Shown: piece after piece, positions 1 through 64,000 of the stretch
Position numbering within the stretch: position 1 is the stretch's first letter
Layout of the letters: every line of letters starts with the position of its first letter
Virus record (IMG/VR): IMGVR_UViG_3300017917_003143
Coordinates: 62,001 to 126,000 of that record
Strand: one strand, 5' to 3'
DNA: 64,000 bases
The notes under the pieces: generated by a model
Database searches by the model: none
Seen by the model: the letters and a program-made list of their open reading frames with translations, nothing else
Told to the model about the DNA's origin: nothing
Translations under genes and position numbers: made by a program

Positions 1-2
1 AA

Positions 3-1007
3 ATGACCCAATTTAAATTCAATGCCCCTTGGGACACTCTCAAACATACCTGGGTCGGTTGCACTTACGGTCCGGAGTTTTTCCAGCCCATACGCAATTC
101 CAAGATACGAGAGTCTTTGCAAAAAATCGTACAAGAAACAGAAGAAGATTATCAAACATTGATTTCTACCCTGACCACATTTGGCATCAAGGTATCACGT
201 CCTGTGATCGACTCCAATCTTACGATCATGGACTATATCAACGATCAAGGAAAATTAAATTTCCAAGATTCAAAAAGTTTTACTCTGATACCCAGACCTC
301 CCATGCAACCTCGAGACAGCATGTTGGTAATCGGTGATCAAGCGATATCCACTCTTGAAGAGTCTTCGTGGTTTTACCCTGACTTGGAAAAATCGCCCTT
401 GCCGTTTGATGCACCCTTGGTCACAGTGGTCGGAAAACATGTCATAGTTGATTGCAGGGATCATCCGTGGTTGGCAGAATATATACAGCAAAGGTTTCCA
501 GATCGCAAGGTGATTCCTGTTTATATCGGCGGGCATAACGATGCTGTGTTTTGTCCAGTCAAACCAGGAGTCATTATCAGTACCTATCATCACGACAACT
601 ACACTGACACTTTTCCTGGCTGGGAAGTCAAGTATATTGAAAACCAGAGTTGGAATGCCATACCTGGATGGAGAAAGTTTAAACATTCCAATGTTGACAA
701 ATGGTGGGTGCCTGACGCAGACAACAATCCTGAATTTGCGAATTTTGTAGACACCTGGTTGAGTCAATGGGTGGGCTATGTCAAAGAAACTGTGTTTGAT
801 GTCAATATGTTGCAAATCAACGAACACACTGTGCTGGTCAACAATTATAATCAGGAGATGTTTGATTTTTTTAAAACACATGGCATTGAAGCCATAGTGA
901 CGCCCTTCCGTCATAGATTTTTTTGGGATGGTGGGATACATTGTATCACTGGAGACATATACCGAGAAGGAGAAGCCGATGTGGCATTCATTAACGCCCA
1001 AGGGTAA
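3..1007 (+). CDS. Amidinotransferase-family protein (glycine/inosamine-phosphate amidinotransferase-like)
   Basis: Motifs PRDSMLVIGD, GHNDAVF and C-terminal DGGIHCIT (catalytic Cys context); the start sits at the window edge and may be incomplete. Confidence 0.75.
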   Translation: MTQFKFNAPWDTLKHTWVGCTYGPEFFQPIRNSKIRESLQKIVQETEEDYQTLISTLTTFGIKVSRPVIDSNLTIMDYINDQGKLNFQDSKSFTLIPRPPMQPRDSMLVIGDQAISTLEESSWFYPDLEKSPLPFDAPLVTVVGKHVIVDCRDHPWLAEYIQQRFPDRKVIPVYIGGHNDAVFCPVKPGVIISTYHHDNYTDTFPGWEVKYIENQSWNAIPGWRKFKHSNVDKWWVPDADNNPEFANFVDTWLSQWVGYVKETVFDVNMLQINEHTVLVNNYNQEMFDFFKTHGIEAIVTPFRHRFFWDGGIHCITGDIYREGEADVAFINAQG

Positions 1008-1503
1008 GATACCTTATGTGCCTAAATGGAATCTGTGGTGCAAAATATCCCCAGTGATCACAGTGGGTGATGATGTCCTTGATGCTGATCGATTGGGAGA
1101 GTTTGGATCAGACCTACACGGATTTGAAGAGTTCAAGATATCAATACTGTATGACAACCAGGTTCTGTATTCAGGAACGTTTGATCAACACCAGCCCATA
1201 GTTGTTGATGTAGATTTATTAGACGATAAAGAAAATACAGATCATGTACTGTGCATCGGACTTGAGGGCAAGACTGACGATCACAGTTGTTTTCATCAGG
1301 GCAAAAGCGTTTCATTGGCCGCGAAAATCAACCTAAGCATAGAACAGATGCCCTTGGATCTCCATGTCATGGCAACAGGTATAAAAACCATCGCAGGCGA
1401 AAACGGCGTACAGAATTTTTCTATTAGCACACCTATCTATCGTTGGCTACTGAAAAATCATGAGCATATAACGGCTGATTTATATTCGATATATAAAGAA
1501 TGA
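979..1503 (+). CDS. Hypothetical protein
   Basis: ORF overlapping neighbours in an operon-like arrangement; ATG at 979 preferred over 928. Confidence 0.5.
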   Translation: MWHSLTPKGKIPYVPKWNLWCKISPVITVGDDVLDADRLGEFGSDLHGFEEFKISILYDNQVLYSGTFDQHQPIVVDVDLLDDKENTDHVLCIGLEGKTDDHSCFHQGKSVSLAAKINLSIEQMPLDLHVMATGIKTIAGENGVQNFSISTPIYRWLLKNHEHITADLYSIYKE

Positions 1504-2210
1504 CCCTATTTTTATACATCCTGGTGATGACACATATCACCATAGCCTGTGTTACCCTTTATTTGCATCGTAGCCAAGCTCATCGTGGCGTCACGTTTGA
1601 CCCACGTGTGAGTCATTTCATGCGTTTTTGGCTGTGGTTGACCACAGGCATGGTTACCAAACAATGGGTAGCCACACATCGCAAACATCATAGATTCACC
1701 GACGCAGAAGGCGATCCGCACAGTCCTAGAAACGAAGGCATCTGGCAAATCTTGCTGGGCGGTGCCTTTTACTATGCCTGGGCCGCAAAAGATCGGGCCA
1801 TGGTCGAACAATACGGAGCAGGAACACCCGATGATTGGATGGAACGCAACATATACACTCCATTCAATTGGTTGGGTGTGACACTAATGTTCTTTATCAA
1901 CTGCATGATCTGGGGATGGGCTTGGGGGTGGTTGCCTTGGCTATGGCAGATGATCTGGATTCCGCTATGGGCCGCAGGAGTCATAAACGGGCTTGGACAC
2001 TGGTGGGGCTACCGCAACACACAGACCCGAGACTATTCAACCAATATAGTACCTTGGGCGTTTTTTATCGGCGGCGAAGAACTGCACAACAATCACCATG
2101 CTGATCCTGCCAGTCCCAAACTCAGCCAAAAGCGTTGGGAATGGGATCTGGGTTGGACCTATATCCGTATTTTAGAACGCTGTAAATTGGCTACATTACG
2201 GACAAACTAA
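1500..2210 (+). CDS. Delta-9 acyl-CoA/acyl-lipid fatty acid desaturase
   Basis: Three His boxes HRSQAH, HRKHH, HNNHH plus hydrophobic TM segments. Confidence 0.9.
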   Translation: MTLFLYILVMTHITIACVTLYLHRSQAHRGVTFDPRVSHFMRFWLWLTTGMVTKQWVATHRKHHRFTDAEGDPHSPRNEGIWQILLGGAFYYAWAAKDRAMVEQYGAGTPDDWMERNIYTPFNWLGVTLMFFINCMIWGWAWGWLPWLWQMIWIPLWAAGVINGLGHWWGYRNTQTRDYSTNIVPWAFFIGGEELHNNHHADPASPKLSQKRWEWDLGWTYIRILERCKLATLRTN

Positions 2211-2285
2211 TTTGCTCAAAATCGTCAAATAGACGTAGATTTTTGTTGCGTTGCAACATAAATATCATATATAATAATGCAACAC

Positions 2286-2337
2286 CAAGACGCTGGATGG
2301 TCCGGGTCTTGTACCGTAAACTCGCTTAACTAAGGAG
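2286..2337 (+). promoter_or_regulatory. Structured 5' leader with ROSE-like SD-sequestering hairpin
   Basis: CTCGCTT (2321-2327) pairs with AAGGAG (2332-2337) with one bulged G; an upstream caagac/gtcttg hairpin is also present. Confidence 0.55.
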
Positions 2338-2343
2338 AAAAAC

Positions 2344-2619
2344 ATGTTTACATTTGATTCAACAATCGACGCAGTACAAACAGGCAAGAAGCAGTTCGTA
2401 AAGACTTTCGTAACAGACGAAAAGATCGCTGATGCTTTAAACCAATTCATTGACAACCAAACTGAGTACACCAAAAAAGCTGTCAAAGCCACAGTGGACG
2501 CAGGTACCACAGTTGCTCAAGAGTCTATCAAGCACATCCAAGAAGCCGCTAAATTTGATTATACCAAATTTGGTGAAGGCATCATGAAGGCCTACACAGC
2601 GCAAACCAAAACCAAGTAA
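2344..2619 (+). CDS. Small helical protein, phasin-like
   Basis: 91 aa, amphipathic Ala/Lys/Thr-rich helices, strong SD; the phasin call is by resemblance only. Confidence 0.45.
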   Translation: MFTFDSTIDAVQTGKKQFVKTFVTDEKIADALNQFIDNQTEYTKKAVKATVDAGTTVAQESIKHIQEAAKFDYTKFGEGIMKAYTAQTKTK

Positions 2620-2655
2620 TTTGGGCAAAAAACGGTAAAGCTCGCGCTAGACCAG

Positions 2656-2698
2656 AAAATCCTACTTGTGTAATAATACACACATAGTAGGATTTTTT
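2656..2698 (+). terminator. Intrinsic terminator
   Basis: aaaatcctact/agtaggatttt stem with an inner tgtgt/acaca stem and a U-tract. Confidence 0.7.
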
Positions 2699-2722
2699 AT
2701 GACCAATCTTTTAGGAGAAGCT

Positions 2723-2845
2723 ATGAAGCACTTGGTTATCGCATTATTCGTGGCCTGTTTGACAGGTTGTGGTACGATTGGAGGCATGGTTTCCGGTGCC
2801 GGTTCCGATCTTTCTAAAGCCGGGGAATGGATCAAATCTAAATGA
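2723..2845 (+). CDS. 40-aa lipoprotein, entericidin EcnA/B-like (missed by the ORF track)
   Basis: MKHLVIALFVACLTGCGTIGGMVSGAGSDLSKAGEWIKSK; SD aggag; lipobox LTGC; ATGA overlap with the next gene. Confidence 0.7.
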   Translation: MKHLVIALFVACLTGCGTIGGMVSGAGSDLSKAGEWIKSK

Positions 2846-3522
2846 AAAAGACAGCACTTTATCTTGCCGTGATCACGACTCTTGGCCTCACTGCCTGTAG
2901 CTCAACCAAGGTCGCAGACGTAGGATCGGGCACCGCAGTCCCTCCTGGCACACAACAAGCCATCTCTGAACAACGTGCGGCTTCTGATTTCAAGCGCGAA
3001 GGTGTGCGTGTGATTTATAGTTTCACTGGCAATCTTGAAGCCGTAGAAGCCGTAGGCTATGCTCCAGTCTGGGGCAACAGCCAGAATGCTGTGCAACAGG
3101 CCTATGAAACTGCCTATGTATTGGCCAAGGATCGCATGAGTTCTTTCTTGCATCCAGAGACTATCACTTCTAAGCGTTTTGTAGATACCATCGCAAAGAA
3201 CTTGGAAAAGGCACGTGACAACAAGACCAACAAGTTTGCTACCAACAAGAACAATGACTTCTCTTTTGAAACCGCGGACACTGAAGCCGCTCGAGAGGGC
3301 GAAGTCAATCGCGAAGAAAACACTGCGGTACGCAACGATGCTGTCAATATCGCATCTAACATCCGTACCACAGTGAGCATCCAACGTTCAGGTATCCTGG
3401 GCGGTGTAGTGCTCAAAGAAGGTCGTGTTATCAACGACGGTAAGAATGTACAGGTGATTGTGCGTTGGGATCGCAAAGACAACAGTCAGCGTCGTGTGAT
3501 CCTTAAAGAAATGATGCAGTGA
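2842..3522 (+). CDS. Lipoprotein (LPP20-like)
   Basis: Signal peptide with lipobox LTAC. Confidence 0.7.
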   Translation: MKKTALYLAVITTLGLTACSSTKVADVGSGTAVPPGTQQAISEQRAASDFKREGVRVIYSFTGNLEAVEAVGYAPVWGNSQNAVQQAYETAYVLAKDRMSSFLHPETITSKRFVDTIAKNLEKARDNKTNKFATNKNNDFSFETADTEAAREGEVNREENTAVRNDAVNIASNIRTTVSIQRSGILGGVVLKEGRVINDGKNVQVIVRWDRKDNSQRRVILKEMMQ

Positions 3523-4619
3523 TGCGGCACCTAGCACTGGCACTGGCTGTGTTGCTTTCGGCCAGTGTGTCAGCGCAGACTGCTGACACTACTGCTATCT
3601 TAAAGCCGAACCCTGTGAGTGTGGTGATCACAGTGGTGCCTTGGTTGCTCAAGGACAGTGAACGCTACTACTTTGTCACTGCCAAGGGCTATGGCCGGAC
3701 CACTGAAGAAGCCAGGACCGAAGCCCTTAGGGCCGCTGTGGATCAGGCAGTGGGATCTGTGGTTAACTCAGAACGTGAAGTAGAAAATCAAAGACTCCGG
3801 CGCAGTGAAGTGGTACAGTATGCCGCGGGCTTTGTAGACCGTTATGAAGTCCGGCGCATCGAACAAGAAAATGGTTTCGTGGCCATGACGGTAGATGTGT
3901 ATGTCAAGCGTAGCCGCCTCACTGACCGGTTGTTGGGAGATCATCGTACTCCAGGCAAGATAGATGGTGAGCGGTTACAAGCGCAAACTGAAACTCTCAA
4001 TCATAGCAGACAACAAGGAGATCGGCTGTTGGGCATGGTCCTGGCTGATTTTCCCCGGCGAGCGTTTGACATCGAGCAAGGCCCCAGCAGAGTTTACTAC
4101 AATGATCAGCGCCAGCGACAGTTGGAACTCAGCTTTAAACTAAAGTGGCGCCATGCTTATTTGGAGAATCTACGCGAAGCCCTGGCCACAGTGAGCCAAA
4201 ATTCCAATGCTGGTGATTGTATTGGGTTATATGCCCGAGCATGCTCCTATCAAGGCTATGTCACGATCAAAGCTCGCCCAGGACAGCACGGGTGGAGCCG
4301 TACTGCGGCGTTTGATGATTCTGTCACCCTAAACATGATACATCAGCATTTGATACAAAGCCGGCCTGCTGTGCTGATCACTATAGATGATCGCCAAGGG
4401 CGCAGGATTTGGCAAGGGTGTCAACGCTGGAGCGAACTGGATAACGAAATGTCAGGGTGGGTACCAAACGAGCGATTGCTACAGCCTACCCGTGATGGGA
4501 TCCAAATAAATGGGTATCTTGCCCTGGATGCCCGGGTACCTTTTAATCTAACAGACTCTACACCGGTGTTAGACACCGTAAAAATGGAGGTTGTCCGCAA
4601 CGCCCAATGCCCGAATTAA
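3519..4619 (+). CDS. Secreted/periplasmic protein with LPP20/FlgT-N-like domain
   Basis: Signal peptide ending ASVSA-Q; motif VTAKGYG..EEAR.EALRAAV.QAVG. Confidence 0.55.
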   Translation: MMRHLALALAVLLSASVSAQTADTTAILKPNPVSVVITVVPWLLKDSERYYFVTAKGYGRTTEEARTEALRAAVDQAVGSVVNSEREVENQRLRRSEVVQYAAGFVDRYEVRRIEQENGFVAMTVDVYVKRSRLTDRLLGDHRTPGKIDGERLQAQTETLNHSRQQGDRLLGMVLADFPRRAFDIEQGPSRVYYNDQRQRQLELSFKLKWRHAYLENLREALATVSQNSNAGDCIGLYARACSYQGYVTIKARPGQHGWSRTAAFDDSVTLNMIHQHLIQSRPAVLITIDDRQGRRIWQGCQRWSELDNEMSGWVPNERLLQPTRDGIQINGYLALDARVPFNLTDSTPVLDTVKMEVVRNAQCPN

Positions 4620-4713
4620 CTGAGCCGATTTTGAATTTGCTCATAAGTAAGTGAGTTGTTCAAAATCTATGTTATAATATACATACTTTACAAACAGCAC
4701 TATTTTCTAGACT

Positions 4714-5295
4714 ATGACTGCGATGATCCAAGAAAAAGACGATCTTACATACTCTCCTGGTGACGATCTTAAAAAGAGTGGCATCTACACATTTATGGGT
4801 GATGTAGACAGTGACAGTATGTTGCCCATCATCGAATGGATCCTACATGAAAACTACATAGTCAAGAAAAAGAAAAAAGAACTCATCCTGATGATTTGCA
4901 GTCGCGGCGGGGATATGGAAGAAGCCTTTGCCTTGATTGACGTGATGAAGAGCAGTAATATACCCATCAAGACTGTGGGCTTGGGGCAGATTGCCAGCTG
5001 TGGATTGTTGATATTCCTAGCAGGTACTCTCGGTCGTAGAGTTCTTACACCCAACACATCTATTTTAAGTCATCAATATTCATGGGGCAGTGATGGCAAG
5101 CATCACGAGCTCTTTGCTATAACCAAAGAGTTTGGTCTAGCCCAACAAAGAATGTTGGATCACTATTGCGAGACCACTGGGCTTGATGAAGAAACAGTCA
5201 AAGCAAAACTATTGCCGGCCAATGATGTATGGCTCAGTGCGCTAGAAGCCAAAGAACTAGGCATCTGCGATCATATCGCACACATCGTGCGTTAA
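4714..5295 (+). CDS. Divergent ClpP-like protease
   Basis: ICSRGG, QIASCG (Ser), LSHQ (His) and NDVWLS (Asp) match the ClpP layout. Confidence 0.8.
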   Translation: MTAMIQEKDDLTYSPGDDLKKSGIYTFMGDVDSDSMLPIIEWILHENYIVKKKKKELILMICSRGGDMEEAFALIDVMKSSNIPIKTVGLGQIASCGLLIFLAGTLGRRVLTPNTSILSHQYSWGSDGKHHELFAITKEFGLAQQRMLDHYCETTGLDEETVKAKLLPANDVWLSALEAKELGICDHIAHIVR

Positions 5296-6854
5296 AAACT
5301 TTTACGGCGTTTACGTCCCAAAGCCTCAGCATCGCCTGGGGCTTTTGCTTTTGTGTCCGCGGCTTTGATAGAACTACGTTGTTGAGCGATCTTGTCTAGC
5401 TTGGCGTCAACAGGTTCTGTTTCTAAACTGTCCACAGGATCCACAGGATTGACGTCTGATGGTTTAGCACCATTCTTCAAAATAGTGAATGTATAGTTGC
5501 CTTTGCCGCCTGTGGAGAAGTAGACTTTGCTGGCATCTAACAGCACACCTGTAACCGCTTCTGATGGATACTTGGCTTCCAGGGCAGTGATAGTAATGGT
5601 ATCGCCGCTGACTCCGGTATAGGTGTACATCTGTACCAAGGCCGCATTGTTCAATATCGATGATGCGGCTTCACCAAAGTTGGTATTTTTGTTGACATAG
5701 TCAGCCACAGGATAAGCGATAGCGGCAATCATGTGTTCAATGGGGATGATCCTACTGGGGTCCTTGCTCTTGCGTCCCTCGTACATTTTTTCAAGTCGCG
5801 GACTCAATAAGCCAGAGCCGATGATCTTGTCATTGGGGCCCATGGACTTGAGTTTCATGACTTGATCAGCTTCTTCGGGCGTGATCATTTTATATTGTAC
5901 AGCCAAAGCCAAGGGAGCACCAAAGTGTCCTTGGCGTTCAATGGTGTTTAGTAATTCGATAGAATCTGCATACTTGTCCAAGAGTTTTTGTCCGGCAGGA
6001 ACTGCTTCTAATTCTTTGACAGATTTTTGCAAGTTGGTCACTGATGCTGAAGCACCGTCTTTGCCTTTGCTGGACAGCTTGATCTGTTTACCATCTGGAT
6101 TGACCAACAAGCTGTCGTAAAGACCGCCAATGGTATTGGTATTGAAACTGATAGTACAATCGCTGTACCCGCCGCCACCAAAGAAAATATCAGCGGCTTC
6201 GTTGGCATTACCTTTGACTTTTTTGCCTAACACCAATGCGATAGGTTGCAGAACTTCAGCAAAGTAATCGCGGAAGGCTTCGGGATTCATGTTACCTCGG
6301 GGTATTTGGCAAGGAATGTCTGACTCGATGAAAATCTGCAGTGCTCGAGTTTCGTCGCTGTCAGGACCAAACTTAGCGATACATTGTTGTAGAATCGTGT
6401 CTGGTGTGTTGTTTTGATACTGTGTGAGCCACTCGCTGGGTTTGAGTCCAGAGTTTTCTTTTTGTCCCACTTTGCTCTGATACTTGAACCCGCCGGGTAT
6501 GGCATCGTGTGGGAAATTGTTCTGTGTGCGATTGGGGCTGATTTCTTTGTAGTATCTCCCCAGATAGTAAGGTGTTTCGTCTTCACCAGTGAAAGTGGCA
6601 ATAGCAAAGGCTCCAGAACCAGCTGTGGGCTGGTTGGTCCAGTGTATGTTTATGCCATTTTTTGCGAGACTTGCAATGGCCGCACTCATTTCATCAGTTG
6701 ATGCATAACGGCCGTTTTCGGGATAGAAATCCAAGCCCTGGAAAGTGATGATGTCATCTACATTATTTTTGAATTTTTCCCCGGGTTTGCGATTGGCCAA
6801 ACCCACACCTTCGTCCAGGGCAGGATATTTGATGATATTTATTAAGTCTCTCAT
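5292..6854 (-). CDS. Probable virion (head) protein, unknown function
   Basis: 520 aa; N-terminus MRDLINII...LDEG resembles a cleavable propeptide; TAAGTA late-like motif upstream on the minus strand (6879-6884). Confidence 0.55.
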   Translation of the reverse strand: MRDLINIIKYPALDEGVGLANRKPGEKFKNNVDDIITFQGLDFYPENGRYASTDEMSAAIASLAKNGINIHWTNQPTAGSGAFAIATFTGEDETPYYLGRYYKEISPNRTQNNFPHDAIPGGFKYQSKVGQKENSGLKPSEWLTQYQNNTPDTILQQCIAKFGPDSDETRALQIFIESDIPCQIPRGNMNPEAFRDYFAEVLQPIALVLGKKVKGNANEAADIFFGGGGYSDCTISFNTNTIGGLYDSLLVNPDGKQIKLSSKGKDGASASVTNLQKSVKELEAVPAGQKLLDKYADSIELLNTIERQGHFGAPLALAVQYKMITPEEADQVMKLKSMGPNDKIIGSGLLSPRLEKMYEGRKSKDPSRIIPIEHMIAAIAYPVADYVNKNTNFGEAASSILNNAALVQMYTYTGVSGDTITITALEAKYPSEAVTGVLLDASKVYFSTGGKGNYTFTILKNGAKPSDVNPVDPVDSLETEPVDAKLDKIAQQRSSIKAADTKAKAPGDAEALGRKRRKSF

Positions 6855-6916
6855 TGCGATTCTTTTCTGTGTATGCTATACTTATCTAGGATACTTACAT
6901 TACAACAGGAGAATTC

Positions 6917-7513
6917 ATGCCCAATTTAGTGCCCATTGTGCTGGAACAAACCAGCCGCGGAGAACGCAGTTACGACATTTATAGCCGATTACTGAAAGAT
7001 CGCATCGTCATGCTAGACACAGATGTAAACAGCCATAGTGCTAGTTTGATAGTGGCGCAGATGCTGTTCTTAGAAGCTGAAGATCCAGACAAAGACATCT
7101 TGTTTTACATCAATTCGCCCGGCGGGTCGGTTACCGCAGGAATGAGCATTTACGACACAATGAATTACATCAAATGTGATGTCACTACCATCGTTATGGG
7201 GCAAGCCGCGAGCATGGGTTCTTGTCTAGCTCAGGCTGGCGCACCCGGTAAGCGTTACATCTTGCCCAACGCACGACACATGATCCACCAGCCCTTGGGC
7301 GGAGCAGAAGGTCAAGCCACAGACATTGAGATCCATGCTCGTGAGATCTTGCGCTGGAAAGATGTGTTGACCAACATTTATGTCAAGCATAATTCAGCAG
7401 GCAAAACTTTTGAAGATTTGCGCAATGATATGGAACGAGATAATTTCATGACCGCAGAACAAAGTGTCGCATACGGATTAGCAGACAAGGTTATCAACAA
7501 GAGAGATGCCTAA
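6917..7513 (+). CDS. clpP: ATP-dependent Clp protease proteolytic subunit
   Basis: [48 protein letters not shown]. Confidence 0.97.
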
Positions 7514-8816
7514 ACAAGAAGTTTTCTGCAACAGTCCGTGGTATGAACTGCATGTATACTGGGATGGGTCTTTAGCATTTTGTTGCCATGCCACTCCCAG
7601 AGTTCCTTATGATTCCAAAGAGAAATCAACGTATAACATAAAGAACATGACCATTCGAGAATGGTATGATTCTGAACCTATGCGAAAATCACGAATGTGG
7701 ATGCTGGGTGACCAACGTTGGAATCACTGTGATCGTTGTTGGCATGAGGAATCTGTTTCAGACACCAGTCGCCGTCATCGTAGTAATCAGAAATCAGTTA
7801 TCTTTCGACAAAACTTTAATGAAAGTCTACAGCAGAGTCCAGGGTGGTCAAAATTTAAGCACAGCCTAGATAATCAAGGGGCCTATAGTGGATTGCCTAT
7901 AGACTTACACATTGATCTTGGAAACTATTGCAACTTGGCCTGCAAGATGTGCAATCCTTATGCTTCCAGTCGCATCGCTAGCCAGCACAAACAATGGGGC
8001 ATATTGGATCGTAGTACACAAGATTGGACTCAAGACCAAACTGTATGGAACAGATTCCTCCAGGAACTATTAGATACTCCTCAGTTAAAAAATATACACT
8101 TCATGGGTGGAGAGACTCTGATACAACCAAGATTTCGAGAGCTCATTGAATTTCTACATTTACATGATCGCACGGATCTATGCGTGAGTTTTGTCACCAA
8201 TGGTACTGTGTATGATCAAGACCTTGTTGGTAAATTAAAATCTTTTGAGCGGGTAGGGATAGAAGTCAGTATCGAAGCATTAGATGAGGTCAATGCTTAT
8301 GTCCGTCAAGGAACAGACACTGATCTAGTGATCAAGAATATAGAAAAATATCTTGCAGAGTGCAATGGATCCTCGATCACTGTGACTCTGCGTCCTGCTC
8401 CAGGATTATTGACTGTAAAAAGCTATTGGCAAGTCATTGAGTATGCGTTACAAAATTCTCTGTTGATCAAAAGCAACCTGTGTACTGATCCTGCATTTTT
8501 ACACATCAATGTTCTGCCAGAAGAATTAAAACTCAAATACAAACAGTTTTATGTAGATCTCGTGCAACGATGGAATTTAAGAGATCAAAATCTTGATCCA
8601 GATTCCAATGAAAGCGACCCTAATAACTATCTATCAGTGGCAGTAAATCAGATATTGCAAATTATAAATCTATTAGAATCGCCGCCTCCCGCTGATCAAG
8701 AAGATTTGCTTAGGCAGTTAGTTGATCATCTGCAAAGATGGGATCCTGTCTACGGCCTTGATGCCAGACTGGTCTACCCAGAATTGATTCCTACGTTAGA
8801 TAGATATGGATACTAG
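7506..8816 (+). CDS. Radical SAM protein with N-terminal SPASM/twitch-like Cys cluster
   Basis: CNLACKMC (CxxxCxxC), FMGGET, N-terminal CC...CxxC. Confidence 0.9.
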
Positions 8817-9273
8817 ATATTTTGATACCAAGGTAGAGTTATCGATTACTCCAATATATCACGACGAGCCACCGTTGATCAAAGTCATTGGATTTGATCA
8901 ACCATGGAACAGTTATCTAGAGCAACCTCAAGTGTTTACTTTCAATCAGCGTTGCAGAGCAGGTTTGTACACTTTTGAAATACAACTGCTCAACAAAAAA
9001 GACAGTGATACTATTGCTGATCAAGGATTAGACAAAGCCGTGACCATAGACTGGATAGCAATCAACGGAATACGAGATCAGAAGTTCATCTGGAAAGGCC
9101 AATACAGTCCGGAATATCCTGAACCTTGGTATGGCCAGCAGGACCCCAAGCCGCCTAAGGTGATGTCAGGACATACTTACTTGGGATGGAATGGTCGGTG
9201 GACTTTAGACGTCACTGTGCCAGCATTTGTTTGGGTGCATCAAACGCTGGACTTGGGCTGGATATATGATTGA
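8806..9273 (+). CDS. Hypothetical protein
   Basis: ORF coupled to the radical SAM gene. Confidence 0.5.
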   Translation: MDTRYFDTKVELSITPIYHDEPPLIKVIGFDQPWNSYLEQPQVFTFNQRCRAGLYTFEIQLLNKKDSDTIADQGLDKAVTIDWIAINGIRDQKFIWKGQYSPEYPEPWYGQQDPKPPKVMSGHTYLGWNGRWTLDVTVPAFVWVHQTLDLGWIYD

Positions 9274-9803
9274 ATTCTTTTTAACCAATTCTGTCTAGCA
9301 GTCAACCAAAAATCCACCACGCGGTTGACCTGCTCGCGCTGCCAATCTTGACATTCGGGTTCGGGAACTGCAAAACGTGCTTCGGCCGGTTTTGACAGCA
9401 TCAAGGGCAACAGGTTGTGCTTTTTCAAGATCTTGGGTATGATGTTGTTGTCGGGCAAACAAAACATCATAAGATCTTGGATGCTGTGTGTCTTACACCA
9501 GGTCACAGCACGTTCAACCAAGGCATGTGCTATGCCTCGCTGACGATGATTGCGTGATACTGCCACGCTGAGTTCGGCATGATTTTCTCGATGGGCGACT
9601 TGGCACACGCCAATAATGTTACAGGCCAGCTCGACTACAAAGAATTGATGCTCTTGTATATGGAAACGATCCCATGTCTGTTCAATCACTAGATCTGAAG
9701 CATGAAAACCGAAGTACATGTATCGGCTTTCTTGATCCAGCGATTTAAAGAATCTTTGTATAGCCGGCCAATCACTGACCTCGGCGCTTCTTACAGGCCA
9801 CAT
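9240..9803 (-). CDS. GNAT-family acetyltransferase
   Basis: ELSVAVSRNHRQRGIAHAL (R/Q-x-x-G-x-A acetyl-CoA motif). Confidence 0.85.
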   Translation of the reverse strand: MWPVRSAEVSDWPAIQRFFKSLDQESRYMYFGFHASDLVIEQTWDRFHIQEHQFFVVELACNIIGVCQVAHRENHAELSVAVSRNHRQRGIAHALVERAVTWCKTHSIQDLMMFCLPDNNIIPKILKKHNLLPLMLSKPAEARFAVPEPECQDWQREQVNRVVDFWLTARQNWLKRIQSYIQPKSSV

Positions 9804-9920
9804 TTATTTGTAAAGATTTTGTGCGTCTTGCCATTTGCCGTTGCGGGCCAAGTCGGCGGCGTATTTGGCTTGGCCAAGGTCGCATAAAAATTCCCAGATG
9901 CTTGATAGTATTGATTTCAT
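9804..9920 (-). CDS. 38-aa hypothetical protein MKSILSSIWEFLCDLGQAKYAADLARNGKWQDAQNLYK
   Basis: SD aagga; perfect TATAAATA upstream; stop directly abuts the GNAT start. Confidence 0.6.
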   Translation of the reverse strand: MKSILSSIWEFLCDLGQAKYAADLARNGKWQDAQNLYK

Positions 9921-9950
9921 AATGGTTTTCCTTATTAGTGTTTCTACTGA

Positions 9951-9958
9951 TATTTATA
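9951..9958 (-). promoter_or_regulatory. T4-type late promoter TATAAATA
   Basis: Exact match to the gp55 consensus upstream of the small ORF/GNAT operon. Confidence 0.6.
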
Positions 9959-10002
9959 TGTTGCACCACCACAAAATATTAAAGTTTTATGACACCGCAA
10001 GG

Positions 10003-10031
10003 TTGACCAGAAATCGCCATTTTGCTACAAT
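10003..10031 (+). promoter_or_regulatory. Early sigma70-type promoter
   Basis: TTGACC-N17-TACAAT. Confidence 0.7.
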
Positions 10032-10056
10032 ATGGATTCAACAGTTGGAGCAGACT

Positions 10057-10260
10057 ATGGCCTACACCGTTTTCAAACACAATCAAAACTATGGTCCTCG
10101 TGCAGGACTAGAAGGTCCGTTCCACTATCCCAATGGGCAGGTCTTGTACTACGATCCCAAGCAGGGCGAGTACTATGACCCACGCACAGACTTCTATGTA
10201 GACCGAGAAGATGTGGCTCTTTTACAACAGAGCATTTTTGACCGGGTTAGTGGGCACTAA
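10057..10260 (+). CDS. Hypothetical phage protein
   Basis: SD ggag; YYDPKQGEYYDP repeat. Confidence 0.6.
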   Translation: MAYTVFKHNQNYGPRAGLEGPFHYPNGQVLYYDPKQGEYYDPRTDFYVDREDVALLQQSIFDRVSGH

Positions 10261-10300
10261 CCTGCGCTGGTTGACCAGAAATATCCATTTCGGTTATAAT
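10245..10300 (+). promoter_or_regulatory. Palindrome + early promoter cassette, copy 1
   Basis: GGTTAGT-gggc-ACTAACC then TTGACC-N18-TATAAT. Confidence 0.85.
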
Positions 10301-10330
10301 ATGGGTATAGTAAGAAATTAGGAGAGCTAG

Positions 10331-10663
10331 ATGAAGCTGATGATCACGACCCAAGTGCAAGAAAACTACGGTGCCCACGATTGGGACGGCACGGGCGATT
10401 GCCCCCAGTACTGGAAGTTCAAAGGTGGCAACGACTACTCGTATGCCCTGGGCAGTCATGTTCGCAATACCGAAGCTCTTGCAGAGTTGGTCCAAGCTCT
10501 CCGTGGCCAGATCGAGTGCGATGACATTGGTTATCGCGAATACATCATAGGTTGGTCTGTGGAGTCGGACGACTATCTCACAGATTTTGAGCAAAGCCAG
10601 CTCGAATACGAAGGTAAGATCACTTACCGTACTCAAGAACTCACTCTCCTGGAGGCCGCATAA
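10331..10663 (+). CDS. Hypothetical early protein
   Basis: Strong SD; ENYGAHDWDG...QYWKFKGG. Confidence 0.65.
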   Translation: MKLMITTQVQENYGAHDWDGTGDCPQYWKFKGGNDYSYALGSHVRNTEALAELVQALRGQIECDDIGYREYIIGWSVESDDYLTDFEQSQLEYEGKITYRTQELTLLEAA

Positions 10664-10938
10664 TGCCCACGATTTCCGAAATCAATCACGCCATCATGCA
10701 AGGCGATCTTACCAACGATCAACTGGACAGCATCATTGCCGCGATCAAGTTCCGTCGCACACAGATCGCTCGCGAAATCAAACGCGAAGTCCGTGTAGGA
10801 GTGGCTGTAAAGTTCTACCATCCCAAATTGGGCATGGACGTCCATGGTACTGTGAATCGGGTGAAGCAGAAGTTCATCCTGGTGGATACCTCCAAAGGTC
10901 GTTACAATGTTCCAGCCAACCTGCTTGAGGTAGCATGA
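10663..10938 (+). CDS. Hypothetical early protein (SH3/KOW-like C-terminus)
   Basis: Translational coupling; GTVNRVKQKFILV. Confidence 0.55.
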   Translation: MPTISEINHAIMQGDLTNDQLDSIIAAIKFRRTQIAREIKREVRVGVAVKFYHPKLGMDVHGTVNRVKQKFILVDTSKGRYNVPANLLEVA

Positions 10939-11168
10939 GGTTAGATCTCAACGAAACCTTGCAATGGATTGGTGCCTTGTTTATCATAGCAGGGCACAGT
11001 CTAAACGCCATTGGTCCAGCGGCCTATCCTTACAATATCGTTACATTTTTCATAGGAACAATAATGTTTCTAATTTGGACCATCCGTGTTGCAAATAAGC
11101 CACAGATGGTTGTAAACCTTGTGGCAGTAGGCATTGGGCTCACAGGACTGGTAAAAGCATTTGGTTGA
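10935..11168 (+). CDS. Small 3-TM membrane protein (PnuC/SemiSWEET-like half transporter?)
   Basis: Three hydrophobic segments; the family call is by resemblance. Confidence 0.45.
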   Translation: MRLDLNETLQWIGALFIIAGHSLNAIGPAAYPYNIVTFFIGTIMFLIWTIRVANKPQMVVNLVAVGIGLTGLVKAFG

Positions 11169-11194
11169 CCAAAAATACCCATTTCGGTTATAAT
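11165..11194 (+). promoter_or_regulatory. Early promoter
   Basis: TTGACC-N18-TATAAT; downstream ggtatagt motif shared with other copies. Confidence 0.8.
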
Positions 11195-11223
11195 ATAGGT
11201 ATAGTGTCAAAAAAGGAGCAGAC

Positions 11224-11487
11224 ATGTACACAGTTGAAGTTTACAAAAAAGACAAGCGCACCAAAACAGGCGAGCGCCTGGTTCGCAAAGTGGATCATAG
11301 TACCGCGGACCGCGGCGCCTTGGAGCATGTGTATAAACACACCTACTTCCCCAGCCATGGATACCGTTTTGAGATCCATGAGACCTATGTGACTCGTCGG
11401 AACTTGATGGGCGGTGCAGAGTACAAAGAACGCTATGACACTCCTTATTTCTGCTCACCCAGTTCCGAATCCTATTGGAGCATGTGA
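11224..11487 (+). CDS. Hypothetical early protein
   Basis: SD aaggag. Confidence 0.6.
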   Translation: MYTVEVYKKDKRTKTGERLVRKVDHSTADRGALEHVYKHTYFPSHGYRFEIHETYVTRRNLMGGAEYKERYDTPYFCSPSSESYWSM

Positions 11488-11882
11488 TGGCTTTGAAAAT
11501 CTATGAAGAGGTCACAGAATGGACGGGTATCGAATATCGAAAACCTAACCATGTGTACCTCATGGATGGTGACAAGGTCTATGGTTACAGTCCCTGGGGA
11601 ACCGAACCTCCACGGTACATGAAGACCTTCTTGCGTATCGACAAGCGCGGTCGCAAGTTCGTTGAGTCCAAACAGAACCAATGGAAATTTGATCTCTCTA
11701 TCCGTACCGAAGAACCCGTGAAAGAACCAGAACCACAAGGACAGGTTTGGACAGTAGCAGGATCAAAAGGTAATCAATATTTCGTCAACCTAAATGCCGG
11801 TCATTGGTCTTGCACTTGCCCTGGGCATGGGTTCCGAGGCCGTTGCCGCCACGTGGACGAGATCGCCAAAACTGTAGCATAA
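11487..11882 (+). CDS. SWIM zinc-finger protein
   Basis: WSCTCPGHGFRGRCRH (CxC...CxH). Confidence 0.8.
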   Translation: MALKIYEEVTEWTGIEYRKPNHVYLMDGDKVYGYSPWGTEPPRYMKTFLRIDKRGRKFVESKQNQWKFDLSIRTEEPVKEPEPQGQVWTVAGSKGNQYFVNLNAGHWSCTCPGHGFRGRCRHVDEIAKTVA

Positions 11883-11992
11883 GGCAAAGTAGATCGCCAA
11901 AAAAGTAGACCTTGCCCGCAAAGTTTGCTATACTAGTCCTACGCTGAAGCAATTATATTGATCGGCGATTTACTTTAAAGGAAAATCATAAA

Positions 11993-12265
11993 ATGATTAC
12001 TCGATTCAACGAAGAAACTAAGACTTACAAACTATTCAACGCTCTCCATTCTGGCGACGTTGTGACTCCTGCTCAGGCACAGAAGCGTTTTGGCATTAAG
12101 AATATTTCTGCCGAAGTTAGCCGCATCCGCCAAGCTGGTTTTGCTGTTTATGCAAACCGTCGTACAGCTGGCAACGGTGTTCAGGTAACTGAATACGTCA
12201 TGGGCAAACCAAGCCGCAAGATCGTGGCCGCTGGTTACAAAGCTCTTGCAATGGGCTTGGTCTAA
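11993..12265 (+). CDS. Winged-helix DNA-binding protein
   Basis: VTPAQAQKRFGIKNISAEVSRIRQAGF pattern; own promoter (TAGACC..TATACT) and terminator. Confidence 0.65.
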   Translation: MITRFNEETKTYKLFNALHSGDVVTPAQAQKRFGIKNISAEVSRIRQAGFAVYANRRTAGNGVQVTEYVMGKPSRKIVAAGYKALAMGLV

Positions 12266-12304
12266 TATAGAGTCCGCTGGTCGCATCAAAACGACCACCT
12301 CTGC

Positions 12305-12330
12305 AAAAAGGCTACTTCGGTAGCCTTTTT
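12305..12330 (+). terminator. Intrinsic terminator with UUCG loop
   Basis: aaaaaggctac-ttcg-gtagccttttt. Confidence 0.9.
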
Positions 12331-12462
12331 CTTTGCCAAAATCAGTTGACAAATTTGTTTTGTTATGTAATAATGTGATTGTGTTTAATACACCGCCCGA
12401 TATCTTTTGATAGTCAGGGTGTATCTAGATTTACGCATTCAAACCTTAAAGGAGAAACGAAT

Positions 12463-13386
12463 ATGCGAACAGTAACAAAAAAACCTTCTATTCCCGCTTC
12501 AGTGGAAAAATTTATTGGTATCGAATGGGGCACCTGGGCGCCCGGTGATAGAATCCCTGTTAATACTCCATTGAGTAAATGCCAACGAGATTACAAAAAA
12601 CAAAACGTCTACAAATATATTACCAAAATTGGCGGTCTTGACAAAAATCTATTTGGGTACGCTACTGCTGTTCGTCGCAAAAGTGATGGAAAACTAGCAC
12701 TAATCAATGGTCAGCATCGAATTCAATTAGTTAAAATTGTTAGTCCTACAACCCAAGAAGTTCCGGCACATATCATTGATGTCGAGGATGCTGACTTTGA
12801 AACATATGGTAGTAAACTATTCCACGAGTTTAATGGAACTGTAAGTAAAGGTTTGAGCAACGAAGAACAATTTTATGCTCAAGTCTTGAGTCAAGATCCT
12901 GAAGCACTTAAAATTAAAAAATTACTTGAGGACTGTGGATTAAGTTGCGGAAAAGTTAATAATGTAAACGGAACGTATCCGGTAGACTATGCTACATTTG
13001 TTAAATGTAGAAAACTTGGAGAATCGTTTACAATTCGTGCCGCCAAGTTACTTACTACCGGGTTTGATACTTGTAATACTGATGTTCTACACGGTCTTGT
13101 ATTTTTGTTTAGCAATCCACACTATTCTGAATTAGCCGACAACACCAAGGCCGTTGGGCAACAATTTGAACACTGGCTCACTGTATTCCTACCTACTTTC
13201 ATTGGGATCAATGATCTTAAATATAAAGACTATCGTCAAGGTGCCTGGCAGAAAGGTGTTGCTTACGGTATTGCCCAGAGCTTTGCTAAACGACAACGAA
13301 ACAATGGCCGGTACGCCCCATCAATTGCTGAAATCAAAGAAATTTGGAAAAAAGGATTTCAAAAGGAAGATAGCGGTATATTATAA
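12463..13386 (+). CDS. ParB/Srx-like DGQHR-type domain protein (NGQHR variant)
   Basis: CQRDY ... LINGQHR; SD aaggag before ATG 12463. Confidence 0.7.
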   Translation: MRTVTKKPSIPASVEKFIGIEWGTWAPGDRIPVNTPLSKCQRDYKKQNVYKYITKIGGLDKNLFGYATAVRRKSDGKLALINGQHRIQLVKIVSPTTQEVPAHIIDVEDADFETYGSKLFHEFNGTVSKGLSNEEQFYAQVLSQDPEALKIKKLLEDCGLSCGKVNNVNGTYPVDYATFVKCRKLGESFTIRAAKLLTTGFDTCNTDVLHGLVFLFSNPHYSELADNTKAVGQQFEHWLTVFLPTFIGINDLKYKDYRQGAWQKGVAYGIAQSFAKRQRNNGRYAPSIAEIKEIWKKGFQKEDSGIL

Positions 13387-13388
13387 AC

Positions 13389-13412
13389 AAAAGGACCCTA
13401 GGGTCCTTTTTT
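13389..13412 (+). terminator. Intrinsic terminator
   Basis: aaaaggaccc-ta-gggtcctttttt. Confidence 0.8.
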
Positions 13413-13436
13413 CTTTAGAATTAGCAAGGATAACTC

Positions 13437-13871
13437 ATGACACCAAATACACATTTGGTGGATCCAGCTGTAAGATCTTGGTTGATGAAATTCTCTGACA
13501 TTGACTACTATGAAGTTAACGAATTTTTAACCGAAGATACAGAACAGCCATTCCACCTACTACTGAACAAAGACATATACGATTATAGATCTCGGGCCAA
13601 GGTGCATCAGATTTTTGAAAAATTTCATGGATCTCCAGTTTACAATGAGCTAGAAACCAAAAAAGGTTTATATGAAGTATTTGTTTTCCCCAACTCTTCT
13701 TTGTGTTGGCAAGCAAGACTGACAATCGGGGACAAATGGACTTATCATGGAATTTACCAGCACACTGAAGACACCATACCAGTTTACAACCCGTCTACAC
13801 GGGAAATAAAACAAGTTCCGGCTAATAAAAGCAAGCTTCATCAGTTACTCAAAAATATCCGTAAGAAGTGA
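13437..13871 (+). CDS. Hypothetical protein
   Basis: SD aagga; ORF track. Confidence 0.55.
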   Translation: MTPNTHLVDPAVRSWLMKFSDIDYYEVNEFLTEDTEQPFHLLLNKDIYDYRSRAKVHQIFEKFHGSPVYNELETKKGLYEVFVFPNSSLCWQARLTIGDKWTYHGIYQHTEDTIPVYNPSTREIKQVPANKSKLHQLLKNIRKK

Positions 13872-13906
13872 TTGACCAGAAAAGACATTTCCTATATAAT
13901 ACTTGT

Positions 13907-14371
13907 ATGCTTAAAAAACTCTTTCAACGCATGGGCCGATATCGTGTTATCATGGATCGGCAAGACAACGAGCCTTATCTGGAGCGGTACTACCTGTTCC
14001 TCAAAGATAGGAAACGGTTCCCGTTCAATGTGTTTTTGCACAAATTCTTAAAAGGAGATCCCGACGATGTACATGATCACCCATGGCCGTATTGTACTTT
14101 CATACTTGCAGGAGGCTACTATGAGTGGGTTCCGCAGTTTGATGCTCAAGGCCGAAAGTCTTGCGAGGTTCGCCATTGGCGTGGGCCCGGACACTTTCGC
14201 ATCTGCGGTGCTAATAGTTATCATCGTATTGAGCTCAAGCCTGGCGTGACTGCCTGGACCTTGTTCATGCCTGGGCCACAGCGCCAAGATTGGGGATTCA
14301 TGTATAATAACAACTGGGTCCAACACGAAGAATATTTCAAACTCAAACGACTTCTCAACTCAAAGGAGTAA
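13907..14371 (+). CDS. Cupin-fold protein
   Basis: HKF...DVHDHPW...GGYYE and YHRIEL; directly after TTGACC..TATAAT-N6-ATG. Confidence 0.7.
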   Translation: MLKKLFQRMGRYRVIMDRQDNEPYLERYYLFLKDRKRFPFNVFLHKFLKGDPDDVHDHPWPYCTFILAGGYYEWVPQFDAQGRKSCEVRHWRGPGHFRICGANSYHRIELKPGVTAWTLFMPGPQRQDWGFMYNNNWVQHEEYFKLKRLLNSKE

Positions 14372-14373
14372 GC

Positions 14374-14919
14374 ATGCCTAATTGGTGTAGTAACACACTC
14401 ACACTCGCCCACGGAGATCCTGCTGAGATCGCTCGTGCCGCAGAAGCCTTCCGACGTGGAGAACTGCTCAACGAGTTTGTTCCTTTGCCCGAAGCTGAAA
14501 AAGACAACTGGTACGATTGGCATGTCTCTAACTGGGGTACCAAATGGGACGTGGGAGGAGACGACTACGGTGAGCCCACAGTGTCTGAAGATGGGCGTAG
14601 CATGAGCGTGAACTTTGATTCAGCCTGGGCACCACCTACTCAATGGTATGAGCGCATGGTGGAAATGGGGTTTGATGTTGATGCTATGTATTACGAATCG
14701 GGCATGGCCTTTGCTGGTAAGTATGTTGACGGCTATGATGATTACTACGAGTTCTCCAACATGACCAGCGCAGAAGTCCGCGACATGTTGCCAGAGGACC
14801 TGGATGAAATGTTTGGCATCACTGAAATGATGGCCGAGTACGAAGACGAAGAACCGCTCACCGAGTGGTATGTGGAAGGTGCCAAGGAAAAAGGATTGAT
14901 CAAAGATGGAAACGACTGA
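14374..14919 (+). CDS. YubB/Api92-like (ferredoxin-like fold) protein
   Basis: MPNWCSN start, WYDWHVSNWGTKWD, FDSAWAPP. Confidence 0.75.
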   Translation: MPNWCSNTLTLAHGDPAEIARAAEAFRRGELLNEFVPLPEAEKDNWYDWHVSNWGTKWDVGGDDYGEPTVSEDGRSMSVNFDSAWAPPTQWYERMVEMGFDVDAMYYESGMAFAGKYVDGYDDYYEFSNMTSAEVRDMLPEDLDEMFGITEMMAEYEDEEPLTEWYVEGAKEKGLIKDGND

Positions 14920-15271
14920 CATTTTATTGTATATTGCTCTGGGCATCTGCATTGGTGTCTGGTTGTTTTACTTCACGCTCAAATTGATCATACGCAGGCT
15001 CTTAGCAAGGATCGAAAATGATCTTGAAGAGGCCTTGGAAAAACACCAGGAAGAAAAGACGATCCCTTGCCGGGTGGAATTGCACAATGCGATGTTTTTC
15101 GTGTATAATAACGAAACCAACGAATTCATGGCACAGGGCAAGGATCTAAAAGAATTGCGTGAGCATATCAAATTTCGGTGGGCCGACAAAAAAGTCAGCG
15201 TGGTCGCTGGCGAAGAAAATGTATTAGACCAACTAAGGGCACAACTAAATGAAAGTAGCAGTAGCCAGTGA
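14906..15271 (+). CDS. Membrane-anchored hypothetical protein
   Basis: N-terminal TM helix. Confidence 0.55.
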   Translation: METTDILLYIALGICIGVWLFYFTLKLIIRRLLARIENDLEEALEKHQEEKTIPCRVELHNAMFFVYNNETNEFMAQGKDLKELREHIKFRWADKKVSVVAGEENVLDQLRAQLNESSSSQ

Positions 15272-16118
15272 CATACACTTGGAGTTTGGAGATCTTGATC
15301 TACCCAATACCGACAGTGCTGATGTCTTGATCCTAAGTGGAGATATCTGTGTGGCCCGTGATATCGGTCGCCCGGATCCCAACAACATCATAGAAGGCGC
15401 CCGTAGCCAACGAGTACGAGACTTCTTCCAGCGTGTGAGTTCTGCGTTCCCGCATGTGGTTTTTGTCATGGGCAATCATGAACATTATCATGGTGACTTT
15501 GCCAAGAGCTACAGCACGATCAAGAACATGCTGGCCGATCATCATCTCCATAATGTGTATCTCTTGGAAAAAGAAACCAAGGAGATTGACGGGTGGATGT
15601 TTATCGGTGGCACACTATGGACCGACTTCAATGGTGGTGATTTACAGACCATGCAACATGCGTCTTGGGGCATGAACGACTACAACGGCATCAAGAACAG
15701 CGACTCTGGTCACGCTCACGGTATCTGGAAATTGATCCCTGAAGCCACACTGAAAGATCACTACAAGATGAAAAGTTATATCCAAACAGTGTTGGCCAAT
15801 CGACGAGCACAAGGTCTGCGTGATCGCCGTGTGGTAGTGGTAGGACATCATGCGCCTAGCAGAGCCAGCACACATCCCAGATATCAACACGATATCCTGA
15901 TGAATGGTTGCTATAGCAGTGCTTTGGACAACATCATGTTGGACAATCCGGAAATCGTGTTATGGACACATGGCCACACTCACGAAGATTTTGACTACAT
16001 GATTGGATCCACTCGTGTGGTCTGTAACCCACGTGGCTATATTGGCTACGAAGACAAGGCAGATCGATGGCAGGCAAAATACATAGATTTGGACAGTATC
16101 TCCGCTATAGCGGAGTAA
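15249..16118 (+). CDS. Calcineurin-like metallophosphoesterase
   Basis: SDIH, SGD, GNHEH, HH, HGHTH motifs. Confidence 0.92.
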   Translation: MKVAVASDIHLEFGDLDLPNTDSADVLILSGDICVARDIGRPDPNNIIEGARSQRVRDFFQRVSSAFPHVVFVMGNHEHYHGDFAKSYSTIKNMLADHHLHNVYLLEKETKEIDGWMFIGGTLWTDFNGGDLQTMQHASWGMNDYNGIKNSDSGHAHGIWKLIPEATLKDHYKMKSYIQTVLANRRAQGLRDRRVVVVGHHAPSRASTHPRYQHDILMNGCYSSALDNIMLDNPEIVLWTHGHTHEDFDYMIGSTRVVCNPRGYIGYEDKADRWQAKYIDLDSISAIAE

Positions 16119-16307
16119 GCATCATCATCTCCTTGAATCCACTTTGGTGGAAAGTGTTGCCTTGGTTTCGAGAAGAAACCACAGCAGAATGGGGATCAGC
16201 TGAACGTACCTATGCCGCTGGATTCTTAGGACTGACTGTCCGGGTTTGGATCGACTCGGGAGATTGGTGATCGTTGACCAGAAATCAATAATAAAGTATA
16301 ATACATA

Positions 16308-16687
16308 ATGAATCAAAAAATCAAAGACCTAATGGCGCAGGCTGGAACAGATGTCAGCGGCAAATGGATGAGTGTTGACCATGCTGAGCGATTTGTTGAC
16401 TTGATGATCAAAGAGTGTTTTGAATATCTTGACGATGATACAGAGCAAAAGATTCGACAACATTTTGGAGTTTATTGATGAATGAACGTTTTAAACAACT
16501 GAGTTTGTTGGCTGGTGGTAGTCATTATCCTTCAATCAATCCTGACATGCAACAGAAATTTGGCGAGTTGATCGTCCAGGAATGTGCTAGGATCGCTGAT
16601 ACTGAACGAGACAATTCTGTAGGTTGCGGGTATATCACCAAGACCAAGGGCATGCTGATCAAAGAATATTTTGGAATCGATCAATGA
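16308..16687 (+). CDS. Two tandem paralogous small ORFs (16308-16478, 16475-16687)
   Basis: Both follow the pattern MN.rIK.L...F.eLi..EC...I..hFG.; promoter TTGACC..TATAAT directly upstream. Confidence 0.6.
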
Positions 16688-17409
16688 AAGTTTATATTTC
16701 TAACTATCGCAATCACTGGATCTCGCCTTACAAGATCCTGGAGTATGCTTTTTTCTGGACTGACTGGTCAAAGTGTGGTCGTTGGACCTTGACTCAGAGC
16801 CTGGAAGATGAAAAGAGAGAAAAGAGTCAATATGTAGATCATCCTGAGTGGGTTGATCGCTGGGCCGATAGGCTGATGCCAATATCCACTGCAATACAGT
16901 GGGTGCTGGATCGTGTGCATCCTCAGGCGAGATATGTGAAAATCGATCGCTGGGACACATGGAGCATGGATCATACACTGTCATACATCGTGTTGCCCAT
17001 GCTGAAACAACTCAAAGCGACCAAACACGGTGCTCCCAACGTCGACGATGAGGATGTACCCGAACATCTGCGTAGCACAGCCGCACCTGCCAAGGAAAAT
17101 GAGTGGGATACCGATGGCAATCACTTCCTGCGTTGGGATTGGGCACTGGACGAAATGATCTTTGCCTTTGAGAAAAAAGCACAGGATGATTGGGCTGAGG
17201 AATTCCACTCTGGCGAAATTGATTGGCTGTGGGTGCCCGTGGACCGAGACGGCAACGAAGTACCCAAGGGTGAACACAAATACTATGAGATGAAGCACGG
17301 TCCTAATCATACCCACGAACTTGACATGGATGGTATGAAGAAGGTGCAGGATCGTATTTCAAATGGTTTCCGACTTTTTGGCAAATACTACGAGGCGTTA
17401 TGGGACTAA
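16684..17409 (+). CDS. Hypothetical phage protein
   Basis: Long ORF; ATG at 16684 overlaps the previous stop. Confidence 0.6.
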   Translation: MKVYISNYRNHWISPYKILEYAFFWTDWSKCGRWTLTQSLEDEKREKSQYVDHPEWVDRWADRLMPISTAIQWVLDRVHPQARYVKIDRWDTWSMDHTLSYIVLPMLKQLKATKHGAPNVDDEDVPEHLRSTAAPAKENEWDTDGNHFLRWDWALDEMIFAFEKKAQDDWAEEFHSGEIDWLWVPVDRDGNEVPKGEHKYYEMKHGPNHTHELDMDGMKKVQDRISNGFRLFGKYYEALWD

Positions 17410-18107
17410 CAAACACAGCAACTATCAATCTCAAGGAACTGTTCGAAGATTGGGAAACAGACATCATACGCAAGAATAAAACTGCCCAAGAAGTGGCCTT
17501 TGCTGATGATCCCATCGCCCTGAGTTGGGCCAGCTACGGAGTTTGGATTCGTAGAGGAACTCGCTGGGTTGGTCTCAATGAAGTTGAAGCTCATGCACAT
17601 GATCGTGAGATCGCCGCAGAAACTCGCAGGTACTATCGCGACAAGCTCATGCTACAGACTTTGAAAGGTCGTCCACTCAGTGAATTCCAGACTGTGTTGT
17701 ATGGTATCGTGTCAGGCGAGGCTCCTATCATGAGTGACCAGATTGGCGTCATCATGAAACTGCCTTACTTCTACACAGAAGACAGGACCTTGGCTGAAGT
17801 GTTTGATCGGACACAGCCTCTGGACAAACACGAGTTCATGGCCGAAGCTCGTGAGGACACTATCACTCCTGTGAGCATGGTATTCTCCAGCAGGAAGAAC
17901 AACGAAACCTATCAGTATTGGTTCGCAGACAGTGTTGGCCGTGCCACGCTGTGGGCAGTCAACGCCCAGAATCCCTTGCGCAGTTTGGTAGACAGCTTGT
18001 TCAAACAGCAACGGCCGATGAAGATACGTGCCAACTGGCATTACAAAAAACATTTCCCTTCCGACAGGGTATCCTGGAATCTCGGAAATGTGGAGTTGGT
18101 ATCTTGA
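17400..18107 (+). CDS. Hypothetical phage protein
   Basis: ORF track, operon context. Confidence 0.55.
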   Translation: MGLTNTATINLKELFEDWETDIIRKNKTAQEVAFADDPIALSWASYGVWIRRGTRWVGLNEVEAHAHDREIAAETRRYYRDKLMLQTLKGRPLSEFQTVLYGIVSGEAPIMSDQIGVIMKLPYFYTEDRTLAEVFDRTQPLDKHEFMAEAREDTITPVSMVFSSRKNNETYQYWFADSVGRATLWAVNAQNPLRSLVDSLFKQQRPMKIRANWHYKKHFPSDRVSWNLGNVELVS

Positions 18108-18693
18108 GCATGAAACACCTGGTTGAAGAGCTCATGTTAGCCCAACACGGTAGGACAGCACAAGAAGAACTCACAGCAGAAAGTTATGAACGCTGGTGTA
18201 GGGGTTATATATTTGATGCCATCAAGGATCAAAGATTTGGTCAAGCATTCTGCAATCACTTTGGTGTCACAGACAATCTGTTGTTCTATGAGAGGAACAC
18301 AGAAAAGGCCCAGCAGTATGTAAAAAAGCATTATTTAAAATGAAATGGCTCGTGAGTTTTAGACAAGAACAACGCAACTGTTGTCCTCCGGGCAAATATT
18401 GGATAGCAAGGAAAGAAGTAGTAGAAGCACCATCGGCCGACCAGGCCAAACAACAAGTAGAAAACGGATGGCGTTATAACCATCGCATAGTGATCAAAGA
18501 CGTGACAAGGATAGATGATGAACAACAAGGAAAATGATATGATTTGTACAGGTAATGTCCCCCCGCAGTTGATTATGGGCATGGAACTGTATCAGCTTTA
18601 TATGCAAGGCATGATGAATTACTGGCAACTATGGGCTACAATGACCGGGGTCAATCAGTGGACGGCTTACATGAACAAACATCAGGACAGTGA

Positions 18694-19140
18694 ATGAAAC
18701 TGTACTTTGCCTACGGCGCAAATCTCAGCAGAGACAGCATGTCACACCGTTGTCCTCAAGCCAGACCCTTCCAGAGTTTCTATTTGCGGGGATGGGAACT
18801 GGGTTTTGCTACCCATGCCACTATCCGACCCAATCCAGGAAAAGTCGTTCCCGGGGCCTTGTGGCGCATCACTGACGACTGCGAGTGGAACCTTGACTCA
18901 TTCGAAGGCTATCCCAAATACTACGGTAAACGCATACTTGAACAAGACGGTTATGAGTTCATGGTCTATGTCATGAACAATCCTCAATATGGGACCACTT
19001 ACGAATCCTATGTTGACCTAATACATGCCGGGTATCAGGATTGGAACCTTGATTCGGCTCCTCTTTGGGACGCGGTTGACCAGATACAACTTCCTGTGTA
19101 TAATGATAAAGAATGGCAATACTCCACAGCAATCTCCTAG
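18694..19140 (+). CDS. Gamma-glutamylcyclotransferase (GGCT/AIG2-like)
   Basis: LYFAYGANL start, LDSFEGYP. Confidence 0.85.
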   Translation: MKLYFAYGANLSRDSMSHRCPQARPFQSFYLRGWELGFATHATIRPNPGKVVPGALWRITDDCEWNLDSFEGYPKYYGKRILEQDGYEFMVYVMNNPQYGTTYESYVDLIHAGYQDWNLDSAPLWDAVDQIQLPVYNDKEWQYSTAIS

Positions 19141-19376
19141 ACGAAGCTTTTAAAAAGCAGATAAACTGGAGAGACAAAGACAGTTTTGCTTATGCCTTGG
19201 AGATTCGCAAACCATTTGGTGCGTTGGACGAAGTACTGAAATGGTGCAAAGGCGAACTGCAAAATGATTGGCGGTGGCAGATGGTGGAGATGGCCAACGA
19301 TAGGAATCCTGGAAGGTACATTTTTTACTTTGATTCTGAACAGGATTATTTTGCGTGTTTTTTGAAATGGAGTTAA
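19113..19376 (+). CDS. Hypothetical protein
   Basis: Preceded by TTGACC(19076)-N17-TATAAT(19099). Confidence 0.55.
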   Translation: MAILHSNLLDEAFKKQINWRDKDSFAYALEIRKPFGALDEVLKWCKGELQNDWRWQMVEMANDRNPGRYIFYFDSEQDYFACFLKWS

Positions 19377-19378
19377 AG

Positions 19379-19645
19379 ATGAGCGTATCAAATATCAAAG
19401 GATTTTTGTCTTGGCAGTTCCAAGGAACTTTCAAGAATCCAAGTTTTTACGGCATGATGATCAGTGTCTTGGGTCTTGTGGCCGCCGCGGCAGGATGCCC
19501 GGCACCGTGGCCTATGATCATGAACATCGGTGGTGTGGTCATTGTCATGGCTGACTTGACTTACTCCTGGATCAAGTGGAGTTATCAACTGTATCGCATG
19601 GAACAAGATCGCATCGTGCGTGAACTGGCAAGAAAAGAACAATGA
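19379..19645 (+). CDS. 2-TM membrane protein
   Basis: Two hydrophobic helices. Confidence 0.55.
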   Translation: MSVSNIKGFLSWQFQGTFKNPSFYGMMISVLGLVAAAAGCPAPWPMIMNIGGVVIVMADLTYSWIKWSYQLYRMEQDRIVRELARKEQ

Positions 19646-19777
19646 AGTATCTACAGTACATCTTAGTGGCCACTATCACCCTCAACATATTCTTGTTCTG
19701 GGGAACTGATGCAGTGTATGGTTGGGTGGTAGCATTGGCAGGTTGGGTACCACACTTATTTGACAGGAAAGCGAATC

Positions 19778-20812
19778 ATGGCAACTAAAAAAGAAAAACA
19801 AGACCTCATCAACACATTGAAGTTTACACCACGTACCTATCGTGTTGAGTTGGGTGCTTATGGCGGAGAAGTTTATTGCGGTCGTGTGGATCGTAAAATT
19901 TATGACTACTTCAAAAGTCGTAGCATCGACTTGGATGAGTTCGCATCTGACTGGGACAACGAATTAGAAGTTCCTGACGACATGCAACCATTTCCACCAG
20001 GTAGTCCCTATGAATGCGATGGCTTGCTACATGCCAGTGGTGCTACCATGGACAGTGGTAACTATATCACTGTGTACGATGAAAATGGCGAAGAAGTTTG
20101 GCAACACAGTTTAGATCTTGATGCTCTTGATGACAGTGAAATCCCTGTCAACGAATGGGAAGTATTCACGCTGGATGAGCTTAAAGAAGGTGAAGTAGCT
20201 TACTGGGGAGCCCAAGGCGAGAAAGGTCTGTGCTACGGTGGCGAGTTTGAACTCAAAGAACCTTTTGATCCCAAGAAGTTTTGTCTAAACTTTAGTAATG
20301 CCGATGGCTGGTATATCTGCAATGGCGTGAGCTACGACGGCGAAGATATCGACAACAACGATTTAAGTACCACAGGCAAGTGGGGCGAGAATAAGTGGCT
20401 TATCGGCGGTGACGAAGAACCATATGATCCAGCAGATGCTGTGCCCGAGGGCGAGGAAAATGGCGGTGCCGGATGGCCTGCTAGTTACTACCCTGATGAA
20501 AGCGAAGAAGTAGAGTTCAAGTTCAAAAAACACAAGCCCGTGCATGTGGGTTGGTACACTGTGAACTGGGGATACGGCAGTACCTATGGCAAACTGTACT
20601 GGAACGGCACAGAGTTTGTGGACTTTGAGTACAACAAAGAACAGAGCATTGACCAAGAAGGTGTCGTGACCTGGAAGGGTCTCAACTGGGACACATCAGA
20701 TTGGGCCAACTGCCCACAGCCCAAAGAAGTAGAGGAAGACTGGGATCCAGCGGCCGAGCTGGAAAAGATCTCTGTGCCTGAATCAGACACTAAAAAATCC
20801 TGGCCCTTTTAA
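19778..20812 (+). CDS. Acidic hypothetical protein
   Basis: SD agga; very Asp/Glu-rich. Confidence 0.6.
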   Translation: MATKKEKQDLINTLKFTPRTYRVELGAYGGEVYCGRVDRKIYDYFKSRSIDLDEFASDWDNELEVPDDMQPFPPGSPYECDGLLHASGATMDSGNYITVYDENGEEVWQHSLDLDALDDSEIPVNEWEVFTLDELKEGEVAYWGAQGEKGLCYGGEFELKEPFDPKKFCLNFSNADGWYICNGVSYDGEDIDNNDLSTTGKWGENKWLIGGDEEPYDPADAVPEGEENGGAGWPASYYPDESEEVEFKFKKHKPVHVGWYTVNWGYGSTYGKLYWNGTEFVDFEYNKEQSIDQEGVVTWKGLNWDTSDWANCPQPKEVEEDWDPAAELEKISVPESDTKKSWPF

Positions 20813-20866
20813 GTTAGTACCCACTAACTTAGTGGGGTTGACAGAAAATCTTTTTTCTGTTATACT
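20811..20866 (+). promoter_or_regulatory. Palindrome + early promoter cassette, copy 2
   Basis: AAGTTAGT-accc-ACTAACTT then TTGACA-N17-TATACT. Confidence 0.85.
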
Positions 20867-20961
20867 GTAGGAACTTGATAAAATTCTAACTCGAGCATGG
20901 TGCTCATAGAGAGTTTTATCGGTAGATGCATGGTGCATCGTTACAACCCAAGGAGAATCAA

Positions 20962-22005
20962 ATGGCAAAACGCCTCACACGTAAACTCACGGATGTTGCT
21001 CGTGAAGTTGAATCCACACTCAAAACCCACTACGGGGTAACTCAAAAAGAACTCAATGCTTGGCGGCAGGCCGCACAGAGTTCCCCGCATTCGTTTCCTG
21101 CGAGCCACATGGTCACGATCGACGATCTATACATCGACTATGAGGTCCAGCGTGATGTCATCCATGATCACGTCAAAAACATCATGAAGAAATGGGATCC
21201 ACGTATTTGTAGTCCTGTTTCTGCTTGCCAGTTGGTTGGCAAATCTACTATTGATACCTATGATGGACAGCACCGTACCATCGCCGCTACCATTCTTGGG
21301 TACACAGAACTTCCCGGTGCAGTGGTAACGACCACAGATCCTCAATTTGCCAGCCTGGCATTTGAAATGCTCAATGATACTGGTGTCCGTCATTTGACAC
21401 CTGGTGATAAACATCGCAACGCATTGGTTCGCTACAAACTTGGCAGTCGTGATATCAAGAACGTTCGTGCCCGTACCATGCAAGATCAATTTGATGCACT
21501 AGAAATTGACTTGCAAGACAAAGGCTCTCGCAACAGTCCTACTCTGCGTGGTGACCATGACTACTTCTTTAGTCATTTTAAGTATGCACAAAAAGGCATC
21601 GACCTTGATCCCAAAGGACAGGTATTGTTTGACATCCTCAAAGCCATCAAAGAAACGTTTCCCATTCAAGAAGAAATTGATCAAGGTGTGTTTATTGGAC
21701 TGTATGAGTTACAACGCCTAGCAGGTGAATACAATGTCAAGCTACCGCAGGGCTGGATGAAAACATTGTTGGAAAGCATCAAACCTATTTTCAAAGGATC
21801 CAAGCTCATCCACGACAAAGCCAAGACACAGTGGGAACACAAGAATCCGGGTGCCACCTGGAGTGCGCCCAGTGCTATGAGCAATTTCATGCGTGAGTTG
21901 CATATCTTGTCTGGTGGCAGTCTACAGTTACCAACTCACGGTCCTGGTGCCAGCATGGGCATCACTGCTGGAAATGTAGTACCTGGCCTGTTTCCGGAGG
22001 CTTGA
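20962..22005 (+). CDS. DGQHR-domain (ParB/Srx superfamily; DndB/DUF262-like) protein
   Basis: YEVQRDV ... TYDGQHRT; SD aaggag. Confidence 0.8.
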   Translation: MAKRLTRKLTDVAREVESTLKTHYGVTQKELNAWRQAAQSSPHSFPASHMVTIDDLYIDYEVQRDVIHDHVKNIMKKWDPRICSPVSACQLVGKSTIDTYDGQHRTIAATILGYTELPGAVVTTTDPQFASLAFEMLNDTGVRHLTPGDKHRNALVRYKLGSRDIKNVRARTMQDQFDALEIDLQDKGSRNSPTLRGDHDYFFSHFKYAQKGIDLDPKGQVLFDILKAIKETFPIQEEIDQGVFIGLYELQRLAGEYNVKLPQGWMKTLLESIKPIFKGSKLIHDKAKTQWEHKNPGATWSAPSAMSNFMRELHILSGGSLQLPTHGPGASMGITAGNVVPGLFPEA

Positions 22006-22006
22006 T

Positions 22007-22564
22007 ATGTTGAAAGAAAGTTTAGAAAAATTCACACCTCCGGTGTATGGTCGGACCAAGCGAAACGCCAACACCTACAAGACAGTGGCAAATCGTTGCA
22101 CTCGCAATCTTAAACGATTGGTGGAGGAATACAATACCACACACAATGACGCTCAGGAGTTGCGTGAAATACGCAACGAAATTGATGACTTCTTGCGCCG
22201 GTATCATGAATACTGCATCAAGCAACGAGACAACATGGATGCTCACTATCACGAGCAAGGTTCAGAAGAAGACACTGACTTTGAACATTTGATTCCGGCC
22301 GCTCGTATCCGTGATCTATTGTTGGCTGGAGTGATCACGGTTGAGCAGGCACTGAATGCACCTACGGTGAAGCTGAGTCGTAGCAAACACATGGCACTCA
22401 AAGACGCCGGGTGGGCCAGCCACACACCTGACATGTGGTTGCCATTCCGTAGATATAGCCAAGTGTTTGATGCTGACTTTACCACGTTTGATGGTACTGT
22501 GATAGATCCTGAAACGTGGACTCTGGAACGGCATTTTGACTATTTTAAGCATCTTGTGCTGTAA
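22007..22564 (+). CDS. Putative HNH/His-Me finger nuclease (GmrD/DUF1524-like)
   Basis: DFEHLIP ... LNAPTVKLSRSKH. Confidence 0.6.
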   Translation: MLKESLEKFTPPVYGRTKRNANTYKTVANRCTRNLKRLVEEYNTTHNDAQELREIRNEIDDFLRRYHEYCIKQRDNMDAHYHEQGSEEDTDFEHLIPAARIRDLLLAGVITVEQALNAPTVKLSRSKHMALKDAGWASHTPDMWLPFRRYSQVFDADFTTFDGTVIDPETWTLERHFDYFKHLVL

Positions 22565-22627
22565 GTTAGTGGATACTAACCTAGTAAAATACTAGGGGTT
22601 GACCAGAAAACCCATTTTGGTTATAAT
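22564..22627 (+). promoter_or_regulatory. Palindrome + early promoter cassette, copy 3
   Basis: AGTTAGT-ggat-ACTAACC, a second dyad CCTAGT-aaaat-ACTAGG, then TTGACC-N17-TATAAT. Confidence 0.85.
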
Positions 22628-22660
22628 ACTTGTATTGAAACTGCAAAAAGGACTCGCAAC

Positions 22661-23116
22661 ATGGCTACTCGTTCTGTAATTGGTGTGATGCATGGTGATG
22701 TGTGCAAGGCTGTTTACTGCCACTGGGATGGTTACATTGATCACAATGGTACGATTCTTCAAGAGCACTACGATTCGGTCAAAGCCAATCATCTTGTTAG
22801 CCTAGGAGACATTTCCAGCCTAGGACCCGAAATTGGCGAGAAGCATGCCTTCAGCCAGTTTGATACTAAGATGTCCTCAGAGGAATACGACAAGCTCTAC
22901 GGCAACATGACCACATTCTACGGTCGTGATCGTGGCGAAGAAGGCACTGACTACAAGGTGTTTCATTCCTATGATGCTTTCGTGGACTTCTTCAACGGAT
23001 GTGGTGCAGAGTATGCTTACATCATGAATCAAGGCGTATGGTATGTCAAGCAATACAGCGGCGATCTTGAGATTCTTGCCGACGTGCTGGCAAAACAGCA
23101 GGTTAGTGCGGACTAA
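22661..23116 (+). CDS. Hypothetical early protein
   Basis: MATRS.IG...VYCHWDGY. Confidence 0.65.
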   Translation: MATRSVIGVMHGDVCKAVYCHWDGYIDHNGTILQEHYDSVKANHLVSLGDISSLGPEIGEKHAFSQFDTKMSSEEYDKLYGNMTTFYGRDRGEEGTDYKVFHSYDAFVDFFNGCGAEYAYIMNQGVWYVKQYSGDLEILADVLAKQQVSAD

Positions 23117-23165
23117 CTTAGTGCAAAATAAGAGGTTGACCGAAAACCCCATTTTCGGCTATAAT
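23101..23165 (+). promoter_or_regulatory. Palindrome + early promoter cassette, copy 4
   Basis: GGTTAGT-gcgg-ACTAACT, then TTGACC-N18-TATAAT. Confidence 0.85.
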
Positions 23166-23196
23166 ATTACAAATAGTTAAGAAAAAGGAGTTAGAA

Positions 23197-23463
23197 ATGG
23201 AAGTTCAAGTCAAAGACATCATTCGTGCGTATGATTTCAAACCAATGGTAGGTCGCGAAGACTGCTACCTTGAAGGTGAAGTTTTGGACCGCAATGACAA
23301 TACCATGGGCTTCCAGGCTTACCGGGTTCGCGTGACCAAAGACGTTTGGGGTGGCGAAAACCTCAAAGGCGGTCAAGGTGTGCGTGTGGGTCAGATCATG
23401 TTTGTTCCTTGGAGAACTAGTTTTGGTGATTTCCAAGGCCGTGTCATCAATCTTTCTAGATAA
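23197..23463 (+). CDS. Hypothetical early protein
   Basis: SD aaggag. Confidence 0.6.
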   Translation: MEVQVKDIIRAYDFKPMVGREDCYLEGEVLDRNDNTMGFQAYRVRVTKDVWGGENLKGGQGVRVGQIMFVPWRTSFGDFQGRVINLSR

Positions 23464-23473
23464 GGAGCAGAAG

Positions 23474-23818
23474 ATGGAATTCACTCAAGATCAAATCAAT
23501 GCTATCGTGGCCGAAGCCAAACAAGAAGCTCGCGAAGCCGCAGACAAATTTTTCCAAGAGAAACTTGGTGGGCAAGATCAGTTTGCCTGTGGCTTTGCCT
23601 GGGTTGACATCTACGGTGTCAAAGGCAATACCAAGTTGGGCAAAATGCTCAAGGCCGCTGGTGTTGATCGCAGTGACTACAAGAAGTGTTTCTCAATCTG
23701 GAATCCCAGCGAGCATGGTGCCCAGAACGTTGACACCAAAGAAGCTGGTGCTTACGCGGCCCAGAAGGTGTTTGAGAAATATGGTTTCCGTGCATACGCA
23801 GGTAGCCGACTCGATTAA
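23474..23818 (+). CDS. Hypothetical early protein
   Basis: SD aaggag; ACGFAWV motif. Confidence 0.65.
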   Translation: MEFTQDQINAIVAEAKQEAREAADKFFQEKLGGQDQFACGFAWVDIYGVKGNTKLGKMLKAAGVDRSDYKKCFSIWNPSEHGAQNVDTKEAGAYAAQKVFEKYGFRAYAGSRLD

Positions 23819-24135
23819 GGCTGTAATGGGCAGGTGCCTGCCTTGGGGAGCCTTGATACCCCAGAAACTTGCAGTCTATTTTTACTGGTTATAGACTCTA
23901 AAGAAAAACCAGTAATTTTTAACAAGGAGCAGGTATGAAATTAGATGACATCAAATCTGACATCGCTAAGAGCGAAACCTCTGTACTCAAACAGCGTTTT
24001 GAACTGTATCGCGATCTCCGTAGCATGGGTATCACTGACATCATTGTCCGAGACTTGCTGGAACTTGAACTAGCACGTCGTGGCGTGTTTGAAGATCTTG
24101 GCCCTTATAGCACCATTAACAGTTAAGGAATTTCC

Positions 24136-24567
24136 ATGCCTTGCAGACACTACGAAAGCGATGATTGGGGAGTCAGTAGCTCTGCTCCTAAAATCAAAGC
24201 AGAACTAGATAAGATGGCTCGCATCGCGTGTGCGGCCATGGAAGAACTCGTTGAACAAGGTCGAGCAGATTTTCTAGTTATTAAAAACGAAGAAGTTCGA
24301 GAATGGTGGGAAGCCCATGTGGCCGCTGATCGAGCAGAAAAAGCTCGTGTCGCTGAACAAGAACGCCGAGAGCGAATCAAAGCCGATGCACTTGCACGTC
24401 TAAGCGACGAAGAAAAAGAATTGCTCGGGTTGGCCAAACCCAAGGCCAAGAAGCATTCTAAAAAAATCGGCACTCCAGTTCCTGTAACGGTGGTGGTTAA
24501 CGAAGAAGTAGATGCTCTGGAAGAGTTATTCCACGAAGCAATTAAGTTTGGAAAACATCGTGAGTGA
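24136..24567 (+). CDS. Hypothetical coiled-coil protein
   Basis: SD aagga; MPCRHY start. Confidence 0.55.
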   Translation: MPCRHYESDDWGVSSSAPKIKAELDKMARIACAAMEELVEQGRADFLVIKNEEVREWWEAHVAADRAEKARVAEQERRERIKADALARLSDEEKELLGLAKPKAKKHSKKIGTPVPVTVVVNEEVDALEELFHEAIKFGKHRE

Positions 24568-24895
24568 TCATCAGTTTGTTGCTGTGTGGGATTGCTATGG
24601 GCTGGAGTATATTGGCGATGTTACCATGGCCGAGCAAGACCGTACCTGGGCGGCACTCCAAGGCAAGGCGCCCACATTGACTATTCCAAATCTCTTGCAT
24701 CTTGAGCTAAGAGCACGTTATAATAGTCAACGGCATTATGAGATATATATTTTTAATGCCCAGGAAGGCATCACTGCCGATGACATCCGAGAGATGTTCG
24801 AAGCAGATCCGCAGGTGGCCGCTGACACTATCCGGCGTATCGGACACAAGTTCTACAGCGACCGTAGAGAGGAACATTCGATAAAAATCAGATAA
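24560..24895 (+). CDS. Hypothetical protein
   Basis: GTG start overlapping the previous gene. Confidence 0.55.
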   Translation: MSDHQFVAVWDCYGLEYIGDVTMAEQDRTWAALQGKAPTLTIPNLLHLELRARYNSQRHYEIYIFNAQEGITADDIREMFEADPQVAADTIRRIGHKFYSDRREEHSIKIR

Positions 24896-25250
24896 GGAAG
24901 GAGAATTATGCAAGTCAAAGAAGGCACCCGTTGGTCCAGTAGTGATGGTAATGTATTTCATGTCATGAACGTGGTTGAAGTCGATGGCCACACTTGGGTA
25001 CACTACGAGCAGGACAATGTGCCCGAATCTCGGACCTTTTCTTGTTGGGTTGAAAGTTTTGTTGGCCGTTTTTCTCCTATCCTAAATGAAAGTCGTAAAT
25101 GAAACGCACTGATTTCCGACGTTGGTTGCACGAGCTCTGGCTCCGCAACTGTGATGAACGCACAGAGTATCACGAACTGCCTTATACCCAGCAGGAGTAT
25201 TTCCGGCAGTACAAATACTGGCTCAAACGTGAATTTCGCCACCAAAACAA

Positions 25251-25305
25251 GGTTAGTAAGCACTAACCCAAACGGTTGACCAGAAATACCCATTTCTGCT
25301 ATAAT
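25251..25305 (+). promoter_or_regulatory. Palindrome + early promoter cassette, copy 5
   Basis: GGTTAGT-aagc-ACTAACC then TTGACC-N18-TATAAT; near-identical to copy 1. Confidence 0.85.
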
Positions 25306-25337
25306 ATAGGTATAGTAAGAAATTAGGAGCCAGATTC

Positions 25338-26030
25338 ATGTACTATTATCGTCCGTATGTCCGCAAGACCAGCACCGTGAAAAACACCAAAACTGAAACC
25401 GTGTCTTACACCGCAGAAGTGGTCTGGGGCGCCGCGGCTCATGCACATCGTGTCAATGGTGGCTACTTCAAGACCGCCGCCTATGACGAGACTGGTACTA
25501 AAATCGTCAAGCCCATGAATCGCGACATAATGAAAGTGGCCTTGGCCGACAACACCATGATCACAGATGCTGATCGTGAGATGGGTACCCAAGCTCGTGA
25601 GTTCTTGGCCCAGCAACTTACCCTTAAGACCTTGAAAGGTCAAGTCAGCGAGTTTGAGAAGACCATGGGACGTGTGGTTGGGATAGACAATTTTACCAGT
25701 GCCGATCGTCTTGAGATCGCCATGGTAGCCAGTCAGATTGGTGCCTACGAACGTGCCCAAAAAGAGCTGGCTGTGGCCGAGCGCATTGATCGTAGTCTGG
25801 GTCATCTTGCAGATGTAGGTGCCAAGGTGCGAGCCACAGTAGAGGTTACTCGTGCAGTATGGAGCAACAACTACGGAGTCAACTTTATCAGCGGTATCAC
25901 TGATACCAATCAGGCAGTGTTCTTTTCCTATCGCGATCGTCTTGCAGTAGGCTCTAAGATCTCAATCCAGGGTACCGTGAAAGCACACCGCACGGATGCT
26001 ACCCAACTCAGCCGTGTGCGTGTCATCTAA
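25338..26030 (+). CDS. Hypothetical protein with OB-fold-like C-terminus
   Basis: SD aggag; KISIQGTVKAH...TQLSRV. Confidence 0.6.
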   Translation: MYYYRPYVRKTSTVKNTKTETVSYTAEVVWGAAAHAHRVNGGYFKTAAYDETGTKIVKPMNRDIMKVALADNTMITDADREMGTQAREFLAQQLTLKTLKGQVSEFEKTMGRVVGIDNFTSADRLEIAMVASQIGAYERAQKELAVAERIDRSLGHLADVGAKVRATVEVTRAVWSNNYGVNFISGITDTNQAVFFSYRDRLAVGSKISIQGTVKAHRTDATQLSRVRVI

Positions 26031-26581
26031 GGAGACGGTATGCAATTCATCATAGGCGTACTGGTCGGTATCGTGATCGCTTCAGCAGGATTTTCTGGTG
26101 TGGCCAAGATACTGGATCGTGGAGTTGAAGCAGTCAAAACCCAAACACAGGAATTATCTAAATGACCGAACGTATTTCAGACAAAGAACTCATTGATACC
26201 AATTTTGAATTGGAACAAGATATTCTGAAATGTTGGAACATGGTAGACGACGTCAAAGACGTGTTAAGTGATCTGCGTCATGGTGCCTTGAGTGCCGAAG
26301 ATGCAATCACAGCCCTAGAAGCCTATGCGGCTGTTTACCAAAATCGATTTGATCGTACTTGGCGTAGGTACGAACGGGTGTGTCAAGGCTTGCACGAGCT
26401 TCGTCATACTGTCAAGGACTTTGAACTTGCCCAAATTGCTGGCCCAAAATCCGGCAAAATGAGCAAATCAAAGAAGCAGAAACCGGTTGACCAATAATCC
26501 GGGATTTGCTATAATAATGGTATGCTGTTAAAAAGGCATGCAGTTGAAACTTCTCGTAAATCACTTTTGAAAGGCAATATT

Positions 26582-26914
26582 ATGGCTACTGATAAACTGT
26601 TTACCGTTGCTGGTACCGCTACACAAAATGGTGTTACCAAAGCTCGTTTCGCGAACGACATGGTTGCTCGCGTCAAGATCTTGACCAAGGCAGGTTGCAC
26701 CAACATCAATCTCATCGAACTTCCACGTCCGATGACCAAGCTCGAGGCTTTGCAGTATCTGCAAGAGCAAGGTCAAACTGGTGACGCAGGCTATGCTGTG
26801 GCATCCAAGTTGGCTGAAAAAGTCAAGGAAGCCAAGCGTGGCGAAGTCAAGGTGGCTACCAAGGCCCCCAAGGCTGTTGCCAAAAAAGCAGATCGCGTAG
26901 CCGACGAAGCATAA
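26582..26914 (+). CDS. Basic hypothetical protein with Lys/Ala-rich tail
   Basis: Early promoter TTGACC(26487)-N17-TATAAT; KVATKAPKAVAKK. Confidence 0.6.
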   Translation: MATDKLFTVAGTATQNGVTKARFANDMVARVKILTKAGCTNINLIELPRPMTKLEALQYLQEQGQTGDAGYAVASKLAEKVKEAKRGEVKVATKAPKAVAKKADRVADEA

Positions 26915-26932
26915 TCGTTGTCAACGATCTGT

Positions 26933-26962
26933 AAAAGCGGCTCCAAGCGGGCCGCTTTTTTT
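26933..26962 (+). terminator. Intrinsic terminator
   Basis: aaaagcggc...gccgctttttttt. Confidence 0.85.
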
Positions 26963-27435
26963 TGGCCATAAAAGGATTAAATAACTATTACAATGGAACA
27001 AGATTTCGTTATAGACATACTAAACGAAGAATCAGTAAAAGATTTAGTAGTCAATATCTGTTTGGTGCTCGCAGACTTTGGGATTACCGAAGTACATGTG
27101 GGGGGACTCATGCGTCTGGTTGGTATCGATGAAGAGTTGGCCGCAGAACATGACGACGAGCTCATGGTCATTACAGACATACAGCAACTACAAAAGACTT
27201 CTGGCGAGACATCAGAGATAATGGAAGTTATGCCCCCGGGCACCACTTTACACTAAACAATGCAACACAATTCAAACACGGGCCACGAGCCCTTATTCAT
27301 AGTGATCTTTCGAGACTCACAGGCCGGCAACTTGCTCCGAGACTGGGCAAAGAAAAACGGAATAGATCAGAAACATATCGACGACAATCGTCTCCGACTA
27401 TATAATCAACATGCCTGGGACAAATTTAGAACCAC

Positions 27436-27789
27436 GTGGTCCAAATCTTGGGACCGTGTGACAGTATGGGACTGTTGGAACCGGCGACATATCGATATAG
27501 GATAATTTTGCAAAAGATCAAAGATTTCTGGAGTGCCAGTTTCCATTCAGATCGTACTGCTTTTTGGTTTGACCTTGTCAGCTTTGTTTTTACCGTGGGT
27601 GCCAGTTTGACCTTAGCCTTCACTGCCCAAAATCCAAACATGGCCTGGATCTATCCAGGTTTTTTTATCGGAAGTCTTGCTGGTGTTTACGCATACTGGC
27701 GCCGAGAACTCATGTGGCCTTTGTTGCTCACAGGATACTTTGCTTGTGTCAATGTATTCGGATTTGGGCGAGCTATAGGCTGGTGGTAA
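27436..27789 (+). CDS. 3-TM membrane protein (true start probably downstream)
   Basis: Three hydrophobic helices; similar architecture to 10935..11168. Confidence 0.5.
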   Translation: MVQILGPCDSMGLLEPATYRYRIILQKIKDFWSASFHSDRTAFWFDLVSFVFTVGASLTLAFTAQNPNMAWIYPGFFIGSLAGVYAYWRRELMWPLLLTGYFACVNVFGFGRAIGWW

Positions 27790-28018
27790 AAACCTCTTGA
27801 CAAAGTACAAGCATTCATACATAATACGTTATCACGAGGAAATTGTATGGATCAAAACGAATTCAATACCCAGATGAAAATCTTGCTCGATGAATATCGT
27901 TCATTGAGCCGACAACTGGACACAGCACCTGATCGCAAAGCAGTGATGCAACAGATGCAGGACTGTGTACGTCGACAGAACGCCCTGCGCGAACAAATTA
28001 AACTTAAAGGAGAATAAA

Positions 28019-28207
28019 ATGTCAGCAAATCATGACGCAATCAAAACAGCATTCGAAACATACATCGCCGAGAACGAAAAGTTCACAGGCAAAGGTGTCA
28101 AGGCCGCGGCCGCTCGTGCTCGCAAAGCCCTACAAGAAATGAGCAAGGCCATCAAAGAGCGCCGTAAAGAAATCACAGCCGAGAAAGAAGCCTTGGCTGC
28201 CAAATAA
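28019..28207 (+). CDS. Histone H1-like Hc1-type small basic protein
   Basis: EKFTGKGVKAAAARARKALQEM; SD aaggag. Confidence 0.65.
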   Translation: MSANHDAIKTAFETYIAENEKFTGKGVKAAAARARKALQEMSKAIKERRKEITAEKEALAAK

Positions 28208-28218
28208 GGAGAACATCA

Positions 28219-28887
28219 ATGTCAACATTGTCAGCGGCATCCGCACTCAATACTGCCATAGCAGGTGTACTGGCTCGCATGGCCGGTGGTATCTTAGCCA
28301 CACTGGTCTTTGCTGGTCTTATCAACAGCCTGGGCCTTGTGCCTGTGTTGTTCTCAGGTATCCTGGGTTACATAATCATTTTCGCACCCTTGGTCATGAG
28401 TTTGTACTTGGCCTGGAAAGGTGACAGCATGTCCGAGAGTGCCATCAAAGCCTGGTATTTTGCCTTTGCGGCAGCCATGGGCTTGAGCCTCAGCGTGATC
28501 TTTGCTGTGTACACATCAGCATCAATTGCCCAGGCCTTGATTGGTACCACAGTATCATTTGGTGCCTTGGCCGGATGGGGATACTTTACCAAGCGTGATA
28601 TTTCTGGATGGGGCCCATTCCTGTTCGCGGGCGTGATTGGTCTCATCGTGGCCGGAATCGTCAACATGTTTGTTGCCAGCACAGCTCTACAAATGACTTT
28701 AAATGTGCTGACCATCCTGATCTTTCTAGGCCTCACTGCCTATGATATGAATCGTATCAGAGACATGTTCTGGTCAGCTTCAGAATCCGAAGTGGGTCGT
28801 ATGCAGTGGTTTGCCGCGCTGAGCCTGTATATCAACTTTATCAATATCTTTGTTTCATTGCTACAACTCATCGGAGATAGACGTTGA
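28219..28887 (+). CDS. Bax inhibitor-1/YccA family membrane protein
   Basis: About 7 TM; TAYDMNRI and ALSLYINFINIF motifs. Confidence 0.88.
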   Translation: MSTLSAASALNTAIAGVLARMAGGILATLVFAGLINSLGLVPVLFSGILGYIIIFAPLVMSLYLAWKGDSMSESAIKAWYFAFAAAMGLSLSVIFAVYTSASIAQALIGTTVSFGALAGWGYFTKRDISGWGPFLFAGVIGLIVAGIVNMFVASTALQMTLNVLTILIFLGLTAYDMNRIRDMFWSASESEVGRMQWFAALSLYINFINIFVSLLQLIGDRR

Positions 28888-29086
28888 TGTGGTTTACTCC
28901 TGAGGAGTGGAAAGCGATCAAAGAAAAGCTGACCAAAGCTTCGCCCAAGCTATTGCTGGTATTATCTTGCTTGGTCGCAGGATACAGTTTTGGCTGGCAC
29001 ATGAAAGGGCAGGATGTGGTATGGGACTGTAAGTATGCCAATGCTTTCCGTTTCCACACTGACAGTTTCACTTGCCAAAGAAAAAT

Positions 29087-29269
29087 ATGAGATACGACTT
29101 TGCTAGGATGATCGTGGAAGATCCTGATCATCCAGGTGAACTCTTATTGGATCTTGGCACTGAGTTATGTGAACATCTTGGATGGAAGCCTGGCGACGAG
29201 ATCGAATGGATAGACAACAAGGACGGAACATGGACTATACGCAAGAAGATCTCTTCGCAGTCGATTTAA
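29087..29269 (+). CDS. AbrB/SpoVT-like small DNA-binding protein
   Basis: LDLGTELCEHLGWKPGDEIEW pattern. Confidence 0.6.
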   Translation: MRYDFARMIVEDPDHPGELLLDLGTELCEHLGWKPGDEIEWIDNKDGTWTIRKKISSQSI

Positions 29270-29679
29270 GCCAAGCTAACGTAGACTTTGCCAATGTCAC
29301 CATTGGCAGTGGAATCAACACCACATACAGTCTCAGTAATCTTGACTTGACTACCAGCAGTATCACACTTTCACAACCTTGGTTAGTCTCTAATGGAGTT
29401 ACTGGAGCTACCTGGGCTAATCTTGCTGAACCACCATCGGGCAAGCTCACTCTGCAAGGCCCCAATGCTGACATCGAGGTCAACGGCGAAAGCCTAATGA
29501 GTGCGATACGCAAGATTGAAGAACGTCTTAACATACTGAAGCCCAATGAAAAGCTCGAAGCCGAATGGGATCAACTGCGAGAACTCGGTGAGCAATATCG
29601 AGCATTGGAAAAGAAACTACAAGAACAGAGCGATATGTGGACTGCACTCAAAAAAATGCCACCACCAGAAATCAAATGA
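29230..29679 (+). CDS. Hypothetical protein with C-terminal coiled coil
   Basis: ORF track. Confidence 0.55.
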   Translation: MDYTQEDLFAVDLSQANVDFANVTIGSGINTTYSLSNLDLTTSSITLSQPWLVSNGVTGATWANLAEPPSGKLTLQGPNADIEVNGESLMSAIRKIEERLNILKPNEKLEAEWDQLRELGEQYRALEKKLQEQSDMWTALKKMPPPEIK

Positions 29680-30476
29680 CACCAAAACAACGAATCAACT
29701 ACATTACAAAGTGGATTAAAAACTACGCCACCAAGAACAAAATCAAGACCTTGGTTGTAGGAGTATCGGGCGGTATCGATTCCGCAGTGGTATCTACCTT
29801 GTGTGCTCGCACTGGCATCTATACCATGGCAGTGAGCATGCCTATCCGTCAGAGCAAACACACTCACGAGCTCAGTGTGAAACACGCTTATTGGTTGACA
29901 ACGCAGTTTGACAACGCTGAAAATTATACCGTAGATTTGACACCTACTTTCAAGCAGTTTGAAAAAGCCATGGGTGATCTATGGGACAATGAGCTGGCTT
30001 TTGCCAACAGCCGCAGTCGCTTGCGCATGATGACCTTGTATCAGATTGCCCAGGCCACAGGTGGTATTGTTGTAGGCACAGGCAACAAGGTCGAAGACTT
30101 TGGCGTGGGCTTCTTTACCAAATATGGTGACGGTGGTGTGGACATCAGCCCCATTGGCGACTGCTTGAAAACTGAAGTGTGGGATATGGGTCGTGAGCTG
30201 GGTATCATGCAGGAAATCATTGATGCCGCGCCCACTGATGGACTCTGGGCAGATGGACGCACAGATGAAGATCAGATTGGCATGAGCTATCCTGAACTGG
30301 AACGCATGATGGCTTTGGATTTTCTCAAACGTGCCAAAGCAGTGGATTCAGACATGCCCGGTAGCGCCAAACTCTCGGCCGAAGATCGCATAAACCTAAA
30401 ACGTTATCAAGAACTAAGAACTCGTAATTTACATAAGATGCAGGCCATTCCGGTCTGTGTCATCCCCAAGGAATAA
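29676..30476 (+). CDS. nadE: NH3-dependent NAD+ synthetase
   Basis: [38 protein letters not shown]. Confidence 0.93.
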
Positions 30477-30477
30477 T

Positions 30478-30804
30478 ATGACTTATGTCGTTACCGAATC
30501 TTGCATCCGATGCAAGTACACAGATTGTGTTGATGTTTGCCCAGTGGACTGTTTCAAGGCTGGCCCTAATTTCCTTGTCATTGATCCTGATGAGTGCATC
30601 GACTGTGCAGTGTGTGTTCCTGAATGTCCAGTGAATGCGATCTACGCCGATCAGGATGTACCTGCGGATCAACAAGAGTTCATTGCTATCAATCGTGAAC
30701 TCAGTCAATCTTGGCCAAATCTAACCAAAAAAACAGATCCATTGCCTGATGCCGATTCCTGGGCCAAAATCCTGCCCAAAAAGCAGTTTTTGGATAGAGG
30801 TTGA
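30478..30804 (+). CDS. fdxA: 7Fe ferredoxin FdxA-type
   Basis: [26 protein letters not shown]...[12 protein letters not shown]. Confidence 0.93.
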
Positions 30805-30835
30805 CCACTTAACCGTTTCTTGCTATAATAGAAAC

Positions 30836-31027
30836 ATGTTTAAAAAAATGCGTGATGCACTCTTGGTAGCAGGTATCATACTTTTGGCCATTGCCATGTT
30901 TGCCTTTATTGTTTGGTCTAGTACCTTACAACCTCGCGAGCAACGTATTGACTGTACCTGGAGCGAGATCTCTCCTGATTTTTCACCCGCCATGCGTGAA
31001 GCATGCAGAAAGGCAAGAAGTAAATGA
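30836..31027 (+). CDS. Small membrane-anchored protein
   Basis: TM helix; TTGACC(30801)..TATAAT(30824)-N6-ATG. Confidence 0.55.
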   Translation: MFKKMRDALLVAGIILLAIAMFAFIVWSSTLQPREQRIDCTWSEISPDFSPAMREACRKARSK

Positions 31028-31410
31028 CCATGCATCTCGAAGGCCCTTGGCTGTCAACCACAGGTAAGAAAAAAGGTAAGAAAAAATGGGCATCAGCTGA
31101 AGCCAAGCGCAAGGCTGAACAACTAGACGAGTCCTGGAAAGAAATGCTCAAGCGCCACGGCATAGAGCAAGAAAAGAAGCGAAAGAATCGCGCCATGACT
31201 GCAGAAACATGGAAGCCTGCCCCTTCTGTTTTTCGCAGAGAAACACCGCGCATCAACAGTTTACCTTTCACTGGTGGTCCTTGTACCAAGCCTGCTGAAA
31301 AAGTCTATACCGGTACCAAGATCAAAGGCATCGGTACCATGCACAAATCCAATGCGGTGCCTATCTTCAGCGATGAAGAAGCAGTGGCCATCGCGACTAT
31401 GAGACGATGA
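31024..31410 (+). CDS. Basic hypothetical phage protein
   Basis: GIGTMHKSNAVPIF C-terminus. Confidence 0.6.
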   Translation: MTMHLEGPWLSTTGKKKGKKKWASAEAKRKAEQLDESWKEMLKRHGIEQEKKRKNRAMTAETWKPAPSVFRRETPRINSLPFTGGPCTKPAEKVYTGTKIKGIGTMHKSNAVPIFSDEEAVAIATMRR

Positions 31411-31917
31411 TATGGAACAAATTTGGCAAGCAACTCTAGACGATCGTTATGACTGCCGCGTCGAGCGCATCAACGAAGCACATGGAAACCTTACAGTCAC
31501 TGATACAACAGACAAAAAAATACTTCTTTCGCGAGAAGTCACACTCGCCTACGGAGCAAGATTCGGCCCCGATGTGGACGATGTGGCTGATTGGGAAGTA
31601 TGGTGCGTCCAAGCAGTCGACGGCATACCAGATACCCAATGATTACCATCCAGGAAATCTCAGGCGCCAATGGCAGGGTAGTAGAGTGACTGTAAAAAGC
31701 GAATATCGCGCAGATGTAGACTACACCTATCCAGTGCGCCTTGACTGGGAAAACAACCCTCACATGGAACACTGGAACGAAGTTTGTGCTTGGGCAGTAG
31801 AACATTTTGGACTACCGGGGCACAGATATCGCACAGAAATAACCAAAGACTACATGACGTGGTACTTTATTGAATCTGAAGATCAACTCATTATGACATT
31901 AGCATGGGGAAACGACA

Positions 31918-32286
31918 ATGGCATTGACATTTGAACAGCAATCAGTATGGAATCGTTTAAACGATCAACCAGGAAACTACTACGAACATAGCGCAGAGCC
32001 CGAGCGCGAAGAGTTTCGACGTTTCATGAAGGGCATCTTGCAAGACGGACCTGTTTTGGTAGAATTCACCAAGGCCGATGGATCCACACGGGTGATGAAT
32101 TGTACACTCAGTGAGGACCATGGTGCTAAGTACATCGTGAAAGAAAACAAAGAAGTGCCCGTAGAAAAAGCACACCTTCCTGCCAAAGTAAACAACGATG
32201 TCTGCAAGATCTGGGATATCGAGCAAGGCGCCTGGCGCAGTTTCCGTTGGGATCGGCTACAAAGGATCGAGTTTAAAATTGGCTAA
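31918..32286 (+). CDS. WYL_2/DUF2693-like SH3-fold protein
   Basis: [17 protein letters not shown]...[12 protein letters not shown]. Confidence 0.7.
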
Positions 32287-32497
32287 AGAAGAAGGTATCA
32301 AAATGGAAGGCACAGTCACGGATGTGCTTCCCAATGCTATGTTCCGTGTAAAAGTGGACAACATTGAAAAAGAAGTCATGGGTATTATTTCTGGTAAGAT
32401 GCGCATGAACAACATCAAAATTCTATTAGGTGATCGTGTAGAAATTGAATTTTCAGCATACGATCTAACCAAAGGACGTATCACACGACGCCGGTAA
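32279..32497 (+). CDS. infA: Translation initiation factor IF-1
   Basis: TTG start; [23 protein letters not shown]...[17 protein letters not shown]...YDLTKGRI. Confidence 0.95.
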
Positions 32498-32505
32498 ATA
32501 GTAGT

Positions 32506-33078
32506 ATGGATACCGCCGCATCAATAGCAGAATTTATCAATTTAGTAGAAGCAACTACTCGTCCAGCCAAGCTGGAAACCACTCCTTTGCCTTATGGCGT
32601 CAAGGACCTTGATCCTGTGATGAGTGAAAAAACGCTGGATTACCATTACGAACATCTGGCCCGAGGTTACGCCAAACGCTACAATGCAGGAGAAGGCAAT
32701 GCGGATTTTAATCGTGCTGGCAGTTTTTTACACAATATGTTCTTCCCTCAGCTTAGGGCTCCTAAAAGCCCAAACCGCCCACGGGGTTCCAGCCTACAAC
32801 TCATTGAAATGAAGTTCAAGGACTTTGATGCTTTCAAAGATGCTGTAAAAGAAACAGCGATGAAAATACAAGGATCGGGCTGGGTGTATCTTTCCACTAC
32901 CGGCGAAATCAAGACCATAAAGAATCATGCTGTGCGCACTGATATAGCCCTACTTATTGATTGGTGGGAACATGCCTGGGCCCTGGATTATCAAAGCGAC
33001 AAAGAATCCTACTTAAACAATATCTGGAAGATCATCAACTGGGACGTGGTCAACGAACGCATTGGTGTGATAGGATAA
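32506..33078 (+). CDS. sod: Fe/Mn superoxide dismutase with N-terminal extension
   Basis: LPY..DLDP, YHY, LHN, DWWEHAW: all four metal ligands present. Confidence 0.9.
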   Translation: MDTAASIAEFINLVEATTRPAKLETTPLPYGVKDLDPVMSEKTLDYHYEHLARGYAKRYNAGEGNADFNRAGSFLHNMFFPQLRAPKSPNRPRGSSLQLIEMKFKDFDAFKDAVKETAMKIQGSGWVYLSTTGEIKTIKNHAVRTDIALLIDWWEHAWALDYQSDKESYLNNIWKIINWDVVNERIGVIG

Positions 33079-33081
33079 AGT

Positions 33082-33405
33082 ATGCAGTTAACGGAATCGG
33101 CGCAGACCAAAATCAAAGACATTTTCGCAGAAGAAAACAACCCCAATCTCAAGCTCAGGGTGTTTGTACAAGGTGGTGGATGTTCGGGTTTCCAATACGG
33201 TTTTACCTTTGACGAAGAAAAAAACGACGACGATTTCAGCCAGGATTATGACGGTGTAGAAGTCCTGATCGATTCCATGAGCTGGCAATATCTACACGGT
33301 GCCACCGTGGACTACAAAGACGATGTCATGGGTAGCAGTTTTGTCATAGAAAATCCCAACGCACAAAGCACTTGCGGTTGCGGTAGCAGTTTCTCACCAT
33401 ATTGA
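33082..33405 (+). CDS. erpA: A-type Fe-S carrier (ErpA/IscA)
   Basis: [10 protein letters not shown] and TCGCGSSF. Confidence 0.92.
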
Positions 33406-33450
33406 TCCAATCAGCCTATTCCGGTAAATATACAAAAGGAATAGGCTACA

Positions 33451-36400
33451 ATGACCCAACAAATCATCAACATTGGTGCGACTCCGGATGATGGAGATGG
33501 CGATAATCTACGCACCGCATTTAACAAAGTAAACGAAAATTTTTCCAATGTTTGGGCACAAGGACCCGTTGATTCCAACATCCGTATACAAGGTAATATT
33601 ATTTCTACCTTGCAGGTCAACCAAGATCTTGCACTCAGCCCCAATGGTGTGGGCAATGTACGCTTAAACAACAACACTATTCCTGGCGCAAATAACACAT
33701 GGTTTTTAGGATCAACTACTAATCGCTGGCGCGGTCTTTTCGTAGGCAATGTCACAGCCGGTAATGTGACCATAAATGATGGACTGACAGTACCCGGTGA
33801 TGCCTACATTGGTGGCAATCTTACTGTGGTGGGCAACACCATACAGATTGGTAATATCACCACAGACACCAAAACTATACAGTTGGCCAACACAGCACTG
33901 ACAGACGGTGCTGCCAACGGTGCCGGCATCACAGTAGGTGCTAACGATGACATAGCCACGTTCCTTTACGAGTCTGGTAACAATGTTTGGACCACAAACA
34001 TTGGCCTACAAGTGGGCGGACCAATCACAGGTACCTCCATTGCAGTCAGCGATGCCACAATCTACGGTAATGTAGACGCTGTCAATGGCAACTTTACAGG
34101 CAATGTCACTGCCAACTATTTCATTGGTGATGGTAGCCAACTTACAGGTATTGAAACTGGTGTAACTATATCTAACACAGCACCTGCATTGGGCAATGGT
34201 GGTGTTTGGTGGAACTCAGTGGACGGTCGTGCCTATGTAAAATACAATAGCCAGTTCATTGATCTTAGCCCCAGTTTGATACCAGATCCCACAACTTATG
34301 TAGGCAACGTGGTATTTGACGACTTGACCATAGAGAACGTGGGCAACATCTTGCCTGCTACGACCAATGCTTATAGTTTGGGCAGTGCCGGTTTCCAGTG
34401 GAAAGACCTCTGGGTATCAAACTCCACCATCTACATGAATTCTGTACCTATTGGGTTGACATCGGCTAATGTTCTCACTGTTAATGGCGAACCCATACTG
34501 TCTAACAACAGCACCACTTCGATCACTACCACAGGCAACATCACAGCTGATTACTTGTTTGGCAACGGTAGCCAACTCACTGGACTCAATACCAACCGAA
34601 TACTCAATGGCACTAGCAATGTAGAGATAGCCACCGCCGATGGCAATGTCACGGTCACAGCCAACGGTTCTTCGACTTGGACTTTTGATACCACAGGTAA
34701 CCTGATCACCCCAGCCAATCTGGTGATTGGTCCTTCTCCTGCTGGCGGTTCGAGCATTCTTCAATATGATTCTGCTCTCCAAGTGGTTGGCGAAGGTGCT
34801 AATGCCATAATGGTCATGGGTTGGGCCGCAAATACCAATGCTCCAGACAGTATAGCGGTAGTTGGATTCAATACTCCATATACCAACGGTGCCAGCAATG
34901 TGCTGATCGCAGTGGGCAACAATGCAACCACTGTCAACTACTGGAACTTTGATGACACTGGCAACTTGTCATTGCCTGCCAATGGCATCATCAGTGATAC
35001 AGCCAACGGCATTGGATTAACTGTTGAAAATCCACCAACCACGATAGATATCATTGGTGCAGATTTTGTTGCAGTGAATTTAACTTACACCAGAGACTTA
35101 GGCGAAGCGACTCCAACCTGGATTCCGGCCGGTTATACTCCGGGTGTTGATCCTTACATAGAGTTCAGTGGCGGCGAATATGGAATCTTTGTTCCAGGAT
35201 TCGGCCAAGCACTCTATGTCAACACTGGAACTATCACGGCTCCGTTGGCACAGTGGAATATCAACCCTCCACTGGGCAGTGTTCCGCCCACAGGTGTGTA
35301 TACCTACAGCAATCCTGAGTGGACCTTTGATGCCACCGGTAATCTAACCATACCTGGAACTCTGATTGTTACCACGGGCATTGTTGGATCTGGGGCTAGC
35401 CCAGCACCCAGCATCAACGGTTTCCTAGATGCGTCATTCATTGGTAATGTTACCGCTGACTATTTCATTGGTGATGGATCACAACTCACGGGCCTGCCTG
35501 CAGGATACACCGACTCAGATGTTGCCAACTTGCTGGCTAACTTTGGCAGCAACTCTATCTCAACTACAGGCAACATTGACTCGGGTAATATCAGCACCAC
35601 ATATATCTATGGCGATACCACTGAAGCCAATGTGTTCCAAGGTGGATCAGCCAACATCGCAGGCAACATCATAGCCGGTAACTTCGTAGGGTCTGGAGCC
35701 AACGTAGACATCGTTGCTGGTAGCTATGACTGGACTTTCGTCAATGATGGCAACTTGGTACTGCCCGGCAACACTTTTGCTGTAAAATACGCCAATGGTG
35801 TAGCAGTGAGCTTGGGCGGCAACTACAGTGATTCAAATGTAGTGTCATTGTTGGGTGCTTTTGGTTCTAATACCATAACAACCACGGGTAATATTAGTGC
35901 AGGTTACTTTGTAGGTAACGGCAGTTTGCTCACCGGCGTGGCTAACTCAGCATTTACTACAGTATCAGCCAATGGTACATCATTGGTAGCAGACAGTGCC
36001 TCGGACACAGTGACATTCACTCCGGGCAACAACTTGGTCATAACAGGCACAGCTGGCACAGACACAGTGACTTTTGCTGTAAACGATGCTCCGACATTTA
36101 CCGGCAACGTCACAGCGCAGAACTTTATTGGTAATATCACTATCACAGGCAATGTCACAGGCACCAGTGCCAACGTTGATATTGTAGCTGGCTCTTATCA
36201 GTGGACATTTAATAATGCAGGTAATCTTGTGTTGCCAGGCAACACATTCACAGTAAACTATGCCAATGGTACAGCAGTATCGTTGGGTGGAGGTGGTGGC
36301 GGCACACCTGGTGGGTCTGATACACAAGTACAGTTCAATGACGGTGGCTCGTTTGGAGGAGATTCTGGATTTACATATAACAAGACTACCGATGCCTTGT

Positions 36401-37896
36401 CAGTGACTGGTAACATCACTGGTGCCAACTTGACCACTGCTGGTAATGTTGCATTTACAGCTAACAGTGGTGCTATAGCATTTAACACTGGTGCTTATAT
36501 CAGTGGCAATGGTGCCCCAATCTCTAGAGAAGGCAGTATTGTTCTATCACCTTACACAGGTGCAGGATCTACATTCCCAGGCGTTGTGATTGGCGGTGCT
36601 GGTAGATTGATTGCTCCAAACGGTGGCGTATTCCAGATATTCAATGCGGCAGATGTTACTTTCCAAGTAGCAACTAAAATAACAGCGGGAACGGCCGCAA
36701 CATCAACTACATCAGGTGCATTACAAGTCACAGGCGGCGCTGGTATAACTGGTAATATCTATGCAGGCGGTAACATCAGCGCAGTCGGCAATACCACAAC
36801 AGGTATTGGTGCTGTGGTAGCTGGTCCTACAAATACCTTGCTGGCCAATACTGTGGCAGGATTCACAGGCAACGTCAACAACTATACACAAGTCACGTTC
36901 CAGAATAAGAACACAGGTGCAGACGCCACTGCTGACTTTATCCTTACAGCAGACAACGGCAACGACTCAACCAACTACGGTGACTTTGGGATCATCAACT
37001 CGGGTTATGATCCCAACACACCTACCAACAGCTTGGGTAACATCGTCTACGCCGCAGATACTTACGTCTACGCACAGGGCAATATCTCTAACACCAGCCA
37101 GGCAGGTGGTAACCTTGTGATAGGTGTGACAACACCAACTAAGGCAGTGAAGATCTTTGCGGGCGGTGTTGATAATAACTATCTTGTGGCCAACATCAGC
37201 AACACTGGTGTTGCTGTCACAGGTGCTGTCAGTGCCACAGGCAACGTCACAGGCAACTATTTCTTAGGCAATATCAGCCAAGCCACAGGCGGTTATGGCA
37301 ATGCCAACGTAGTAGCCAACCTGGCTGCCTTGGGCACTAACCCAATCGTTAGCAACGCTAACATCAGTGGTGCTACCTTGTACTCAACCAATGCTTCAGG
37401 CGACGAAGGTGGTGAAATACAACTGACCAAACCGCCCAATGGTACACTTTCGGGCGGTATAACCATTGATGCTTATCAGAATCGATTCAGAGTATTCGAG
37501 CAGGGCGGAACTGCTAGAGGTATGTATATTGATCTTGCTAATAGCCCTGCTGGTGTAGGAGCAGCCATTGGTTACAGAGACATTCCACAGGTAAGTTTGG
37601 CAGCCAATACCACGATCACTACATCAGATGCTGGCAAACACTACTATTCAACATCAGCATCCGCACTCACACTGACCATAGCCAACAACGCCAGCCAAGG
37701 ATTCCAGATTGGTGCTACTCTTAACATCATCAACCAGGGCGCAGGCAACGTGTCAGTGTTGCGTGGCGTGGGCGTTACCATGTATCTTGCAGGTAACTCA
37801 ACATCATCAGATCGTACGCTGACATCATATGGTGTAGCATCCATCACAAAGGTCTCAACAGATACTTGGTTCATCAGCGGTGTGGGGTTGATCTAA
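33451..37896 (+). CDS. Large tail fibre/baseplate-associated protein
   Basis: T4 gp9/gp10-type N-terminus INIG..PDDGDGDNLR.AF.KVNENF; Gly/Asn/Thr-rich repeats. Confidence 0.8.
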   Translation: MTQQIINIGATPDDGDGDNLRTAFNKVNENFSNVWAQGPVDSNIRIQGNIISTLQVNQDLALSPNGVGNVRLNNNTIPGANNTWFLGSTTNRWRGLFVGNVTAGNVTINDGLTVPGDAYIGGNLTVVGNTIQIGNITTDTKTIQLANTALTDGAANGAGITVGANDDIATFLYESGNNVWTTNIGLQVGGPITGTSIAVSDATIYGNVDAVNGNFTGNVTANYFIGDGSQLTGIETGVTISNTAPALGNGGVWWNSVDGRAYVKYNSQFIDLSPSLIPDPTTYVGNVVFDDLTIENVGNILPATTNAYSLGSAGFQWKDLWVSNSTIYMNSVPIGLTSANVLTVNGEPILSNNSTTSITTTGNITADYLFGNGSQLTGLNTNRILNGTSNVEIATADGNVTVTANGSSTWTFDTTGNLITPANLVIGPSPAGGSSILQYDSALQVVGEGANAIMVMGWAANTNAPDSIAVVGFNTPYTNGASNVLIAVGNNATTVNYWNFDDTGNLSLPANGIISDTANGIGLTVENPPTTIDIIGADFVAVNLTYTRDLGEATPTWIPAGYTPGVDPYIEFSGGEYGIFVPGFGQALYVNTGTITAPLAQWNINPPLGSVPPTGVYTYSNPEWTFDATGNLTIPGTLIVTTGIVGSGASPAPSINGFLDASFIGNVTADYFIGDGSQLTGLPAGYTDSDVANLLANFGSNSISTTGNIDSGNISTTYIYGDTTEANVFQGGSANIAGNIIAGNFVGSGANVDIVAGSYDWTFVNDGNLVLPGNTFAVKYANGVAVSLGGNYSDSNVVSLLGAFGSNTITTTGNISAGYFVGNGSLLTGVANSAFTTVSANGTSLVADSASDTVTFTPGNNLVITGTAGTDTVTFAVNDAPTFTGNVTAQNFIGNITITGNVTGTSANVDIVAGSYQWTFNNAGNLVLPGNTFTVNYANGTAVSLGGGGGGTPGGSDTQVQFNDGGSFGGDSGFTYNKTTDALSVTGNITGANLTTAGNVAFTANSGAIAFNTGAYISGNGAPISREGSIVLSPYTGAGSTFPGVVIGGAGRLIAPNGGVFQIFNAADVTFQVATKITAGTAATSTTSGALQVTGGAGITGNIYAGGNISAVGNTTTGIGAVVAGPTNTLLANTVAGFTGNVNNYTQVTFQNKNTGADATADFILTADNGNDSTNYGDFGIINSGYDPNTPTNSLGNIVYAADTYVYAQGNISNTSQAGGNLVIGVTTPTKAVKIFAGGVDNNYLVANISNTGVAVTGAVSATGNVTGNYFLGNISQATGGYGNANVVANLAALGTNPIVSNANISGATLYSTNASGDEGGEIQLTKPPNGTLSGGITIDAYQNRFRVFEQGGTARGMYIDLANSPAGVGAAIGYRDIPQVSLAANTTITTSDAGKHYYSTSASALTLTIANNASQGFQIGATLNIINQGAGNVSVLRGVGVTMYLAGNSTSSDRTLTSYGVASITKVSTDTWFISGVGLI

Positions 37897-37897
37897 C

Positions 37898-38689
37898 ATG
37901 AGTGGTATCTTGATGCCTTACATGTCTGTGTCGGGACAGCAGAGTGTTGTCCTACCCAGCCAGATTCCATCTTTGAACCTATGGTATGACGCCAGTGAAA
38001 GCAACGCGGCTTTTATACAGACCACTGGTGGCGGAGCACCAGCCAACGGCAATCCTGTAAACTCTTGGATTGACAAGCAGGGTGCAGGCCGCAACGCCAA
38101 CCAAACTTCGGGCACACGGCAGCCTTCGTGGCAAGCCAACCAAAAGAACGGCCTGGGCACTATCTTGTTTGATGGTACCAGTGATGTTCTCACGCTGAAC
38201 CCCGTTGGTTCGTGGGCGTTGAGTCTGCCAGGACAGACCACATACATCGTGCTCAAGGCCAATGCTCTCACAGGTATACCTCGGGCCACAATGACCAACA
38301 CCAATGGTTATCAGTTCTTCTGGGATTCTACTTGGGGTATTGAAACAGCAGGTGGCCGTGCCAAAAGCACCTTTGCTGGTGATACTACAAACTACTATTA
38401 CATGGCTCAGATCTTGGACGGCACACAGACCAACGGTGATATCACCGCACAAAACAACGCTCGTCTCAAGATGCGCATCAATGGTGTGCAACAAAGTTTA
38501 ACATTTAGTTCTAACGTTGGCACAGCTACTTCGGGATCGGCCACAGGCTTGTTTGTAGGCGCAGATTCACAACCTGTTACAAATCCCTTCTCAGGGTATA
38601 TTGGTGAGTTATTGATCTGGACCAGGACCTTGAGTCTTTCAGAAATCTTGGCTGTAGAGACGTACCTGTCAGACAAGTGGGGTATATGA
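37898..38689 (+). CDS. Concanavalin/LamG-like tail-associated protein
   Basis: LWYDAS...FDG...GYIGELLIW...VETYLSDKWG. Confidence 0.7.
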   Translation: MSGILMPYMSVSGQQSVVLPSQIPSLNLWYDASESNAAFIQTTGGGAPANGNPVNSWIDKQGAGRNANQTSGTRQPSWQANQKNGLGTILFDGTSDVLTLNPVGSWALSLPGQTTYIVLKANALTGIPRATMTNTNGYQFFWDSTWGIETAGGRAKSTFAGDTTNYYYMAQILDGTQTNGDITAQNNARLKMRINGVQQSLTFSSNVGTATSGSATGLFVGADSQPVTNPFSGYIGELLIWTRTLSLSEILAVETYLSDKWGI

Positions 38690-39411
38690 TGAAGATCCAA
38701 GGTGTAACACTCAAAGGTGTAAAAGTAGTCGATGCTCAAGTTGTAACATCTGGCCTGTCTTACTATATTGACGCTGGAAAAACCACCAGCTATTCAGGAT
38801 CTGGCACGACAGTCAACAACATAGCAGGTACAGCACCTGGCGCCAGTTCCTTGATCAACAGTCCTACATTTACCAACGCTGGTAGCAGTAGTTATTTCAC
38901 TTTCAATGGCAGTAACCAATACGTGTACACTCCAGACTTAATCAGTCAAAGTTTGACTGGCAATGTCACCCTGGAATGTTGGGTCAATACTGCCAGCGAC
39001 AATGGTGTAGTGGTTGTTGAGCAAGGATCTGCTTCACCCAACACATTCTGGTACGACTCTAATATTGAAATAGTCTCAGGAAATCTTGAAGTAGCAATAT
39101 GGCCATATTCACTTGGTTCTGGATTAGTAGTAGGCCCTGTCACTCGCAACACCTGGCAACAATATACCTTGGTCTATTCTGCTGGAACTGCCAGAGGATA
39201 CATCAACGGTGCCACAACAAACTCATATTCAGTCACAAGAAGCTTTGGAGCCAGCGCACTCTATTATGGAATAATGTTGGGAACTCCCACTAGCCTAGGA
39301 GACGGCAGTTATTTGGCTGGTCGCTGGAGCATATTCCGTGTTTATAATCGTGCGCTATCAGCCGCAGAAGTGCTACAGAACTATCGGTCCGACAGTGGGA
39401 GATATCAATGA
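38686..39411 (+). CDS. LamG-like lectin domain protein
   Basis: YIDAG...SYSGSG, YING, YNRALSAAEVLQNY. Confidence 0.8.
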   Translation: MMKIQGVTLKGVKVVDAQVVTSGLSYYIDAGKTTSYSGSGTTVNNIAGTAPGASSLINSPTFTNAGSSSYFTFNGSNQYVYTPDLISQSLTGNVTLECWVNTASDNGVVVVEQGSASPNTFWYDSNIEIVSGNLEVAIWPYSLGSGLVVGPVTRNTWQQYTLVYSAGTARGYINGATTNSYSVTRSFGASALYYGIMLGTPTSLGDGSYLAGRWSIFRVYNRALSAAEVLQNYRSDSGRYQ

Positions 39412-40109
39412 TCATCTCGGGAACAAGATTAACGGGTGGAACTTATAAGACACTGGGCTTGGTCACCAACAGTCTCACAATGTGGCTGGACGCCAACAAT
39501 CCTGCCAGCTACTCTGGATCAGGCACAACCTGGGCAGACTTGTCAGGCAACGGTGCTGATCAGACCCTGTATGGTTCGCCAACCTACATATCAGGCGCAC
39601 CCAGCTTTTTCACCTTCAACGGATTATCCCAATACTCAGTGGGCTCCACACCTTTTGTGTTGCCACCCAACCAGTATACCAAGATGGTGTGGTTCCAGAT
39701 CAATGCGCCGGGAGACAACAACCTTGTGAGTAGCGACACAGGCGGGCACTACATGTATTTTGCCAGCACACCCACACTCTGGGCTGGCAATGCCAACGTT
39801 CCGCCTTATTCTGGCGGAGGTGCATTTGGATCATCTACCAGCTTCGACACAGGTACTTGGTATTGTGCCACAGTGGTGTTCACAGACCCGCAGATATATC
39901 TTTATGTCAATGGTGTGCAGGACGCATTTGATCCTACGTATTCTGTCTCAGGTCACTCAGGAGATGGCTCTGTAAACTTGGCTTGTTTTGGCCCGGGCGG
40001 GAACTTGCTCAACGGCAACATAGCTGAAGTCTATTGCTATGGCCGGGCGCTCACTGCCACAGAAGTGCTACAGAACTACAACGCCACTCGGGGCAGATAC
40101 GGGTTATAA
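39408..40109 (+). CDS. LamG-like lectin domain protein (paralog)
   Basis: LDAN..SYSGSG, LYVNG, YGRALTATEVLQNY. Confidence 0.8.
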   Translation: MIISGTRLTGGTYKTLGLVTNSLTMWLDANNPASYSGSGTTWADLSGNGADQTLYGSPTYISGAPSFFTFNGLSQYSVGSTPFVLPPNQYTKMVWFQINAPGDNNLVSSDTGGHYMYFASTPTLWAGNANVPPYSGGGAFGSSTSFDTGTWYCATVVFTDPQIYLYVNGVQDAFDPTYSVSGHSGDGSVNLACFGPGGNLLNGNIAEVYCYGRALTATEVLQNYNATRGRYGL

Positions 40110-40137
40110 CGGTAAATATGAAATAGGGACTAGAAAA

Positions 40138-40344
40138 ATGAGAATACTAGAAATGCCAGCAAACCCCACTGTAGGGCAGGTTTACATACCCACAAACGAT
40201 GTGATCTACACCTGGACCGGTGATCGCTGGAGTTCAAAAATAGCCATAGAAAACGGCACAGCACAGTATGTTGCCGACAATCAGTTCGCGGATTTTGAGT
40301 ATGATCCCGACTTTGACAACATATTAAACGGAGGCACAGCCTAA
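40138..40344 (+). CDS. Small tail-associated protein
   Basis: PANPTVGQVY...YTWTGDRW. Confidence 0.55.
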   Translation: MRILEMPANPTVGQVYIPTNDVIYTWTGDRWSSKIAIENGTAQYVADNQFADFEYDPDFDNILNGGTA

Positions 40345-43300
40345 ATGTCAACACTAATCAAACTAAGAAGAGATACATCAACTAATTGGACTGCCGCTAA
40401 TCCAGTGTTAGCCTTGGGCGAAGCCGGCATTGTAACCGACACACTGACCTGGAAAGTAGGCGACGGTGTCACTGCCTGGAACGACCTGCCATACATGACC
40501 GGCGGCGAAGGTGGAGGAAACGTATTTTCAGCAATAACAATGACTGCCACACCCAGTGGTGCTTCCGACCAGATCAACTACGGTCTAGGGAACTTGGTTG
40601 CTTATCTTGACGGTGGTTGGACTATTGGCGAATATGATGCAAGCACTGATACATACGGTGCTACAGGTATTCGCATCAATCCCGGCATCGAAGGTTCAGC
40701 TGACATTGTTTTGCCAGCAGATCCAGCCAATGTTCCAGTTCAGATCAACAACTATAGTGGCAATGTTCGAATTCAAACTGGTGAAGGTTTTAACTGGACT
40801 TTTGACAGCGATGGGCAAATCAACATTCCACCTGAATCTAACTCATTTAATGAAGGTCGTATTCAAAGTGCTAACGGTTATCCAACATTGTTAGCATATG
40901 GTTCAAGTGGTGAACACGGTGGTCCTGAATTAGATTGGATGGACAGTGATGATCCTGCTAATGCATTTGGCAATAGCAGTGTTCTACGCAACACAATGTA
41001 TATCAACGACAACGGTCTTTATGTTGGTATCAACGAAAACGGGGTGGCCAACGTGGCCGTGGCAAGTTGGAGACTTGCACCCGATGGTAACTTGGTATTA
41101 CCCGGTGGCGGTGTGATACAAAACCCAGAAAACAGTTCATTGGATCCTGTGTTGGCCAACGTCAGTACCATGGTGCTTACACCCGACGAGAACTACAGCT
41201 CACAGGCCTTGGTGCTAGATCCAACTTCGCCAGGGCATATTCATTTACGTGCTCCAGCCAGCGGCAACATTGACCTACCACTTGCAAATATATTCTTAGG
41301 TGGCGAACAATCAAGTTTTGAAGTGGGCGCCAGCTACGGTGATGTGCCCAATGTGTTTGTCCACAGCGGTGGCAACACCTGGACATTTGGCACCAATGGT
41401 AGCTTGACAGTGCCTGGTACTATCGATGCTAAAACAGTTGGATTCCCATTTACCAGCGCAATCACCAACATCACAACAGGCAATCCAACAGTAATAGTTG
41501 ATATCGCTGACAATCTCTTTGGTGCTCCAGTAACCGGACAAGTAACAATCGTTGGTGTCGTGGGCACCACTGAAGCCAATGATTTTTGGTACTATCAAGC
41601 CGTTGAATCAAATCAATTCCAATTGTTTGTGGATGCTGCCTGCACTGTAGCAGTTGATGGAACCTCATGGACTCCTTATGTCAGCGGCGGTAATGCGTAT
41701 GCTCCTGCATATGATACCCTGGCCTTAAACACTGGTGGTCTTCAAGTCATCGCTGGTCCAAGCTCTTGGTACTTTGGTGTTGATGGCAACATTTCATTGC
41801 CAAGCAACAGCGCCAGCATTAACTACGCCAATGGCGCTCCTTACGGTGGTGGAGGTGGTGGTAACACTGGACAATGGGCTTTCAATAACGACACGGCCTA
41901 TAACTCTACCAACAATGGATTGTATATTCAAGCAAGTCAGGGCACCGACGATGGCGGCGCTTATTTCCCTTATGAGAATGAAGGCTCGACCACAAGACTG
42001 TATAACCTCAGTGGTGCTGGCATTGAACTCAGTGCTGGTGCCAATACCTGGATTTTAAATCCAGATGCCAGCGTCCAGTTTCCACAGATCAACGTAGCAC
42101 GTGGCGATACTTCCAGCGGCAGCGTATACGGCTATACCTTGGTTATTGGCGATGGCGAAAACGAAGCTGTTATAACCACACCCAATGGTGATCCTACAGG
42201 ATTCAACAGCAGCCAACGCTTGGTGATCAATCCAGGTAAAGGTGCTGACGGTACCTCAGGAGAAGGCGGCGACATTTATCTATGGGCCGGTCGTGGCGGT
42301 GACACTGGCGGCTCCGGCGGCGACATCAAGATACGTGGTGGTCAAGGCATGGGCGAAGGCGGTGCTGGTGGTTACATCCGTATGGAAGCCGGCGATGGAG
42401 ATAATGCTGGCGGCGGTTACCCTGGATACATTGAAATCACTGGCGGTCAAGGTGGTAATAGTCAGCCAGGCGGATATGTACGTATTCAAGGTGGCACCGG
42501 CCAAACTGTTGGTGGCGATGCTAATATTACTGGTGGATATGGCAGCAACGGCTCTGGCGGTAACGTTAATATTCTTGGAGGTAGTTCAGGGCTTGGAGCA
42601 GGATCTTACGGCAACGTAAATATCTATACTGGCAACACTGGCAATACTTGGACTTTTGATCAAGCTGGTAACTTGACCGTGCCTGCAAACAGTTTTATTC
42701 AAACAGCACCTGGCAGCGGTGGTGATATTCACATACATCCCGATGATGGTGGGCGATTTGTTGTACGAGGGGCAACCGATACTTTGGTACTCATCACCAG
42801 CGATCTCCCTGATGTAGAAAATAGGATAGAGCTTGATACCTACGGCGCGAATCTTGGATCAGTTGGCGGAGGAGTTTTTGTTGGCCAGTACCTCAGGACA
42901 AATGGTGCGACCCAACTTGATGACCGCCTGGCAAGTTTTGCAGGCAAAGGTACCGAAAACGGGTCCACAGTATCAGGTAATGTGGCCGCAAAAATCACTA
43001 TTGATGCCGCCAACAACTGGGGCATAGGAAATACTCCTACTCATATCAGTTTCTGGACTACTCCAAATGGGACCGATGTGCCTGTGGAACAAGTAAGAAT
43101 TGGGCCTGTTGGCAACCTCATGGTCTACAATGGCAACATCGTGGCTTCCGCCGGCAGAGTTATTTCTCCACTGGCAACAACGGTCAGCAGATTGGTTTCT
43201 GCTTTGCCAGCGGCAGCCAACACAGATCCTGGCACCAGAGCTTTTGTATCTGATGCTGACACTAGAACCTTTGGTAATCTAGTGGTAGGCGGTGCTGGCA

Positions 43301-43347
43301 ATGCTATGCCTGTATGGTCAGACGGTGTAAACTGGTACATAGGCTAA
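40345..43347 (+). CDS. Tail fibre with Mtd_N-like N-terminus
   Basis: IKLRRDT..NW.AANPVLALGEAG...WKVGDG; WTF..DG.L..P repeats; Gly-rich IxIxxGxG block. Confidence 0.8.
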   Translation: MSTLIKLRRDTSTNWTAANPVLALGEAGIVTDTLTWKVGDGVTAWNDLPYMTGGEGGGNVFSAITMTATPSGASDQINYGLGNLVAYLDGGWTIGEYDASTDTYGATGIRINPGIEGSADIVLPADPANVPVQINNYSGNVRIQTGEGFNWTFDSDGQINIPPESNSFNEGRIQSANGYPTLLAYGSSGEHGGPELDWMDSDDPANAFGNSSVLRNTMYINDNGLYVGINENGVANVAVASWRLAPDGNLVLPGGGVIQNPENSSLDPVLANVSTMVLTPDENYSSQALVLDPTSPGHIHLRAPASGNIDLPLANIFLGGEQSSFEVGASYGDVPNVFVHSGGNTWTFGTNGSLTVPGTIDAKTVGFPFTSAITNITTGNPTVIVDIADNLFGAPVTGQVTIVGVVGTTEANDFWYYQAVESNQFQLFVDAACTVAVDGTSWTPYVSGGNAYAPAYDTLALNTGGLQVIAGPSSWYFGVDGNISLPSNSASINYANGAPYGGGGGGNTGQWAFNNDTAYNSTNNGLYIQASQGTDDGGAYFPYENEGSTTRLYNLSGAGIELSAGANTWILNPDASVQFPQINVARGDTSSGSVYGYTLVIGDGENEAVITTPNGDPTGFNSSQRLVINPGKGADGTSGEGGDIYLWAGRGGDTGGSGGDIKIRGGQGMGEGGAGGYIRMEAGDGDNAGGGYPGYIEITGGQGGNSQPGGYVRIQGGTGQTVGGDANITGGYGSNGSGGNVNILGGSSGLGAGSYGNVNIYTGNTGNTWTFDQAGNLTVPANSFIQTAPGSGGDIHIHPDDGGRFVVRGATDTLVLITSDLPDVENRIELDTYGANLGSVGGGVFVGQYLRTNGATQLDDRLASFAGKGTENGSTVSGNVAAKITIDAANNWGIGNTPTHISFWTTPNGTDVPVEQVRIGPVGNLMVYNGNIVASAGRVISPLATTVSRLVSALPAAANTDPGTRAFVSDADTRTFGNLVVGGAGNAMPVWSDGVNWYIG

Positions 43348-43361
43348 GTATTTTGTCCTAA

Positions 43362-43389
43362 TAAAACCCGTACAATGTGCGGGTTTTTT
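43362..43389 (+). terminator. Intrinsic terminator
   Basis: aaaacccgta...tgcgggtttttt. Confidence 0.8.
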
Positions 43390-43453
43390 TATGATCTTGG
43401 CCGAATCGTCATCACAGCAAAAGCCATAAATATCATAAAGCGAGGTATAAACA

Positions 43454-43717
43454 ATGGCGATAGAAGTAATCAACGTAGGCACAACACCCAACGATGGCAC
43501 AGGCGACGGGCTAAGGACTGCCTATATAAAGTGTAACAATAATTTTGCTTATTTGAACACTTTTATCAGCAACAATGCCCCTAGTTTTAGCACTGGATCT
43601 GTGGGCGATGCAGAAGGACAGTTGGCATACGATTCTGGCTATCTGTATGTGTGTTTTCAAAATTATGATGGGTCCTCAGTCATCTGGGGCAGAATCGCGC
43701 TTGATACAAGTTGGTAA
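43454..43717 (+). CDS. Small baseplate/tail protein
   Basis: gp9/gp10-type INVG..PNDGTGDGLR motif; late motif TAAATA upstream. Confidence 0.7.
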   Translation: MAIEVINVGTTPNDGTGDGLRTAYIKCNNNFAYLNTFISNNAPSFSTGSVGDAEGQLAYDSGYLYVCFQNYDGSSVIWGRIALDTSW

Positions 43718-43720
43718 AAC

Positions 43721-46582
43721 ATGGCACAACCAGTATGGATTTCTCCACCAGGTGACCTAGGCACGGTAGCCGAGGGTTTGTTTTTTTCTACACCTGTTGT
43801 AGCAGTAGATCCTGACGGAGGCATAGTCAAGTACAAGCTCATAGCCGGCAGTCTACCCGAAGGCATACAGGTCAAAACCAATGGCACTGTTGAGGGCGTC
43901 CCACAGGCATTTGCCAAAATACAGGGTGTTCCTACTGAAGTAGCAGAAAATGTCACCAGTAGATTTGCCATTAGAGCCTATGTTGAAATACCCGGCGGTA
44001 CCATCAGACTGGCAGATCGTACTTTTCAAATCACTGTCACCGGACAAGATTTACCACAGTTTGTCACACCAGCTGGCAGTATAGGACTGTTCTATGATGG
44101 GGATACTGTTGACTACCAGATCGAAATATCAGATGATGACCCGGGTGACAAAGTAGTGGTCACTCTTGAATCTGGTGAATTACCACCAGGTATTTCAGTG
44201 CTTCCAAACGGATTGCTCACAGGATACATCACACCAGTGGCTCCCTTGCCCGACACTGCTATCTCTGGATATGATCGGATCGGAACCAGCTATGATCAAT
44301 ATCCTTTTGATTTTAGTTCAAGATCGATCAGTAAAAATTATGAATTTACTTTGCAAATTTCCGACGGCAAAGATCGAGCACAGCGCACTTTCACTATGTT
44401 TGTGGTATCTCGCGACAGTCTCACAGCAGACACTACAGATTTTACCGCAGACAACAACCAGATAACAGCAGACGTTTTACCACAGCGTACTCCTTTTATT
44501 TCAAACTATCCTCCTAATGGATTCATTGGAACATTTAGACATTCAAACTTTTTTGCTTATCAGTTCCAAAGTTTAGATCTTGATGGAGATCCTGTAGAAT
44601 ATGAAATCGCTCTAGGAGATTCTACAGATCTTCCACCAGGGCTGTTGTTGAATCAAGACACAGGATGGTTGTATGGATATCTGCCCAATCAAGGTGCCAC
44701 AGAAACTACGTTTAATTTTTCGATCTACGTTTACAAAAAAGACAATCCTCAACTGATATCTCCGGCTTATCCTTATTCTATAACCACAGTGGGCGATATC
44801 GAAACAGCAGTGACATGGATCACTCCTGCCAATGTTGGAACTATAAACAACGGTGACATCAGTCTTTTCCAGATACAAGCAGTCAACGCCAGTAACCGTG
44901 TGCTGTTTTATAGACTATATCAGGTCGCTGGACCGTCCGACAACTATGTGCCCGGGGTGTACAATAAATTACCTCAAGGTCTACAACTATTACCATCAGG
45001 TAACATAGCCGGACGTGTGAGTTTCAATACCTTTGCCATAGATGGTGGAACTACAACATTTGATGTGGCTAGAGCGACAAGACTGGATGCTAATCCTACT
45101 ACATTTGACAGCACCTTTACATTCACTGTCAACGCTTACAGCCAGGATGAGGTGATATCTGTTACCAAGACATTCACGATAACCGTGAACAGGGCTTACA
45201 ATGAGCCTTACGAAAGTTTGTATATACAGGCCATGCCTGGTCAAGAGGACAGAGATTTAGTCGACAGCTTGTTACAAAATCAAGATATCATCCAGCCTAG
45301 CTTTATCTACAGATCTGATGATCCATATTTTGGGGTAGCTCGTAACATAATTTATACTCATGCGTATGGACTGACTAGTTCTACCTTGGAAGACTATGTG
45401 AGCGCATTGGACCTCAATCACTTCCGCAAGCAATTGGTATTGGGCGAGTTTAAAGTAGCTCAAGCAAGATTTGGCAATACCGGAAATGTGGCCTATGAAG
45501 TAGTTTACAGCGAAGTACAAGACTCTGGCGTGAACGAAAAAGGTGAAAGTCCACCTCAGACTGTGCCCACAGCATTTCCTATACCTAATCCCGACGGGCC
45601 AGGAACCATTGATAAAGTGTATCCAAACAGTCTCATTGAGATGAGAAATCAAGTTATAGATACTGTGGGTCAGTATGCCAATGTGTTGCCACTGTGGATG
45701 ACATCCAAGCAAGCCAATGGTCGTGTGTTAGGATTCACTCGCGCAGTGGTCATCGCCTATTGCCAGCCTGGCAAAGGTGAACAGCTCGCATACAACATAC
45801 GCACCCAATGGGGCGAGCGTCTCAATCAAGTTGACTTCATTGCTGATCGTTATATATTGGATCGACAGTACAGCAAGAACTGGGATCCAGTGACTGATTC
45901 TTGGATACCTTCTCCTGCTCAGTCAACCACATTTGATCGAGTGCAAAGACCTTCAAATCTGGTGTACAAAGGAACAGTGGATTATGCCACTCAACACGCA
46001 TTCAAAGATGTCAACAATCAAACCTTACAGCGCATCGCGGCCCTGGGCGGTATCGATGGAGCCAATGGTCGTGACCTTGATGGCAGGACTGTGATATTCC
46101 AAAAGCAAGAAGATTTTCCTGGTTTGACCAACAACGAAGCTTTTTCAGACTATCCAGCTACGTATTCACAACAGCCCTATGATGAGGCCACATTTGACAC
46201 CTCGCCCACTGTATTGACTACTCCACAGAGATTGGGCAAATATCGCATGGATTTGATAGATGACAATTACATCACATTCGTGCTGATAGAAGAATTTGAT
46301 ACCTATGATTACTTGCTGGTCACTCGCGGAGATCAGTTTAAAAATACCGAGCTGTATCTACCCTTGACTCCCACAGTGGGCTTGAGTCGTGTCACCTGGA
46401 GCTTGATCCCTGAACCGGCTGGACAGGAAACTATATTTGACGGCGGCGGTACAGTGTTCATTGTTCCTGAGGACAATTATGGACTCACAGACCAGTACAA
46501 CAAGTATCTGCTGTATCCAAAATACGATATATTAGAAGGTCCGCCTGTGCCACCCCCTCCGCCCCCGATTACGCTGGTGTAG
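43721..46582 (+). CDS. Baseplate wedge-like protein with putative Ig repeats
   Basis: Repeated G.LP.GL.L...G.L.G Ig-like motifs. Confidence 0.7.
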   Translation: MAQPVWISPPGDLGTVAEGLFFSTPVVAVDPDGGIVKYKLIAGSLPEGIQVKTNGTVEGVPQAFAKIQGVPTEVAENVTSRFAIRAYVEIPGGTIRLADRTFQITVTGQDLPQFVTPAGSIGLFYDGDTVDYQIEISDDDPGDKVVVTLESGELPPGISVLPNGLLTGYITPVAPLPDTAISGYDRIGTSYDQYPFDFSSRSISKNYEFTLQISDGKDRAQRTFTMFVVSRDSLTADTTDFTADNNQITADVLPQRTPFISNYPPNGFIGTFRHSNFFAYQFQSLDLDGDPVEYEIALGDSTDLPPGLLLNQDTGWLYGYLPNQGATETTFNFSIYVYKKDNPQLISPAYPYSITTVGDIETAVTWITPANVGTINNGDISLFQIQAVNASNRVLFYRLYQVAGPSDNYVPGVYNKLPQGLQLLPSGNIAGRVSFNTFAIDGGTTTFDVARATRLDANPTTFDSTFTFTVNAYSQDEVISVTKTFTITVNRAYNEPYESLYIQAMPGQEDRDLVDSLLQNQDIIQPSFIYRSDDPYFGVARNIIYTHAYGLTSSTLEDYVSALDLNHFRKQLVLGEFKVAQARFGNTGNVAYEVVYSEVQDSGVNEKGESPPQTVPTAFPIPNPDGPGTIDKVYPNSLIEMRNQVIDTVGQYANVLPLWMTSKQANGRVLGFTRAVVIAYCQPGKGEQLAYNIRTQWGERLNQVDFIADRYILDRQYSKNWDPVTDSWIPSPAQSTTFDRVQRPSNLVYKGTVDYATQHAFKDVNNQTLQRIAALGGIDGANGRDLDGRTVIFQKQEDFPGLTNNEAFSDYPATYSQQPYDEATFDTSPTVLTTPQRLGKYRMDLIDDNYITFVLIEEFDTYDYLLVTRGDQFKNTELYLPLTPTVGLSRVTWSLIPEPAGQETIFDGGGTVFIVPEDNYGLTDQYNKYLLYPKYDILEGPPVPPPPPPITLV

Positions 46583-46641
46583 ATATCGTAGTATATAAAT
46601 ATCAAACACCATAAATATATTGAACTTAACAGGACTTGACA

Positions 46642-47553
46642 ATGTCATCAAATATTAACCCAAACAACATAGATACCGCTTATCCAGTAGCGGGCCAGGA
46701 TAACGATTCCCAAGGATTTCGTGATAATTTCACGAATATCAAAACCAACTTTGAATTCGCTGCCGAAGAAATCGATGATTTGCAATCCAAAGTATTGCTG
46801 AAAGCCGCGCTGACAGGAACCACCCTGGACAACGACATGGGCGGTGCAGTGATTGAAAATGCTAAATTGCAGGGTACACGTTATACTCGTATCGCTCCTA
46901 CTGCTACATCAGGATCTATCAACATAGATTTTGCCGCTGGTAGCTATTATAAAATCAGCCAGCTCACAGGAAACGTAAGTCTTGCGTTTGTCAACATACC
47001 CAGCGCCGGAAACTATGCTGAGTGGACAGTACAATTGACACAACCATCGTCGCCCTATACTGTGACATTGCCAGCATCAGTCAGCGTTGGCAATACAACT
47101 TTACAAGGGTGTGATGCTAATAATGTGGTAAGTTACAGTAGTTCAGGAACCTACAGCCTTAAGTTTTCGACCAGCGATGGCGGTACTACCGTAGCTGTGC
47201 AAGATCTCAGCAGAAATACCACTGGATTATCATTCCAGAGTACAGTAGACACTCTTGTAGCCAATGCTAATTTAAGTTTGGCAACCTCTACATCAGTTAT
47301 CGACAAAAATGGTTCTTGGGCCGGAAACTTAAACGCCGGATCAACAGGACAAACTAAAATAGTAGTATGTGGTAATGCCAGCCCTGGAACCCAAGTTCTA
47401 ACAGTTCCATCAGCTGGTTGGAAAAATTCTGCCGCTGGCAACGTGACTTTTACAGCACAAGGCCAGTCAGTGACCTTGATATATGTTGGTGGAAGTTGGT
47501 GGTGTACCGCCAAAGGTACTGACGTAGGCGATACTTTCCCTCCGTTAGCTTAA
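46642..47553 (+). CDS. Virion structural protein
   Basis: YPVAGQDNDSQGFRDNF N-terminus; TAAATA motifs upstream. Confidence 0.6.
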   Translation: MSSNINPNNIDTAYPVAGQDNDSQGFRDNFTNIKTNFEFAAEEIDDLQSKVLLKAALTGTTLDNDMGGAVIENAKLQGTRYTRIAPTATSGSINIDFAAGSYYKISQLTGNVSLAFVNIPSAGNYAEWTVQLTQPSSPYTVTLPASVSVGNTTLQGCDANNVVSYSSSGTYSLKFSTSDGGTTVAVQDLSRNTTGLSFQSTVDTLVANANLSLATSTSVIDKNGSWAGNLNAGSTGQTKIVVCGNASPGTQVLTVPSAGWKNSAAGNVTFTAQGQSVTLIYVGGSWWCTAKGTDVGDTFPPLA

Positions 47554-47612
47554 CCAAAAGAATTGACATCAAGGCTCCTCTATGCTAATATAGTGTAGAG
47601 GAGTTTTCATTT

Positions 47613-48053
47613 ATGCAAATCGATTTAACACGATATACCGAATTCGTAGAAAAGGTCACAAGTCAGCCCAGCAACGACCTTACCACTTTCATGGATACCT
47701 TGGACCGTTTAGATGCCAACTATGAATTGTTTGATGGGGAGATGAAGCACGGTCCAGACGTTAATGTTCCACTGTTGCTCACCGGTGCCTTGGGCATGGC
47801 AGCTGAAACAGGCGAGTTCTGTGAGATACCAAAAAAGATTTTCTTCCAAGGCAAAGCACTCAACGAAGAAGCTGTGTTCCACATGAAACGTGAACTGGGC
47901 GATATCATGTGGTACTGGATCAACGCTTGTCGTGCGCTGAATCTTGACCCCAATGACGTCATAGCTGAGAATGTGCGTAAACTTGAAAGCCGTTACCCAG
48001 GCGGAAGTTTTGATCCCTATTATTCAGAAAATAGGAAACAAGGAGATCTATAA
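47613..48053 (+). CDS. MazG-like nucleotide pyrophosphohydrolase
   Basis: AETGEFCE..KK...ELGDIMWY. Confidence 0.85.
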   Translation: MQIDLTRYTEFVEKVTSQPSNDLTTFMDTLDRLDANYELFDGEMKHGPDVNVPLLLTGALGMAAETGEFCEIPKKIFFQGKALNEEAVFHMKRELGDIMWYWINACRALNLDPNDVIAENVRKLESRYPGGSFDPYYSENRKQGDL

Positions 48054-48279
48054 TGGAACATCCTCTGATTGGCAACATTGATGATCTTACCTCTGAGCAA
48101 TTGGTTGAAAAGATCAACGAATTGAACAGCAAGCTCAACATAGCATATCGCACAGGCAACGGACATCTTTGCAATCAGATACGCATGGCCATCGAAAGTT
48201 TCAGCAACAAGTTGAGAGAAAAGCAACAAAAGCAATACGATGAAGCCGCCCAAAATTTCAATGACAAGATCAAAATATC

Positions 48280-48873
48280 ATGAATGTAAAAATAGAATAC
48301 CCAGCAGAATTCTTGTCAGCGGTTTATTGGAATGAACAAGTCATGTTCAATCGATACACTGCCAGATGTGAGATGATCACTGGTACCAAAGACAACATAG
48401 AACAGAATATCGCCCTGGAGCGTCTCAAGTACATACTGTTCGTGCAAATGCAGAACTCTGTGTTTGTGGATTCAAAAGAAAAAGCCGCTATCAAAAGATT
48501 AGAAGCCGCAGGACTCCGTACAGTGGTACTACCAGAACAGCCGGTTGACCAAATCATTGGTATGATGTTATACTCAAAGTTAGATGCTGTGATGGAAGGA
48601 CGCATCGTAATGAGTCAACTCAGACTGAGTTCCGACCTGGGAGAAAACATCGTTTACAGTCACAATGAAATAGAGACCATTGGGCCTTTCCAGCAAAAGG
48701 GTTGGTGGAATTCACCTGAGCCTGCTTGTTTTGATTCTAAATCGCCCGGAGGAAAAGTGGTCAGTATCTCGACCAAGACCGTGAGCTGGCAGAGTCTTGA
48801 TTTGCATTGGAGCCAAGACCAAGAACAAACAGAAAACACCGTGGTAGTATTCCGCAAAGATGATAAAGAATAA
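48280..48873 (+). CDS. Hypothetical protein
   Basis: ORF track, operon context. Confidence 0.55.
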   Translation: MNVKIEYPAEFLSAVYWNEQVMFNRYTARCEMITGTKDNIEQNIALERLKYILFVQMQNSVFVDSKEKAAIKRLEAAGLRTVVLPEQPVDQIIGMMLYSKLDAVMEGRIVMSQLRLSSDLGENIVYSHNEIETIGPFQQKGWWNSPEPACFDSKSPGGKVVSISTKTVSWQSLDLHWSQDQEQTENTVVVFRKDDKE

Positions 48874-49378
48874 ATTCGGAGAGCAGATTTACAACGATGA
48901 GGATGTGTGCGATCTTTTGATGCAAGGTCGCGACTTTTCAGTGTTCAACGGCATGCTCGTGGATCGTATCAATGTAGAAGAAATGGCACATATATTAGAA
49001 AATGTGCCCGAGTTCGTTGAGTATGATAAAGTGTGCCAAGAAGATCTCACGCAAGAACAGTATGATCATCGCTGTCAAAACACATGGTTCATGCCTGAGC
49101 AATACAAAAACTTAGATATCGCGGCGCATGTTTTAAATCTCTGCAAGACCGATGCTGAGCTACAAAGGGTAGGAGAAGAGTTGTTGCTGTACCAAGAGCG
49201 TGATCTTTTTAATCTACTACGGTATTTGAAATATCTGGTAGATGTCATGACTGAAAATCATGTGATCTGGGGAGTTGGGCGAGGATCCAGCGTGGCCAGT
49301 TATGTGCTGTATCTCTTGGGGGTTCACCGGATTGACAGCATGTACTATGATTTAGATCCTCGCGAATTCTTGCGTTAA
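48860..49378 (+). CDS. Stand-alone fragment of DNA polymerase III alpha (DnaE-like)
   Basis: VIWGVGRGSSVASYVLYLLGVHRID..YDL...EFLR. Confidence 0.85.
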   Translation: MIKNKFGEQIYNDEDVCDLLMQGRDFSVFNGMLVDRINVEEMAHILENVPEFVEYDKVCQEDLTQEQYDHRCQNTWFMPEQYKNLDIAAHVLNLCKTDAELQRVGEELLLYQERDLFNLLRYLKYLVDVMTENHVIWGVGRGSSVASYVLYLLGVHRIDSMYYDLDPREFLR

Positions 49379-49402
49379 ATACACAAAACAAGGAGTTATC
49401 AA

Positions 49403-49861
49403 ATGACCAGAAAACAATACCGTACAGCACAAGGTAAGATCGTAGACTTGGGTGCTATACAGTTACAAAACGAGCATGTACGTGCTGTGGGCAACATGAA
49501 CGTCAATGCTCGAGGAGATACTATTGACAGCAAAGGAAATAGTATCGATTCTAGAAACAAGCAACTGTCAAGACAATACAACAGACAAGTGGCAGCCCCT
49601 GTGTCTGACGCACCGTTGCCATCCAGCCGACGCCGCCAGCGAGCTGAAGCAGATCCGGTAGAAAATGAGCAGGTGCAATCAGTGGCTGAACCTGAACTCG
49701 AACTTGAACCCGAGTCAGCACCACAGGAAGCATCTCCAGCATCCAGCGATACTGGTGGCGGGTTGGCGGCAGCCATAGCCAAAGCTCGTGCTATCAAGCA
49801 AGAACCTCTGAAATCTGCCAGACAGCAAGCACAAGAAACTCCTGGAGTAAGGAAGATCTAA
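49403..49861 (+). CDS. Hypothetical late protein
   Basis: TAAATA motif and SD aaggag. Confidence 0.6.
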   Translation: MTRKQYRTAQGKIVDLGAIQLQNEHVRAVGNMNVNARGDTIDSKGNSIDSRNKQLSRQYNRQVAAPVSDAPLPSSRRRQRAEADPVENEQVQSVAEPELELEPESAPQEASPASSDTGGGLAAAIAKARAIKQEPLKSARQQAQETPGVRKI

Positions 49862-50235
49862 TGGACATCAAAGCCGCATTCGCACCACATCGTGTATCAA
49901 AACTCAAAGTTTTACGAGATAACGTTCTCGTTTCTGACATGGAGTTCAAAGGGCGACAGCTGAGTTCGGGCATCATACTTCCGTCTGACAACGGAAAATC
50001 TGCTGGCATACGACCACGTTGGGGCCAGGTGTATGAAGTTGGACCCGAACAGCGAGACGTACGACCAGGCCAATGGATCTGTGTGGCACACGGTCGTTGG
50101 ACACGTGGGCTGGAGATCGAAGATGAAACTGGCCCAAAGACCATACGCAAAGTTGATCCAAAAGATATCCTATTGGTCAGCGATGAACATCCTGGATCCG
50201 ATGATACCATTTCCGAAGCCGTGAGTGGTTCATGA
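49861..50235 (+). CDS. GroES/Cpn10-like co-chaperonin
   Basis: LRDNVLV...SSGIILP...GQVYEVGP. Confidence 0.8.
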   Translation: MDIKAAFAPHRVSKLKVLRDNVLVSDMEFKGRQLSSGIILPSDNGKSAGIRPRWGQVYEVGPEQRDVRPGQWICVAHGRWTRGLEIEDETGPKTIRKVDPKDILLVSDEHPGSDDTISEAVSGS

Positions 50236-50561
50236 ACGATCGTTGTCAGCACTGCGGGCAACATTATACTCCTGATTGCGACTGGATGCAAGGTCGTTGT
50301 CCACATCATCCATCTTATCTTGACATTTACCAAGCAAGATACTATAATCTACTACAAGCCATCAAAAACTTTTTTCGTTCGAAATGAAATCGAAAAAAAT
50401 CAATGTGGAAGCACTTGAGATCGAACAACGCTGGGCCAATGTGATTGGTTCAGACAATCGAGAAACGTTACGCAATCTCAAGCGCATCCAGCGCGAAGAG
50501 GGCGAGCGTCAAGCTCGTGCTTGGCTCAAGAATGAATACTATGACTTAGAGGATGATGAAG

Positions 50562-50762
50562 ATGCAGATTAGAGCAGAACAGATCAAAGAAGGTGGCGCG
50601 GCCTGCGGATGTGGGCGTAGTCCCAATGGTAAATGTTGTGGTTGGCATGCCTTGACAGAAGAGGCATATCGTGCTAAACTCAACGAATGGGAACTGGAAC
50701 AATACAAGAAGCAAGCACAAGAGCTGTGGAGCGACAGTTGCACCACCGGACGGTCTGAATGA
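50562..50762 (+). CDS. CDGSH-like Fe-S protein (variant motif)
   Basis: CGCGRSPNGKCCGWH. Confidence 0.6.
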   Translation: MQIRAEQIKEGGAACGCGRSPNGKCCGWHALTEEAYRAKLNEWELEQYKKQAQELWSDSCTTGRSE

Positions 50763-50874
50763 ATCGACTAAGGATCGCTCTGGCGAGATGGATATTAGGG
50801 CGCCACTGTGCTTGTTATAAGATGGGCTACCATAAAATGTGTGATTATAGAAAACATCGTATCGGGAATAAAAG

Positions 50875-51795
50875 ATGAAAGAACTCTGGACAGAAAAATA
50901 TCGCCCACGTGATCTTGACGGTTATGTGTTTCGAGACAATGAGCAACGACAACAAGTAGAAGGATGGATCAAGTCAGGCGCTATTCCTCACTTGTTGTTT
51001 TCAGGAGCACCTGGGGTTGGTAAAACTACCTTGGCCAAGATCTTGATCGCCCAATTGGGCATCGACGAGTATGATGTGTTGGAGATCAACGCCAGTCGCG
51101 AAAACTCTGTTGATACCATCAGAGACAAGATCACAGGTTTTGTGCAGACCATGCCGTTTGGCCAATTCAAAGTAGTGTTATTGGACGAGGCTGACTATAT
51201 CTCACCCAATGGTCAGGCCGCTCTTCGTGGGGTGATGGAGACCTATCATGCTTCGGCTCGTTTTATACTTACCTGCAACTATCCTAATCGCGTTATCCCT
51301 GCTCTTCATTCACGTTGTCAAGGTTTTCATATTGAGCGTGTTGATGTTACTGAGTTTACCGCTCGTATGGCAACAGTACTGGTCACGGAAGCAGTAGAGT
51401 TTGATCTTGACACACTAGACACTTATGTCAAGGCCACGTATCCAGACATGCGCAAGTGTTTGAACATGTGCCAGATGAACAGCCAAGAAGGTCGGTTGGT
51501 CGCACCACATGGTGACGAGGGCGGAGTGCGTGATTGGAAAATTGATGCTGTAAACTTGTTCAAAGCTGGCAAGATATTGGAAGCCAGGAAGTTGATCTGT
51601 AGTACCGTGCGTCCAGAAGAAATGGAAGATGTGTTCCGCTGGATGTATGATAATCTGGATCTTTGGACCAAAGACATACACAAACAAGACCAGGCCATCG
51701 TAATCATCCGCAATGGCTATGTCAACATACCCATGGTAGCTGATCAAGAAATTAACTTATCGGCCACACTGGTAGAACTGGCAGGACTACAATGA
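50875..51795 (+). CDS. Clamp loader AAA+ subunit (RFC small/gp44-like)
   Basis: WTEKYRP, GAPGVGKT, LDEAD, SRC. Confidence 0.93.
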   Translation: MKELWTEKYRPRDLDGYVFRDNEQRQQVEGWIKSGAIPHLLFSGAPGVGKTTLAKILIAQLGIDEYDVLEINASRENSVDTIRDKITGFVQTMPFGQFKVVLLDEADYISPNGQAALRGVMETYHASARFILTCNYPNRVIPALHSRCQGFHIERVDVTEFTARMATVLVTEAVEFDLDTLDTYVKATYPDMRKCLNMCQMNSQEGRLVAPHGDEGGVRDWKIDAVNLFKAGKILEARKLICSTVRPEEMEDVFRWMYDNLDLWTKDIHKQDQAIVIIRNGYVNIPMVADQEINLSATLVELAGLQ

Positions 51796-52038
51796 GATAT
51801 TTCATAGTTACATATTATACCAAACCTAATGGCAAAGTGGATGAAGCTACCACACTGGCCAACCGAGTAAGGCCGCGTGACCTACAGACGGCATCCGTTA
51901 TACTTGACTTCAAAGATTGTTCTGTGTTAAAATCAAGCATGGGCGGTGTTGTGGTTCCCAAAGACTTCCAGAAAATCGTGAGTTTTTATCATCAACATTA
52001 CCCAAACGTCATCGAACGATTATTTAAAGAAAACGGGT

Positions 52039-52656
52039 ATGAAATCAAAGTGGAAGAATCTAAACCGTCTGATCCTAGTTGATTGCGACGGTGTGCTACT
52101 CGATTGGGAGTGGGCATTCAACGTCTGGATGCAAGAACATGGATTCCAAGAAGTTCCTGGATCCAAGCTCAACTATGACATGGCCATACGCTATGACATA
52201 CCCAAAGAACAAGTACGCAAACTAATCAAACTGTTCAATGAGTCAGCGGCCATCGGCTTCTTGCCAGCTTTGCGAGACAGTGTGTATTACGTCAAACGAT
52301 TGCACGAGGAATTTGGATACAGGTTCCACTGTATCACCAGTCTCAGCATGGATCCCAATGCCCAGAAGCTGAGAGAGATGAACCTGCACAAGATCTATGG
52401 CGCTACTGCGTTCGAGCGCATAGTCTGTCTTGACACCGGGGCCCACAAAGACGAAGCCCTGGAAGAATATGAAGGCACAGGGTGCTGGTGGATCGAAGAT
52501 AAATCCGAAAATGCCCTGGCTGGCTACAAGGCTGGCCTGCGTCCGATCTTGTTAGAACATGGTCATAACATGAATTATGACCATGATCATATCATCATAT
52601 GTAAAAACTGGGCAGAAATATTCCGCCAGATTACTGGTTCCTCCTATTCTGCATAA
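52039..52656 (+). CDS. HAD-family 5'-nucleotidase-like phosphatase
   Basis: LVDCDGVLLDW, WIEDK. Confidence 0.8.
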   Translation: MKSKWKNLNRLILVDCDGVLLDWEWAFNVWMQEHGFQEVPGSKLNYDMAIRYDIPKEQVRKLIKLFNESAAIGFLPALRDSVYYVKRLHEEFGYRFHCITSLSMDPNAQKLREMNLHKIYGATAFERIVCLDTGAHKDEALEEYEGTGCWWIEDKSENALAGYKAGLRPILLEHGHNMNYDHDHIIICKNWAEIFRQITGSSYSA

Positions 52657-53375
52657 AGTCCTAACACAGTATCAATGATTGGGTGACGTTGGATATCCCG
52701 TTTTCCAAGTGTGTTGACACATAGGCCATTTGCGTTTTGCGCTTTCAGTCTCTCACAGAGATCTAGTAGGCCGTTCTCTTTCGCGGTGCGATCGGTTTGT
52801 TCAACGTCTCCCGTAACTACGATTTTTGAGCCGCTTCCAATACGACTCAAAAGCATTTTCATCTGTCCCGGAGTAGCATTTTGCATCTCGTCGGCAATGA
52901 TCCAAGCAGATTTGAAAGTACGTCCCCTCATGTAGGCCAAGGGGGAGATTTCTATGATCTGATCATCCATCATTTTGACGATGTCTCGAGGGTTGTAGTA
53001 TTCGCGTAACACATCCAACAGTGGTCTGGTCCAAGGCTCCATCTTTGAGATAAGATCTCCGGGCAGGAATCCATGACGTTCATCTTCTACACCCACCGCA
53101 GGACGGGTAAGAACTATCCTTTCACAATGACCTGTCTTGAGAGCCTTGATGGCCGCTTGCATGGCCAAATAGGTCTTGCCCGTTCCAGCAGGACCCACAG
53201 CCACCACTATGTGTTGGTTGGGATCTAACAGGTTTAATATGAGATGTTCTTGATTGCGGGTTTTTGGTACGAGCTCTATCTGTCTGAGCTGTGTTTTTAG
53301 TGCTTGATTGAAGTTGATGGTGTTTTCTTGTGTGTGAATGCGTTTTTGGGCTTTGGCCCCTCTTGCTCTACTCAA
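52644..53375 (-). CDS. phoH: PhoH-family ATPase
   Basis: GPAGTGKT, LTRP, RGRT, DEMQN, GDVEQ; TTG start after SD aaggag. Confidence 0.93.
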   Translation of the reverse strand: MSRARGAKAQKRIHTQENTINFNQALKTQLRQIELVPKTRNQEHLILNLLDPNQHIVVAVGPAGTGKTYLAMQAAIKALKTGHCERIVLTRPAVGVEDERHGFLPGDLISKMEPWTRPLLDVLREYYNPRDIVKMMDDQIIEISPLAYMRGRTFKSAWIIADEMQNATPGQMKMLLSRIGSGSKIVVTGDVEQTDRTAKENGLLDLCERLKAQNANGLCVNTLGKRDIQRHPIIDTVLGLYAE

Positions 53376-53543
53376 TGTCAATTCTCCTTTGAACATATTG
53401 TGCGCTACCTCACATAGATATTTAGGTCTCGCAATTTCATTATAACAGACGACAGAATAGTGAAATCTACGTGCTAAGTATTAGGCTCCACTGATCACAA
53501 AACATCAAAAAAACACAAACAGTCAACACGGCTAAATACTGCT

Positions 53544-54149
53544 ATGGAACTCAAAGACGAAAAACTCTTCAAGAACGACCAGGATTATTGGATGGTCGCA
53601 GACAACATCAAAGACCTGTACTTGTCCGATGGTAGTTTGACCACGCTGTTGGATTTTGAGCGTGTGCTTGATGAAATGGATATCTACGCATTTAAAAATT
53701 GGGATCTGGGCGAGCTTGTAGCAGGTCCAGACATTGGCAAGTACAAAGTGGGCTGTATATTCATGTGGCCTGCAGAACTTATGCCCGATCCACGTGGTGC
53801 CCGCAGATTGCTACCTTTTGATTGCGATGTGCGATTTAAAAAGACCAAAATCAAAGTTCCTGTAAAATTACGCACACCTGACGATTTCCGTCCAGGTACA
53901 CACAAAGCCAAGCTCACAGAAAAACCTGTGTGGTTGGTTGAAATCATCATGCCCAAGCACTTGATGAATGACATCAAGACTGGTAGCATAGAACTCGAAG
54001 ATCAGACCATAGATCTCGAAGAGCTGGATCAAGCCTATCAGGAAGATCTGGATCAAGAACAATATCAGGACGCCGGTAACGCCCAAAGCGCACAAGCTCA
54101 GTTGCAGGCACCTTCTCCAGGAGGACTGCCCGGTGCGCCAGCTATCTGA
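53544..54149 (+). CDS. Hypothetical late protein
   Basis: TAAATA-N5-ATG. Confidence 0.6.
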   Translation: MELKDEKLFKNDQDYWMVADNIKDLYLSDGSLTTLLDFERVLDEMDIYAFKNWDLGELVAGPDIGKYKVGCIFMWPAELMPDPRGARRLLPFDCDVRFKKTKIKVPVKLRTPDDFRPGTHKAKLTEKPVWLVEIIMPKHLMNDIKTGSIELEDQTIDLEELDQAYQEDLDQEQYQDAGNAQSAQAQLQAPSPGGLPGAPAI

Positions 54150-54669
54150 AGGACTTAATTACAAAGATCTCGTGGGCATGATGAAGCCCACTATCCACAT
54201 CGACGAATTTTCGTCAAAAATGGGTGACGACGACGAAATCGTTGTTGCTTCTTTCTTTGTGCGCGATCGACAGGCAGCCAAGGATCTTGTCAATTGGTTT
54301 GAAAAGGGCTATGACTTTGTGATAGATTCAGACATGAGTCCTGGTGAAATCAAGCCCAATCGCTATCTTGTGTATGTAGAAATGAAACGCAGATCTACCA
54401 CCGGCGAGCGCCTGAACGAGATCATTGAAGATTTCAGCACTCTCACGGAGTACGAAGGATCAAACTGGGTCATGCACTATCGTGGTAAAGACATTCCTTG
54501 GTCAGTAGAAGCGTTCAACAGCCAAGTGCCAACCAGCCCCAACGAATATCGTAAAAAAGTCGAAAGCGAACTCAATGAAATGCGTCATGCGTCAGGCATT
54601 CCTGTCAAGCAGATCTATGAGCGCGAATCAGACATCAAAAGTTTACAGAGCGCCGCTGGACTGCTGTAA
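54133..54669 (+). CDS. Hypothetical late protein
   Basis: ORF track; LSEG near the N-terminus. Confidence 0.6.
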   Translation: MRQLSEGLNYKDLVGMMKPTIHIDEFSSKMGDDDEIVVASFFVRDRQAAKDLVNWFEKGYDFVIDSDMSPGEIKPNRYLVYVEMKRRSTTGERLNEIIEDFSTLTEYEGSNWVMHYRGKDIPWSVEAFNSQVPTSPNEYRKKVESELNEMRHASGIPVKQIYERESDIKSLQSAAGLL

Positions 54670-54676
54670 ATAGTAG

Positions 54677-55801
54677 GTGACTGACACCTACTGCCCACTA
54701 CCATTCCGACATGTTTTTATCGAGCCCAGGGGAATCAAACCCTGTTGCTCCTACACCAAAATGTTCAACGGCTCAGTTGAACAATGGTTGTCCAGTGCTG
54801 AACTCGCAGAATTACAATCAAACATAAACAGTGGTCAAGTAGACCCAGGCTGCCGTTATTGCATCAATGGTGAAAAACAGGATGGATCCAGCACACGCCT
54901 GGGTGCTATCAGTGACTATGGCGATATTGAAAAGGTCACCGAGATCGATTATGTCGACTATCGATCCATCAATATTTGTAATTTCCGTTGTCGTTCATGC
55001 GATCCTTTTTACAGCAATGGCATAGCTCAGGAAGCTAGGCGCTATCCTGAGCTACAGAAATTCTATCCCATTCCTGAGTACAAAACAGCATCCACACAAA
55101 CACAAGACAAGCAATGGGTGCTGGCCAACATCAACAAGATAAAAAAATTGATGTTTACCGGTGGTGAACCCACACGCATACCAGAAGTCCGAGAAATAAT
55201 CGAACATGTCAGGAACACTGGAAACAGAGATATCTCTATAATGATAACCAGTAATGCCAGCTTTACTGATCCTTACTGGTTTGAAATCACCGAGAGCATG
55301 CCCAACATACATTGGACACTGAGTGTTGATTCTGTGGGCACTGCCGCAGAAATAATAAGAGATGGTACAGACTGGTCAGTGGTCAGCTACAACGTAGAAC
55401 GTATGTTTGACATCTCCCCCAGCGTGAACGTGGGCACTGTGGTCACTAATTTAAACTTGACACAGTTAGATCTATTGTTTGCTTGGGTCAATGATCTCAA
55501 AGAAAAATACGATCACCGAGCCAACGGCCGGACACAGCTGATTGAAATATGCAATTGGCCCCAGTTCCTTAGTCCCTACAACTGGCCCGAAGATCGCAGA
55601 TCAAGCATCGTCACGTTTTTAGAAACTCTTTGCGAGCAAGAGAATCTCCAGGAAAAACAAAAACACATCGCTGAAACACTGCTGTCAAATATAAAAAATT
55701 CCATCCCTGATCCCAAGCTATGGGCCGAGTTTGAATCCTACAATAAAACCCTGGATAATGTAAGAAATCAAGATCACACCCTGCTACTGGAAACACACTG
55801 A
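54677..55801 (+). CDS. Radical SAM protein with twitch-like domain
   Basis: CNFRCRSC, FTGGEP; GTG start. Confidence 0.88.
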   Translation: MTDTYCPLPFRHVFIEPRGIKPCCSYTKMFNGSVEQWLSSAELAELQSNINSGQVDPGCRYCINGEKQDGSSTRLGAISDYGDIEKVTEIDYVDYRSINICNFRCRSCDPFYSNGIAQEARRYPELQKFYPIPEYKTASTQTQDKQWVLANINKIKKLMFTGGEPTRIPEVREIIEHVRNTGNRDISIMITSNASFTDPYWFEITESMPNIHWTLSVDSVGTAAEIIRDGTDWSVVSYNVERMFDISPSVNVGTVVTNLNLTQLDLLFAWVNDLKEKYDHRANGRTQLIEICNWPQFLSPYNWPEDRRSSIVTFLETLCEQENLQEKQKHIAETLLSNIKNSIPDPKLWAEFESYNKTLDNVRNQDHTLLLETH

Positions 55802-55835
55802 TTTTTAACTAAATAACGGGCAAGGAGCAAAAATA

Positions 55836-56453
55836 ATGTCCGTTATCACTAGAGAACAATTAGCACAGTTAATTCCAGGAAATCCCTACATAGATCATTG
55901 GTGCGAAGCACTGAACGAAATATTGCCCGACTATGGCATCGACACACCACAACGTGTGGCTGCTTTCATAGCACAATGCGCACACGAGAGCGGTGGATTT
56001 AAGTTCTTAAAAGAAAACTTAAACTATCGTGCCGTGAGTCTACGCAAGACATTTCCCAAGTATTTCCCCGACGATGCCATCGCGGCAGCCTATGCCAACA
56101 AGCCTCAGATGATCGCTAACAGAGTCTATGCTAACCGCATGGGCAATGGTGACGAAGCATCAGGTGACGGATTCCGTTACTGCGGTCGTGGGTTGATACA
56201 GCTCACAGGACGTGACAACTATGCTTTCTTTGCTGGCAGTCTTGATATCCCCATCGAAGAAGCCGCCGAATACTTGGAAACCTTTGAAGGTGCTGTACAA
56301 AGTGCCTGCTGGTTCTGGGAAACAAACAACCTAAATCAGTGGGCAGACAAAGATGACATCCTTACCTTGACCAAGCGTATCAATGGTGGCACCATTGGTC
56401 TTGAGGATCGCAAAAAACACTACGAGCATGCCAAGCATGTGCTAGGCGTATAA
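55836..56453 (+). CDS. GH19-family endolysin
   Basis: AQCAHESGGF, YCGRGLIQLTGRDNY, INGGTIGL. Confidence 0.92.
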   Translation: MSVITREQLAQLIPGNPYIDHWCEALNEILPDYGIDTPQRVAAFIAQCAHESGGFKFLKENLNYRAVSLRKTFPKYFPDDAIAAAYANKPQMIANRVYANRMGNGDEASGDGFRYCGRGLIQLTGRDNYAFFAGSLDIPIEEAAEYLETFEGAVQSACWFWETNNLNQWADKDDILTLTKRINGGTIGLEDRKKHYEHAKHVLGV

Positions 56454-56457
56454 TACC

Positions 56458-57069
56458 ATGTGGCAACTACAATGGATGTTGCAGATGATACCAGACAGCA
56501 TATTTGTCTGGATCACTTATCTGTTGTTCGCTACTGGCCTTGTGCTGTATGTGGCCAGCAAGTTGGTGTCCTGGATACCACTCATGGGCCGTTATCGACT
56601 ACCAGCAGAGTTGGCAGGTGTGGCAGCTCTTGTCGTCGCCGCGTATTTTTATGGTGGTATAGGCTACAGAGAAATGATAGCCGAAATGAAAGAAAAGGTT
56701 CGAATCGCCGAAGAGAAATCACAGCAAGTGAACACCGTGATCGAAACTAAAATAGTTGAAAAGATAAAGGTGGTCAAAGAAAATGTTTACATCAACAGAG
56801 AAATCGTCAAAGAAGTGGCGGGCAAGCAACTGGATGCTCAGTGCTCTCTGCCTAAGTCTACTATCAGCTTGCACGACAGTGCCAGTCGCAATGAAGTTCC
56901 CGAGCGTTCCGCCGCAACTGATGGAACCCCCTCGGGATTTGAAGCCAGTAGGCTCCTCGACCGAGTCATTGAAAACTACGGAGCCTGTCACGAGAACGCA
57001 GAAAAACTAAAAGCCTGGCAAGAGTGGTACCGGGCACAAAAGAAGATCCACGAAGAGATCTCAAAATGA
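56458..57069 (+). CDS. i-spanin (Rz-like)
   Basis: N-terminal TM segments followed by a coiled periplasmic domain; position in the lysis cassette. Confidence 0.7.
   Translation: MWQLQWMLQMIPDSIFVWITYLLFATGLVLYVASKLVSWIPLMGRYRLPAELAGVAALVVAAYFYGGIGYREMIAEMKEKVRIAEEKSQQVNTVIETKIVEKIKVVKENVYINREIVKEVAGKQLDAQCSLPKSTISLHDSASRNEVPERSAATDGTPSGFEASRLLDRVIENYGACHENAEKLKAWQEWYRAQKKIHEEISK
56783..57010 (+). CDS. o-spanin (Rz1-like) lipoprotein embedded in the +1 frame
   Basis: Lipobox LSAC followed by Pro-rich TTVPVAMKFPSVPPQLMEPP; fully inside the i-spanin gene. Confidence 0.75.
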   Translation: MFTSTEKSSKKWRASNWMLSALCLSLLSACTTVPVAMKFPSVPPQLMEPPRDLKPVGSSTESLKTTEPVTRTQKN

Positions 57070-57088
57070 TTATTAAAGGAGCAAGGCA

Positions 57089-57595
57089 ATGCCAACAGCA
57101 GAAGAATACGCTAAGATGAGTGATAGCGAAAAGAAAAAAGAAGATTGGATGAATTCAAAATGGCGTCCAATGATGGGCTGGATGTACATGGTAGTGTGTA
57201 CAGCAGACTTTGTAGTGTTTCCAGTGCTCTGGGGATTGCTACAGACTATCGGTGGCGGTCGTGTAGAAACACAGTGGATGCCTATAACACTACAAGGCGC
57301 TGGATTATTCCACATCGCCATGGGTGCTATACTGGGTATCGCCGCATACGGTCGTACACAAGAAAAACTTGGCGGTGCCAACAATGGTGGGTTAAACTTG
57401 CCTGCACCAGCCCCAAGTACCCCAGCGCCAAGTTTTGGAGCACCGGCTGTCAGCGCACCAGCCCCCAGCTTTGGAGCTCCAGCAGGAGCACCAGCACCTG
57501 CATTTAAACCAGCACCTAGCTTTGGTGCTGCCGCTCCAGCGATGAGTAGCACAGGCAAACCCATGCCAATGCAACCGGATCATCCAGAAATTTAA
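57089..57595 (+). CDS. Holin (3TM/GTA-holin-like)
   Basis: WMNSKWRPMMGW, TM segments, YGRTQEK; Pro/Ala-rich tail. Confidence 0.75.
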   Translation: MPTAEEYAKMSDSEKKKEDWMNSKWRPMMGWMYMVVCTADFVVFPVLWGLLQTIGGGRVETQWMPITLQGAGLFHIAMGAILGIAAYGRTQEKLGGANNGGLNLPAPAPSTPAPSFGAPAVSAPAPSFGAPAGAPAPAFKPAPSFGAAAPAMSSTGKPMPMQPDHPEI

Positions 57596-57608
57596 AAAGG
57601 AAAACATC

Positions 57609-57827
57609 ATGAAACATATCATATTCGCGGCAGGTTTGGCATTGGCAGTAGCATATCCTGCCCAGGCAGCCGAAGAAAAGAAACCAGAAACCAAAAAAGT
57701 CTGTGTTGACGTCAAAGACAAAGAAGGTAAGCCTGTGAAAAACAAAGACGGTTCACCCAAACAGAACTGTAAAGAAGTAAAACAACACAAAAAACACGAA
57801 GGCACCAAGGTTCCTGACAAAAAGTAA
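57609..57827 (+). CDS. Small secreted Lys-rich protein
   Basis: Signal peptide; C..C pair. Confidence 0.6.
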   Translation: MKHIIFAAGLALAVAYPAQAAEEKKPETKKVCVDVKDKEGKPVKNKDGSPKQNCKEVKQHKKHEGTKVPDKK

Positions 57828-57843
57828 TCTTGCTTTTACCCAG

Positions 57844-57879
57844 AAAAGGCAGTATAATTAAAAGTATACTGCCTTTTTC
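57844..57879 (+). terminator. Terminator with nested promoter -10
   Basis: 13-bp perfect stem aaaaggcagtata/tatactgcctttt. Confidence 0.8.
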
Positions 57880-57885
57880 TTTGAC

Positions 57886-58680
57886 ATGACAGATTATTAC
57901 CAAACGCTGGGAGTACAGCGCAACGCCACTGATGATGAAATAAAACGAGCATACCGTAAAGCGGCTATGAAGCATCATCCTGACCGTGGTGGTGATCAAG
58001 TCAAGTTCCAGGAGATACAGGAAGCCTATGCTACCTTGGGCGATCCACAAAAACGCCAGCAGTATGACAATCCTCACCCACATGTCCGTATCAATGTCAA
58101 TGGTAATCCATTCCATGGTGGTGCTCCATTTGATTTTGACAGTATATTTGAAATGTTTGGTGCTCGCATGCATCCAAGGCAACAGCAACAGCGCAATCAG
58201 CGCATCAGCATATGGATAACATTGGAAGCGGCGGTGTCAGGTGGTCCTAGGATGATCAGCATCGGGACTCCGCAAGGCAATTCGACCATGGAGATAAACA
58301 TTCCACCGGGCATCAGTGACAACGAAAATGTGCGCTATCCTGGCTTGGCACCAGGAGGACATGATCTCATAATCAACTATCGTGTGCATCCACATCCTGA
58401 ATGGCAACGCAATGGTCTGGATCTTTACTGCGAGCGTACACTGGATTTCTGGCAATTGATCCTGGGCACCACGTTAAAGTTGACCGACTTGCAGGGAAGA
58501 GAATTAGCTCTCACCATTCCACCTCGCTGTCGCCCAGGTACCATCATGCGAGCCCGAGGGCGTGGTGTGGTCAGAGAAGGACACAATCCAGGGGATTTGT
58601 TGATAAAAATACAGGCGTCCATGCCCGAAGATATATCTCAAGAAGTCATTGATATCTTGCAAAAACAGGTCAATAAATAA
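57886..58680 (+). CDS. DnaJ/CbpA-type co-chaperone
   Basis: J domain with HPD; C-terminal domain; no Zn finger. Confidence 0.92.
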   Translation: MTDYYQTLGVQRNATDDEIKRAYRKAAMKHHPDRGGDQVKFQEIQEAYATLGDPQKRQQYDNPHPHVRINVNGNPFHGGAPFDFDSIFEMFGARMHPRQQQQRNQRISIWITLEAAVSGGPRMISIGTPQGNSTMEINIPPGISDNENVRYPGLAPGGHDLIINYRVHPHPEWQRNGLDLYCERTLDFWQLILGTTLKLTDLQGRELALTIPPRCRPGTIMRARGRGVVREGHNPGDLLIKIQASMPEDISQEVIDILQKQVNK

Positions 58681-58684
58681 TTTT

Positions 58685-59134
58685 ATGAAACTCACCAACA
58701 AAGTGCTATACCGGCCAGCCAAACCGTTTACAGAGTTTGATCGCCCCACACAAAACCTATTCCTGGCTGACCAAATGTTTTCGTTTATGAGAAAGAACGA
58801 TGGTATTGGCCTGGCCGCACCACAGGTAGGAATGAGTAAAAGACTGTTTGTCATGGAGATCGCCGCGGTAAAAAGGATCTGTTTCAATCCTGAAGTCATT
58901 GGACACAGCGACGATTTAACCGAATACCCCGAAGGATGCTTGAGTTTTCCTGGAGAAGAGTGTAAAATAAAGAGACCCAGTGCCGTGACTGTGCGTTATC
59001 AAACCGTCGACGGTACATGGGTAGAAGAAAAACTTGATGGTCTGGCAGCTCGTTGTTTCCAACACGAATTAGATCATCTAGATGGAATAATCATGCACGA
59101 TAGAGCAAAGGAACAGAATGCAACAAAATCCTGA
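58685..59134 (+). CDS. def: Peptide deformylase
   Basis: GIGLAAPQVG, EGCLS, QHELDHLDG. Confidence 0.95.
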   Translation: MKLTNKVLYRPAKPFTEFDRPTQNLFLADQMFSFMRKNDGIGLAAPQVGMSKRLFVMEIAAVKRICFNPEVIGHSDDLTEYPEGCLSFPGEECKIKRPSAVTVRYQTVDGTWVEEKLDGLAARCFQHELDHLDGIIMHDRAKEQNATKS

Positions 59135-61388
59135 AATTGAACAGATCCTGGCGCAGGCGCAGAAATTAGCTCGTGCCAAACGACACGAATATGTCACGCT
59201 GGAGCATCTTGCATTGGCCCTGGTACGCCACGCACCTTTTAATACTGTGCTGAAAAAATTTGGCATCATGACCGATGCCCTGGACAATGATTTTGAGATG
59301 TACATCGATAGCCAGATACATCTCAAGTTAGAAGAAGATGCCGATCCCAAGAAAACCAATGCTCTCGAGCGTGTGTTTAATCGTGCCTTGACACAGGTGC
59401 TGTTCACGGGGCGCAGGCAAGTGACCACTATCGATCTGTGGTTGGCCATCATGAACGAAAGCAACAGCCATGCTCATTACTATTTCCTGAAGTATGGCTT
59501 GGACAAGAAAACATTCATTGATTTCTGGCAACAAAACTACTCTACCAAGGGTGGGGTGATCACCGACGAGCAAGCAGACGAGATCCTGGAAGAACACTGT
59601 GTCAACCTCAGCCAGAAGGCCAAAGAAAACAAGCTGGAGCCCTTGATTGGACGAAGCACAGAGCTCAACGAAATCATCACTGTGCTGGCCAAGAAGTTTA
59701 AATCCAACGTGCTCATGGTAGGCGACCCTGGCGTGGGTAAAACTGCCATCGCTGAAGGCCTGGCCACCATGATCCAGCAGGGTAATGTGCCTGAGTTCTT
59801 GAAAGACCACGAAGTATGGTCGTTGGAGATTGGCAGTTTGTTGGCAGGAAGCAAGTATCGCGGAGAGTTTGAAGAAAAGCTCAAAGAAGTGATCATGGCC
59901 CTGGAACAAAAGAAAAACGTTGTGCTGTTTATTGACGAAGCACACACCATGCGTGGTGCCGGAAGTTCCAGCAGTTCCACCCTGGACTTTGCCAACATGA
60001 TCAAACCTGCTATCACCAAAGGTATACTCAAAGTCATTGCATCGACTACATGGGAAGAGTACTACGAGAGCTTTGAAAAGGATCGTGCGCTGATGCGTCG
60101 TTTCTATAGAGTAAGCATCGATGAGCCAGATGCCGCAACCACTGTGCGCATCCTGACAGGACTGCAACCTCGCTTGGAAGAGTTCCACAATGTCACTATT
60201 GATTCCAAGGCCATTGATCGTGCAGTTGAGCTGGCTACTCGCTATCTACATGACAAAAAGAATCCTGACAAATCCATTGATTTAGTTGACGCGGCCTGTG
60301 CCCGTGAACGTGTAAAGGACCTTGGCAAGATCTCGATCACAGCAGAAATGATACAAGACCAAGTGGGTCGAGTAGCCAACATTCCAGCAGATCGTGTCAA
60401 GAACGATGTCAACGCTAAAATCGTAGAGTTGGATTCAAACATCAAACAACGACTGTATGGACAGGACCAAGTGGTCGACAGTGTGCTGGAACGTATCTAT
60501 GTCAACTACGCAGGTATTGGCAGCCAGAAACGTCCGGTAGGCTGTTTCTTGTTCCTGGGCCCAACAGGTACAGGTAAGACAGAGCTGGCCAAGTTACTGG
60601 CAGAGAATCTCGACATGCACATGCTACGCTATGACATGAGCGAGTATCAGGATCGCCACACAGTGAGTTCGTTGTTGGGTGCGCCTCCGGGATTCGTGGG
60701 CTATGATGACAGCCAACTGGGCGGCGGCAAGCTGATCAATGACTTGAGCAAGCATCCATTCTCAGTGATGCTGTTTGACGAAATTGAAAAAGCACATCCT
60801 GATGTGGCCAACATCTTCCTGCAGATGATGGACGAAGGTACCATCACAGGTAGCAATGGCAAAAAGGTTGATGTCAAGAACTGTATCATCATCATGACAT
60901 CTAACTTGGGCGCACGAGACAACGAAAACAACAACATCGGTTTTGGCCAGAGCTTGGAAAAGTCAGGTGAGGAAGACCGTGCCATGAAAGAATATTTCAA
61001 GCCCGAACTACGAAATCGTCTAGACTTGATTTGCAAGTTCAACAAGCTGGATACCCTGTCAATCAAGAAAGTAGTGGTCAAGTTTGTAGACGAACTCAAG
61101 CGCAGTCTAGCAGATCGCCAGATCACCCTGGTGCTCACAGAATCCATGATCGATCATTTGGTCAGTGTGGGTTATGATCCCAAGATGGGTGCCCGTCCAT
61201 TGGGCCGCAAGATCGACGAACTGATCAAAGTTCCGCTGAGTAAGAAGATCTTGTTTGAACGCTTGAAAGATTGTGCAGTCACAGTTGACTGGAACAATGA
61301 CGCTGTGGTGTTTTCACACTCCACAGACAATGCCACACCAGTGGTAGACAAAGATGGAATCATAGTCCTTGAACAACCGAAATCTTGA
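59118..61388 (+). CDS. clpA: ATP-dependent Clp protease ATPase subunit
   Basis: Clp N domain, two Walker A motifs (GDPGVGKT, GPTGTGKT), IGF loop (NIGFG). Confidence 0.93.
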   Translation: MQQNPEIEQILAQAQKLARAKRHEYVTLEHLALALVRHAPFNTVLKKFGIMTDALDNDFEMYIDSQIHLKLEEDADPKKTNALERVFNRALTQVLFTGRRQVTTIDLWLAIMNESNSHAHYYFLKYGLDKKTFIDFWQQNYSTKGGVITDEQADEILEEHCVNLSQKAKENKLEPLIGRSTELNEIITVLAKKFKSNVLMVGDPGVGKTAIAEGLATMIQQGNVPEFLKDHEVWSLEIGSLLAGSKYRGEFEEKLKEVIMALEQKKNVVLFIDEAHTMRGAGSSSSSTLDFANMIKPAITKGILKVIASTTWEEYYESFEKDRALMRRFYRVSIDEPDAATTVRILTGLQPRLEEFHNVTIDSKAIDRAVELATRYLHDKKNPDKSIDLVDAACARERVKDLGKISITAEMIQDQVGRVANIPADRVKNDVNAKIVELDSNIKQRLYGQDQVVDSVLERIYVNYAGIGSQKRPVGCFLFLGPTGTGKTELAKLLAENLDMHMLRYDMSEYQDRHTVSSLLGAPPGFVGYDDSQLGGGKLINDLSKHPFSVMLFDEIEKAHPDVANIFLQMMDEGTITGSNGKKVDVKNCIIIMTSNLGARDNENNNIGFGQSLEKSGEEDRAMKEYFKPELRNRLDLICKFNKLDTLSIKKVVVKFVDELKRSLADRQITLVLTESMIDHLVSVGYDPKMGARPLGRKIDELIKVPLSKKILFERLKDCAVTVDWNNDAVVFSHSTDNATPVVDKDGIIVLEQPKS

Positions 61389-62052
61389 TATAAAAACAGT
61401 CAGCAAAGACCGTTTTTTCTTTGACCAGTACGAATACTGTTTCAATTTTAAATTGGAAGAGTTGAGTGCTCTCCGCGAACTCGATCATGATCACATAGAT
61501 CGAGAGCTGGAGCATAGATCTGTATGGCGACAAAGAAATCCCAATTTCGGTGGGTCTTGGCGCGGACGCCGTGGCGAAATCACAGATCAAAATCGAGTCA
61601 ATTGCCACGCACTGTGTGACTACCTACTGGCACAACAAAACTACAAGTTAGTGATCTACGGGGACTGGGGCTATGTGTACAGCAGTGATCTGTCTATGTT
61701 GAGAAACATGGAACGATTGAGCTATCTGCGTCCTGTGAGCATGAAACGTGTGGTGATAGATCTGCCCAGAGACAGCATACTGATCAGATCCAGCGAGCAT
61801 GAATGGCGCAGTTATTTTCGTGCTGGGCGCATCACTGATCAGCAGAAAGAATCATTGCGTAATTTCCTACACAGCCAGGAAGACATACGCATCGGACCGG
61901 GGCTAAAGAGATTTTTTACCAATTCCAGCAATCATCATTATATCAATGATAATATGTTTATTGATCATAATGGACGGGGCATCGTCATGATGCTGGGCCT
62001 TATTTTTCCCAAGGCCATAAGAAAAACCCTAAAACTCGTACGCGATAAATAA
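61369..62052 (+). CDS. Hypothetical protein
   Basis: ORF track. Confidence 0.5.
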   Translation: MNNRNLDIKTVSKDRFFFDQYEYCFNFKLEELSALRELDHDHIDRELEHRSVWRQRNPNFGGSWRGRRGEITDQNRVNCHALCDYLLAQQNYKLVIYGDWGYVYSSDLSMLRNMERLSYLRPVSMKRVVIDLPRDSILIRSSEHEWRSYFRAGRITDQQKESLRNFLHSQEDIRIGPGLKRFFTNSSNHHYINDNMFIDHNGRGIVMMLGLIFPKAIRKTLKLVRDK

Positions 62053-62219
62053 TTGACTATGGCAAAATTACACGAAGAAATCATTGTAGTCAAAGTCAGC
62101 AAATTGCTCAAGGACAGTGAACAAGCCGCACCCATCATGAGTCCAGAAACAGTGGCCAGTTTAGAAGCAGTAATTCAAGAACTAGCTGGGCAAGCGGTGC
62201 TGGTTGAGATTGCGACAGA

Positions 62220-62582
62220 ATGAAAACCACAGATTTAACTCTGTTACCCTTGACCGTTTATGGAACACCTTCGGGCAACTATGACGGCAGTTCCGACACG
62301 GATTTCGCAGGCGAACGTCAAAAAGCAGTGGACTACTATCGTAGACGCACAGGATTGCAGTCTGTGAGATTTATCACAGCTGGATTCGAAGGCACTATCA
62401 CCATACAAGCCACATTAGACGCTGATCCACAGGATGACGCAGATTGGTTTGATGTTTATGAATTATCAGGGCCTGTTACCACGGATGTTAGTTATCCTAT
62501 CAAGGGCAACTTTACTTGGATACGAGCGTCAGTATCAGGATTCGTCGGCGGCGAAATCACTTCAGTCACTGTCACATATTAA
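62220..62582 (+). CDS. Hypothetical late (probably virion) protein
   Basis: Beta-rich; follows a small late ORF at 62059-62223. Confidence 0.55.
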   Translation: MKTTDLTLLPLTVYGTPSGNYDGSSDTDFAGERQKAVDYYRRRTGLQSVRFITAGFEGTITIQATLDADPQDDADWFDVYELSGPVTTDVSYPIKGNFTWIRASVSGFVGGEITSVTVTY

Positions 62583-62585
62583 CAC

Positions 62586-63020
62586 ATGGAAAAAGTAAAA
62601 TTAAGTCTGGATGTCATCAATTCCTCAGAATTCCATAATATAGGTATAGAATTGTGGCTGGACAAAACAAAATTTTTTGATAATACTGTGAGTCCAGGCA
62701 CACATCATATCATACACGAATTTGAAAGCGACAACAGCGATCATTATCTTAAAATAACACTCAAAAATAAAACCGACCAGCACACTAAAATCAACGAATC
62801 AGGAGAAATCATTTCTGATGCGCTGATCAATATTTCCAACTTAAACTTAGATGAAATAAACATCGATCAGCTCCTGTACGACAAAGGCGAATATATCCAC
62901 AATGGTAACGGTAGTAAAACCATCGCCATACATCCATTTTATGGGGACATGGGGTGCAACGGTCATGTACAACTGAAATTTTCTACTCCAGTGTATCTCT
63001 GGTTGTTAGAGAATATGTAA
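62586..63020 (+). CDS. Hypothetical protein, similar to 979..1503 and 8806..9273
   Basis: Similar layout: ...L.I.L.NKT..hT...G....D.A..I..I... Confidence 0.45.
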   Translation: MEKVKLSLDVINSSEFHNIGIELWLDKTKFFDNTVSPGTHHIIHEFESDNSDHYLKITLKNKTDQHTKINESGEIISDALINISNLNLDEINIDQLLYDKGEYIHNGNGSKTIAIHPFYGDMGCNGHVQLKFSTPVYLWLLENM

Positions 63021-63036
63021 ATCCATAAATACTGGT

Positions 63037-64000
63037 ATGAAAAAATTAGTGATCATCCCTGGTGGATTCCACCCCTATCATGCAGGGCACAAAGCACTGT
63101 ATGATGCCGCACGTGAAGCATTTCCGTCTGCTGATGTCTATGTGGCAGCCACAGATGATACCACAGGACGTCCGTTCCCATTTCGAACAAAGAAATTCTT
63201 GGCCCAGCAGGCAGGCATTCCGGGCAATAGATTTATCCAGGTAAAATCACCTTTCAGTGCTGAAGAAATCACACAGCATTTTGACCCTACGGAAACACAG
63301 TTGATTTTTGTGCGTTCAGAAAAAGATCGCGACCAGAATCCACAGCCTGGACAACCAGGACAGATCGTCACCCGTGGACCACGCAAGGGCATGGCTCCTT
63401 ATTTGCAGCCATACAAGCGCAACGGACTACAACCCATGAAAGATCATGCTTACATGACTTACTTGCCCACTGTGCAGTTTGGTCCTGGCATGACATCGGC
63501 CACAGAAATACGTGCCAAATGGCCTACCATGGATGCCAAACAAAAGGCCGCACTAGCTGGAGTTTTGTATCCTTTGGCTGCCGACAACGAAGCCAAGATA
63601 GCCAAGATAGTAGAAATACTGGACACAGTCATGGGCGGAACTCCAGAAAAAACAGTAGACGAAGCTGTGTTGGTAAATGATCCTGACGCAGGACACCAAA
63701 TCATACCTGATGGTGGCATGGGTACCTGGGACGAAGCTTCCATGGTTTCTAATCTTTCTCGCAAGTTCGCCGACATGGTCAACATGGTCAAGAACAAAAA
63801 CTACACCGGACTACAGTATGTACTGTACAAGGGCGGTGTGGTCAAGAGCTTGGTAGATGCCCTAGCTGAATACGAAGTGTTCATGCAAAAACAAGGCCGC
63901 AGACCCATAGCACGTGGTCGTGAAATAGACATGGGCAAAACTGGAGTGGCCGAGCGTGTGCGTATGCGCATGCCCGTGGACGAAGCTCCGGACTATATCG
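63037..64000 (+). CDS. HxGH nucleotidyl/cytidylyltransferase-like protein, 3' truncated (not in the ORF track)
   Basis: MKKLVIIPGGFHPYHAGH; SATEIR; no stop seen in my translation of the 5' part. Confidence 0.8.
   Translation, partial: MKKLVIIPGGFHPYHAGHKALYDAAREAFPSADVYVAATDDTTGRPFPFRTKKFLAQQAGIPGNRFIQVKSPFSAEEITQHFDPTETQLIFVRSEKDRDQNPQPGQPGQIVTRGPRKGMAPYLQPYKRNGLQPMKDHAYMTYLPTVQFGPGMTSATEIRAKWPTMDAKQKAALAGVLYPLAADNEAKIAKIVEILDTVMGGTPEKTVDEAVLVNDPDAGHQIIPDGGMGTWDEASMVSNLSRKFADMVNMVKNKNYTGLQYVLYKGGVVKSLVDALAEYEVFMQKQGRRPIARGREIDMGKTGVAERVRMRMPVDEAPDYI

Follow-up and report, generated by a model that had tools for sequence, protein, structure and literature searches.

A probable ROSE-like RNA thermometer leader in front of an orphan gene of a jumbo phage

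ROSE-type RNA thermometers are known from the leaders of bacterial heat-shock genes and, more recently, from ABC transporter genes. The classical elements of rhizobia (Rfam ROSE, RF00435) and the E. coli ibpA leader (ROSE_2) have three to four hairpins, whereas the short ROSE-like elements of Pseudomonas ibpA (Krajewski et al. 2013, PMC3669281; Rfam ROSE_3, RF02523) have two, a G+C-rich, temperature-insensitive hairpin I at the 5' end and a short hairpin II in which a U(U/C)GCU motif pairs imperfectly with the Shine-Dalgarno (SD) sequence. The IbpA proteins of gammaproteobacteria add a second layer of control, since they repress their own translation by binding the ibpA 5' UTR, which requires Arg93 and Tyr34, and are titrated away by protein aggregates (PMC10474464). 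At the level of transcription, the PHB-granule regulator PhaR/PhbF represses phaP/phaR promoters, a repression relieved by PHB, and its operator consensus in Herbaspirillum seropedicae, TG[N]TGC[N]3GCAA, was confirmed there by footprinting (PMC3206438); CTGC[N]3GCAG is an alternative form of the operator. Small heat-shock proteins (sHSPs) and phasins are functionally linked in the literature; IbpA/B behave as phasin-like coats of PHB granules (PMC10646324), and a phasin protects E. coli against heat shock (PMC4117528). Here we analyse a 64,000-nucleotide window (bases 62001-126000) of a 343,632-bp IMG/VR virus record that is judged 99% complete and is therefore a jumbo phage, of freshwater type; neither near-identical DNA searches with the region nor tblastn searches with the protein found a match to it in the GenBank phage collection. 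The original prediction from the sequence alone was that a ROSE-like thermometer in this window masks the SD of a 91-amino-acid, amphipathic, phasin-like protein gene that follows a desaturase gene, so that translation of a protein that touches host PHA granules or acts as a chaperone would be gated by temperature.

The leader and its conservation

The features that had been described are all present in the sequence, and the observation is real. The gene (positions 2344-2619, plus strand, as are the promoter, its palindrome, the hairpins and the terminator below) encodes a 91-amino-acid protein that we call p91, and it follows a fatty-acid desaturase gene (1500-2210; Pfam FA_desaturase, E 4.3e-16) after a 133-nt spacer. 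The spacer contains a sigma-70-type promoter (2246-2275) with a -35 TTGCGT (2246-2251), an 18-nt spacer and a -10 TATAAT (2270-2275), and transcription is predicted to start near 2282-2283, just before hairpin I (a promoter scan lists the overlapping TTGCAA-16-AATAAT at 2251-2278). Hairpin I (2286-2311) is formed by CAAGAC (2286-2291) with GUCUUG (2306-2311) and by an inner stem of 2293-2297 with 2301-2305, with G2292 bulged, and it is present in the minimum free energy (MFE) structure at every temperature tried. In the upper stem of hairpin II (2316-2351) the anti-SD CUCGCUU (2321-2327), separated by the loop AACU (2328-2331), faces the SD AAGGAG (2332-2337) with G2324 unpaired, although RNAfold prefers a register with a 1x1 G/A mismatch. 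Folding also shows a lower stem that had not been described, in which GUAAA(C) (2316-2321) pairs with (G)UUUAC (2346-2351), so that the base of hairpin II takes in the G of the start codon. An intrinsic terminator hairpin ending in a U run (2654-2698; the fold of 2620-2705 has -26.8 kcal/mol and a z-score of -5.49, and 0 of 200 shuffles are as stable) makes the gene a monocistronic unit.

On the single sequence it is unclear whether this structure is more than chance. The MFE z-score is -0.96, and the predicted probability that the SD is unpaired is 0.38 at 15 C and 0.44 at 37 C, which is the 31st-37th percentile of 87 strong-SD leaders of the same genome, so nearest-neighbour folding does not single the leader out. 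Rfam ROSE_3 aligns over its whole length at 2284-2349, but with 24.9 bits (E 0.0067 for the 651 nt searched) against a gathering score of 43, and it was not listed (limit E 5) when the whole window was scanned; the ROSE and ROSE_2 models gave no hit to the leader. Comparative data settle the matter. The protein has 103 relatives on viral contigs, and in the 80 loci that were retrieved all but three carry the two-hairpin leader (78 of 81 related viral loci), with a TATAAT or TACAAT box 7-9 nt before hairpin I. The exceptions are three close orthologues, L026, L034 and L081 (numbered as retrieved loci), which have a short unstructured leader; in addition, L003 has a damaged anti-SD, and more distant p91 homologues lack the leader (L182 keeps the promoter palindrome described below and hairpin I only). 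ROSE_3 aligned to 4 of 11 related leaders scanned, at 25.8-36.5 bits.

In 60 distinct leaders 92% of cells are paired (92-94% over the covariation analyses, which include the sHSP leaders below), against 31-54% when the partners are slid, and no shuffle of 500 reaches the observed score. Hairpin I is 96.8% paired and has compensatory changes in 8 of 10 pairs, and the anti-SD:SD helix is 93.7% paired; its outer pair is C-G in 51 and U-A in 8 leaders and is never broken, and the variable position of U(U/C)GCU is C-G in 28 and U-G in 27. A subgroup with a weaker SD (AAAGGAAAA) has rebuilt the 5' arm as UUUUU-G-UCU, and the rebuilt variants (L069, L057 and L074) still keep a bulged G. These counts were made on alignments fitted to the model, which favours the structure; RNAalifold on a plain MAFFT alignment recovered only the outer stem of hairpin I, and hairpin II required a structure-aware alignment.

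The decisive result came from a covariance model, R1, that was built from the p91 leaders alone and run over the whole phage genome, where it found two real sites, this leader (70.8 bits) and genome positions 39352-39424 (44 bits, E 3e-6; L098:2353-2425 in the numbering of that locus). A third hit (17.2 bits, E 1.3, L091:4360-4441) lies before a porin gene, lacks the motif and was rejected. The second site lies directly in front of a 146-amino-acid gene (L098:2417-2857) that has an HSP20 domain (E 6.7e-20), is 43% identical to E. coli IbpA over its whole length, and sits between clpX, a ribosomal protein bS21 gene and clpS; p91 itself has no HSP20 domain. ROSE_3 scores this sHSP leader at 29.4 bits, no better than several p91 leaders. 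R1 also hits 65 of 80 other viral sHSP loci, at or just upstream of the start of the protein match, and ROSE_3 aligns to 11 of 20 of those scanned, one of which (L117, which R1 scores at 36.8 bits) has 43.4 bits and is the only score to reach the gathering score. In the sHSP leaders 9 of 10 pairs of hairpin I show compensatory changes, and the lower stem changes together with the different coding sequence (AGUCA/UGACU in this phage's sHSP copy; GUCAU/AUGAC and CUCA/UGAG also occur). The two leaders of this genome share the hairpin I loop and nearly all of hairpin II, but have different, mutually compensated hairpin I stems. The p91 and sHSP genes occur together on at least five other contigs.

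The promoter palindrome and the p91 protein

The -35 region of the p91 promoter holds TGTTGCGTTGCAA, an exact match to the PhbF/PhaR operator consensus that is conserved across the family. It is covered by the palindrome TGTTGCGTTGCAACA (2244-2258), of which bases 2244-2256 match TG[N]TGC[N]3GCAA, and the 18-mer has no other intergenic copy in the genome. The exact motif occurs in 26 of 64 unique related upstream regions, at 88-112 nt before the ATG, and a TGC-N3/4-GCA core occurs in 24 more. In 62 unique related promoters the half-sites TGTTGC and GCAACAT are 80-90% conserved and the three spacer bases only 30-60%, which is the pattern of a dimer operator. The phage sHSP promoter, on the other hand, is a plain TTGACA-17-TATAAA without the palindrome. 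The PhaR reading rests on a consensus of nine specified bases from one bacterium, and profile searches (including PF07879 for PhaR) found no PhaR, phasin, PHA synthase or depolymerase gene in the phage, so any such regulator would be the host's; we regard a PhaR-type operator as possible but tentative. A Porin_4 gene elsewhere in the genome, the sigma-70 promoters and the strong SDs point to a proteobacterial host.

The p91 protein (10.2 kDa) is hydrophilic (GRAVY -0.5), rich in T, K and A, and predicted by AlphaFold2 to form three helices (residues 2-22, 26-69 and 73-90; pLDDT 86.9) with hydrophobic moments of 0.37-0.42; it is thus small, helical and amphipathic as phasins are, but this feature is not specific. 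Its C-terminal motif KFDYxKFGEGIMKAY is nearly invariant. The family is large (2326 clusters at 90% identity and 382 representatives at 50% identity), unnamed (none of the names of distant homologues is informative) and essentially confined to viral or metagenomic contigs. A scan of bacterial and archaeal genomes found a single locus, on a contig of a Haliscomenobacter MAG that also carries the leader; we take this to be a phage contig binned with a MAG, and it does not identify a bacterial homologue or a host. No family or fold match passes a threshold: Pfam has no hit to the window protein above cut-off, PHROGs had nothing, NCBIfam (TIGR01841 and TIGR01985 being its phasin models) gave only noise, searches of PDB chains with alignments A2 and A3 of the family returned only designed helical bundles and chance hits, Foldseek against the PDB found nothing at E <= 0.001, and an Atlas shape search gave no hit, although a three-helix model is uninformative for this purpose. 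A tblastn search of plasmids, as a route to annotated phasins, gave two chance hits.

The phasin-like reading has only soft support. Phasin_2 (PF09361) is hit below its cut-off by 8 of 33 close homologues (best E 0.0023) and by 5 of 114 diverse homologues (best E 1.2e-4), and in the diverse set it is the only Pfam family that recurs; there are also a few Perilipin hits among the close homologues. The nearest annotated language-model clusters are Phasin_2, PHB_acc and PHA_synth_III_E, at scores of 0.83-0.86, which count as leads only. We consider a phasin-like identity doubtful on present evidence. Weak Bac_DNA_binding hits in 11 of the 33 close homologues suggested an HU-like protein, but this was rejected because the model is all-helical, and the JGI label "ATP phosphoribosyltransferase" probably reflects a chance HisG hit, seen in 1 of the 33 at E 0.0068. 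A functional link between p91 and the desaturase was also rejected, since the two genes are adjacent in only 10 of 81 loci, whereas a ClpP gene lies within 3 kb in 44.

Interpretation and comparison with described systems

The original interpretation is thus supported in part: the ROSE-like reading of the leader is well supported, the phasin-like reading is not established, and the link to the desaturase is not supported. We think it more likely than not that the 5' UTR of p91 (about 2282-2343, with pairing that reaches 2351) is a short, two-hairpin ROSE-like thermometer of the Pseudomonas ibpA type. In this view hairpin I is a stable 5' stem that, by analogy with the tested Pseudomonas elements, stabilises the RNA, while the weak hairpin II would close the ribosome-binding site in the cold and open on warming; its computed stability falls from -10.4 kcal/mol at 5 C to -7.1 at 20 C and -3.4 at 37 C, and its inner stem is weaker than in the ROSE_3 consensus, which would suit a lower temperature range. 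The p91 copy was most likely derived from the sHSP leader, the two genes would form a small phage-borne translational heat regulon, and the palindrome suggests repression of p91 by a host regulator of PHB-granule proteins; the product may have a phasin-like or holdase-like role. Our analysis demonstrates the sequence features, their conservation and covariation, and the similarity to ROSE_3 and to sHSP leaders, but melting with temperature and heat-induced translation, the transcription start, PhaR binding and repression, and the function of the protein, including any binding to PHA granules, are inferred.

Of the alternatives, the one that survives best, and is nearly as likely as not, concerns the promoter and the protein rather than the leader: the palindrome could be the operator of some other regulator, phage-encoded or of another host family, and p91 could have nothing to do with PHB and be a generic stress protein, a chaperone cofactor or a Clp-linked factor. 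The absence of phaR, phaC, phaZ and Phasin_2 genes from the phage, the sub-threshold Phasin_2 hits, the empty structure searches and the frequent ClpP neighbour favour this, and a second gene-specific palindrome, TAGTGA-N4-TCACTA, in 37 of 65 loci shows that further regulators act here; the exact consensus match with its dimer-like conservation, the recurrence of Phasin_2, the language-model neighbours and the reported link between sHSPs and phasins argue against it. A less likely possibility is that the leader is mainly a protein-binding site, which would place both the phage sHSP gene and p91 under the aggregation-sensing IbpA loop, with or without direct temperature sensing. The phage sHSP aligns with E. 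coli IbpA over its full length and keeps Arg93 and Tyr34 (as R99 and Y40), and the two leaders share the hairpin I loop and nearly all of hairpin II, but Lys98 is not kept (T104) and the mechanism has been shown only in gammaproteobacterial IbpAs; this inferred binding is compatible with the thermometer reading rather than exclusive of it. It is unlikely that the leader is a constitutive structured 5' UTR, in which hairpin I protects the mRNA 5' end (an mRNA-stabilising role for hairpin I is proposed in PMC3669281) and the SD hairpin only damps translation. Predicted stability changes smoothly with temperature and SD accessibility is unremarkable, as this would have it, but the U(U/C)GCU motif with its bulged G is kept across 57-91% protein identity, through a compensatory C-G to U-A change and a rebuilt variant, and the same element precedes sHSP genes, the canonical thermometer context. 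Chance resemblance of a strong SD preceded by a pyrimidine-rich stretch, to which the sub-threshold Rfam score and the z-score might point, is excluded by the covariation and by the hits to sHSP leaders, with only two sites in 343 kb, of a model that never saw them.

An unlikely extension is that jumbo phages of this clade copied the leader of their captured ibpA gene onto a phage-only, phasin-like granule or aggregate coat protein and placed it behind a host PhaR operator; the phage would then read PHB-granule load through PhaR, temperature through the ROSE hairpin and protein aggregation through IbpA, a virus-borne post-transcriptional heat/aggregation regulon. More generally, we found no report of a ROSE-like element in a phage in the literature that could be searched, and the recruitment of this one to a second gene in many environmental jumbo-phage contigs suggests that some phages tune translation of their own proteostasis genes to water temperature. 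The leaders also provide a short (about 70 nt), naturally varied set of sequences for testing how ROSE hairpins are tuned to lower temperature ranges, and the regulatory signals give a handle on the function of an abundant orphan phage protein and on the host, probably a PHB-accumulating proteobacterium.

Compared with phasins, p91 is likewise small, predicted all-helical, amphipathic and hydrophilic with weak recurrent profile hits, but none is above cut-off, and its invariant C-terminal motif is not known to be a phasin feature. Like the promoters repressed by PhaR/PhbF, the p91 promoter is overlapped by the operator motif and precedes a gene for a small helical protein, but the gene is on a phage, and binding of PhaR is inferred from sequence alone. 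Another group of bacterial elements is a precedent for the UUGCU motif controlling genes that are not heat-shock genes; they precede different cargo, and the paper that describes them does not mention phages. The classical ROSE elements share the anti-SD motif with a bulged G, and, as in ROSE1, the SD and the start codon lie in the same terminal hairpin, but they have more hairpins. The closest relationship is with the short Pseudomonas elements, which have the same two-hairpin architecture and motif; the hairpin I core GAUGCCG...CGGGUC of the Rfam consensus recurs almost letter for letter in several phage leaders, and the sister copy precedes an IbpA-like gene. The p91 leader differs from them in being carried by a phage in front of a non-sHSP, phage-only gene, in its score below the Rfam cut-off, in the weaker inner part of hairpin II (C-G, U-A, U-A, against four pairs in the consensus), in an added lower stem that reaches the start codon, which is unpaired in the Pseudomonas elements, and in its combination with a sigma-70-type promoter that carries a PhaR-like operator.

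Proteostasis genes, the p91 neighbourhood and the porin gene

Outside the window, at genome positions 37697-40233 (697-3233 of L098, a segment of the same phage genome), there is a proteostasis island that consists of clpX (399 aa), a gene for ribosomal protein bS21 (70 aa), a 72-aa ORF, an IbpA-like HSP20 gene with its own ROSE-like leader (L098:2353-2425), and clpS. In addition, window positions 4714-5295 (+) contain a ClpP-family protease gene (Pfam CLP_protease, E 3.7e-27), which PHROGs labels as head maturation protease; together with the clpX and clpS genes elsewhere, the phage may encode a full ClpXP/ClpS set. This gene lies within 3 kb of the gene for p91 (the 91-aa protein) in 44 of 81 related loci. 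Directly downstream of p91 lie genes for a 40-aa entericidin-like lipoprotein (2723-2845; the Pfam hit is weak), a 226-aa lipoprotein (2842-3522) and a 366-aa protein with a signal peptide (3519-4619), all on the + strand, and these are conserved as a block in about 20 of the 81 loci. The phage also encodes a Gram-negative porin (Pfam Porin_4, E 6e-37) outside the window at genome positions 209433-210620 (4433-5620 of the genome segment L091), which hints at a proteobacterial, possibly betaproteobacterial, host.

Homologues of p91 and orthologues without the leader

The only hit for p91 in the bacterial genome collection is on a 69,978-bp contig of a Haliscomenobacter MAG (NZ_JBBAKG010000031.1). 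This contig also carries the leader (61.3 bits with R1, the covariance model built from p91 leaders alone), and it is probably a phage contig that was binned into the MAG. Many JGI records name p91 homologues "ATP phosphoribosyltransferase"; this fits only a chance HisG hit (1 of 33 members, E 0.0068) and looks like a propagated misannotation. Three p91 orthologues, those of the related viral loci L026, L034 and L081, lack both hairpins in the region upstream of position 3001. L026 and L034 keep a GTTGCACTGCAGCA-type promoter box followed by a short U-rich leader, and L081 has a related GCGTTGCAGCA box. These three are natural "no thermometer" controls.

Other palindromes and a weak leader match

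A near-perfect palindrome, TGTTGCCAGGCAACACA, at window positions 36230-36247 also fits the PhbF/PhaR operator consensus TG[N]TGC[N]3GCAA on both strands, but it lies inside a coding region (the 1481-aa ORF at 33451-37896) and may be chance. Weak Rfam Leu_leader matches were found on both strands at window positions 43297-43423 (28.8 and 26.5 bits, cut-off 50), between the 1000-aa and 953-aa ORFs; this is most likely a bidirectional terminator hairpin and not an attenuator. A second conserved palindrome, TTAGTGA-N4-TCACTAA, is absent from the window but is present 116-134 nt upstream of the p91 ATG in related loci (for example L010, L018 and L027), where it is centred near -63 of the promoter. 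It occurs in 37 of 65 unique p91 loci and in none of 60 sHSP loci, and its layout, in our reading only, recalls a CRP/FNR-type class I site.

What the first reader, a model, noticed from the sequence alone, without database searches (positions are those of the whole stretch)
10245..25305. Five cassettes pairing a conserved RGTTAGT-N4-ACTAACY palindrome with a strong early promoter, in fixed helical phase
Seen: the palindrome occurs at 10245, 20811, 22564, 23101 and 25251 with invariant arms and variable 4-nt loops. Each copy overlaps or abuts the stop codon of the upstream gene and precedes a TTGACY-N17/18-TATAMT promoter. Dyad centres lie 17.5, 17.5 and 16.5 nt, or 26.5 and 26.5 nt, upstream of the -35 hexamer, i.e. 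two classes about one helical turn apart. The far class (copies 3, 4) carries an extra TAGT/ACTA half-site in the gap. Inference: either a binding site for a dimeric phage regulator acting on the same DNA face as RNA polymerase (candidates: wHTH 11993..12265, AbrB-like 29087..29269), or a mobile promoter-stem-loop cassette analogous to the PeSL elements of T4-type phages that shuffle accessory genes.
Basis: partly seen in the sequence, partly recalled or inferred. Interest (0 to 1): 0.8.

Follow-up and report, generated by a model that had tools for sequence, protein, structure and literature searches.

The report
Palindromic operator on phage early promoters
An uncultured pond jumbo phage places an invariant 18-bp palindrome about five or six DNA turns upstream of the start sites of some strong early promoters; it looks like a docking site for a still-unidentified dimeric regulator, built into portable promoter cassettes at which related phages have swapped genes.

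Summary
RGTTAGT-N4-ACTAACY occurs five times in the window and never in 100 shuffles. Each copy touches the upstream stop codon and precedes a near-consensus sigma-70 promoter. The window is part of a 343-kb IMG/VR jumbo phage distantly related to Pseudomonas phage PA5oct.

The same palindrome-plus-promoter unit occurs in more than 120 IMG/VR stretches. In 596 Gb of cellular genomes it appears once, on a mis-binned phage-like contig.

Across about 150 unique copies:
- The arms are invariant and the centre varies.
- Arm changes are mostly one-sided, not compensatory.
- Dyad centres cluster at -51.5/-52.5 and -61.5 from the inferred start, with a minor group near -70.

The phage uses ordinary GC-rich, T-tailed terminators elsewhere.

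I read the palindrome as an operator for a dimeric DNA-binding protein acting beside RNA polymerase. It sits inside PeSL-like cassettes whose promoters coincide with homology breakpoints between relatives.

The palindrome is optional: about 9 of 14 strong promoters here lack it. In relatives it marks mainly a leaderless GIY-YIG gene and a ParB-like operon.

The binder is unknown. Candidates are the ParB/KorB-like protein, the winged-helix protein, or a host factor. An RNA hairpin or attenuator role is not excluded.

The parts
10245..10262 (.). Palindrome copy 1 (near class). Dyad centre is at -53.5. The right-arm TAA is the stop codon of ORF 10057-10260.
10271..10300 (+). Promoter 1: TTGACC, 18-bp spacer, TATAAT. 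Inferred +1 is at 10307. It drives gene 10331-10663.
20812..20829 (.). Palindrome copy 2 (near class). Dyad centre is at -52.5. It abuts the stop of ORF 19778-20812 and is followed by an extra TTAGTG.
20838..20866 (+). Promoter 2: TTGACA, 17-bp spacer, TATACT with an extended -10 TG. Inferred +1 is at 20873. An 89-nt structured leader precedes the ParB-like gene.
20962..22005 (+). ParB/KorB/Noc-like protein of 347 aa, a candidate binder. It carries the motifs IDYEVQRD and YDGQHRTIAA.
22007..22564 (+). Conserved partner gene that always follows the ParB-like gene. Function unknown.
22564..22581 (.). Palindrome copy 3 (far class). Dyad centre is at -61.5. It abuts the stop of ORF 22007-22564. 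A second small palindrome (CCTAGTA-N3-TACTAGG) follows at 22580-22596.
22599..22627 (+). Promoter 3: TTGACC, 17-bp spacer, TATAAT. Inferred +1 is at 22634. It drives gene 22661-23116.
23101..23118 (.). Palindrome copy 4 (far class). Dyad centre is at -62.5. The right-arm TAA is the stop codon of ORF 22661-23116.
23136..23165 (+). Promoter 4: TTGACC, 18-bp spacer, TATAAT. Inferred +1 is at 23172. It drives gene 23197-23463.
25251..25268 (.). Palindrome copy 5 (near class). Dyad centre is at -52.5. The right-arm TAA is the stop codon of ORF 25099-25266. Orthologous copies in relatives L063 and L118 are in the far class.
25276..25305 (+). Promoter 5: TTGACC, 18-bp spacer, TATAAT with an extended -10 TG. 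Inferred +1 is at 25312. It drives gene 25338-26030.
11993..12265 (+). It is conserved in relatives but has no tested link to the site.
29072..29269 (+). AbrB/MazE-like small protein, matched below the Pfam cut-off.

Best explanation
Proposed mechanism. The palindrome is a dyad-symmetric operator read as double-stranded DNA by a dimeric sequence-specific protein. The half-site is about (CTAG)GTTAGTR, and the two TTAGT cores lie one helical turn apart. The site sits on the upstream face of host-RNA-polymerase early promoters, centred at about -52, at about -61.5, and more rarely near -70. A bound dimer there can touch the polymerase alpha C-terminal domains or sigma region 4. It would set apart a subset of early promoters for separate control.

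Direction of control. The promoters are already near-consensus and often have an extended -10. I therefore think shut-off or damping is somewhat more likely than activation, roughly 60:40.

Wider unit. Stop codon, palindrome, promoter and Shine-Dalgarno or leaderless start together form a PeSL-like portable expression cassette. The repeated promoter part of that cassette also serves as a homology patch where related phages exchange gene modules.

Shown versus inferred.
- Shown: sequence conservation pattern, spacing, distribution, and breakpoints.
- Inferred: that a protein binds, which protein it is, and the sign of regulation.
For: Real and phage-specific:
- Five copies against none in 100 shuffles.
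- More than 120 IMG/VR stretches carry palindrome plus GGTTGAC.
- 596 Gb of cellular genomes give 4 hits, of which only one is a true cassette, on a 4.6-kb MAG contig.

Operator-like conservation:
- In 2.0 Mb of clade loci there are 151 exact copies.
- About 50 copies have a one-sided arm change. Pair 3-14, for example, shows A.A 10, T.T 5, T.G 5 and no compensated pair.
- About 7 changes are compensated, mostly at the loop-closing pair.
- The central 4 nt vary, with a roughly mirror-symmetric R-S-S-Y preference. The flanks extend the dyad (cTAG / yTAG), with Watson-Crick counts equal to expectation.
- Internal control: a hairpin in the ParB-like gene's leader in the same loci shows 26 different covarying stems.

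Coupling to the promoter:
- In protein-anchored, unbiased loci, 23 of 27 exact copies lie within 100 nt upstream of a promoter. In the window it is 5 of 5.
- The gap to -35 is bimodal at 6-9 and 16-19 nt (chi-square p = 2e-50 against uniform over the searched 6-26 range).
- Centres peak at -61.5 (40 of 148) and -51.5/-52.5 (37), with a minor group at -68.5 to -72.5.
- Orthologous cassette 5 switches between the two classes: window and L117 are near, L063 and L118 are far.

Not the phage's terminator type:
- No T-run follows any of the five stems, and the hairpins are modest.
- Canonical terminators exist at about 12305-12335, 13389-13416, 26945-26965 and 27642-27668.

Subset marking:
- About half of the strong promoters in palindrome-selected loci lack the palindrome, and 97 of 104 lack it in ParB-anchored loci.
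- It sits upstream of 56% of GIY-YIG genes.
- It accounts for all 7 palindrome-bearing promoters in ParB-like-anchored loci.
Against: - No binding protein is identified and no experiment or transcript data exist. No RNA run was listed.
- In relatives the same position upstream of the GIY-YIG promoter is filled by other hairpins, including canonical terminators. This fits a structural, PeSL-type stem-loop role.
- The far-class spacer is semi-conserved (mean pairwise identity 0.47, consensus YTAGYGGTTT..GCGG). The two spacing classes could therefore be two inherited cassette types rather than a selected helical phase.
- Tandem double palindromes upstream of GIY-YIG genes are reverse complements of each other, including their asymmetric positions. 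That would also allow a long hairpin or cruciform.
- The sequences are related, so counts are not independent.
Confidence: 0.5

Rival explanations
1. The palindrome acts as RNA. It would be the PeSL-type stem-loop at the 3' end of the upstream gene, acting as an attenuator, terminator or 3'-end-stabilising hairpin. This would insulate each cassette from read-through transcription.
For: - Every copy touches the upstream stop codon.
- Each copy can fold into a 7-10 bp hairpin.
- In T4-type PeSLs a stem-loop in exactly this place was shown to terminate transcription (PMC2839356; PMC4122927).
- In relatives the same slot upstream of the GIY-YIG promoter holds other hairpins or canonical terminators.
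- T.G, which is wobble-compatible on the + strand, is among the tolerated changes.
Against: - No U-tract follows the stem in any window copy.
- The phage has ordinary terminators elsewhere.
- The arms are invariant in sequence, and changes are predominantly non-pairing (A.A, T.T, C.A) with almost no compensation. A true RNA hairpin in the same loci covaries freely.
- The loop is variable.
- Distance to the downstream promoter is quantised, which an element serving the upstream gene does not need.
- Several GIY-YIG loci already carry a separate hairpin upstream of the palindrome.
Confidence: 0.2
2. Sub-hypothesis on the binder. The ParB/KorB/Noc-like protein encoded at 20962-22005 loads at the palindromes, which would be parS/OB-like 16-bp sites. 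It would silence the adjacent promoters, including its own, in the way KorB acts on plasmid RK2.
For: - The AF2 model has pLDDT 88.8.
- All top PDB matches are ParB-family N-terminal plus DNA-binding domains (Noc, KorB, ParB, Spo0J), with Z up to 9 over residues about 46-260.
- AFDB cluster matches are ParB/Srx, ParB/RepB/Spo0J and Noc.
- The motif GQHRTIA fits the GxxRxxA pattern.
- Four of the five window sites lie within 4.5 kb around this gene.
- In 79 protein-anchored loci, all 7 palindrome-bearing promoters are this gene's own promoter.
- KorB's OB is a 16-bp site lying 4-10 bp upstream of -35 when proximal (PMC11790492). The near class here lies 6-9 bp upstream.
Against: - Only about 14% of family members have the site upstream.
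- Alleles only 15-21% identical to each other (L118, L016, L114, L054, L070, L135), with few invariant residues in the putative DNA-binding domain, sit beside the identical palindrome.
- The close relative L118 swapped in an 18%-identical allele and kept the same four sites.
- The arginine of the GxxRxxA-like motif is lost in the divergent alleles.
- There are no Pfam or NCBIfam hits.
- GIY-YIG genes carry the site more often.
Confidence: 0.15
3. Sub-hypothesis on the binder. A conserved host factor, for example a CRP/FNR-family dimer, recognises TTAGT-N4-ACTAA and acts from class-I-like positions.
For: - The 5-4-5 geometry and the positions at -61.5 and about -71.5 match class I CRP/FNR sites. 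The link to that family rests on general knowledge and was not tested here.
- A T-rich stretch lies between the site and -35 in many far-class cassettes.
- The arms are identical across phage lineages whose proteins have diverged to 15-40% identity and whose promoters differ in flavour, for example L076/L087. A slowly evolving host protein explains this most easily.
Against: - The equally common -51.5/-52.5 class is not a classical class I position.
- No factor with this half-site is known to me.
- The host is unknown.
- The promoter-coupled motif is absent from 596 Gb of cellular genomes, although host sites need not sit next to GGTTGACC.
Confidence: 0.15
4. The palindrome itself is the recombination or mobility site: a recombinase or nuclease target, or a cruciform, that moves promoter-gene cassettes. 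This would be analogous to a site-specific version of PeSL shuffling.
For: - Against its closest relative L118, homology ends at 20864 (the -10 of cassette 2) and resumes at 22593 (the -35 of cassette 3). The intervening genes are replaced by an 18%-identical allele plus other sequence.
- Junctions carrying the palindrome are broken in 64 of 69 comparisons, against about 72% for other junctions.
- The commonest downstream gene is a GIY-YIG nuclease.
- Relatives' contigs join the cassette-5 leader to another gene's start.
Against: - Homology breakpoints are enriched at promoter cassettes in general (13 of 80 inside, against 4.9 expected, p = 0.002). Those without a palindrome are hit as often: 7 at 9 cassettes against 6 at 5.
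- Breakpoints fall in the promoter, not in the palindrome.
- There are no flanking target duplications and no paired ends.
- The GIY-YIG and ParB-like genes are conserved at 70% or more across hundreds of contigs, like core genes rather than sporadic homing genes.
- Quantised promoter spacing is unexplained by this model.
Confidence: 0.08

Closest known systems
PeSL (promoter-early stem-loop) cassettes of T4-type phages (Arbiol et al. 2010, PMC2839356; Comeau et al. 2014, PMC4122927)
   Same: - Same order of parts: upstream stop codon, stem-loop, sometimes an AT- or T-rich stretch, a near-consensus sigma-70 promoter, then a Shine-Dalgarno site and ATG.
- Repeated many times among small early genes of unknown function.
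- Cassettes coincide with insertion, deletion and replacement boundaries between relatives.
   Different: - PeSL stems are G/C-run or terminator-like, differ between phage groups, and were shown to terminate transcription. Here the arms are one fixed A/T-rich sequence across very divergent phages, lack a U-tract, do not covary, and keep a quantised distance to -35.
- The palindrome is optional, and palindrome-free promoters are breakpoints equally often.
- The phage is a PA5oct-related jumbo phage, not a T4-type phage in the strict sense.
- Mini-circles were not tested.
KorB-OB operators of IncP plasmid RK2 (PMC11790492)
   Same: - A 16-bp palindromic site reiterated upstream of many sigma-70 promoters of one replicon.
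- The proximal class lies a few bp upstream of -35.
- One site sits at the regulator gene's own promoter.
- A ParB-fold protein is encoded next to the sites.
   Different: - The sequence differs (TTTAGC-type against GTTAGT-N4-ACTAAC).
- No distal sites (45 bp to 1 kb) are evident.
- No KorA-like partner was identified.
- Binding is untested.
- Highly divergent ParB-like alleles accompany the same site, which argues against a cognate pair.
Class I CRP/FNR-type activator sites
   Same: - A dyad-symmetric site with two 5-bp cores.
- The main position is exactly -61.5, with a minor group near -71.
- Room for the alpha C-terminal domain between the site and -35.
   Different: - Half the copies are at about -52.
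- The promoters are already near-consensus.
- No cognate factor is known.
- The comparison rests on geometry alone.
Rho-independent terminators
   Same: A hairpin-forming inverted repeat at the 3' end of a gene.
   Different: The stem is A/T-rich and no T-run follows it. The sequence is invariant where terminators covary. The phage's own terminators look canonical and different.

Membership tests
PeSL cassette | Strong sigma-70-like early promoter with a Shine-Dalgarno site and start codon at the 3' end | tested here: met
   The hexamers are TTGACC or TTGACA, 17-18 bp apart from TATAAT or TATACT. Leaders are 24-27 nt (89 nt for copy 2) and carry GGAG. This rests on sequence only; promoter activity was not measured.
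PeSL cassette | Stem-loop immediately upstream of -35, at the end of the upstream gene | tested here: met
   A 7-bp stem with a 4-nt loop lies 6-9 or 16-19 nt from -35 and overlaps the stop codon.
PeSL cassette | The stem-loop is an effective transcription terminator or attenuator | not testable with these tools
   No RNA run was listed. The sequence argues against it: no U-tract, invariant arms and no covariation.
PeSL cassette | Located in hyperplastic regions and associated with indels or replacements between close relatives | tested here: met
   Against L118, one module swap is bounded by cassettes 2 and 3. Of 80 breakpoints, 13 fall inside promoter cassettes against 4.9 expected. Palindrome-free cassettes are affected equally.
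PeSL cassette | Mini-circles formed by recombination between neighbouring cassettes | not testable with these tools
   Only assembler contigs of the source metagenome were available. They show cassette-level mosaicism in relatives but no circles.
ParB-parS / KorB-OB system | A ParB-family protein (N-terminal ParB/Srx domain plus helix-turn-helix DNA-binding domain) is encoded | tested here: met
   The AF2 model has pLDDT 88.8. ParB, KorB and Noc match at Z 8-9 over residues 46-260, and AFDB clusters agree. No sequence-family hit was found.
ParB-parS / KorB-OB system | Palindromic sites of about 16 bp clustered near the parB-like gene | tested here: met
   Four of five sites lie within 4.5 kb around 20962-22005, and the same holds in L118. 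In other relatives there is usually at most one site, at the gene's own promoter.
ParB-parS / KorB-OB system | Protein and site co-vary as a cognate pair | tested here: not met
   Alleles only 15-21% identical accompany the identical palindrome. 86% of family members have no site upstream.
ParB-parS / KorB-OB system | Specific binding and CTP-dependent clamping | not testable with these tools
   Only a GxxRxxA-like pattern (GQHRTIA) is seen, and it is not conserved in the divergent alleles.
Rho-independent terminator | GC-rich stem followed directly by a T-run | tested here: not met
   The stems are A/T-rich and the tails are CTGCGCTGG, TTAGTGGGG, CTAGTAAAA, TTAGTGCAA and CAAACGG. The scanner finds canonical terminators elsewhere.
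Class I CRP/FNR-type site | Dyad site centred near -61.5, -71.5 or -82.5 on one helical face | tested here: inconclusive
   Peaks lie at -61.5 and at about -70, but an equally large peak lies at -51.5/-52.5. The +1 is inferred, not mapped.
Class I CRP/FNR-type site | A cognate CRP/FNR-family protein exists | not tested
   The host is unknown. No such protein was found among the window proteins scanned.

The most novel reading that the evidence does not exclude
An abundant clade of uncultured jumbo phages runs a KorB-like silencing circuit. A phage ParB-fold protein, possibly with its invariably adjacent partner gene, would load at parS-like 16-bp palindromes placed one fixed helical face upstream of selected early promoters. 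It would switch those promoters off on schedule, including its own promoter and that of an early GIY-YIG nuclease. This would be the first ParB-type transcriptional silencing system described in a lytic phage.
Probability: 0.15. Interest if true: 0.8.

Novelty: new variant of a known kind. Interest (0 to 1): 0.6.

Why it matters
Jumbo phages that lack their own RNA polymerase must time hundreds of genes using the host enzyme, and almost nothing is known about how they do it.

This element gives a concrete, testable handle:
- It is a short invariant DNA site that marks a subset of early promoters.
- It occurs across more than a hundred environmental phage contigs.
- Its spacing rules are strict enough to suggest direct contact with RNA polymerase.

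Finding the binder would reveal a regulator that is conserved across a large uncultured phage clade or its hosts.

The cassettes also extend the PeSL idea of portable, self-contained expression units that make gene swapping safe. Until now that idea applied to T4-type phages; here it applies to a different jumbo-phage lineage.

These cassettes could also serve as compact, insulated promoter parts.

Tried and rejected
- **Isolated phage records.** megablast and blastn of 20-26 kb against 50,697 phage records gave no match. A tblastn of the clamp loader placed the phage nearest to PA5oct at 55.6% identity. PA5oct's first 50 kb has only two such promoters and no palindrome. The PA5oct paper's promoter and terminator tables are not held.
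- **Literature search by motif letters.** It returned only noise.
- **Autoregulated ParB-like gene.** In palindrome-selected loci the site always preceded this gene. That was partly selection bias: in protein-anchored loci only about 14% have it.
- **Inverted repeat in the promoter spacer (CAGAAAT-N4-ATTTCTG).** I considered it as a second operator or hairpin. Across 239 promoters it is a conserved A-tract, CCC, T-tract, TG pattern. Its stem potential is barely above shuffles (3.7 against 3.0 pairs).
- **Partner gene 22007-22564 as an HNH / GmrSD-C nuclease.** Only weak language-model leads (scores 0.72-0.74) and an EH..IP..N motif support this. A confident model found no fold match. This reading is left open.
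- **The palindrome alone in IMG/VR.** Most new hits are unrelated: coding coincidences, or arrays in other phage types. They say nothing about this clade.
- **Transcript evidence.** No RNA run was listed. DNA contigs of the source pond run show only repeat-like depth spikes and mosaic relatives.
- **Rfam.** No family matched in the window.
- **Integron attC, MITE and CIRCE/parS sequence resemblances.** I considered these from memory and dropped them because the sequence or architecture does not fit.

Full report
**1.

The pattern RGTTAGT-N4-ACTAACY occurs at 10245, 20812, 22564, 23101 and 25251. It occurs in none of 100 dinucleotide-preserving shuffles. Allowing two mismatches adds only one weak, promoter-less site at 19662.

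Each copy is followed by GG-TTGACC or GG-TTGACA, a 17-18 bp spacer and TATAAT or TATACT.

Taking +1 as the 7th base after the -10, the centres lie at -53.5, -52.5, -61.5, -62.5 and -52.5. This choice of +1 is supported by several leaderless genes whose ATG starts exactly there.

The upstream ORFs stop either at the TAA inside the right arm (10260, 23116, 25266) or at a TAA abutting the left arm (20812, 22564).

The pairing is not obligatory. Nine other promoters of the same strength and consensus in 10-31 kb have no palindrome.

**2. What genome this is**

The window equals positions of about 62-126 kb of IMGVR_UViG_3300017917_003143, a 343,632-bp contig. A pond metagenome holds it.

No isolated phage matches at the DNA level. 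By clamp-loader protein the nearest isolate is Pseudomonas jumbo phage PA5oct (55.6%). Next come other Rak2/Atu_ph07-type jumbo phages.

PA5oct depends on host RNA polymerase and has TTGAC / TATAATA promoters (PMC7318152). Its first 50 kb does not contain this cassette.

The stretch from 10 to 33 kb is a one-strand array of small early genes. Downstream lie tail-fibre-like and replication genes.

**3. The element is widespread and phage-specific**

Many belong to contigs of 190-357 kb.

The same pattern with one more base finds only four places in 596 Gb of bacterial and archaeal genomes. Three are chance look-alikes. One is a true cassette on a 4.6-kb contig of a MAG, probably mis-binned.

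In loci fetched through proteins, and therefore unbiased for the motif, 23 of 27 exact palindromes lie within 100 nt upstream of a promoter.

The bare palindrome also occurs in unrelated viral contigs. There it appears as coding coincidences or as arrays in other phage types, which is a separate matter.

**4. The conservation pattern is that of a protein-read DNA site, not a structure-only hairpin**

In 2.0 Mb of clade loci there are 151 unique exact copies.
- About 50 copies are changed on one arm only. At pair 3-14, for example, the counts are A.A 10, T.T 5, T.G 5 and no compensated pair.
- About 7 changes are compensated, mostly at the loop-closing pair.
- The central four bases vary, with a roughly mirror-symmetric R-S-S-Y preference.
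- The flanks extend the dyad (cTAG on the left, yTAG on the right). Watson-Crick pair counts there equal those expected from independent columns.

As an internal control, the leader of the ParB-like gene in the same loci carries a hairpin of the form NNNN-CA-TKG-TG-N'N'N'N', with 26 different complementary stems. That is how a selected RNA helix looks in these genomes.

The palindrome's hairpins are modest and none is followed by a T-run. The phage has canonical GC-rich, T-tailed terminators at about 12305, 13389, 26945 and 27642.

**5. Coupling to the promoter**

- 38 cassettes at 6-9 nt
- 55 cassettes at 16-19 nt, of which 38 are at exactly 18
- very few in between

The chi-square p-value is 2e-50, with the caveat that the sequences are related.

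Expressed from the inferred +1, 148 sites peak at -61.5 (40 sites) and at -51.5/-52.5 (37 sites). A minor group lies at -68.5 to -72.5.

The orthologous cassette upstream of the 25338 gene is near-class in the window and in L117. It is far-class in L063 and L118, a 10-bp switch.

Against a pure helical-phase argument, the far-class spacer is semi-conserved (mean pairwise identity 0.47). The two classes may therefore be two inherited cassette types.

**6. Which promoters carry it**

Downstream genes fall into more than 50 families. Two families stand out.

- **Leaderless GIY-YIG protein.** This protein of about 113 aa starts with an ATG 6 nt after the -10 (Pfam GIY-YIG). It follows 28 of 121 cassettes. 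In 59 GIY-YIG-anchored loci, 56% have the palindrome or a variant with 1-2 mismatches upstream. The rest have other hairpins or canonical terminators in that slot.
- **A ParB-like gene and its constant partner.** In 79 ParB-like-anchored loci only 7 of 104 strong promoters carry the palindrome, and all 7 are that gene's own promoter. Even so, only about 14% of family members have it.

The window's lineage, together with L118, L063 and L117, has extra copies on neighbouring promoters. The palindrome therefore behaves as an optional regulatory module that marks a subset of early promoters.

**7. Candidate binders**

- **The winged-helix protein (11993-12265).** It matches HTH_39 at E = 2e-7. The 29072-29269 ORF is a sub-threshold AbrB/MazE match. 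Nothing links either to the site.
- **The protein at 20962-22005.** It has no Pfam or NCBIfam hit, yet it models confidently (pLDDT 88.8). It matches ParB, KorB, Noc and Spo0J over the N-terminal and DNA-binding domains, and AFDB clusters agree.
  - It sits amid four of the five sites.
  - KorB's OB is likewise a 16-bp site, 4-10 bp upstream of -35 when proximal (PMC11790492).
  - Against it, alleles only 15-21% identical accompany the identical palindrome. L118 kept its four sites after swapping in such an allele.
- **A host factor.** The identity of the arms across very divergent phages would be explained most simply by a conserved host factor. The 5-4-5 geometry and the -61.5 position recall CRP/FNR class I sites. 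That comparison rests on general knowledge, and the -52 class does not fit it.

**8. The PeSL comparison**

The architecture matches PeSLs of T4-type phages: stem-loop, sigma-70 promoter, Shine-Dalgarno site and ATG, set in hyperplastic regions.

Against the closest relative L118, DNA homology ends at 20864, which is the -10 of cassette 2. It resumes at 22593, which is the -35 of cassette 3. The genes in between are replaced, in part by an 18%-identical allele of the same ParB-like family.

Over all relatives, 13 of 80 homology breakpoints fall inside promoter cassettes, against 4.9 expected (p = 0.002). Cassettes without a palindrome are hit as often: 7 at 9 cassettes, against 6 at 5.

Gene adjacency is broken in 64 of 69 comparisons at palindrome junctions. 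It is broken in about 72% of comparisons elsewhere.

Contigs of relatives in public runs join one cassette's leader to another gene. Word depth spikes at the cassettes.

The repeated promoter therefore acts as the linker. The palindrome is an add-on with a different role.

**9. Verdict**

Best reading (about 0.5): the palindrome is an operator for an unidentified dimeric DNA-binding protein, placed on a fixed face upstream of selected host-polymerase early promoters, inside PeSL-like portable cassettes.

An RNA attenuator or stabiliser role (about 0.2) is not excluded and needs transcript-end data.

I rate it as a new variant of known kinds: PeSL cassettes and upstream operators.

Noticed in passing
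window 13907, 16308, 26522, 30836; L077:6250-6591: Several early genes are leaderless. Their ATG begins 6 nt after the -10 hexamer, at the inferred transcription start. The GIY-YIG family in relatives is always arranged this way: 28 of 28, with an offset of 6-7 nt.
   Followed up: partly
window 20893-20905 and 20925-20939 (leader of gene 20962-22005): Two hairpins of the form NNNN-CA-TKG-TG-N'N'N'N' lie in the 89-nt leader of the ParB-like gene. In 43 of 71 relatives the same hairpin occurs, with 26 different complementary stems. This is a covarying RNA element, possibly a translational operator or processing site. No Rfam family matches it.
   Followed up: partly
window 20962-22005 and 22007-22564: This is a conserved two-gene unit, adjacent in about 90 fetched loci. 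The first gene is a ParB/KorB/Noc-fold protein with more than 1000 metagenomic homologues, all unnamed. The second is a 185-aa partner with invariant AHYHE, FEHLIP and N motifs. The partner models at pLDDT 92 but has no fold match, and there are only weak hints that it is an HNH-type nuclease.
   Followed up: partly
all strong promoters, e.g. window 10271-10300, 11165-11194, 25276-25305: The promoter spacer itself is conserved: TTGACC, A-tract, nCCC, T-tract, TGn, TATAAT. This adds an extended -10 and gives the look of an inverted repeat. Stem potential is barely above shuffled controls.
   Followed up: yes
relatives L360, L335, L338, L322, L337 (upstream of GIY-YIG genes): Some relatives carry two palindromes in tandem that are reverse complements of each other, including their asymmetric positions and loops. 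Together they could form a long inverted repeat of about 18 bp per arm.
   Followed up: partly
L148:3086-3207; L183, L194, L199, L213, L179, L123, L153: Unrelated viral contigs carry arrays of the same GTTAGT-N4-ACTAAC palindrome with no promoter attached. One example is five tandem 26-bp repeats. These look like iteron or centromere-type binding-site clusters in other phage groups.
   Followed up: no
window 28019-28207: A small protein matches the histone H1-like Hc1 family (E = 3e-13). It is 85-95% identical in relatives, suggesting a phage-encoded nucleoid-type DNA-binding protein.
   Followed up: no
window 7506-8816, 54677-55801, 59118-61388, 29637-30476, 28219-28887, 30478-30804: The window carries several auxiliary genes: two radical-SAM proteins (one with a SPASM domain), a ClpB/ClpA-like double-AAA ATPase, an NAD synthase, a Bax-inhibitor-1 membrane protein and a 7Fe-type ferredoxin.
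   Followed up: no
L228:6801, L230:6385, L237:6912: The exact palindrome also occurs inside coding sequence in the one reading frame without stop codons, where it encodes the peptide ELVLTNL. It may be a coincidence of a conserved peptide or an internal site.
   Followed up: no
window 20801-21000 and 25201-25400: In contigs from the source pond run and from one other run, word depth at the cassettes is 4-7 times that of the flanks. This is as expected for a sequence repeated within and between co-occurring related phages.
   Followed up: partly
L380 (DITO01000251.1, 4.6 kb): A complete cassette with the typical leader sits on a short contig binned into an Erysipelotrichaceae MAG. This is probably a mis-binned phage fragment and is not evidence for the host.
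   Followed up: no

What the first reader, a model, noticed from the sequence alone, without database searches (positions are those of the whole stretch)
20962..22564. Phage-encoded DGQHR (ParB/Srx-like NTPase) + HNH two-gene module resembling a split GmrSD/SspE/DndB-type system
Seen: gene 1 has QR...DGQHR; gene 2 starts 1 nt after its stop and carries FEHLIP...N...H. The pair is a self-contained unit with its own promoter cassette upstream and another cassette directly downstream. Established: DUF262 (DGQQR) plus DUF1524 (EHIxP HNH) is the architecture of the modification-dependent nucleases GmrSD and SspE, and DndB is a DGQHR regulator. Inference: an early-expressed, NTP-gated nuclease used against modified DNA of competing phages or the host chromosome, or a decoy against host defence. 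The mid and C-terminal parts do not look like canonical GmrS, so it may be a new family.
Basis: partly seen in the sequence, partly recalled or inferred. Interest (0 to 1): 0.8.

Follow-up and report, generated by a model that had tools for sequence, protein, structure and literature searches.

The report
Phage ParB-like plus putative nuclease pair
Two adjacent early genes of an uncultured 344-kb freshwater phage encode a ParB/sulfiredoxin-type nucleotide-binding protein and a small partner with nuclease-like motifs; the pair stays together across several phage lineages, resembles a split GmrSD-type DNA-cutting enzyme only at the level of motifs and fold, and has no assigned function anywhere.

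Summary
Gene 1 (20962-22005, 347 aa) and gene 2 (22007-22564, 185 aa) lie 1 nt apart, each behind a Shine-Dalgarno site. A near-consensus sigma-70 promoter precedes the pair and another follows it.

Gene 1 models as a ParB/Srx fold. It carries all three DGQHR-domain motifs (QR, DGQHR, FxxxN), invariant among 39 homologs.

Gene 2 carries E93-H94-x-x-P97, conserved in 64 relatives down to 22% identity. Its model has the same helix/strand order published for the GmrD nuclease core.

No test places either protein in DUF262, DUF1524, DndB, HNH or any defence family. That includes Pfam, NCBIfam, PADLOC, PHROGs, PDB sequence and fold searches, and a BrxU-family profile.

The pair is a conserved island in a variable early region: 80 of 83 related loci keep both genes. 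It recurs in a marine lineage and in a third lineage whose partner has DGQHT instead of DGQHR. In 60 of 80 loci a nuclease-like ORF has inserted between the two genes.

Best reading: a two-subunit, nucleotide-gated DNA nuclease or nickase that is core to these phages. Its target is unknown.

The parts
20813..20837 (+). Hairpin/palindrome element GTTAGT-ACCC-ACTAAC, overlapping the palindrome CCCACTAA-C-TTAGTGGG, directly upstream of the -35 box. Probably the terminator or processing site of the preceding unit, or an operator.
   Evidence: Pattern found 5 times in the window against 0 expected; direct-repeat family D7; sequence read.
20838..20866 (+). Sigma-70-type promoter of the pair (TTGACA-17-TATACT with TG extension).
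   Evidence: 11 of 12 consensus positions; member of the early promoter array.
20950..20955 (+). Shine-Dalgarno AAGGAG of gene 1.
   Evidence: Sequence; 6-nt spacing to ATG 20962.
20962..22005 (+). Gene 1, 347 aa. ParB/Srx-fold protein with a DGQHR-type motif set, followed by a helical domain and a conserved Gly/Pro-rich C-terminal tail.
   Evidence: ORF. 1058 homolog clusters, all named 'hypothetical'. AF2 model with pLDDT 84. All top Foldseek PDB hits are ParB/Noc/KorB/Srx/PadC/SerK, probability up to 0.99. PHROG 1033 ParB-like at 8e-5. Atlas neighbours carry ParB/Srx, DUF6551, ParB_N or GmrSD_N.
21148..21153 (+). Q63-R64 ('QR pair' of DGQHR domains).
   Evidence: Invariant in 39 homologs; also invariant in lineage C; motif definition from PMC4619093.
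21262..21276 (+). D101-G-Q-H-R105, the counterpart of the Srx/ParB phosphate-binding signature.
   Evidence: D, Q, H and R invariant, with G/A at position 102. Falls in register with DGQQR of BrxU in hhalign, though the alignment is not significant.
21361..21375 (+). F134-x-x-x-N138 (FxxxN motif of DGQHR domains).
   Evidence: F134 and N138 invariant; motif definition from PMC4619093.
21996..22000 (+). Shine-Dalgarno GGAGG of gene 2, inside the 3' end of gene 1 (translational coupling).
   Evidence: Sequence.
22007..22564 (+). Gene 2, 185 aa. [quoted passage not shown] Putative divergent His-Me (GmrD-like) nuclease subunit.
   Evidence: ORF. 989 close clusters. 122 representatives at the 50% clustering level. 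Alignments A1 and A3. AF2 model with pLDDT 71.5. Atlas leads.
22283..22297 (+). E93-H94-L-I-P97, the candidate catalytic Glu-His of a His-Me finger (compare (E/D)H(I/L/V)xPQ of GmrD and DHIYP of BrxU).
   Evidence: H94 invariant, E93 and P97 conserved in at least 90% of 64 diverse relatives. Lies on a beta strand (residues 92-95) in the model. Motifs from PMC4619093 and PMC8565348.
22355..22390 (+). N117...H128 segment (ALNAPTVKLSRSKH): a beta strand then the start of a helix. Candidate structural Asn and metal ligand.
   Evidence: N117 is common but variable. Position 128 is H, D, N, E or S, and L131 is nearly invariant. Strand 120-123 and helix 125-133 in the model.
22565..22596 (+). Two hairpins directly after the gene 2 stop: GTTAGT-GGAT-ACTAAC, then CCTAGTA-AAA-TACTAGG. 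They mark the end of the transcription unit.
22599..22627 (+). Promoter of the next early unit (TTGACC-17-TATAAT).
   Evidence: 11 of 12 consensus positions.

Best explanation
Genes 1 and 2 most likely encode the two subunits of one early-expressed, DNA-directed enzyme.

Shown: they are transcribed from one host-type (sigma-70) promoter. Their arrangement fits translational coupling. They are inherited together across divergent phage lineages.

Shown by model and motifs: gene 1 is a ParB/sulfiredoxin-fold protein of the DGQHR type.

Inferred: gene 1 binds a nucleoside triphosphate and DNA, and acts as the sensing and switching subunit.

Inferred, moderate confidence: gene 2 is a small, highly divergent His-Me-finger (GmrD/DUF1524-like) nuclease. 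E93-H94 would be the catalytic pair and position 128 (H/D/N/E/S) the candidate metal ligand. A long helical hairpin could dock onto gene 1 or mediate dimerisation.

Together they would work like a genuinely split GmrSD/BrxU/SspE-type enzyme, in which nucleotide binding by the ParB-like subunit gates cutting or nicking of DNA by the partner.

The pair is a strongly conserved core pair in a lytic-looking large phage, not a sporadic island gene. The target is therefore more likely DNA that the phage must process in every infection: the host chromosome, or non-self DNA told apart from phage DNA by modification status. The target and the discrimination rule are not shown.
For: - Anatomy: 1-nt spacing, a Shine-Dalgarno site for each gene, one promoter upstream, and hairpins plus the next promoter downstream.
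- Gene 1 fold: AF2 pLDDT 84; the leading Foldseek PDB hits, nearly all of the 50 listed, are ParB, Noc, KorB, Srx, PadC or SerK (E 0.009-0.3, probability 0.8-0.99).
- Gene 1 motifs: QR, DGQHR and FxxxN, the three motifs that define DGQHR domains and recur in GmrS (PMC4619093), are invariant in 39 homologs.
- Related proteins bind nucleotides: phage ParB-fold/DUF6551 proteins, the nearest named relatives by Atlas, bound ATP or CTP in vitro (preprint 10.1101/2025.10.10.680097).
- Gene 2 motifs: E93, H94 and P97 are conserved down to 22% identity, and position 128 is H, D, N, E or S.
- Gene 2 neighbours: the nearest Pfam-bearing Atlas clusters are HNH-type nucleases (GH-E, HNH, HNH_4, ICEA, GmrSD_C) plus one BstXI restriction-endonuclease cluster. 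A family member's model aligns to an HNH protein with TM 0.58, normalised to the HNH protein.
- Linkage within the lineage: both genes present, same order and strand, in 80 of 83 loci. Flanking genes are found in 0-28 of 79 loci, the pair in 74-79 loci at about 70% identity. Distance matrices of the two genes correlate (r 0.41, above all 500 permutations).
- Linkage in other lineages: a marine lineage (gene 1 51% identical, gene 2 33%) has the pair overlapping by 4 nt. A 349-kb lineage has it adjacent. Lineage C has a barely alignable ParB-like partner directly upstream of a 39%-identical gene 2.
Against: - No statistically significant link of gene 2 to any nuclease family:
  - Pfam on 64 members: no HNH or GmrSD_C hit.
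  - PADLOC, PHROGs and NCBIfam: none.
  - PDB sequence profiles: none.
  - Foldseek against PDB and BFVD: E > 3.
  - hhalign to classical HNH genes and to a BrxU-family profile: E 0.05-0.9, probability about 1% or less.
- The gene 2 model is only moderate (pLDDT 71.5, below 60 after residue 135).
- N117 and H128 are not invariant. The invariant residues Y81, R149, Y150 and H176 are not part of the GmrD motif set, so the active site could be of another kind.
- Gene 1 also misses every HMM at E <= 1.
- In lineage C the signature Arg is Thr in 119 of 120 proteins, which questions a universal NTPase role.
- The Atlas scores are in the range the tool calls 'lead only'.
- No evidence was obtained on DNA modification of this phage, on nuclease activity or on expression. 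The laid reads were uninformative.
Confidence: 0.4

Rival explanations
1. A nucleotide-switched DNA-binding regulator or organiser with a small partner, and no nuclease. Gene 1 would act like DndB (an ATP-responsive repressor), or like KorB or Noc (ParB-fold clamps that bind palindromic sites near promoters). Gene 2 would be a KorA-like co-factor. Together they would shut off or organise the phage's early promoter array or its DNA.
For: Structural hits include KorB (8qa9, probability 0.96), Noc and ParB, with 200-300 aligned columns that reach into the helical domain. DndB is a DGQHR protein that acts as a repressor. The window holds at least 12 near-identical early promoters, five of them preceded by a palindromic element that could be an operator. 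Nothing significant ties gene 2 to nucleases.
Against: TM-scores to ParB, KorB and Noc are low (0.17-0.33), so only the N-domain is clearly shared. No HTH family was detected in gene 1. Invariant His, Glu, Tyr and Arg residues in gene 2 across 22%-identity relatives look catalytic or metal-binding rather than those of an adaptor. The marine and lineage-C relatives keep the pair, but it was not checked whether they keep the palindromes.
Confidence: 0.2
2. An accessory of a phage DNA-modification pathway. The ParB-like subunit would load on or track DNA, and gene 2 would be an enzyme or adaptor that helps install or process a base or backbone modification. This would be analogous to ParB-like domains attached to phage DNA methyltransferases.
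For: ParB-like genes are reported as enriched next to phage DNA glycosyltransferase/5mYOX pathways (preprint 10.1101/2023.12.21.572611), and ParB-fold fusions to methyltransferases are frequent in phages. In the marine relative the pair is followed directly by a GT1 glycosyltransferase, an NAD epimerase and GTP cyclohydrolase I. In lineage C a TylF-like methyltransferase always sits just upstream. Core-gene behaviour fits an obligatory modification step.
Against: The neighbouring modification-type genes differ between lineages and are absent next to the pair in this window: the flanks have no Pfam family, and no TylF homolog is found in the window. No modification enzyme fold was detected in either protein. 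No DNA-modification enzyme (transglycosylase, hydroxymethylase or DNA methyltransferase) turned up among the 18 larger window ORFs scanned against Pfam.
Confidence: 0.15
3. One reading: an accessory weapon against modified DNA of competing phages (type IV-like exclusion), or a decoy that soaks up a host defence factor.
For: Known DUF262+DUF1524 enzymes (GmrSD, BrxU) are modification-dependent. Early expression would suit exclusion of superinfecting phages.
Against: Accessory weapons are usually patchy and fast-evolving. This pair is present in about 96% of related loci, at about 70% identity, inside an otherwise fluid region. A decoy would not need invariant catalytic-looking residues over 22%-identity distances. 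No PADLOC model matches.
Confidence: 0.1
4. Gene 2 is an enzyme or metal-binding protein of an unrelated, undescribed fold. The EHxxP resemblance to GmrD is convergent or chance, and the pair does something not covered above, for example nucleotide or RNA metabolism.
For: The strictly invariant set (Y81, H94, R149, Y150, H176) does not map onto the E/D-H-N-N set of GmrD. No fold match exists in PDB or BFVD. The family has no PHROG, Pfam or NCBIfam entry.
Against: [quoted passage not shown]
Confidence: 0.15

Closest known systems
GmrSD / BrxU / SspE (DUF262 ParB/Srx NTPase + DUF1524 His-Me nuclease; type IV restriction and phosphorothioate-sensing effectors)
   Same: The order is the same: a ParB/Srx-fold part with QR, DGQ(Q/H)R and FxxxN first, then a part with (E/D)HxxP on a strand, a helical insertion, a second strand and a helix. 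The secondary-structure pattern is also the same.
   Different: - Two separate proteins rather than one chain; the classic 'split' case was actually fused.
- No significant sequence, profile or fold similarity.
- The second and third GmrD motifs are only loosely matched: 11-residue instead of 9-residue spacing, and the residues are not invariant.
- Gene 2 is shorter (185 aa) and has an N-terminal helical hairpin.
- Encoded by lytic-looking large phages as a core early pair, not in bacterial defence islands.
DndB / DGQHR-domain proteins (TIGR03187, PF14072)
   Same: ParB/Srx fold and the QR + DGQHR + FxxxN motif set. DndB-like proteins bind ATP or GTP.
   Different: No HMM match. No dnd genes nearby. 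Paired with a conserved 185-aa partner that DndB lacks. In lineage C the Arg is replaced by Thr.
Phage ParB-CTPase-fold proteins with DUF6551 (PF20188)
   Same: The nearest named neighbours by protein-language-model features and predicted structure (TM 0.56-0.74 between models of family members). They are of viral origin and of similar length, and members bind ATP or CTP in vitro.
   Different: The window protein does not reach the DUF6551 or ParB_N HMMs at E <= 1. The function of DUF6551 proteins is itself unknown. No partner like gene 2 has been described for them.
ParB / Noc / KorB CTP-dependent DNA clamps
   Same: Best solved-structure matches for the N-terminal domain.
   Different: Low TM-scores (0.17-0.33). 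The signature is DGQHR rather than GERRxR. No ParA-type ATPase lies next to the pair here or in the related loci whose neighbours were listed. No detected HTH or C-terminal dimerisation domain.

Membership tests
GmrSD family (DUF262 + DUF1524) | N-terminal part matches DUF262/GmrSD_N (PF03235) or PADLOC GmrSD/BrxU/SspE models | tested here: not met
   No Pfam, NCBIfam or PADLOC hit for gene 1 at E <= 1. hhalign of A2 against BrxU and against a 6-member BrxU-family profile gave E 0.05-0.3, probability about 1% or less.
GmrSD family (DUF262 + DUF1524) | ParB/Srx fold of the NTPase part | tested here: met
   AF2 model with pLDDT 84. The leading Foldseek PDB hits, nearly all of those listed, are ParB/Srx superfamily members, probability up to 0.99.
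GmrSD family (DUF262 + DUF1524) | QR pair, DGQ(Q/H)R and FxxxN motifs (PMC4619093) | tested here: met
   Q63, R64, D101, Q103, H104, R105, F134 and N138 are invariant in 39 homologs. In lineage C the motif is D(G/A)QHT.
GmrSD family (DUF262 + DUF1524) | Nuclease part matches DUF1524/GmrSD_C (PF07510) | tested here: not met
   No hit in the window protein or in any of 64 diverse relatives. hhalign to the BrxU-family C-terminal profile gave E 0.045-0.12, probability about 1%.
GmrSD family (DUF262 + DUF1524) | Motif (I/L/V)(E/D)H(I/L/V)xPQ | tested here: met
   F-E93-H94-L-I-P97-A. H94 is invariant, E93 and P97 conserved in at least 90% of 64 relatives. The trailing Q is absent.
GmrSD family (DUF262 + DUF1524) | Motifs L(G/A)NLxLLxxxN and NxxFxxKK | tested here: inconclusive
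   A-L-N117...H128-x-x-L131-K. The spacing is 11 rather than 9 residues. N117 is variable, position 128 is H, D, N, E or S, and L131 is nearly invariant.
GmrSD family (DUF262 + DUF1524) | His-Me (beta-beta-alpha-metal) fold of the nuclease core | tested here: inconclusive
   [quoted passage not shown] Foldseek against PDB and BFVD gave no match (E > 3). The Atlas structure match of a family member to HNH proteins has TM 0.37-0.58.
GmrSD family (DUF262 + DUF1524) | NTP-stimulated, modification-dependent DNA cleavage | not testable with these tools
   Needs biochemistry.
GmrSD family (DUF262 + DUF1524) | Location in bacterial defence islands or mobile elements | tested here: not met
   Encoded in the early region of 120-350-kb phage contigs. 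Only two MAG contigs were found among 185,579 genomes.
DGQHR domain / DndB (TIGR03187, PF14072) | HMM match to the DGQHR-domain or DndB models | tested here: not met
   No hit at E <= 1 in NCBIfam or Pfam.
DGQHR domain / DndB (TIGR03187, PF14072) | Nearly invariant DGQHR pentapeptide with QR and FxxxN | tested here: met
   G102 is Ala in a subset of homologs.
ParB N-terminal CTPase domain (PF02195) / DUF6551 (PF20188) | HMM match | tested here: not met
   No Pfam hit. Only PHROG 1033 'ParB-like partition protein' at 8e-5 over residues 50-152. Atlas neighbour clusters carry DUF6551 or ParB_N in 11-57% of members.
Classical HNH endonucleases (PF01844 and relatives) | HMM or profile similarity to HNH | tested here: not met
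   No Pfam hit in 64 members. hhalign to two HNH-type homing-endonuclease alignments gave E 0.4-0.9.

The most novel reading that the evidence does not exclude
The pair is a previously undescribed, phage-borne enzyme family: a genuinely two-subunit ParB/Srx sensor plus a minimal His-Me nuclease. It would be a core early function of several lineages of large aquatic phages. It would use the GmrSD/SspE logic in reverse: the ParB-like subunit reads the phage's own DNA mark (or its absence on host DNA), and nucleotide binding licenses the partner to destroy or nick unmarked host DNA. This would be a 'restriction system' working for the virus in every infection.
Probability: 0.15. Interest if true: 0.8.

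Novelty: new variant of a known kind. Interest (0 to 1): 0.55.

Why it matters
The two proteins are abundant: about 1000 clusters each at 90% identity, from lakes, ponds and the ocean. Every source labels them 'hypothetical'. No cultured phage in INPHARED has either one.

If the pair is a nucleotide-gated nuclease, it extends the ParB/Srx + His-Me architecture in two ways. That architecture is so far known from bacterial type IV restriction (GmrSD, BrxU) and phosphorothioate-sensing SspE. The pair would add a truly split form, and a phage-side role as a core function.

It would also give a compact two-protein system for studying how ParB-fold nucleotide switches control a nuclease. It is also a possible source of new DNA-modification-sensitive enzymes.

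If it is instead a regulator or a modification accessory, it still marks a conserved early step in a large, uncultured phage group.

Tried and rejected
- DNA and tblastn searches of both proteins, and of their marine and lineage-C counterparts, against 50,697 phage records: no match.
- Pfam, NCBIfam, PADLOC and PHROGs on the single proteins and on 64 gene 2 relatives: nothing beyond one weak ParB-like PHROG hit for gene 1.
- PDB sequence searches with the single proteins, the full gene 2 profile and a core-only profile: only chance hits.
- Foldseek of the gene 2 model against PDB and BFVD: nothing.
- Search for informative domain fusions among atypically long gene 2 relatives: none. One case was a chimeric contig carrying a prenyltransferase.
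- HUH-nuclease idea (H80-Y81-H82): rejected, because H80 and H82 are not conserved in the wide alignment.
- HEPN idea, raised by the top (insignificant) Foldseek hits: no Rx4-6H motif.
- Programmed frameshift fusing the two genes: unlikely, because most relatives carry a whole ORF between them.
- hhalign against classical HNH homing endonucleases, and against BrxU plus five plasmid homologs fetched for the purpose: motifs fall in register but the scores are not significant.
- Genome-collection scans with the wide alignments failed because no conserved stretch was available. The scan with close homologs found only two MAG contigs.
- Sequencing runs: the source is a pond metagenome and the relatives come from lakes. 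The one 'RNA' run is probably DNA and gave no transcript evidence.
- Short contigs for distant gene 2 relatives gave little context. One 28%-identity relative sits beside membrane and TonB genes with no ParB-like neighbour.
Full report
**Observation.** The region holds two + strand genes.
- Gene 1 starts at ATG 20962, preceded by AAGGAG at 20950-20955, and ends with TGA at 22003-22005 (347 aa).
- The mechanical ORF list offers a longer start at 20926. All homologs begin MAKRLTRK, which fixes 20962 as the start.
- Gene 2 starts at ATG 22007, 1 nt after that stop. GGAGG at 21996-22000 lies inside the end of gene 1. Gene 2 ends at 22564 (185 aa).

**Promoter setting.**
- A sigma-70-type promoter (TTGACA-17-TATACT, 11 of 12 consensus positions) sits at 20838-20866.
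- The next one (TTGACC-17-TATAAT) sits at 22599-22627, right after two hairpins that follow the gene 2 stop.
- These cassettes belong to an array of at least 12 near-identical + strand promoters between 10 and 31 kb.
- The hairpin GTTAGT-N4-ACTAAC occurs five times against none expected by chance.

**Where the window comes from.** Gene 2 is 100% identical to a stretch of IMGVR_UViG_3300017917_003143, a 343,632-bp viral contig. The sample is a pond metagenome. Relatives come from lakes and other fresh water, on contigs of 320-357 kb. The window also carries two ClpP genes, a ClpB/C-like ATPase, a fatty-acid desaturase, a radical-SAM/SPASM gene and tail-fibre-like genes. No cultured phage in INPHARED matches the region by DNA or by protein.

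**Gene 1.**
- Sequence models fail. There is no Pfam, NCBIfam or PADLOC hit at E <= 1, and only PHROG 1033 'ParB-like partition protein' at 8e-5.
- The AlphaFold2 model built on 39 homologs is good (pLDDT 84).
- Its leading Foldseek matches in the PDB are almost all ParB/sulfiredoxin-superfamily members: Noc, ParB, KorB, sulfiredoxin, PadC and serine kinase. E-values are modest (0.009-0.3), but the probabilities reach 0.99 and the hits are fully consistent with each other.
- The GmrSD phylogenomics paper defines DGQHR domains by three motifs: a QR pair, DGQHR and FxxxN (PMC4619093). In gene 1 these are Q63-R64, D101-x-Q-H-R105 and F134-x-x-x-N138. All are invariant in the alignment; only G102 varies, to Ala.
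- The nearest named neighbours in the ESM Atlas are viral clusters labelled ParB/Sulfiredoxin, DUF6551 or ParB_N, plus one GmrSD_N cluster.
- A 2025 preprint showed that phage ParB-fold/DUF6551 proteins bind ATP or CTP.
- Gene 1 is therefore a ParB/Srx-fold, DGQHR-type protein and probably nucleotide-binding. It lies outside every curated family model.

**Gene 2.**
- Nothing in Pfam, NCBIfam, PADLOC or PHROGs matches it, or any of 64 diverse relatives.
- The exhaustive search of 50%-identity representatives found 122 relatives, nearly all stand-alone proteins of about 185 aa.
- In an alignment reaching down to 22% identity, the invariant residues are Y81, H94, R149, Y150 and H176. R64, E93, P97, P119 and L131 are conserved in at least 90% of sequences.
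- N117 is common but variable. Position 128 is H, D, N, E or S.
- The AF2 model is moderate (pLDDT 71.5; high for the helical hairpin at residues 21-74, 56-88 for the core, poor after residue 135).
- The model's element order is helix 49-74, strand 92-95 (carrying E93-H94), helices 98-106 and 112-116, strand 120-123, and helix 125-133 (carrying H128 and L131).
[quoted passage not shown] There, D113-H114 sit on the first strand and a helical insertion separates the strands. An Asn precedes the second strand, and a metal-binding Asn followed by xxF sits on the helix.
- The first GmrD motif, (I/L/V)(E/D)H(I/L/V)xPQ, is matched by FEHLIPA; BrxU has DHIYP.
- Atlas neighbours that carry a Pfam family are almost all HNH-type (GH-E, HNH, HNH_4, ICEA, GmrSD_C), with one BstXI cluster, at scores of 0.69-0.77. 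The tool calls this range a lead only.

**Tests that failed for gene 2.**
- Foldseek of the model finds nothing in PDB or BFVD.
- Profile searches of PDB sequences with the whole family, or with the core alone, find nothing.
- BrxU and five plasmid homologs were fetched to build a real DUF262-DUF1524 profile. hhalign then places DGQHR on DGQQR and fEHvIP on vDHixP. The E-values are only 0.05-0.12 and the probability is about 1%.
- Membership of gene 2 in the His-Me superfamily is therefore plausible but not demonstrated.

**Linkage.**
- Among 83 related loci, 80 carry gene 1 upstream of gene 2 on the same strand.
- The window's other early genes are found in only 0-28 of 79 loci, at 27-73% identity. 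The pair is found in 74-79 loci at about 70% identity. It is a conserved island in a fluid region.
- Distance matrices of the two genes correlate (r 0.41, above all 500 permutations). This shows co-inheritance with some recombination between them, and does not by itself show a physical interaction.
- The pairing extends well beyond this lineage:
  - A marine 124-kb contig has gene 1 at 51% and gene 2 at 33% identity, overlapping by 4 nt.
  - A 349-kb contig has gene 2 at 41% identity, with gene 1 adjacent.
  - A third lineage ('C', 394-401 aa) has a ParB-like protein that aligns to gene 1 only over the ParB core (hhalign E 0.002). It lies directly upstream of a 39%-identical gene 2.
- In lineage C the motif is D(G/A)QHT in 119 of 120 proteins, so the signature Arg is not universal.
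- One very distant gene 2 relative (28% identity) has membrane and TonB neighbours and no ParB-like gene.

**Insertions at the junction.** Only 20 of 80 loci have the two genes abutting. The other 60 carry one extra ORF exactly at the junction, drawn from at least eight unrelated families.
- Two of these families are HNH-type (HNH_3/HNH, below the Pfam threshold).
- One is MvaI/BcnI-like (34.9 bits, above the threshold).
- One has a weak PacI-like match, and three look T5orf172/GIY-YIG-like by eye.
- This is the pattern of free-standing homing endonuclease genes settling between conserved genes. It argues that close spacing is not essential.
- A reading in which the inserted ORF is a swappable third component cannot be excluded. 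It is less economical, because the window and the marine lineage lack such an ORF.

**Context clues to function.**
- In the marine relative the pair lies between a gp44-like clamp loader and a GT1 glycosyltransferase, an NAD epimerase, GTP cyclohydrolase I, a purine permease and a GMP reductase.
- In lineage C a TylF-like methyltransferase is always just upstream.
- ParB-like genes have been reported as enriched near phage DNA glycosylation pathways.
- These neighbours differ between lineages and are absent beside the pair in this window. They hint at DNA modification in these phages, but they do not define the pair's role.

**Interpretation.**
- I commit, at about 0.4, to a two-subunit nucleotide-gated DNA nuclease or nickase. 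It would work like a truly split GmrSD/BrxU/SspE. It would be core to these phages, and so probably acts on host or other non-self DNA in every infection.
- Shown: the operon anatomy, the ParB/Srx fold and DGQHR motifs of gene 1, the conservation of EHxxP, and the evolutionary coupling of the two genes.
- Inferred: nucleotide binding, complex formation, the His-Me fold, nuclease activity and the target.
- The rivals are:
  - a DndB/KorB-like regulator with a small partner (0.2);
  - an accessory of DNA modification (0.15);
  - an unrelated enzyme whose resemblance to GmrD is fortuitous (0.15);

**Novelty.** Both proteins are 'hypothetical' in every source. They are absent from cultured phages and invisible to curated models. 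The architecture echoes a known kind, so I rate this a new variant of a known kind and of moderate interest. The interest would rise sharply if the nuclease activity, and a phage-side self/non-self logic, were demonstrated.

Noticed in passing
Relatives: L001:9053-9403, L005:3585-3998, L009:3451-4005, L020:3535-3996, L027:3459-4004, L033:3543-3998, L042:3382-4005, L044:3486-3998, L079:3427-4005 (junction equivalent to window 22005/22007): In 60 of 80 related loci one extra ORF sits exactly between gene 1 and gene 2, drawn from at least 8 unrelated families. Several are nuclease-like: HNH_3/HNH, MvaI/BcnI-like, weak PacI-like, and T5orf172/GIY-YIG-like by eye. This looks like a hotspot for free-standing homing endonuclease genes. 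The window has no such ORF.
   Followed up: partly
L093:3799-5004, L110:6001-7185, L111:6001-7185 (proteins P0381-P0500): A second widespread phage lineage pairs gene 2 homologs with a 394-401-aa ParB-like protein whose motif is D(G/A)QHT instead of DGQHR (119 of 120 proteins). A TylF-like methyltransferase always sits just upstream, and in two of the three loci looked at an 80-aa ORF lies between the pair.
   Followed up: partly
L089:1067-10576 (marine UViG, 124 kb): In the marine relative the pair is preceded by a gp44-like clamp loader. It is followed by a GT1 glycosyltransferase, an NAD-dependent epimerase, GTP cyclohydrolase I, a purine permease and a GMP reductase. This may be a DNA-modification or nucleotide-metabolism neighbourhood.
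   Followed up: partly
window 10003-30830 (+ strand): An array of at least 12 near-consensus sigma-70 promoters (GGTTGACCAGAAA...TATAAT), all on the + strand. Five are preceded by the hairpin GTTAGT-N4-ACTAAC (10246, 20813, 22565, 23102, 25252), and some have an overlapping palindrome next to the -35 box.
   Followed up: partly
window 1500-2210, 4714-5295, 6917-7513, 7506-8816, 15249-16118, 59118-61388: Host-like auxiliary genes: a fatty-acid desaturase, two ClpP proteases, a radical-SAM/SPASM protein, a metallophosphoesterase and a ClpB/C-type double AAA+ ATPase. Together with cyanophage-like fibre hits and the bloom, lake and pond sources, they hint at a cyanobacterial host. This was not tested.
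   Followed up: no
window 19113-19376 and 24512-24895: Two small ORFs (87 and 127 aa) recur within a few kb of the pair in 8 of 10 loci compared, including the divergent loci L092 and L093, but in shuffled order. They are further conserved early genes of unknown function.
   Followed up: no
window 21910-22002 (gene 1 residues 317-347): The C-terminal 30 residues of gene 1 are Gly/Pro-rich. P324, H326, G327, G329, G333, G342, L343 and P345 are invariant. The segment is modelled with high pLDDT but no secondary structure. It may be a docking tail for the partner.
   Followed up: no
window 19760-20812: The 350-aa acidic protein directly upstream of the pair has no Pfam family and no homolog in any of 79 related loci. 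It is a lineage-specific early gene.
   Followed up: no
L088 (NZ_JBBAKG010000036.1, 62.5 kb) and L087 (JABMMX010000395.1): The pair also occurs on contigs binned into a Haliscomenobacter sp. MAG and a deltaproteobacterial MAG. This is either mis-binned phage DNA or a weak host hint.
   Followed up: no
L086:553-1146: A 28%-identity relative of gene 2 lies between a multi-pass membrane protein and a TonB_C protein, with no ParB-like neighbour. The family may have stand-alone bacterial members.
   Followed up: no
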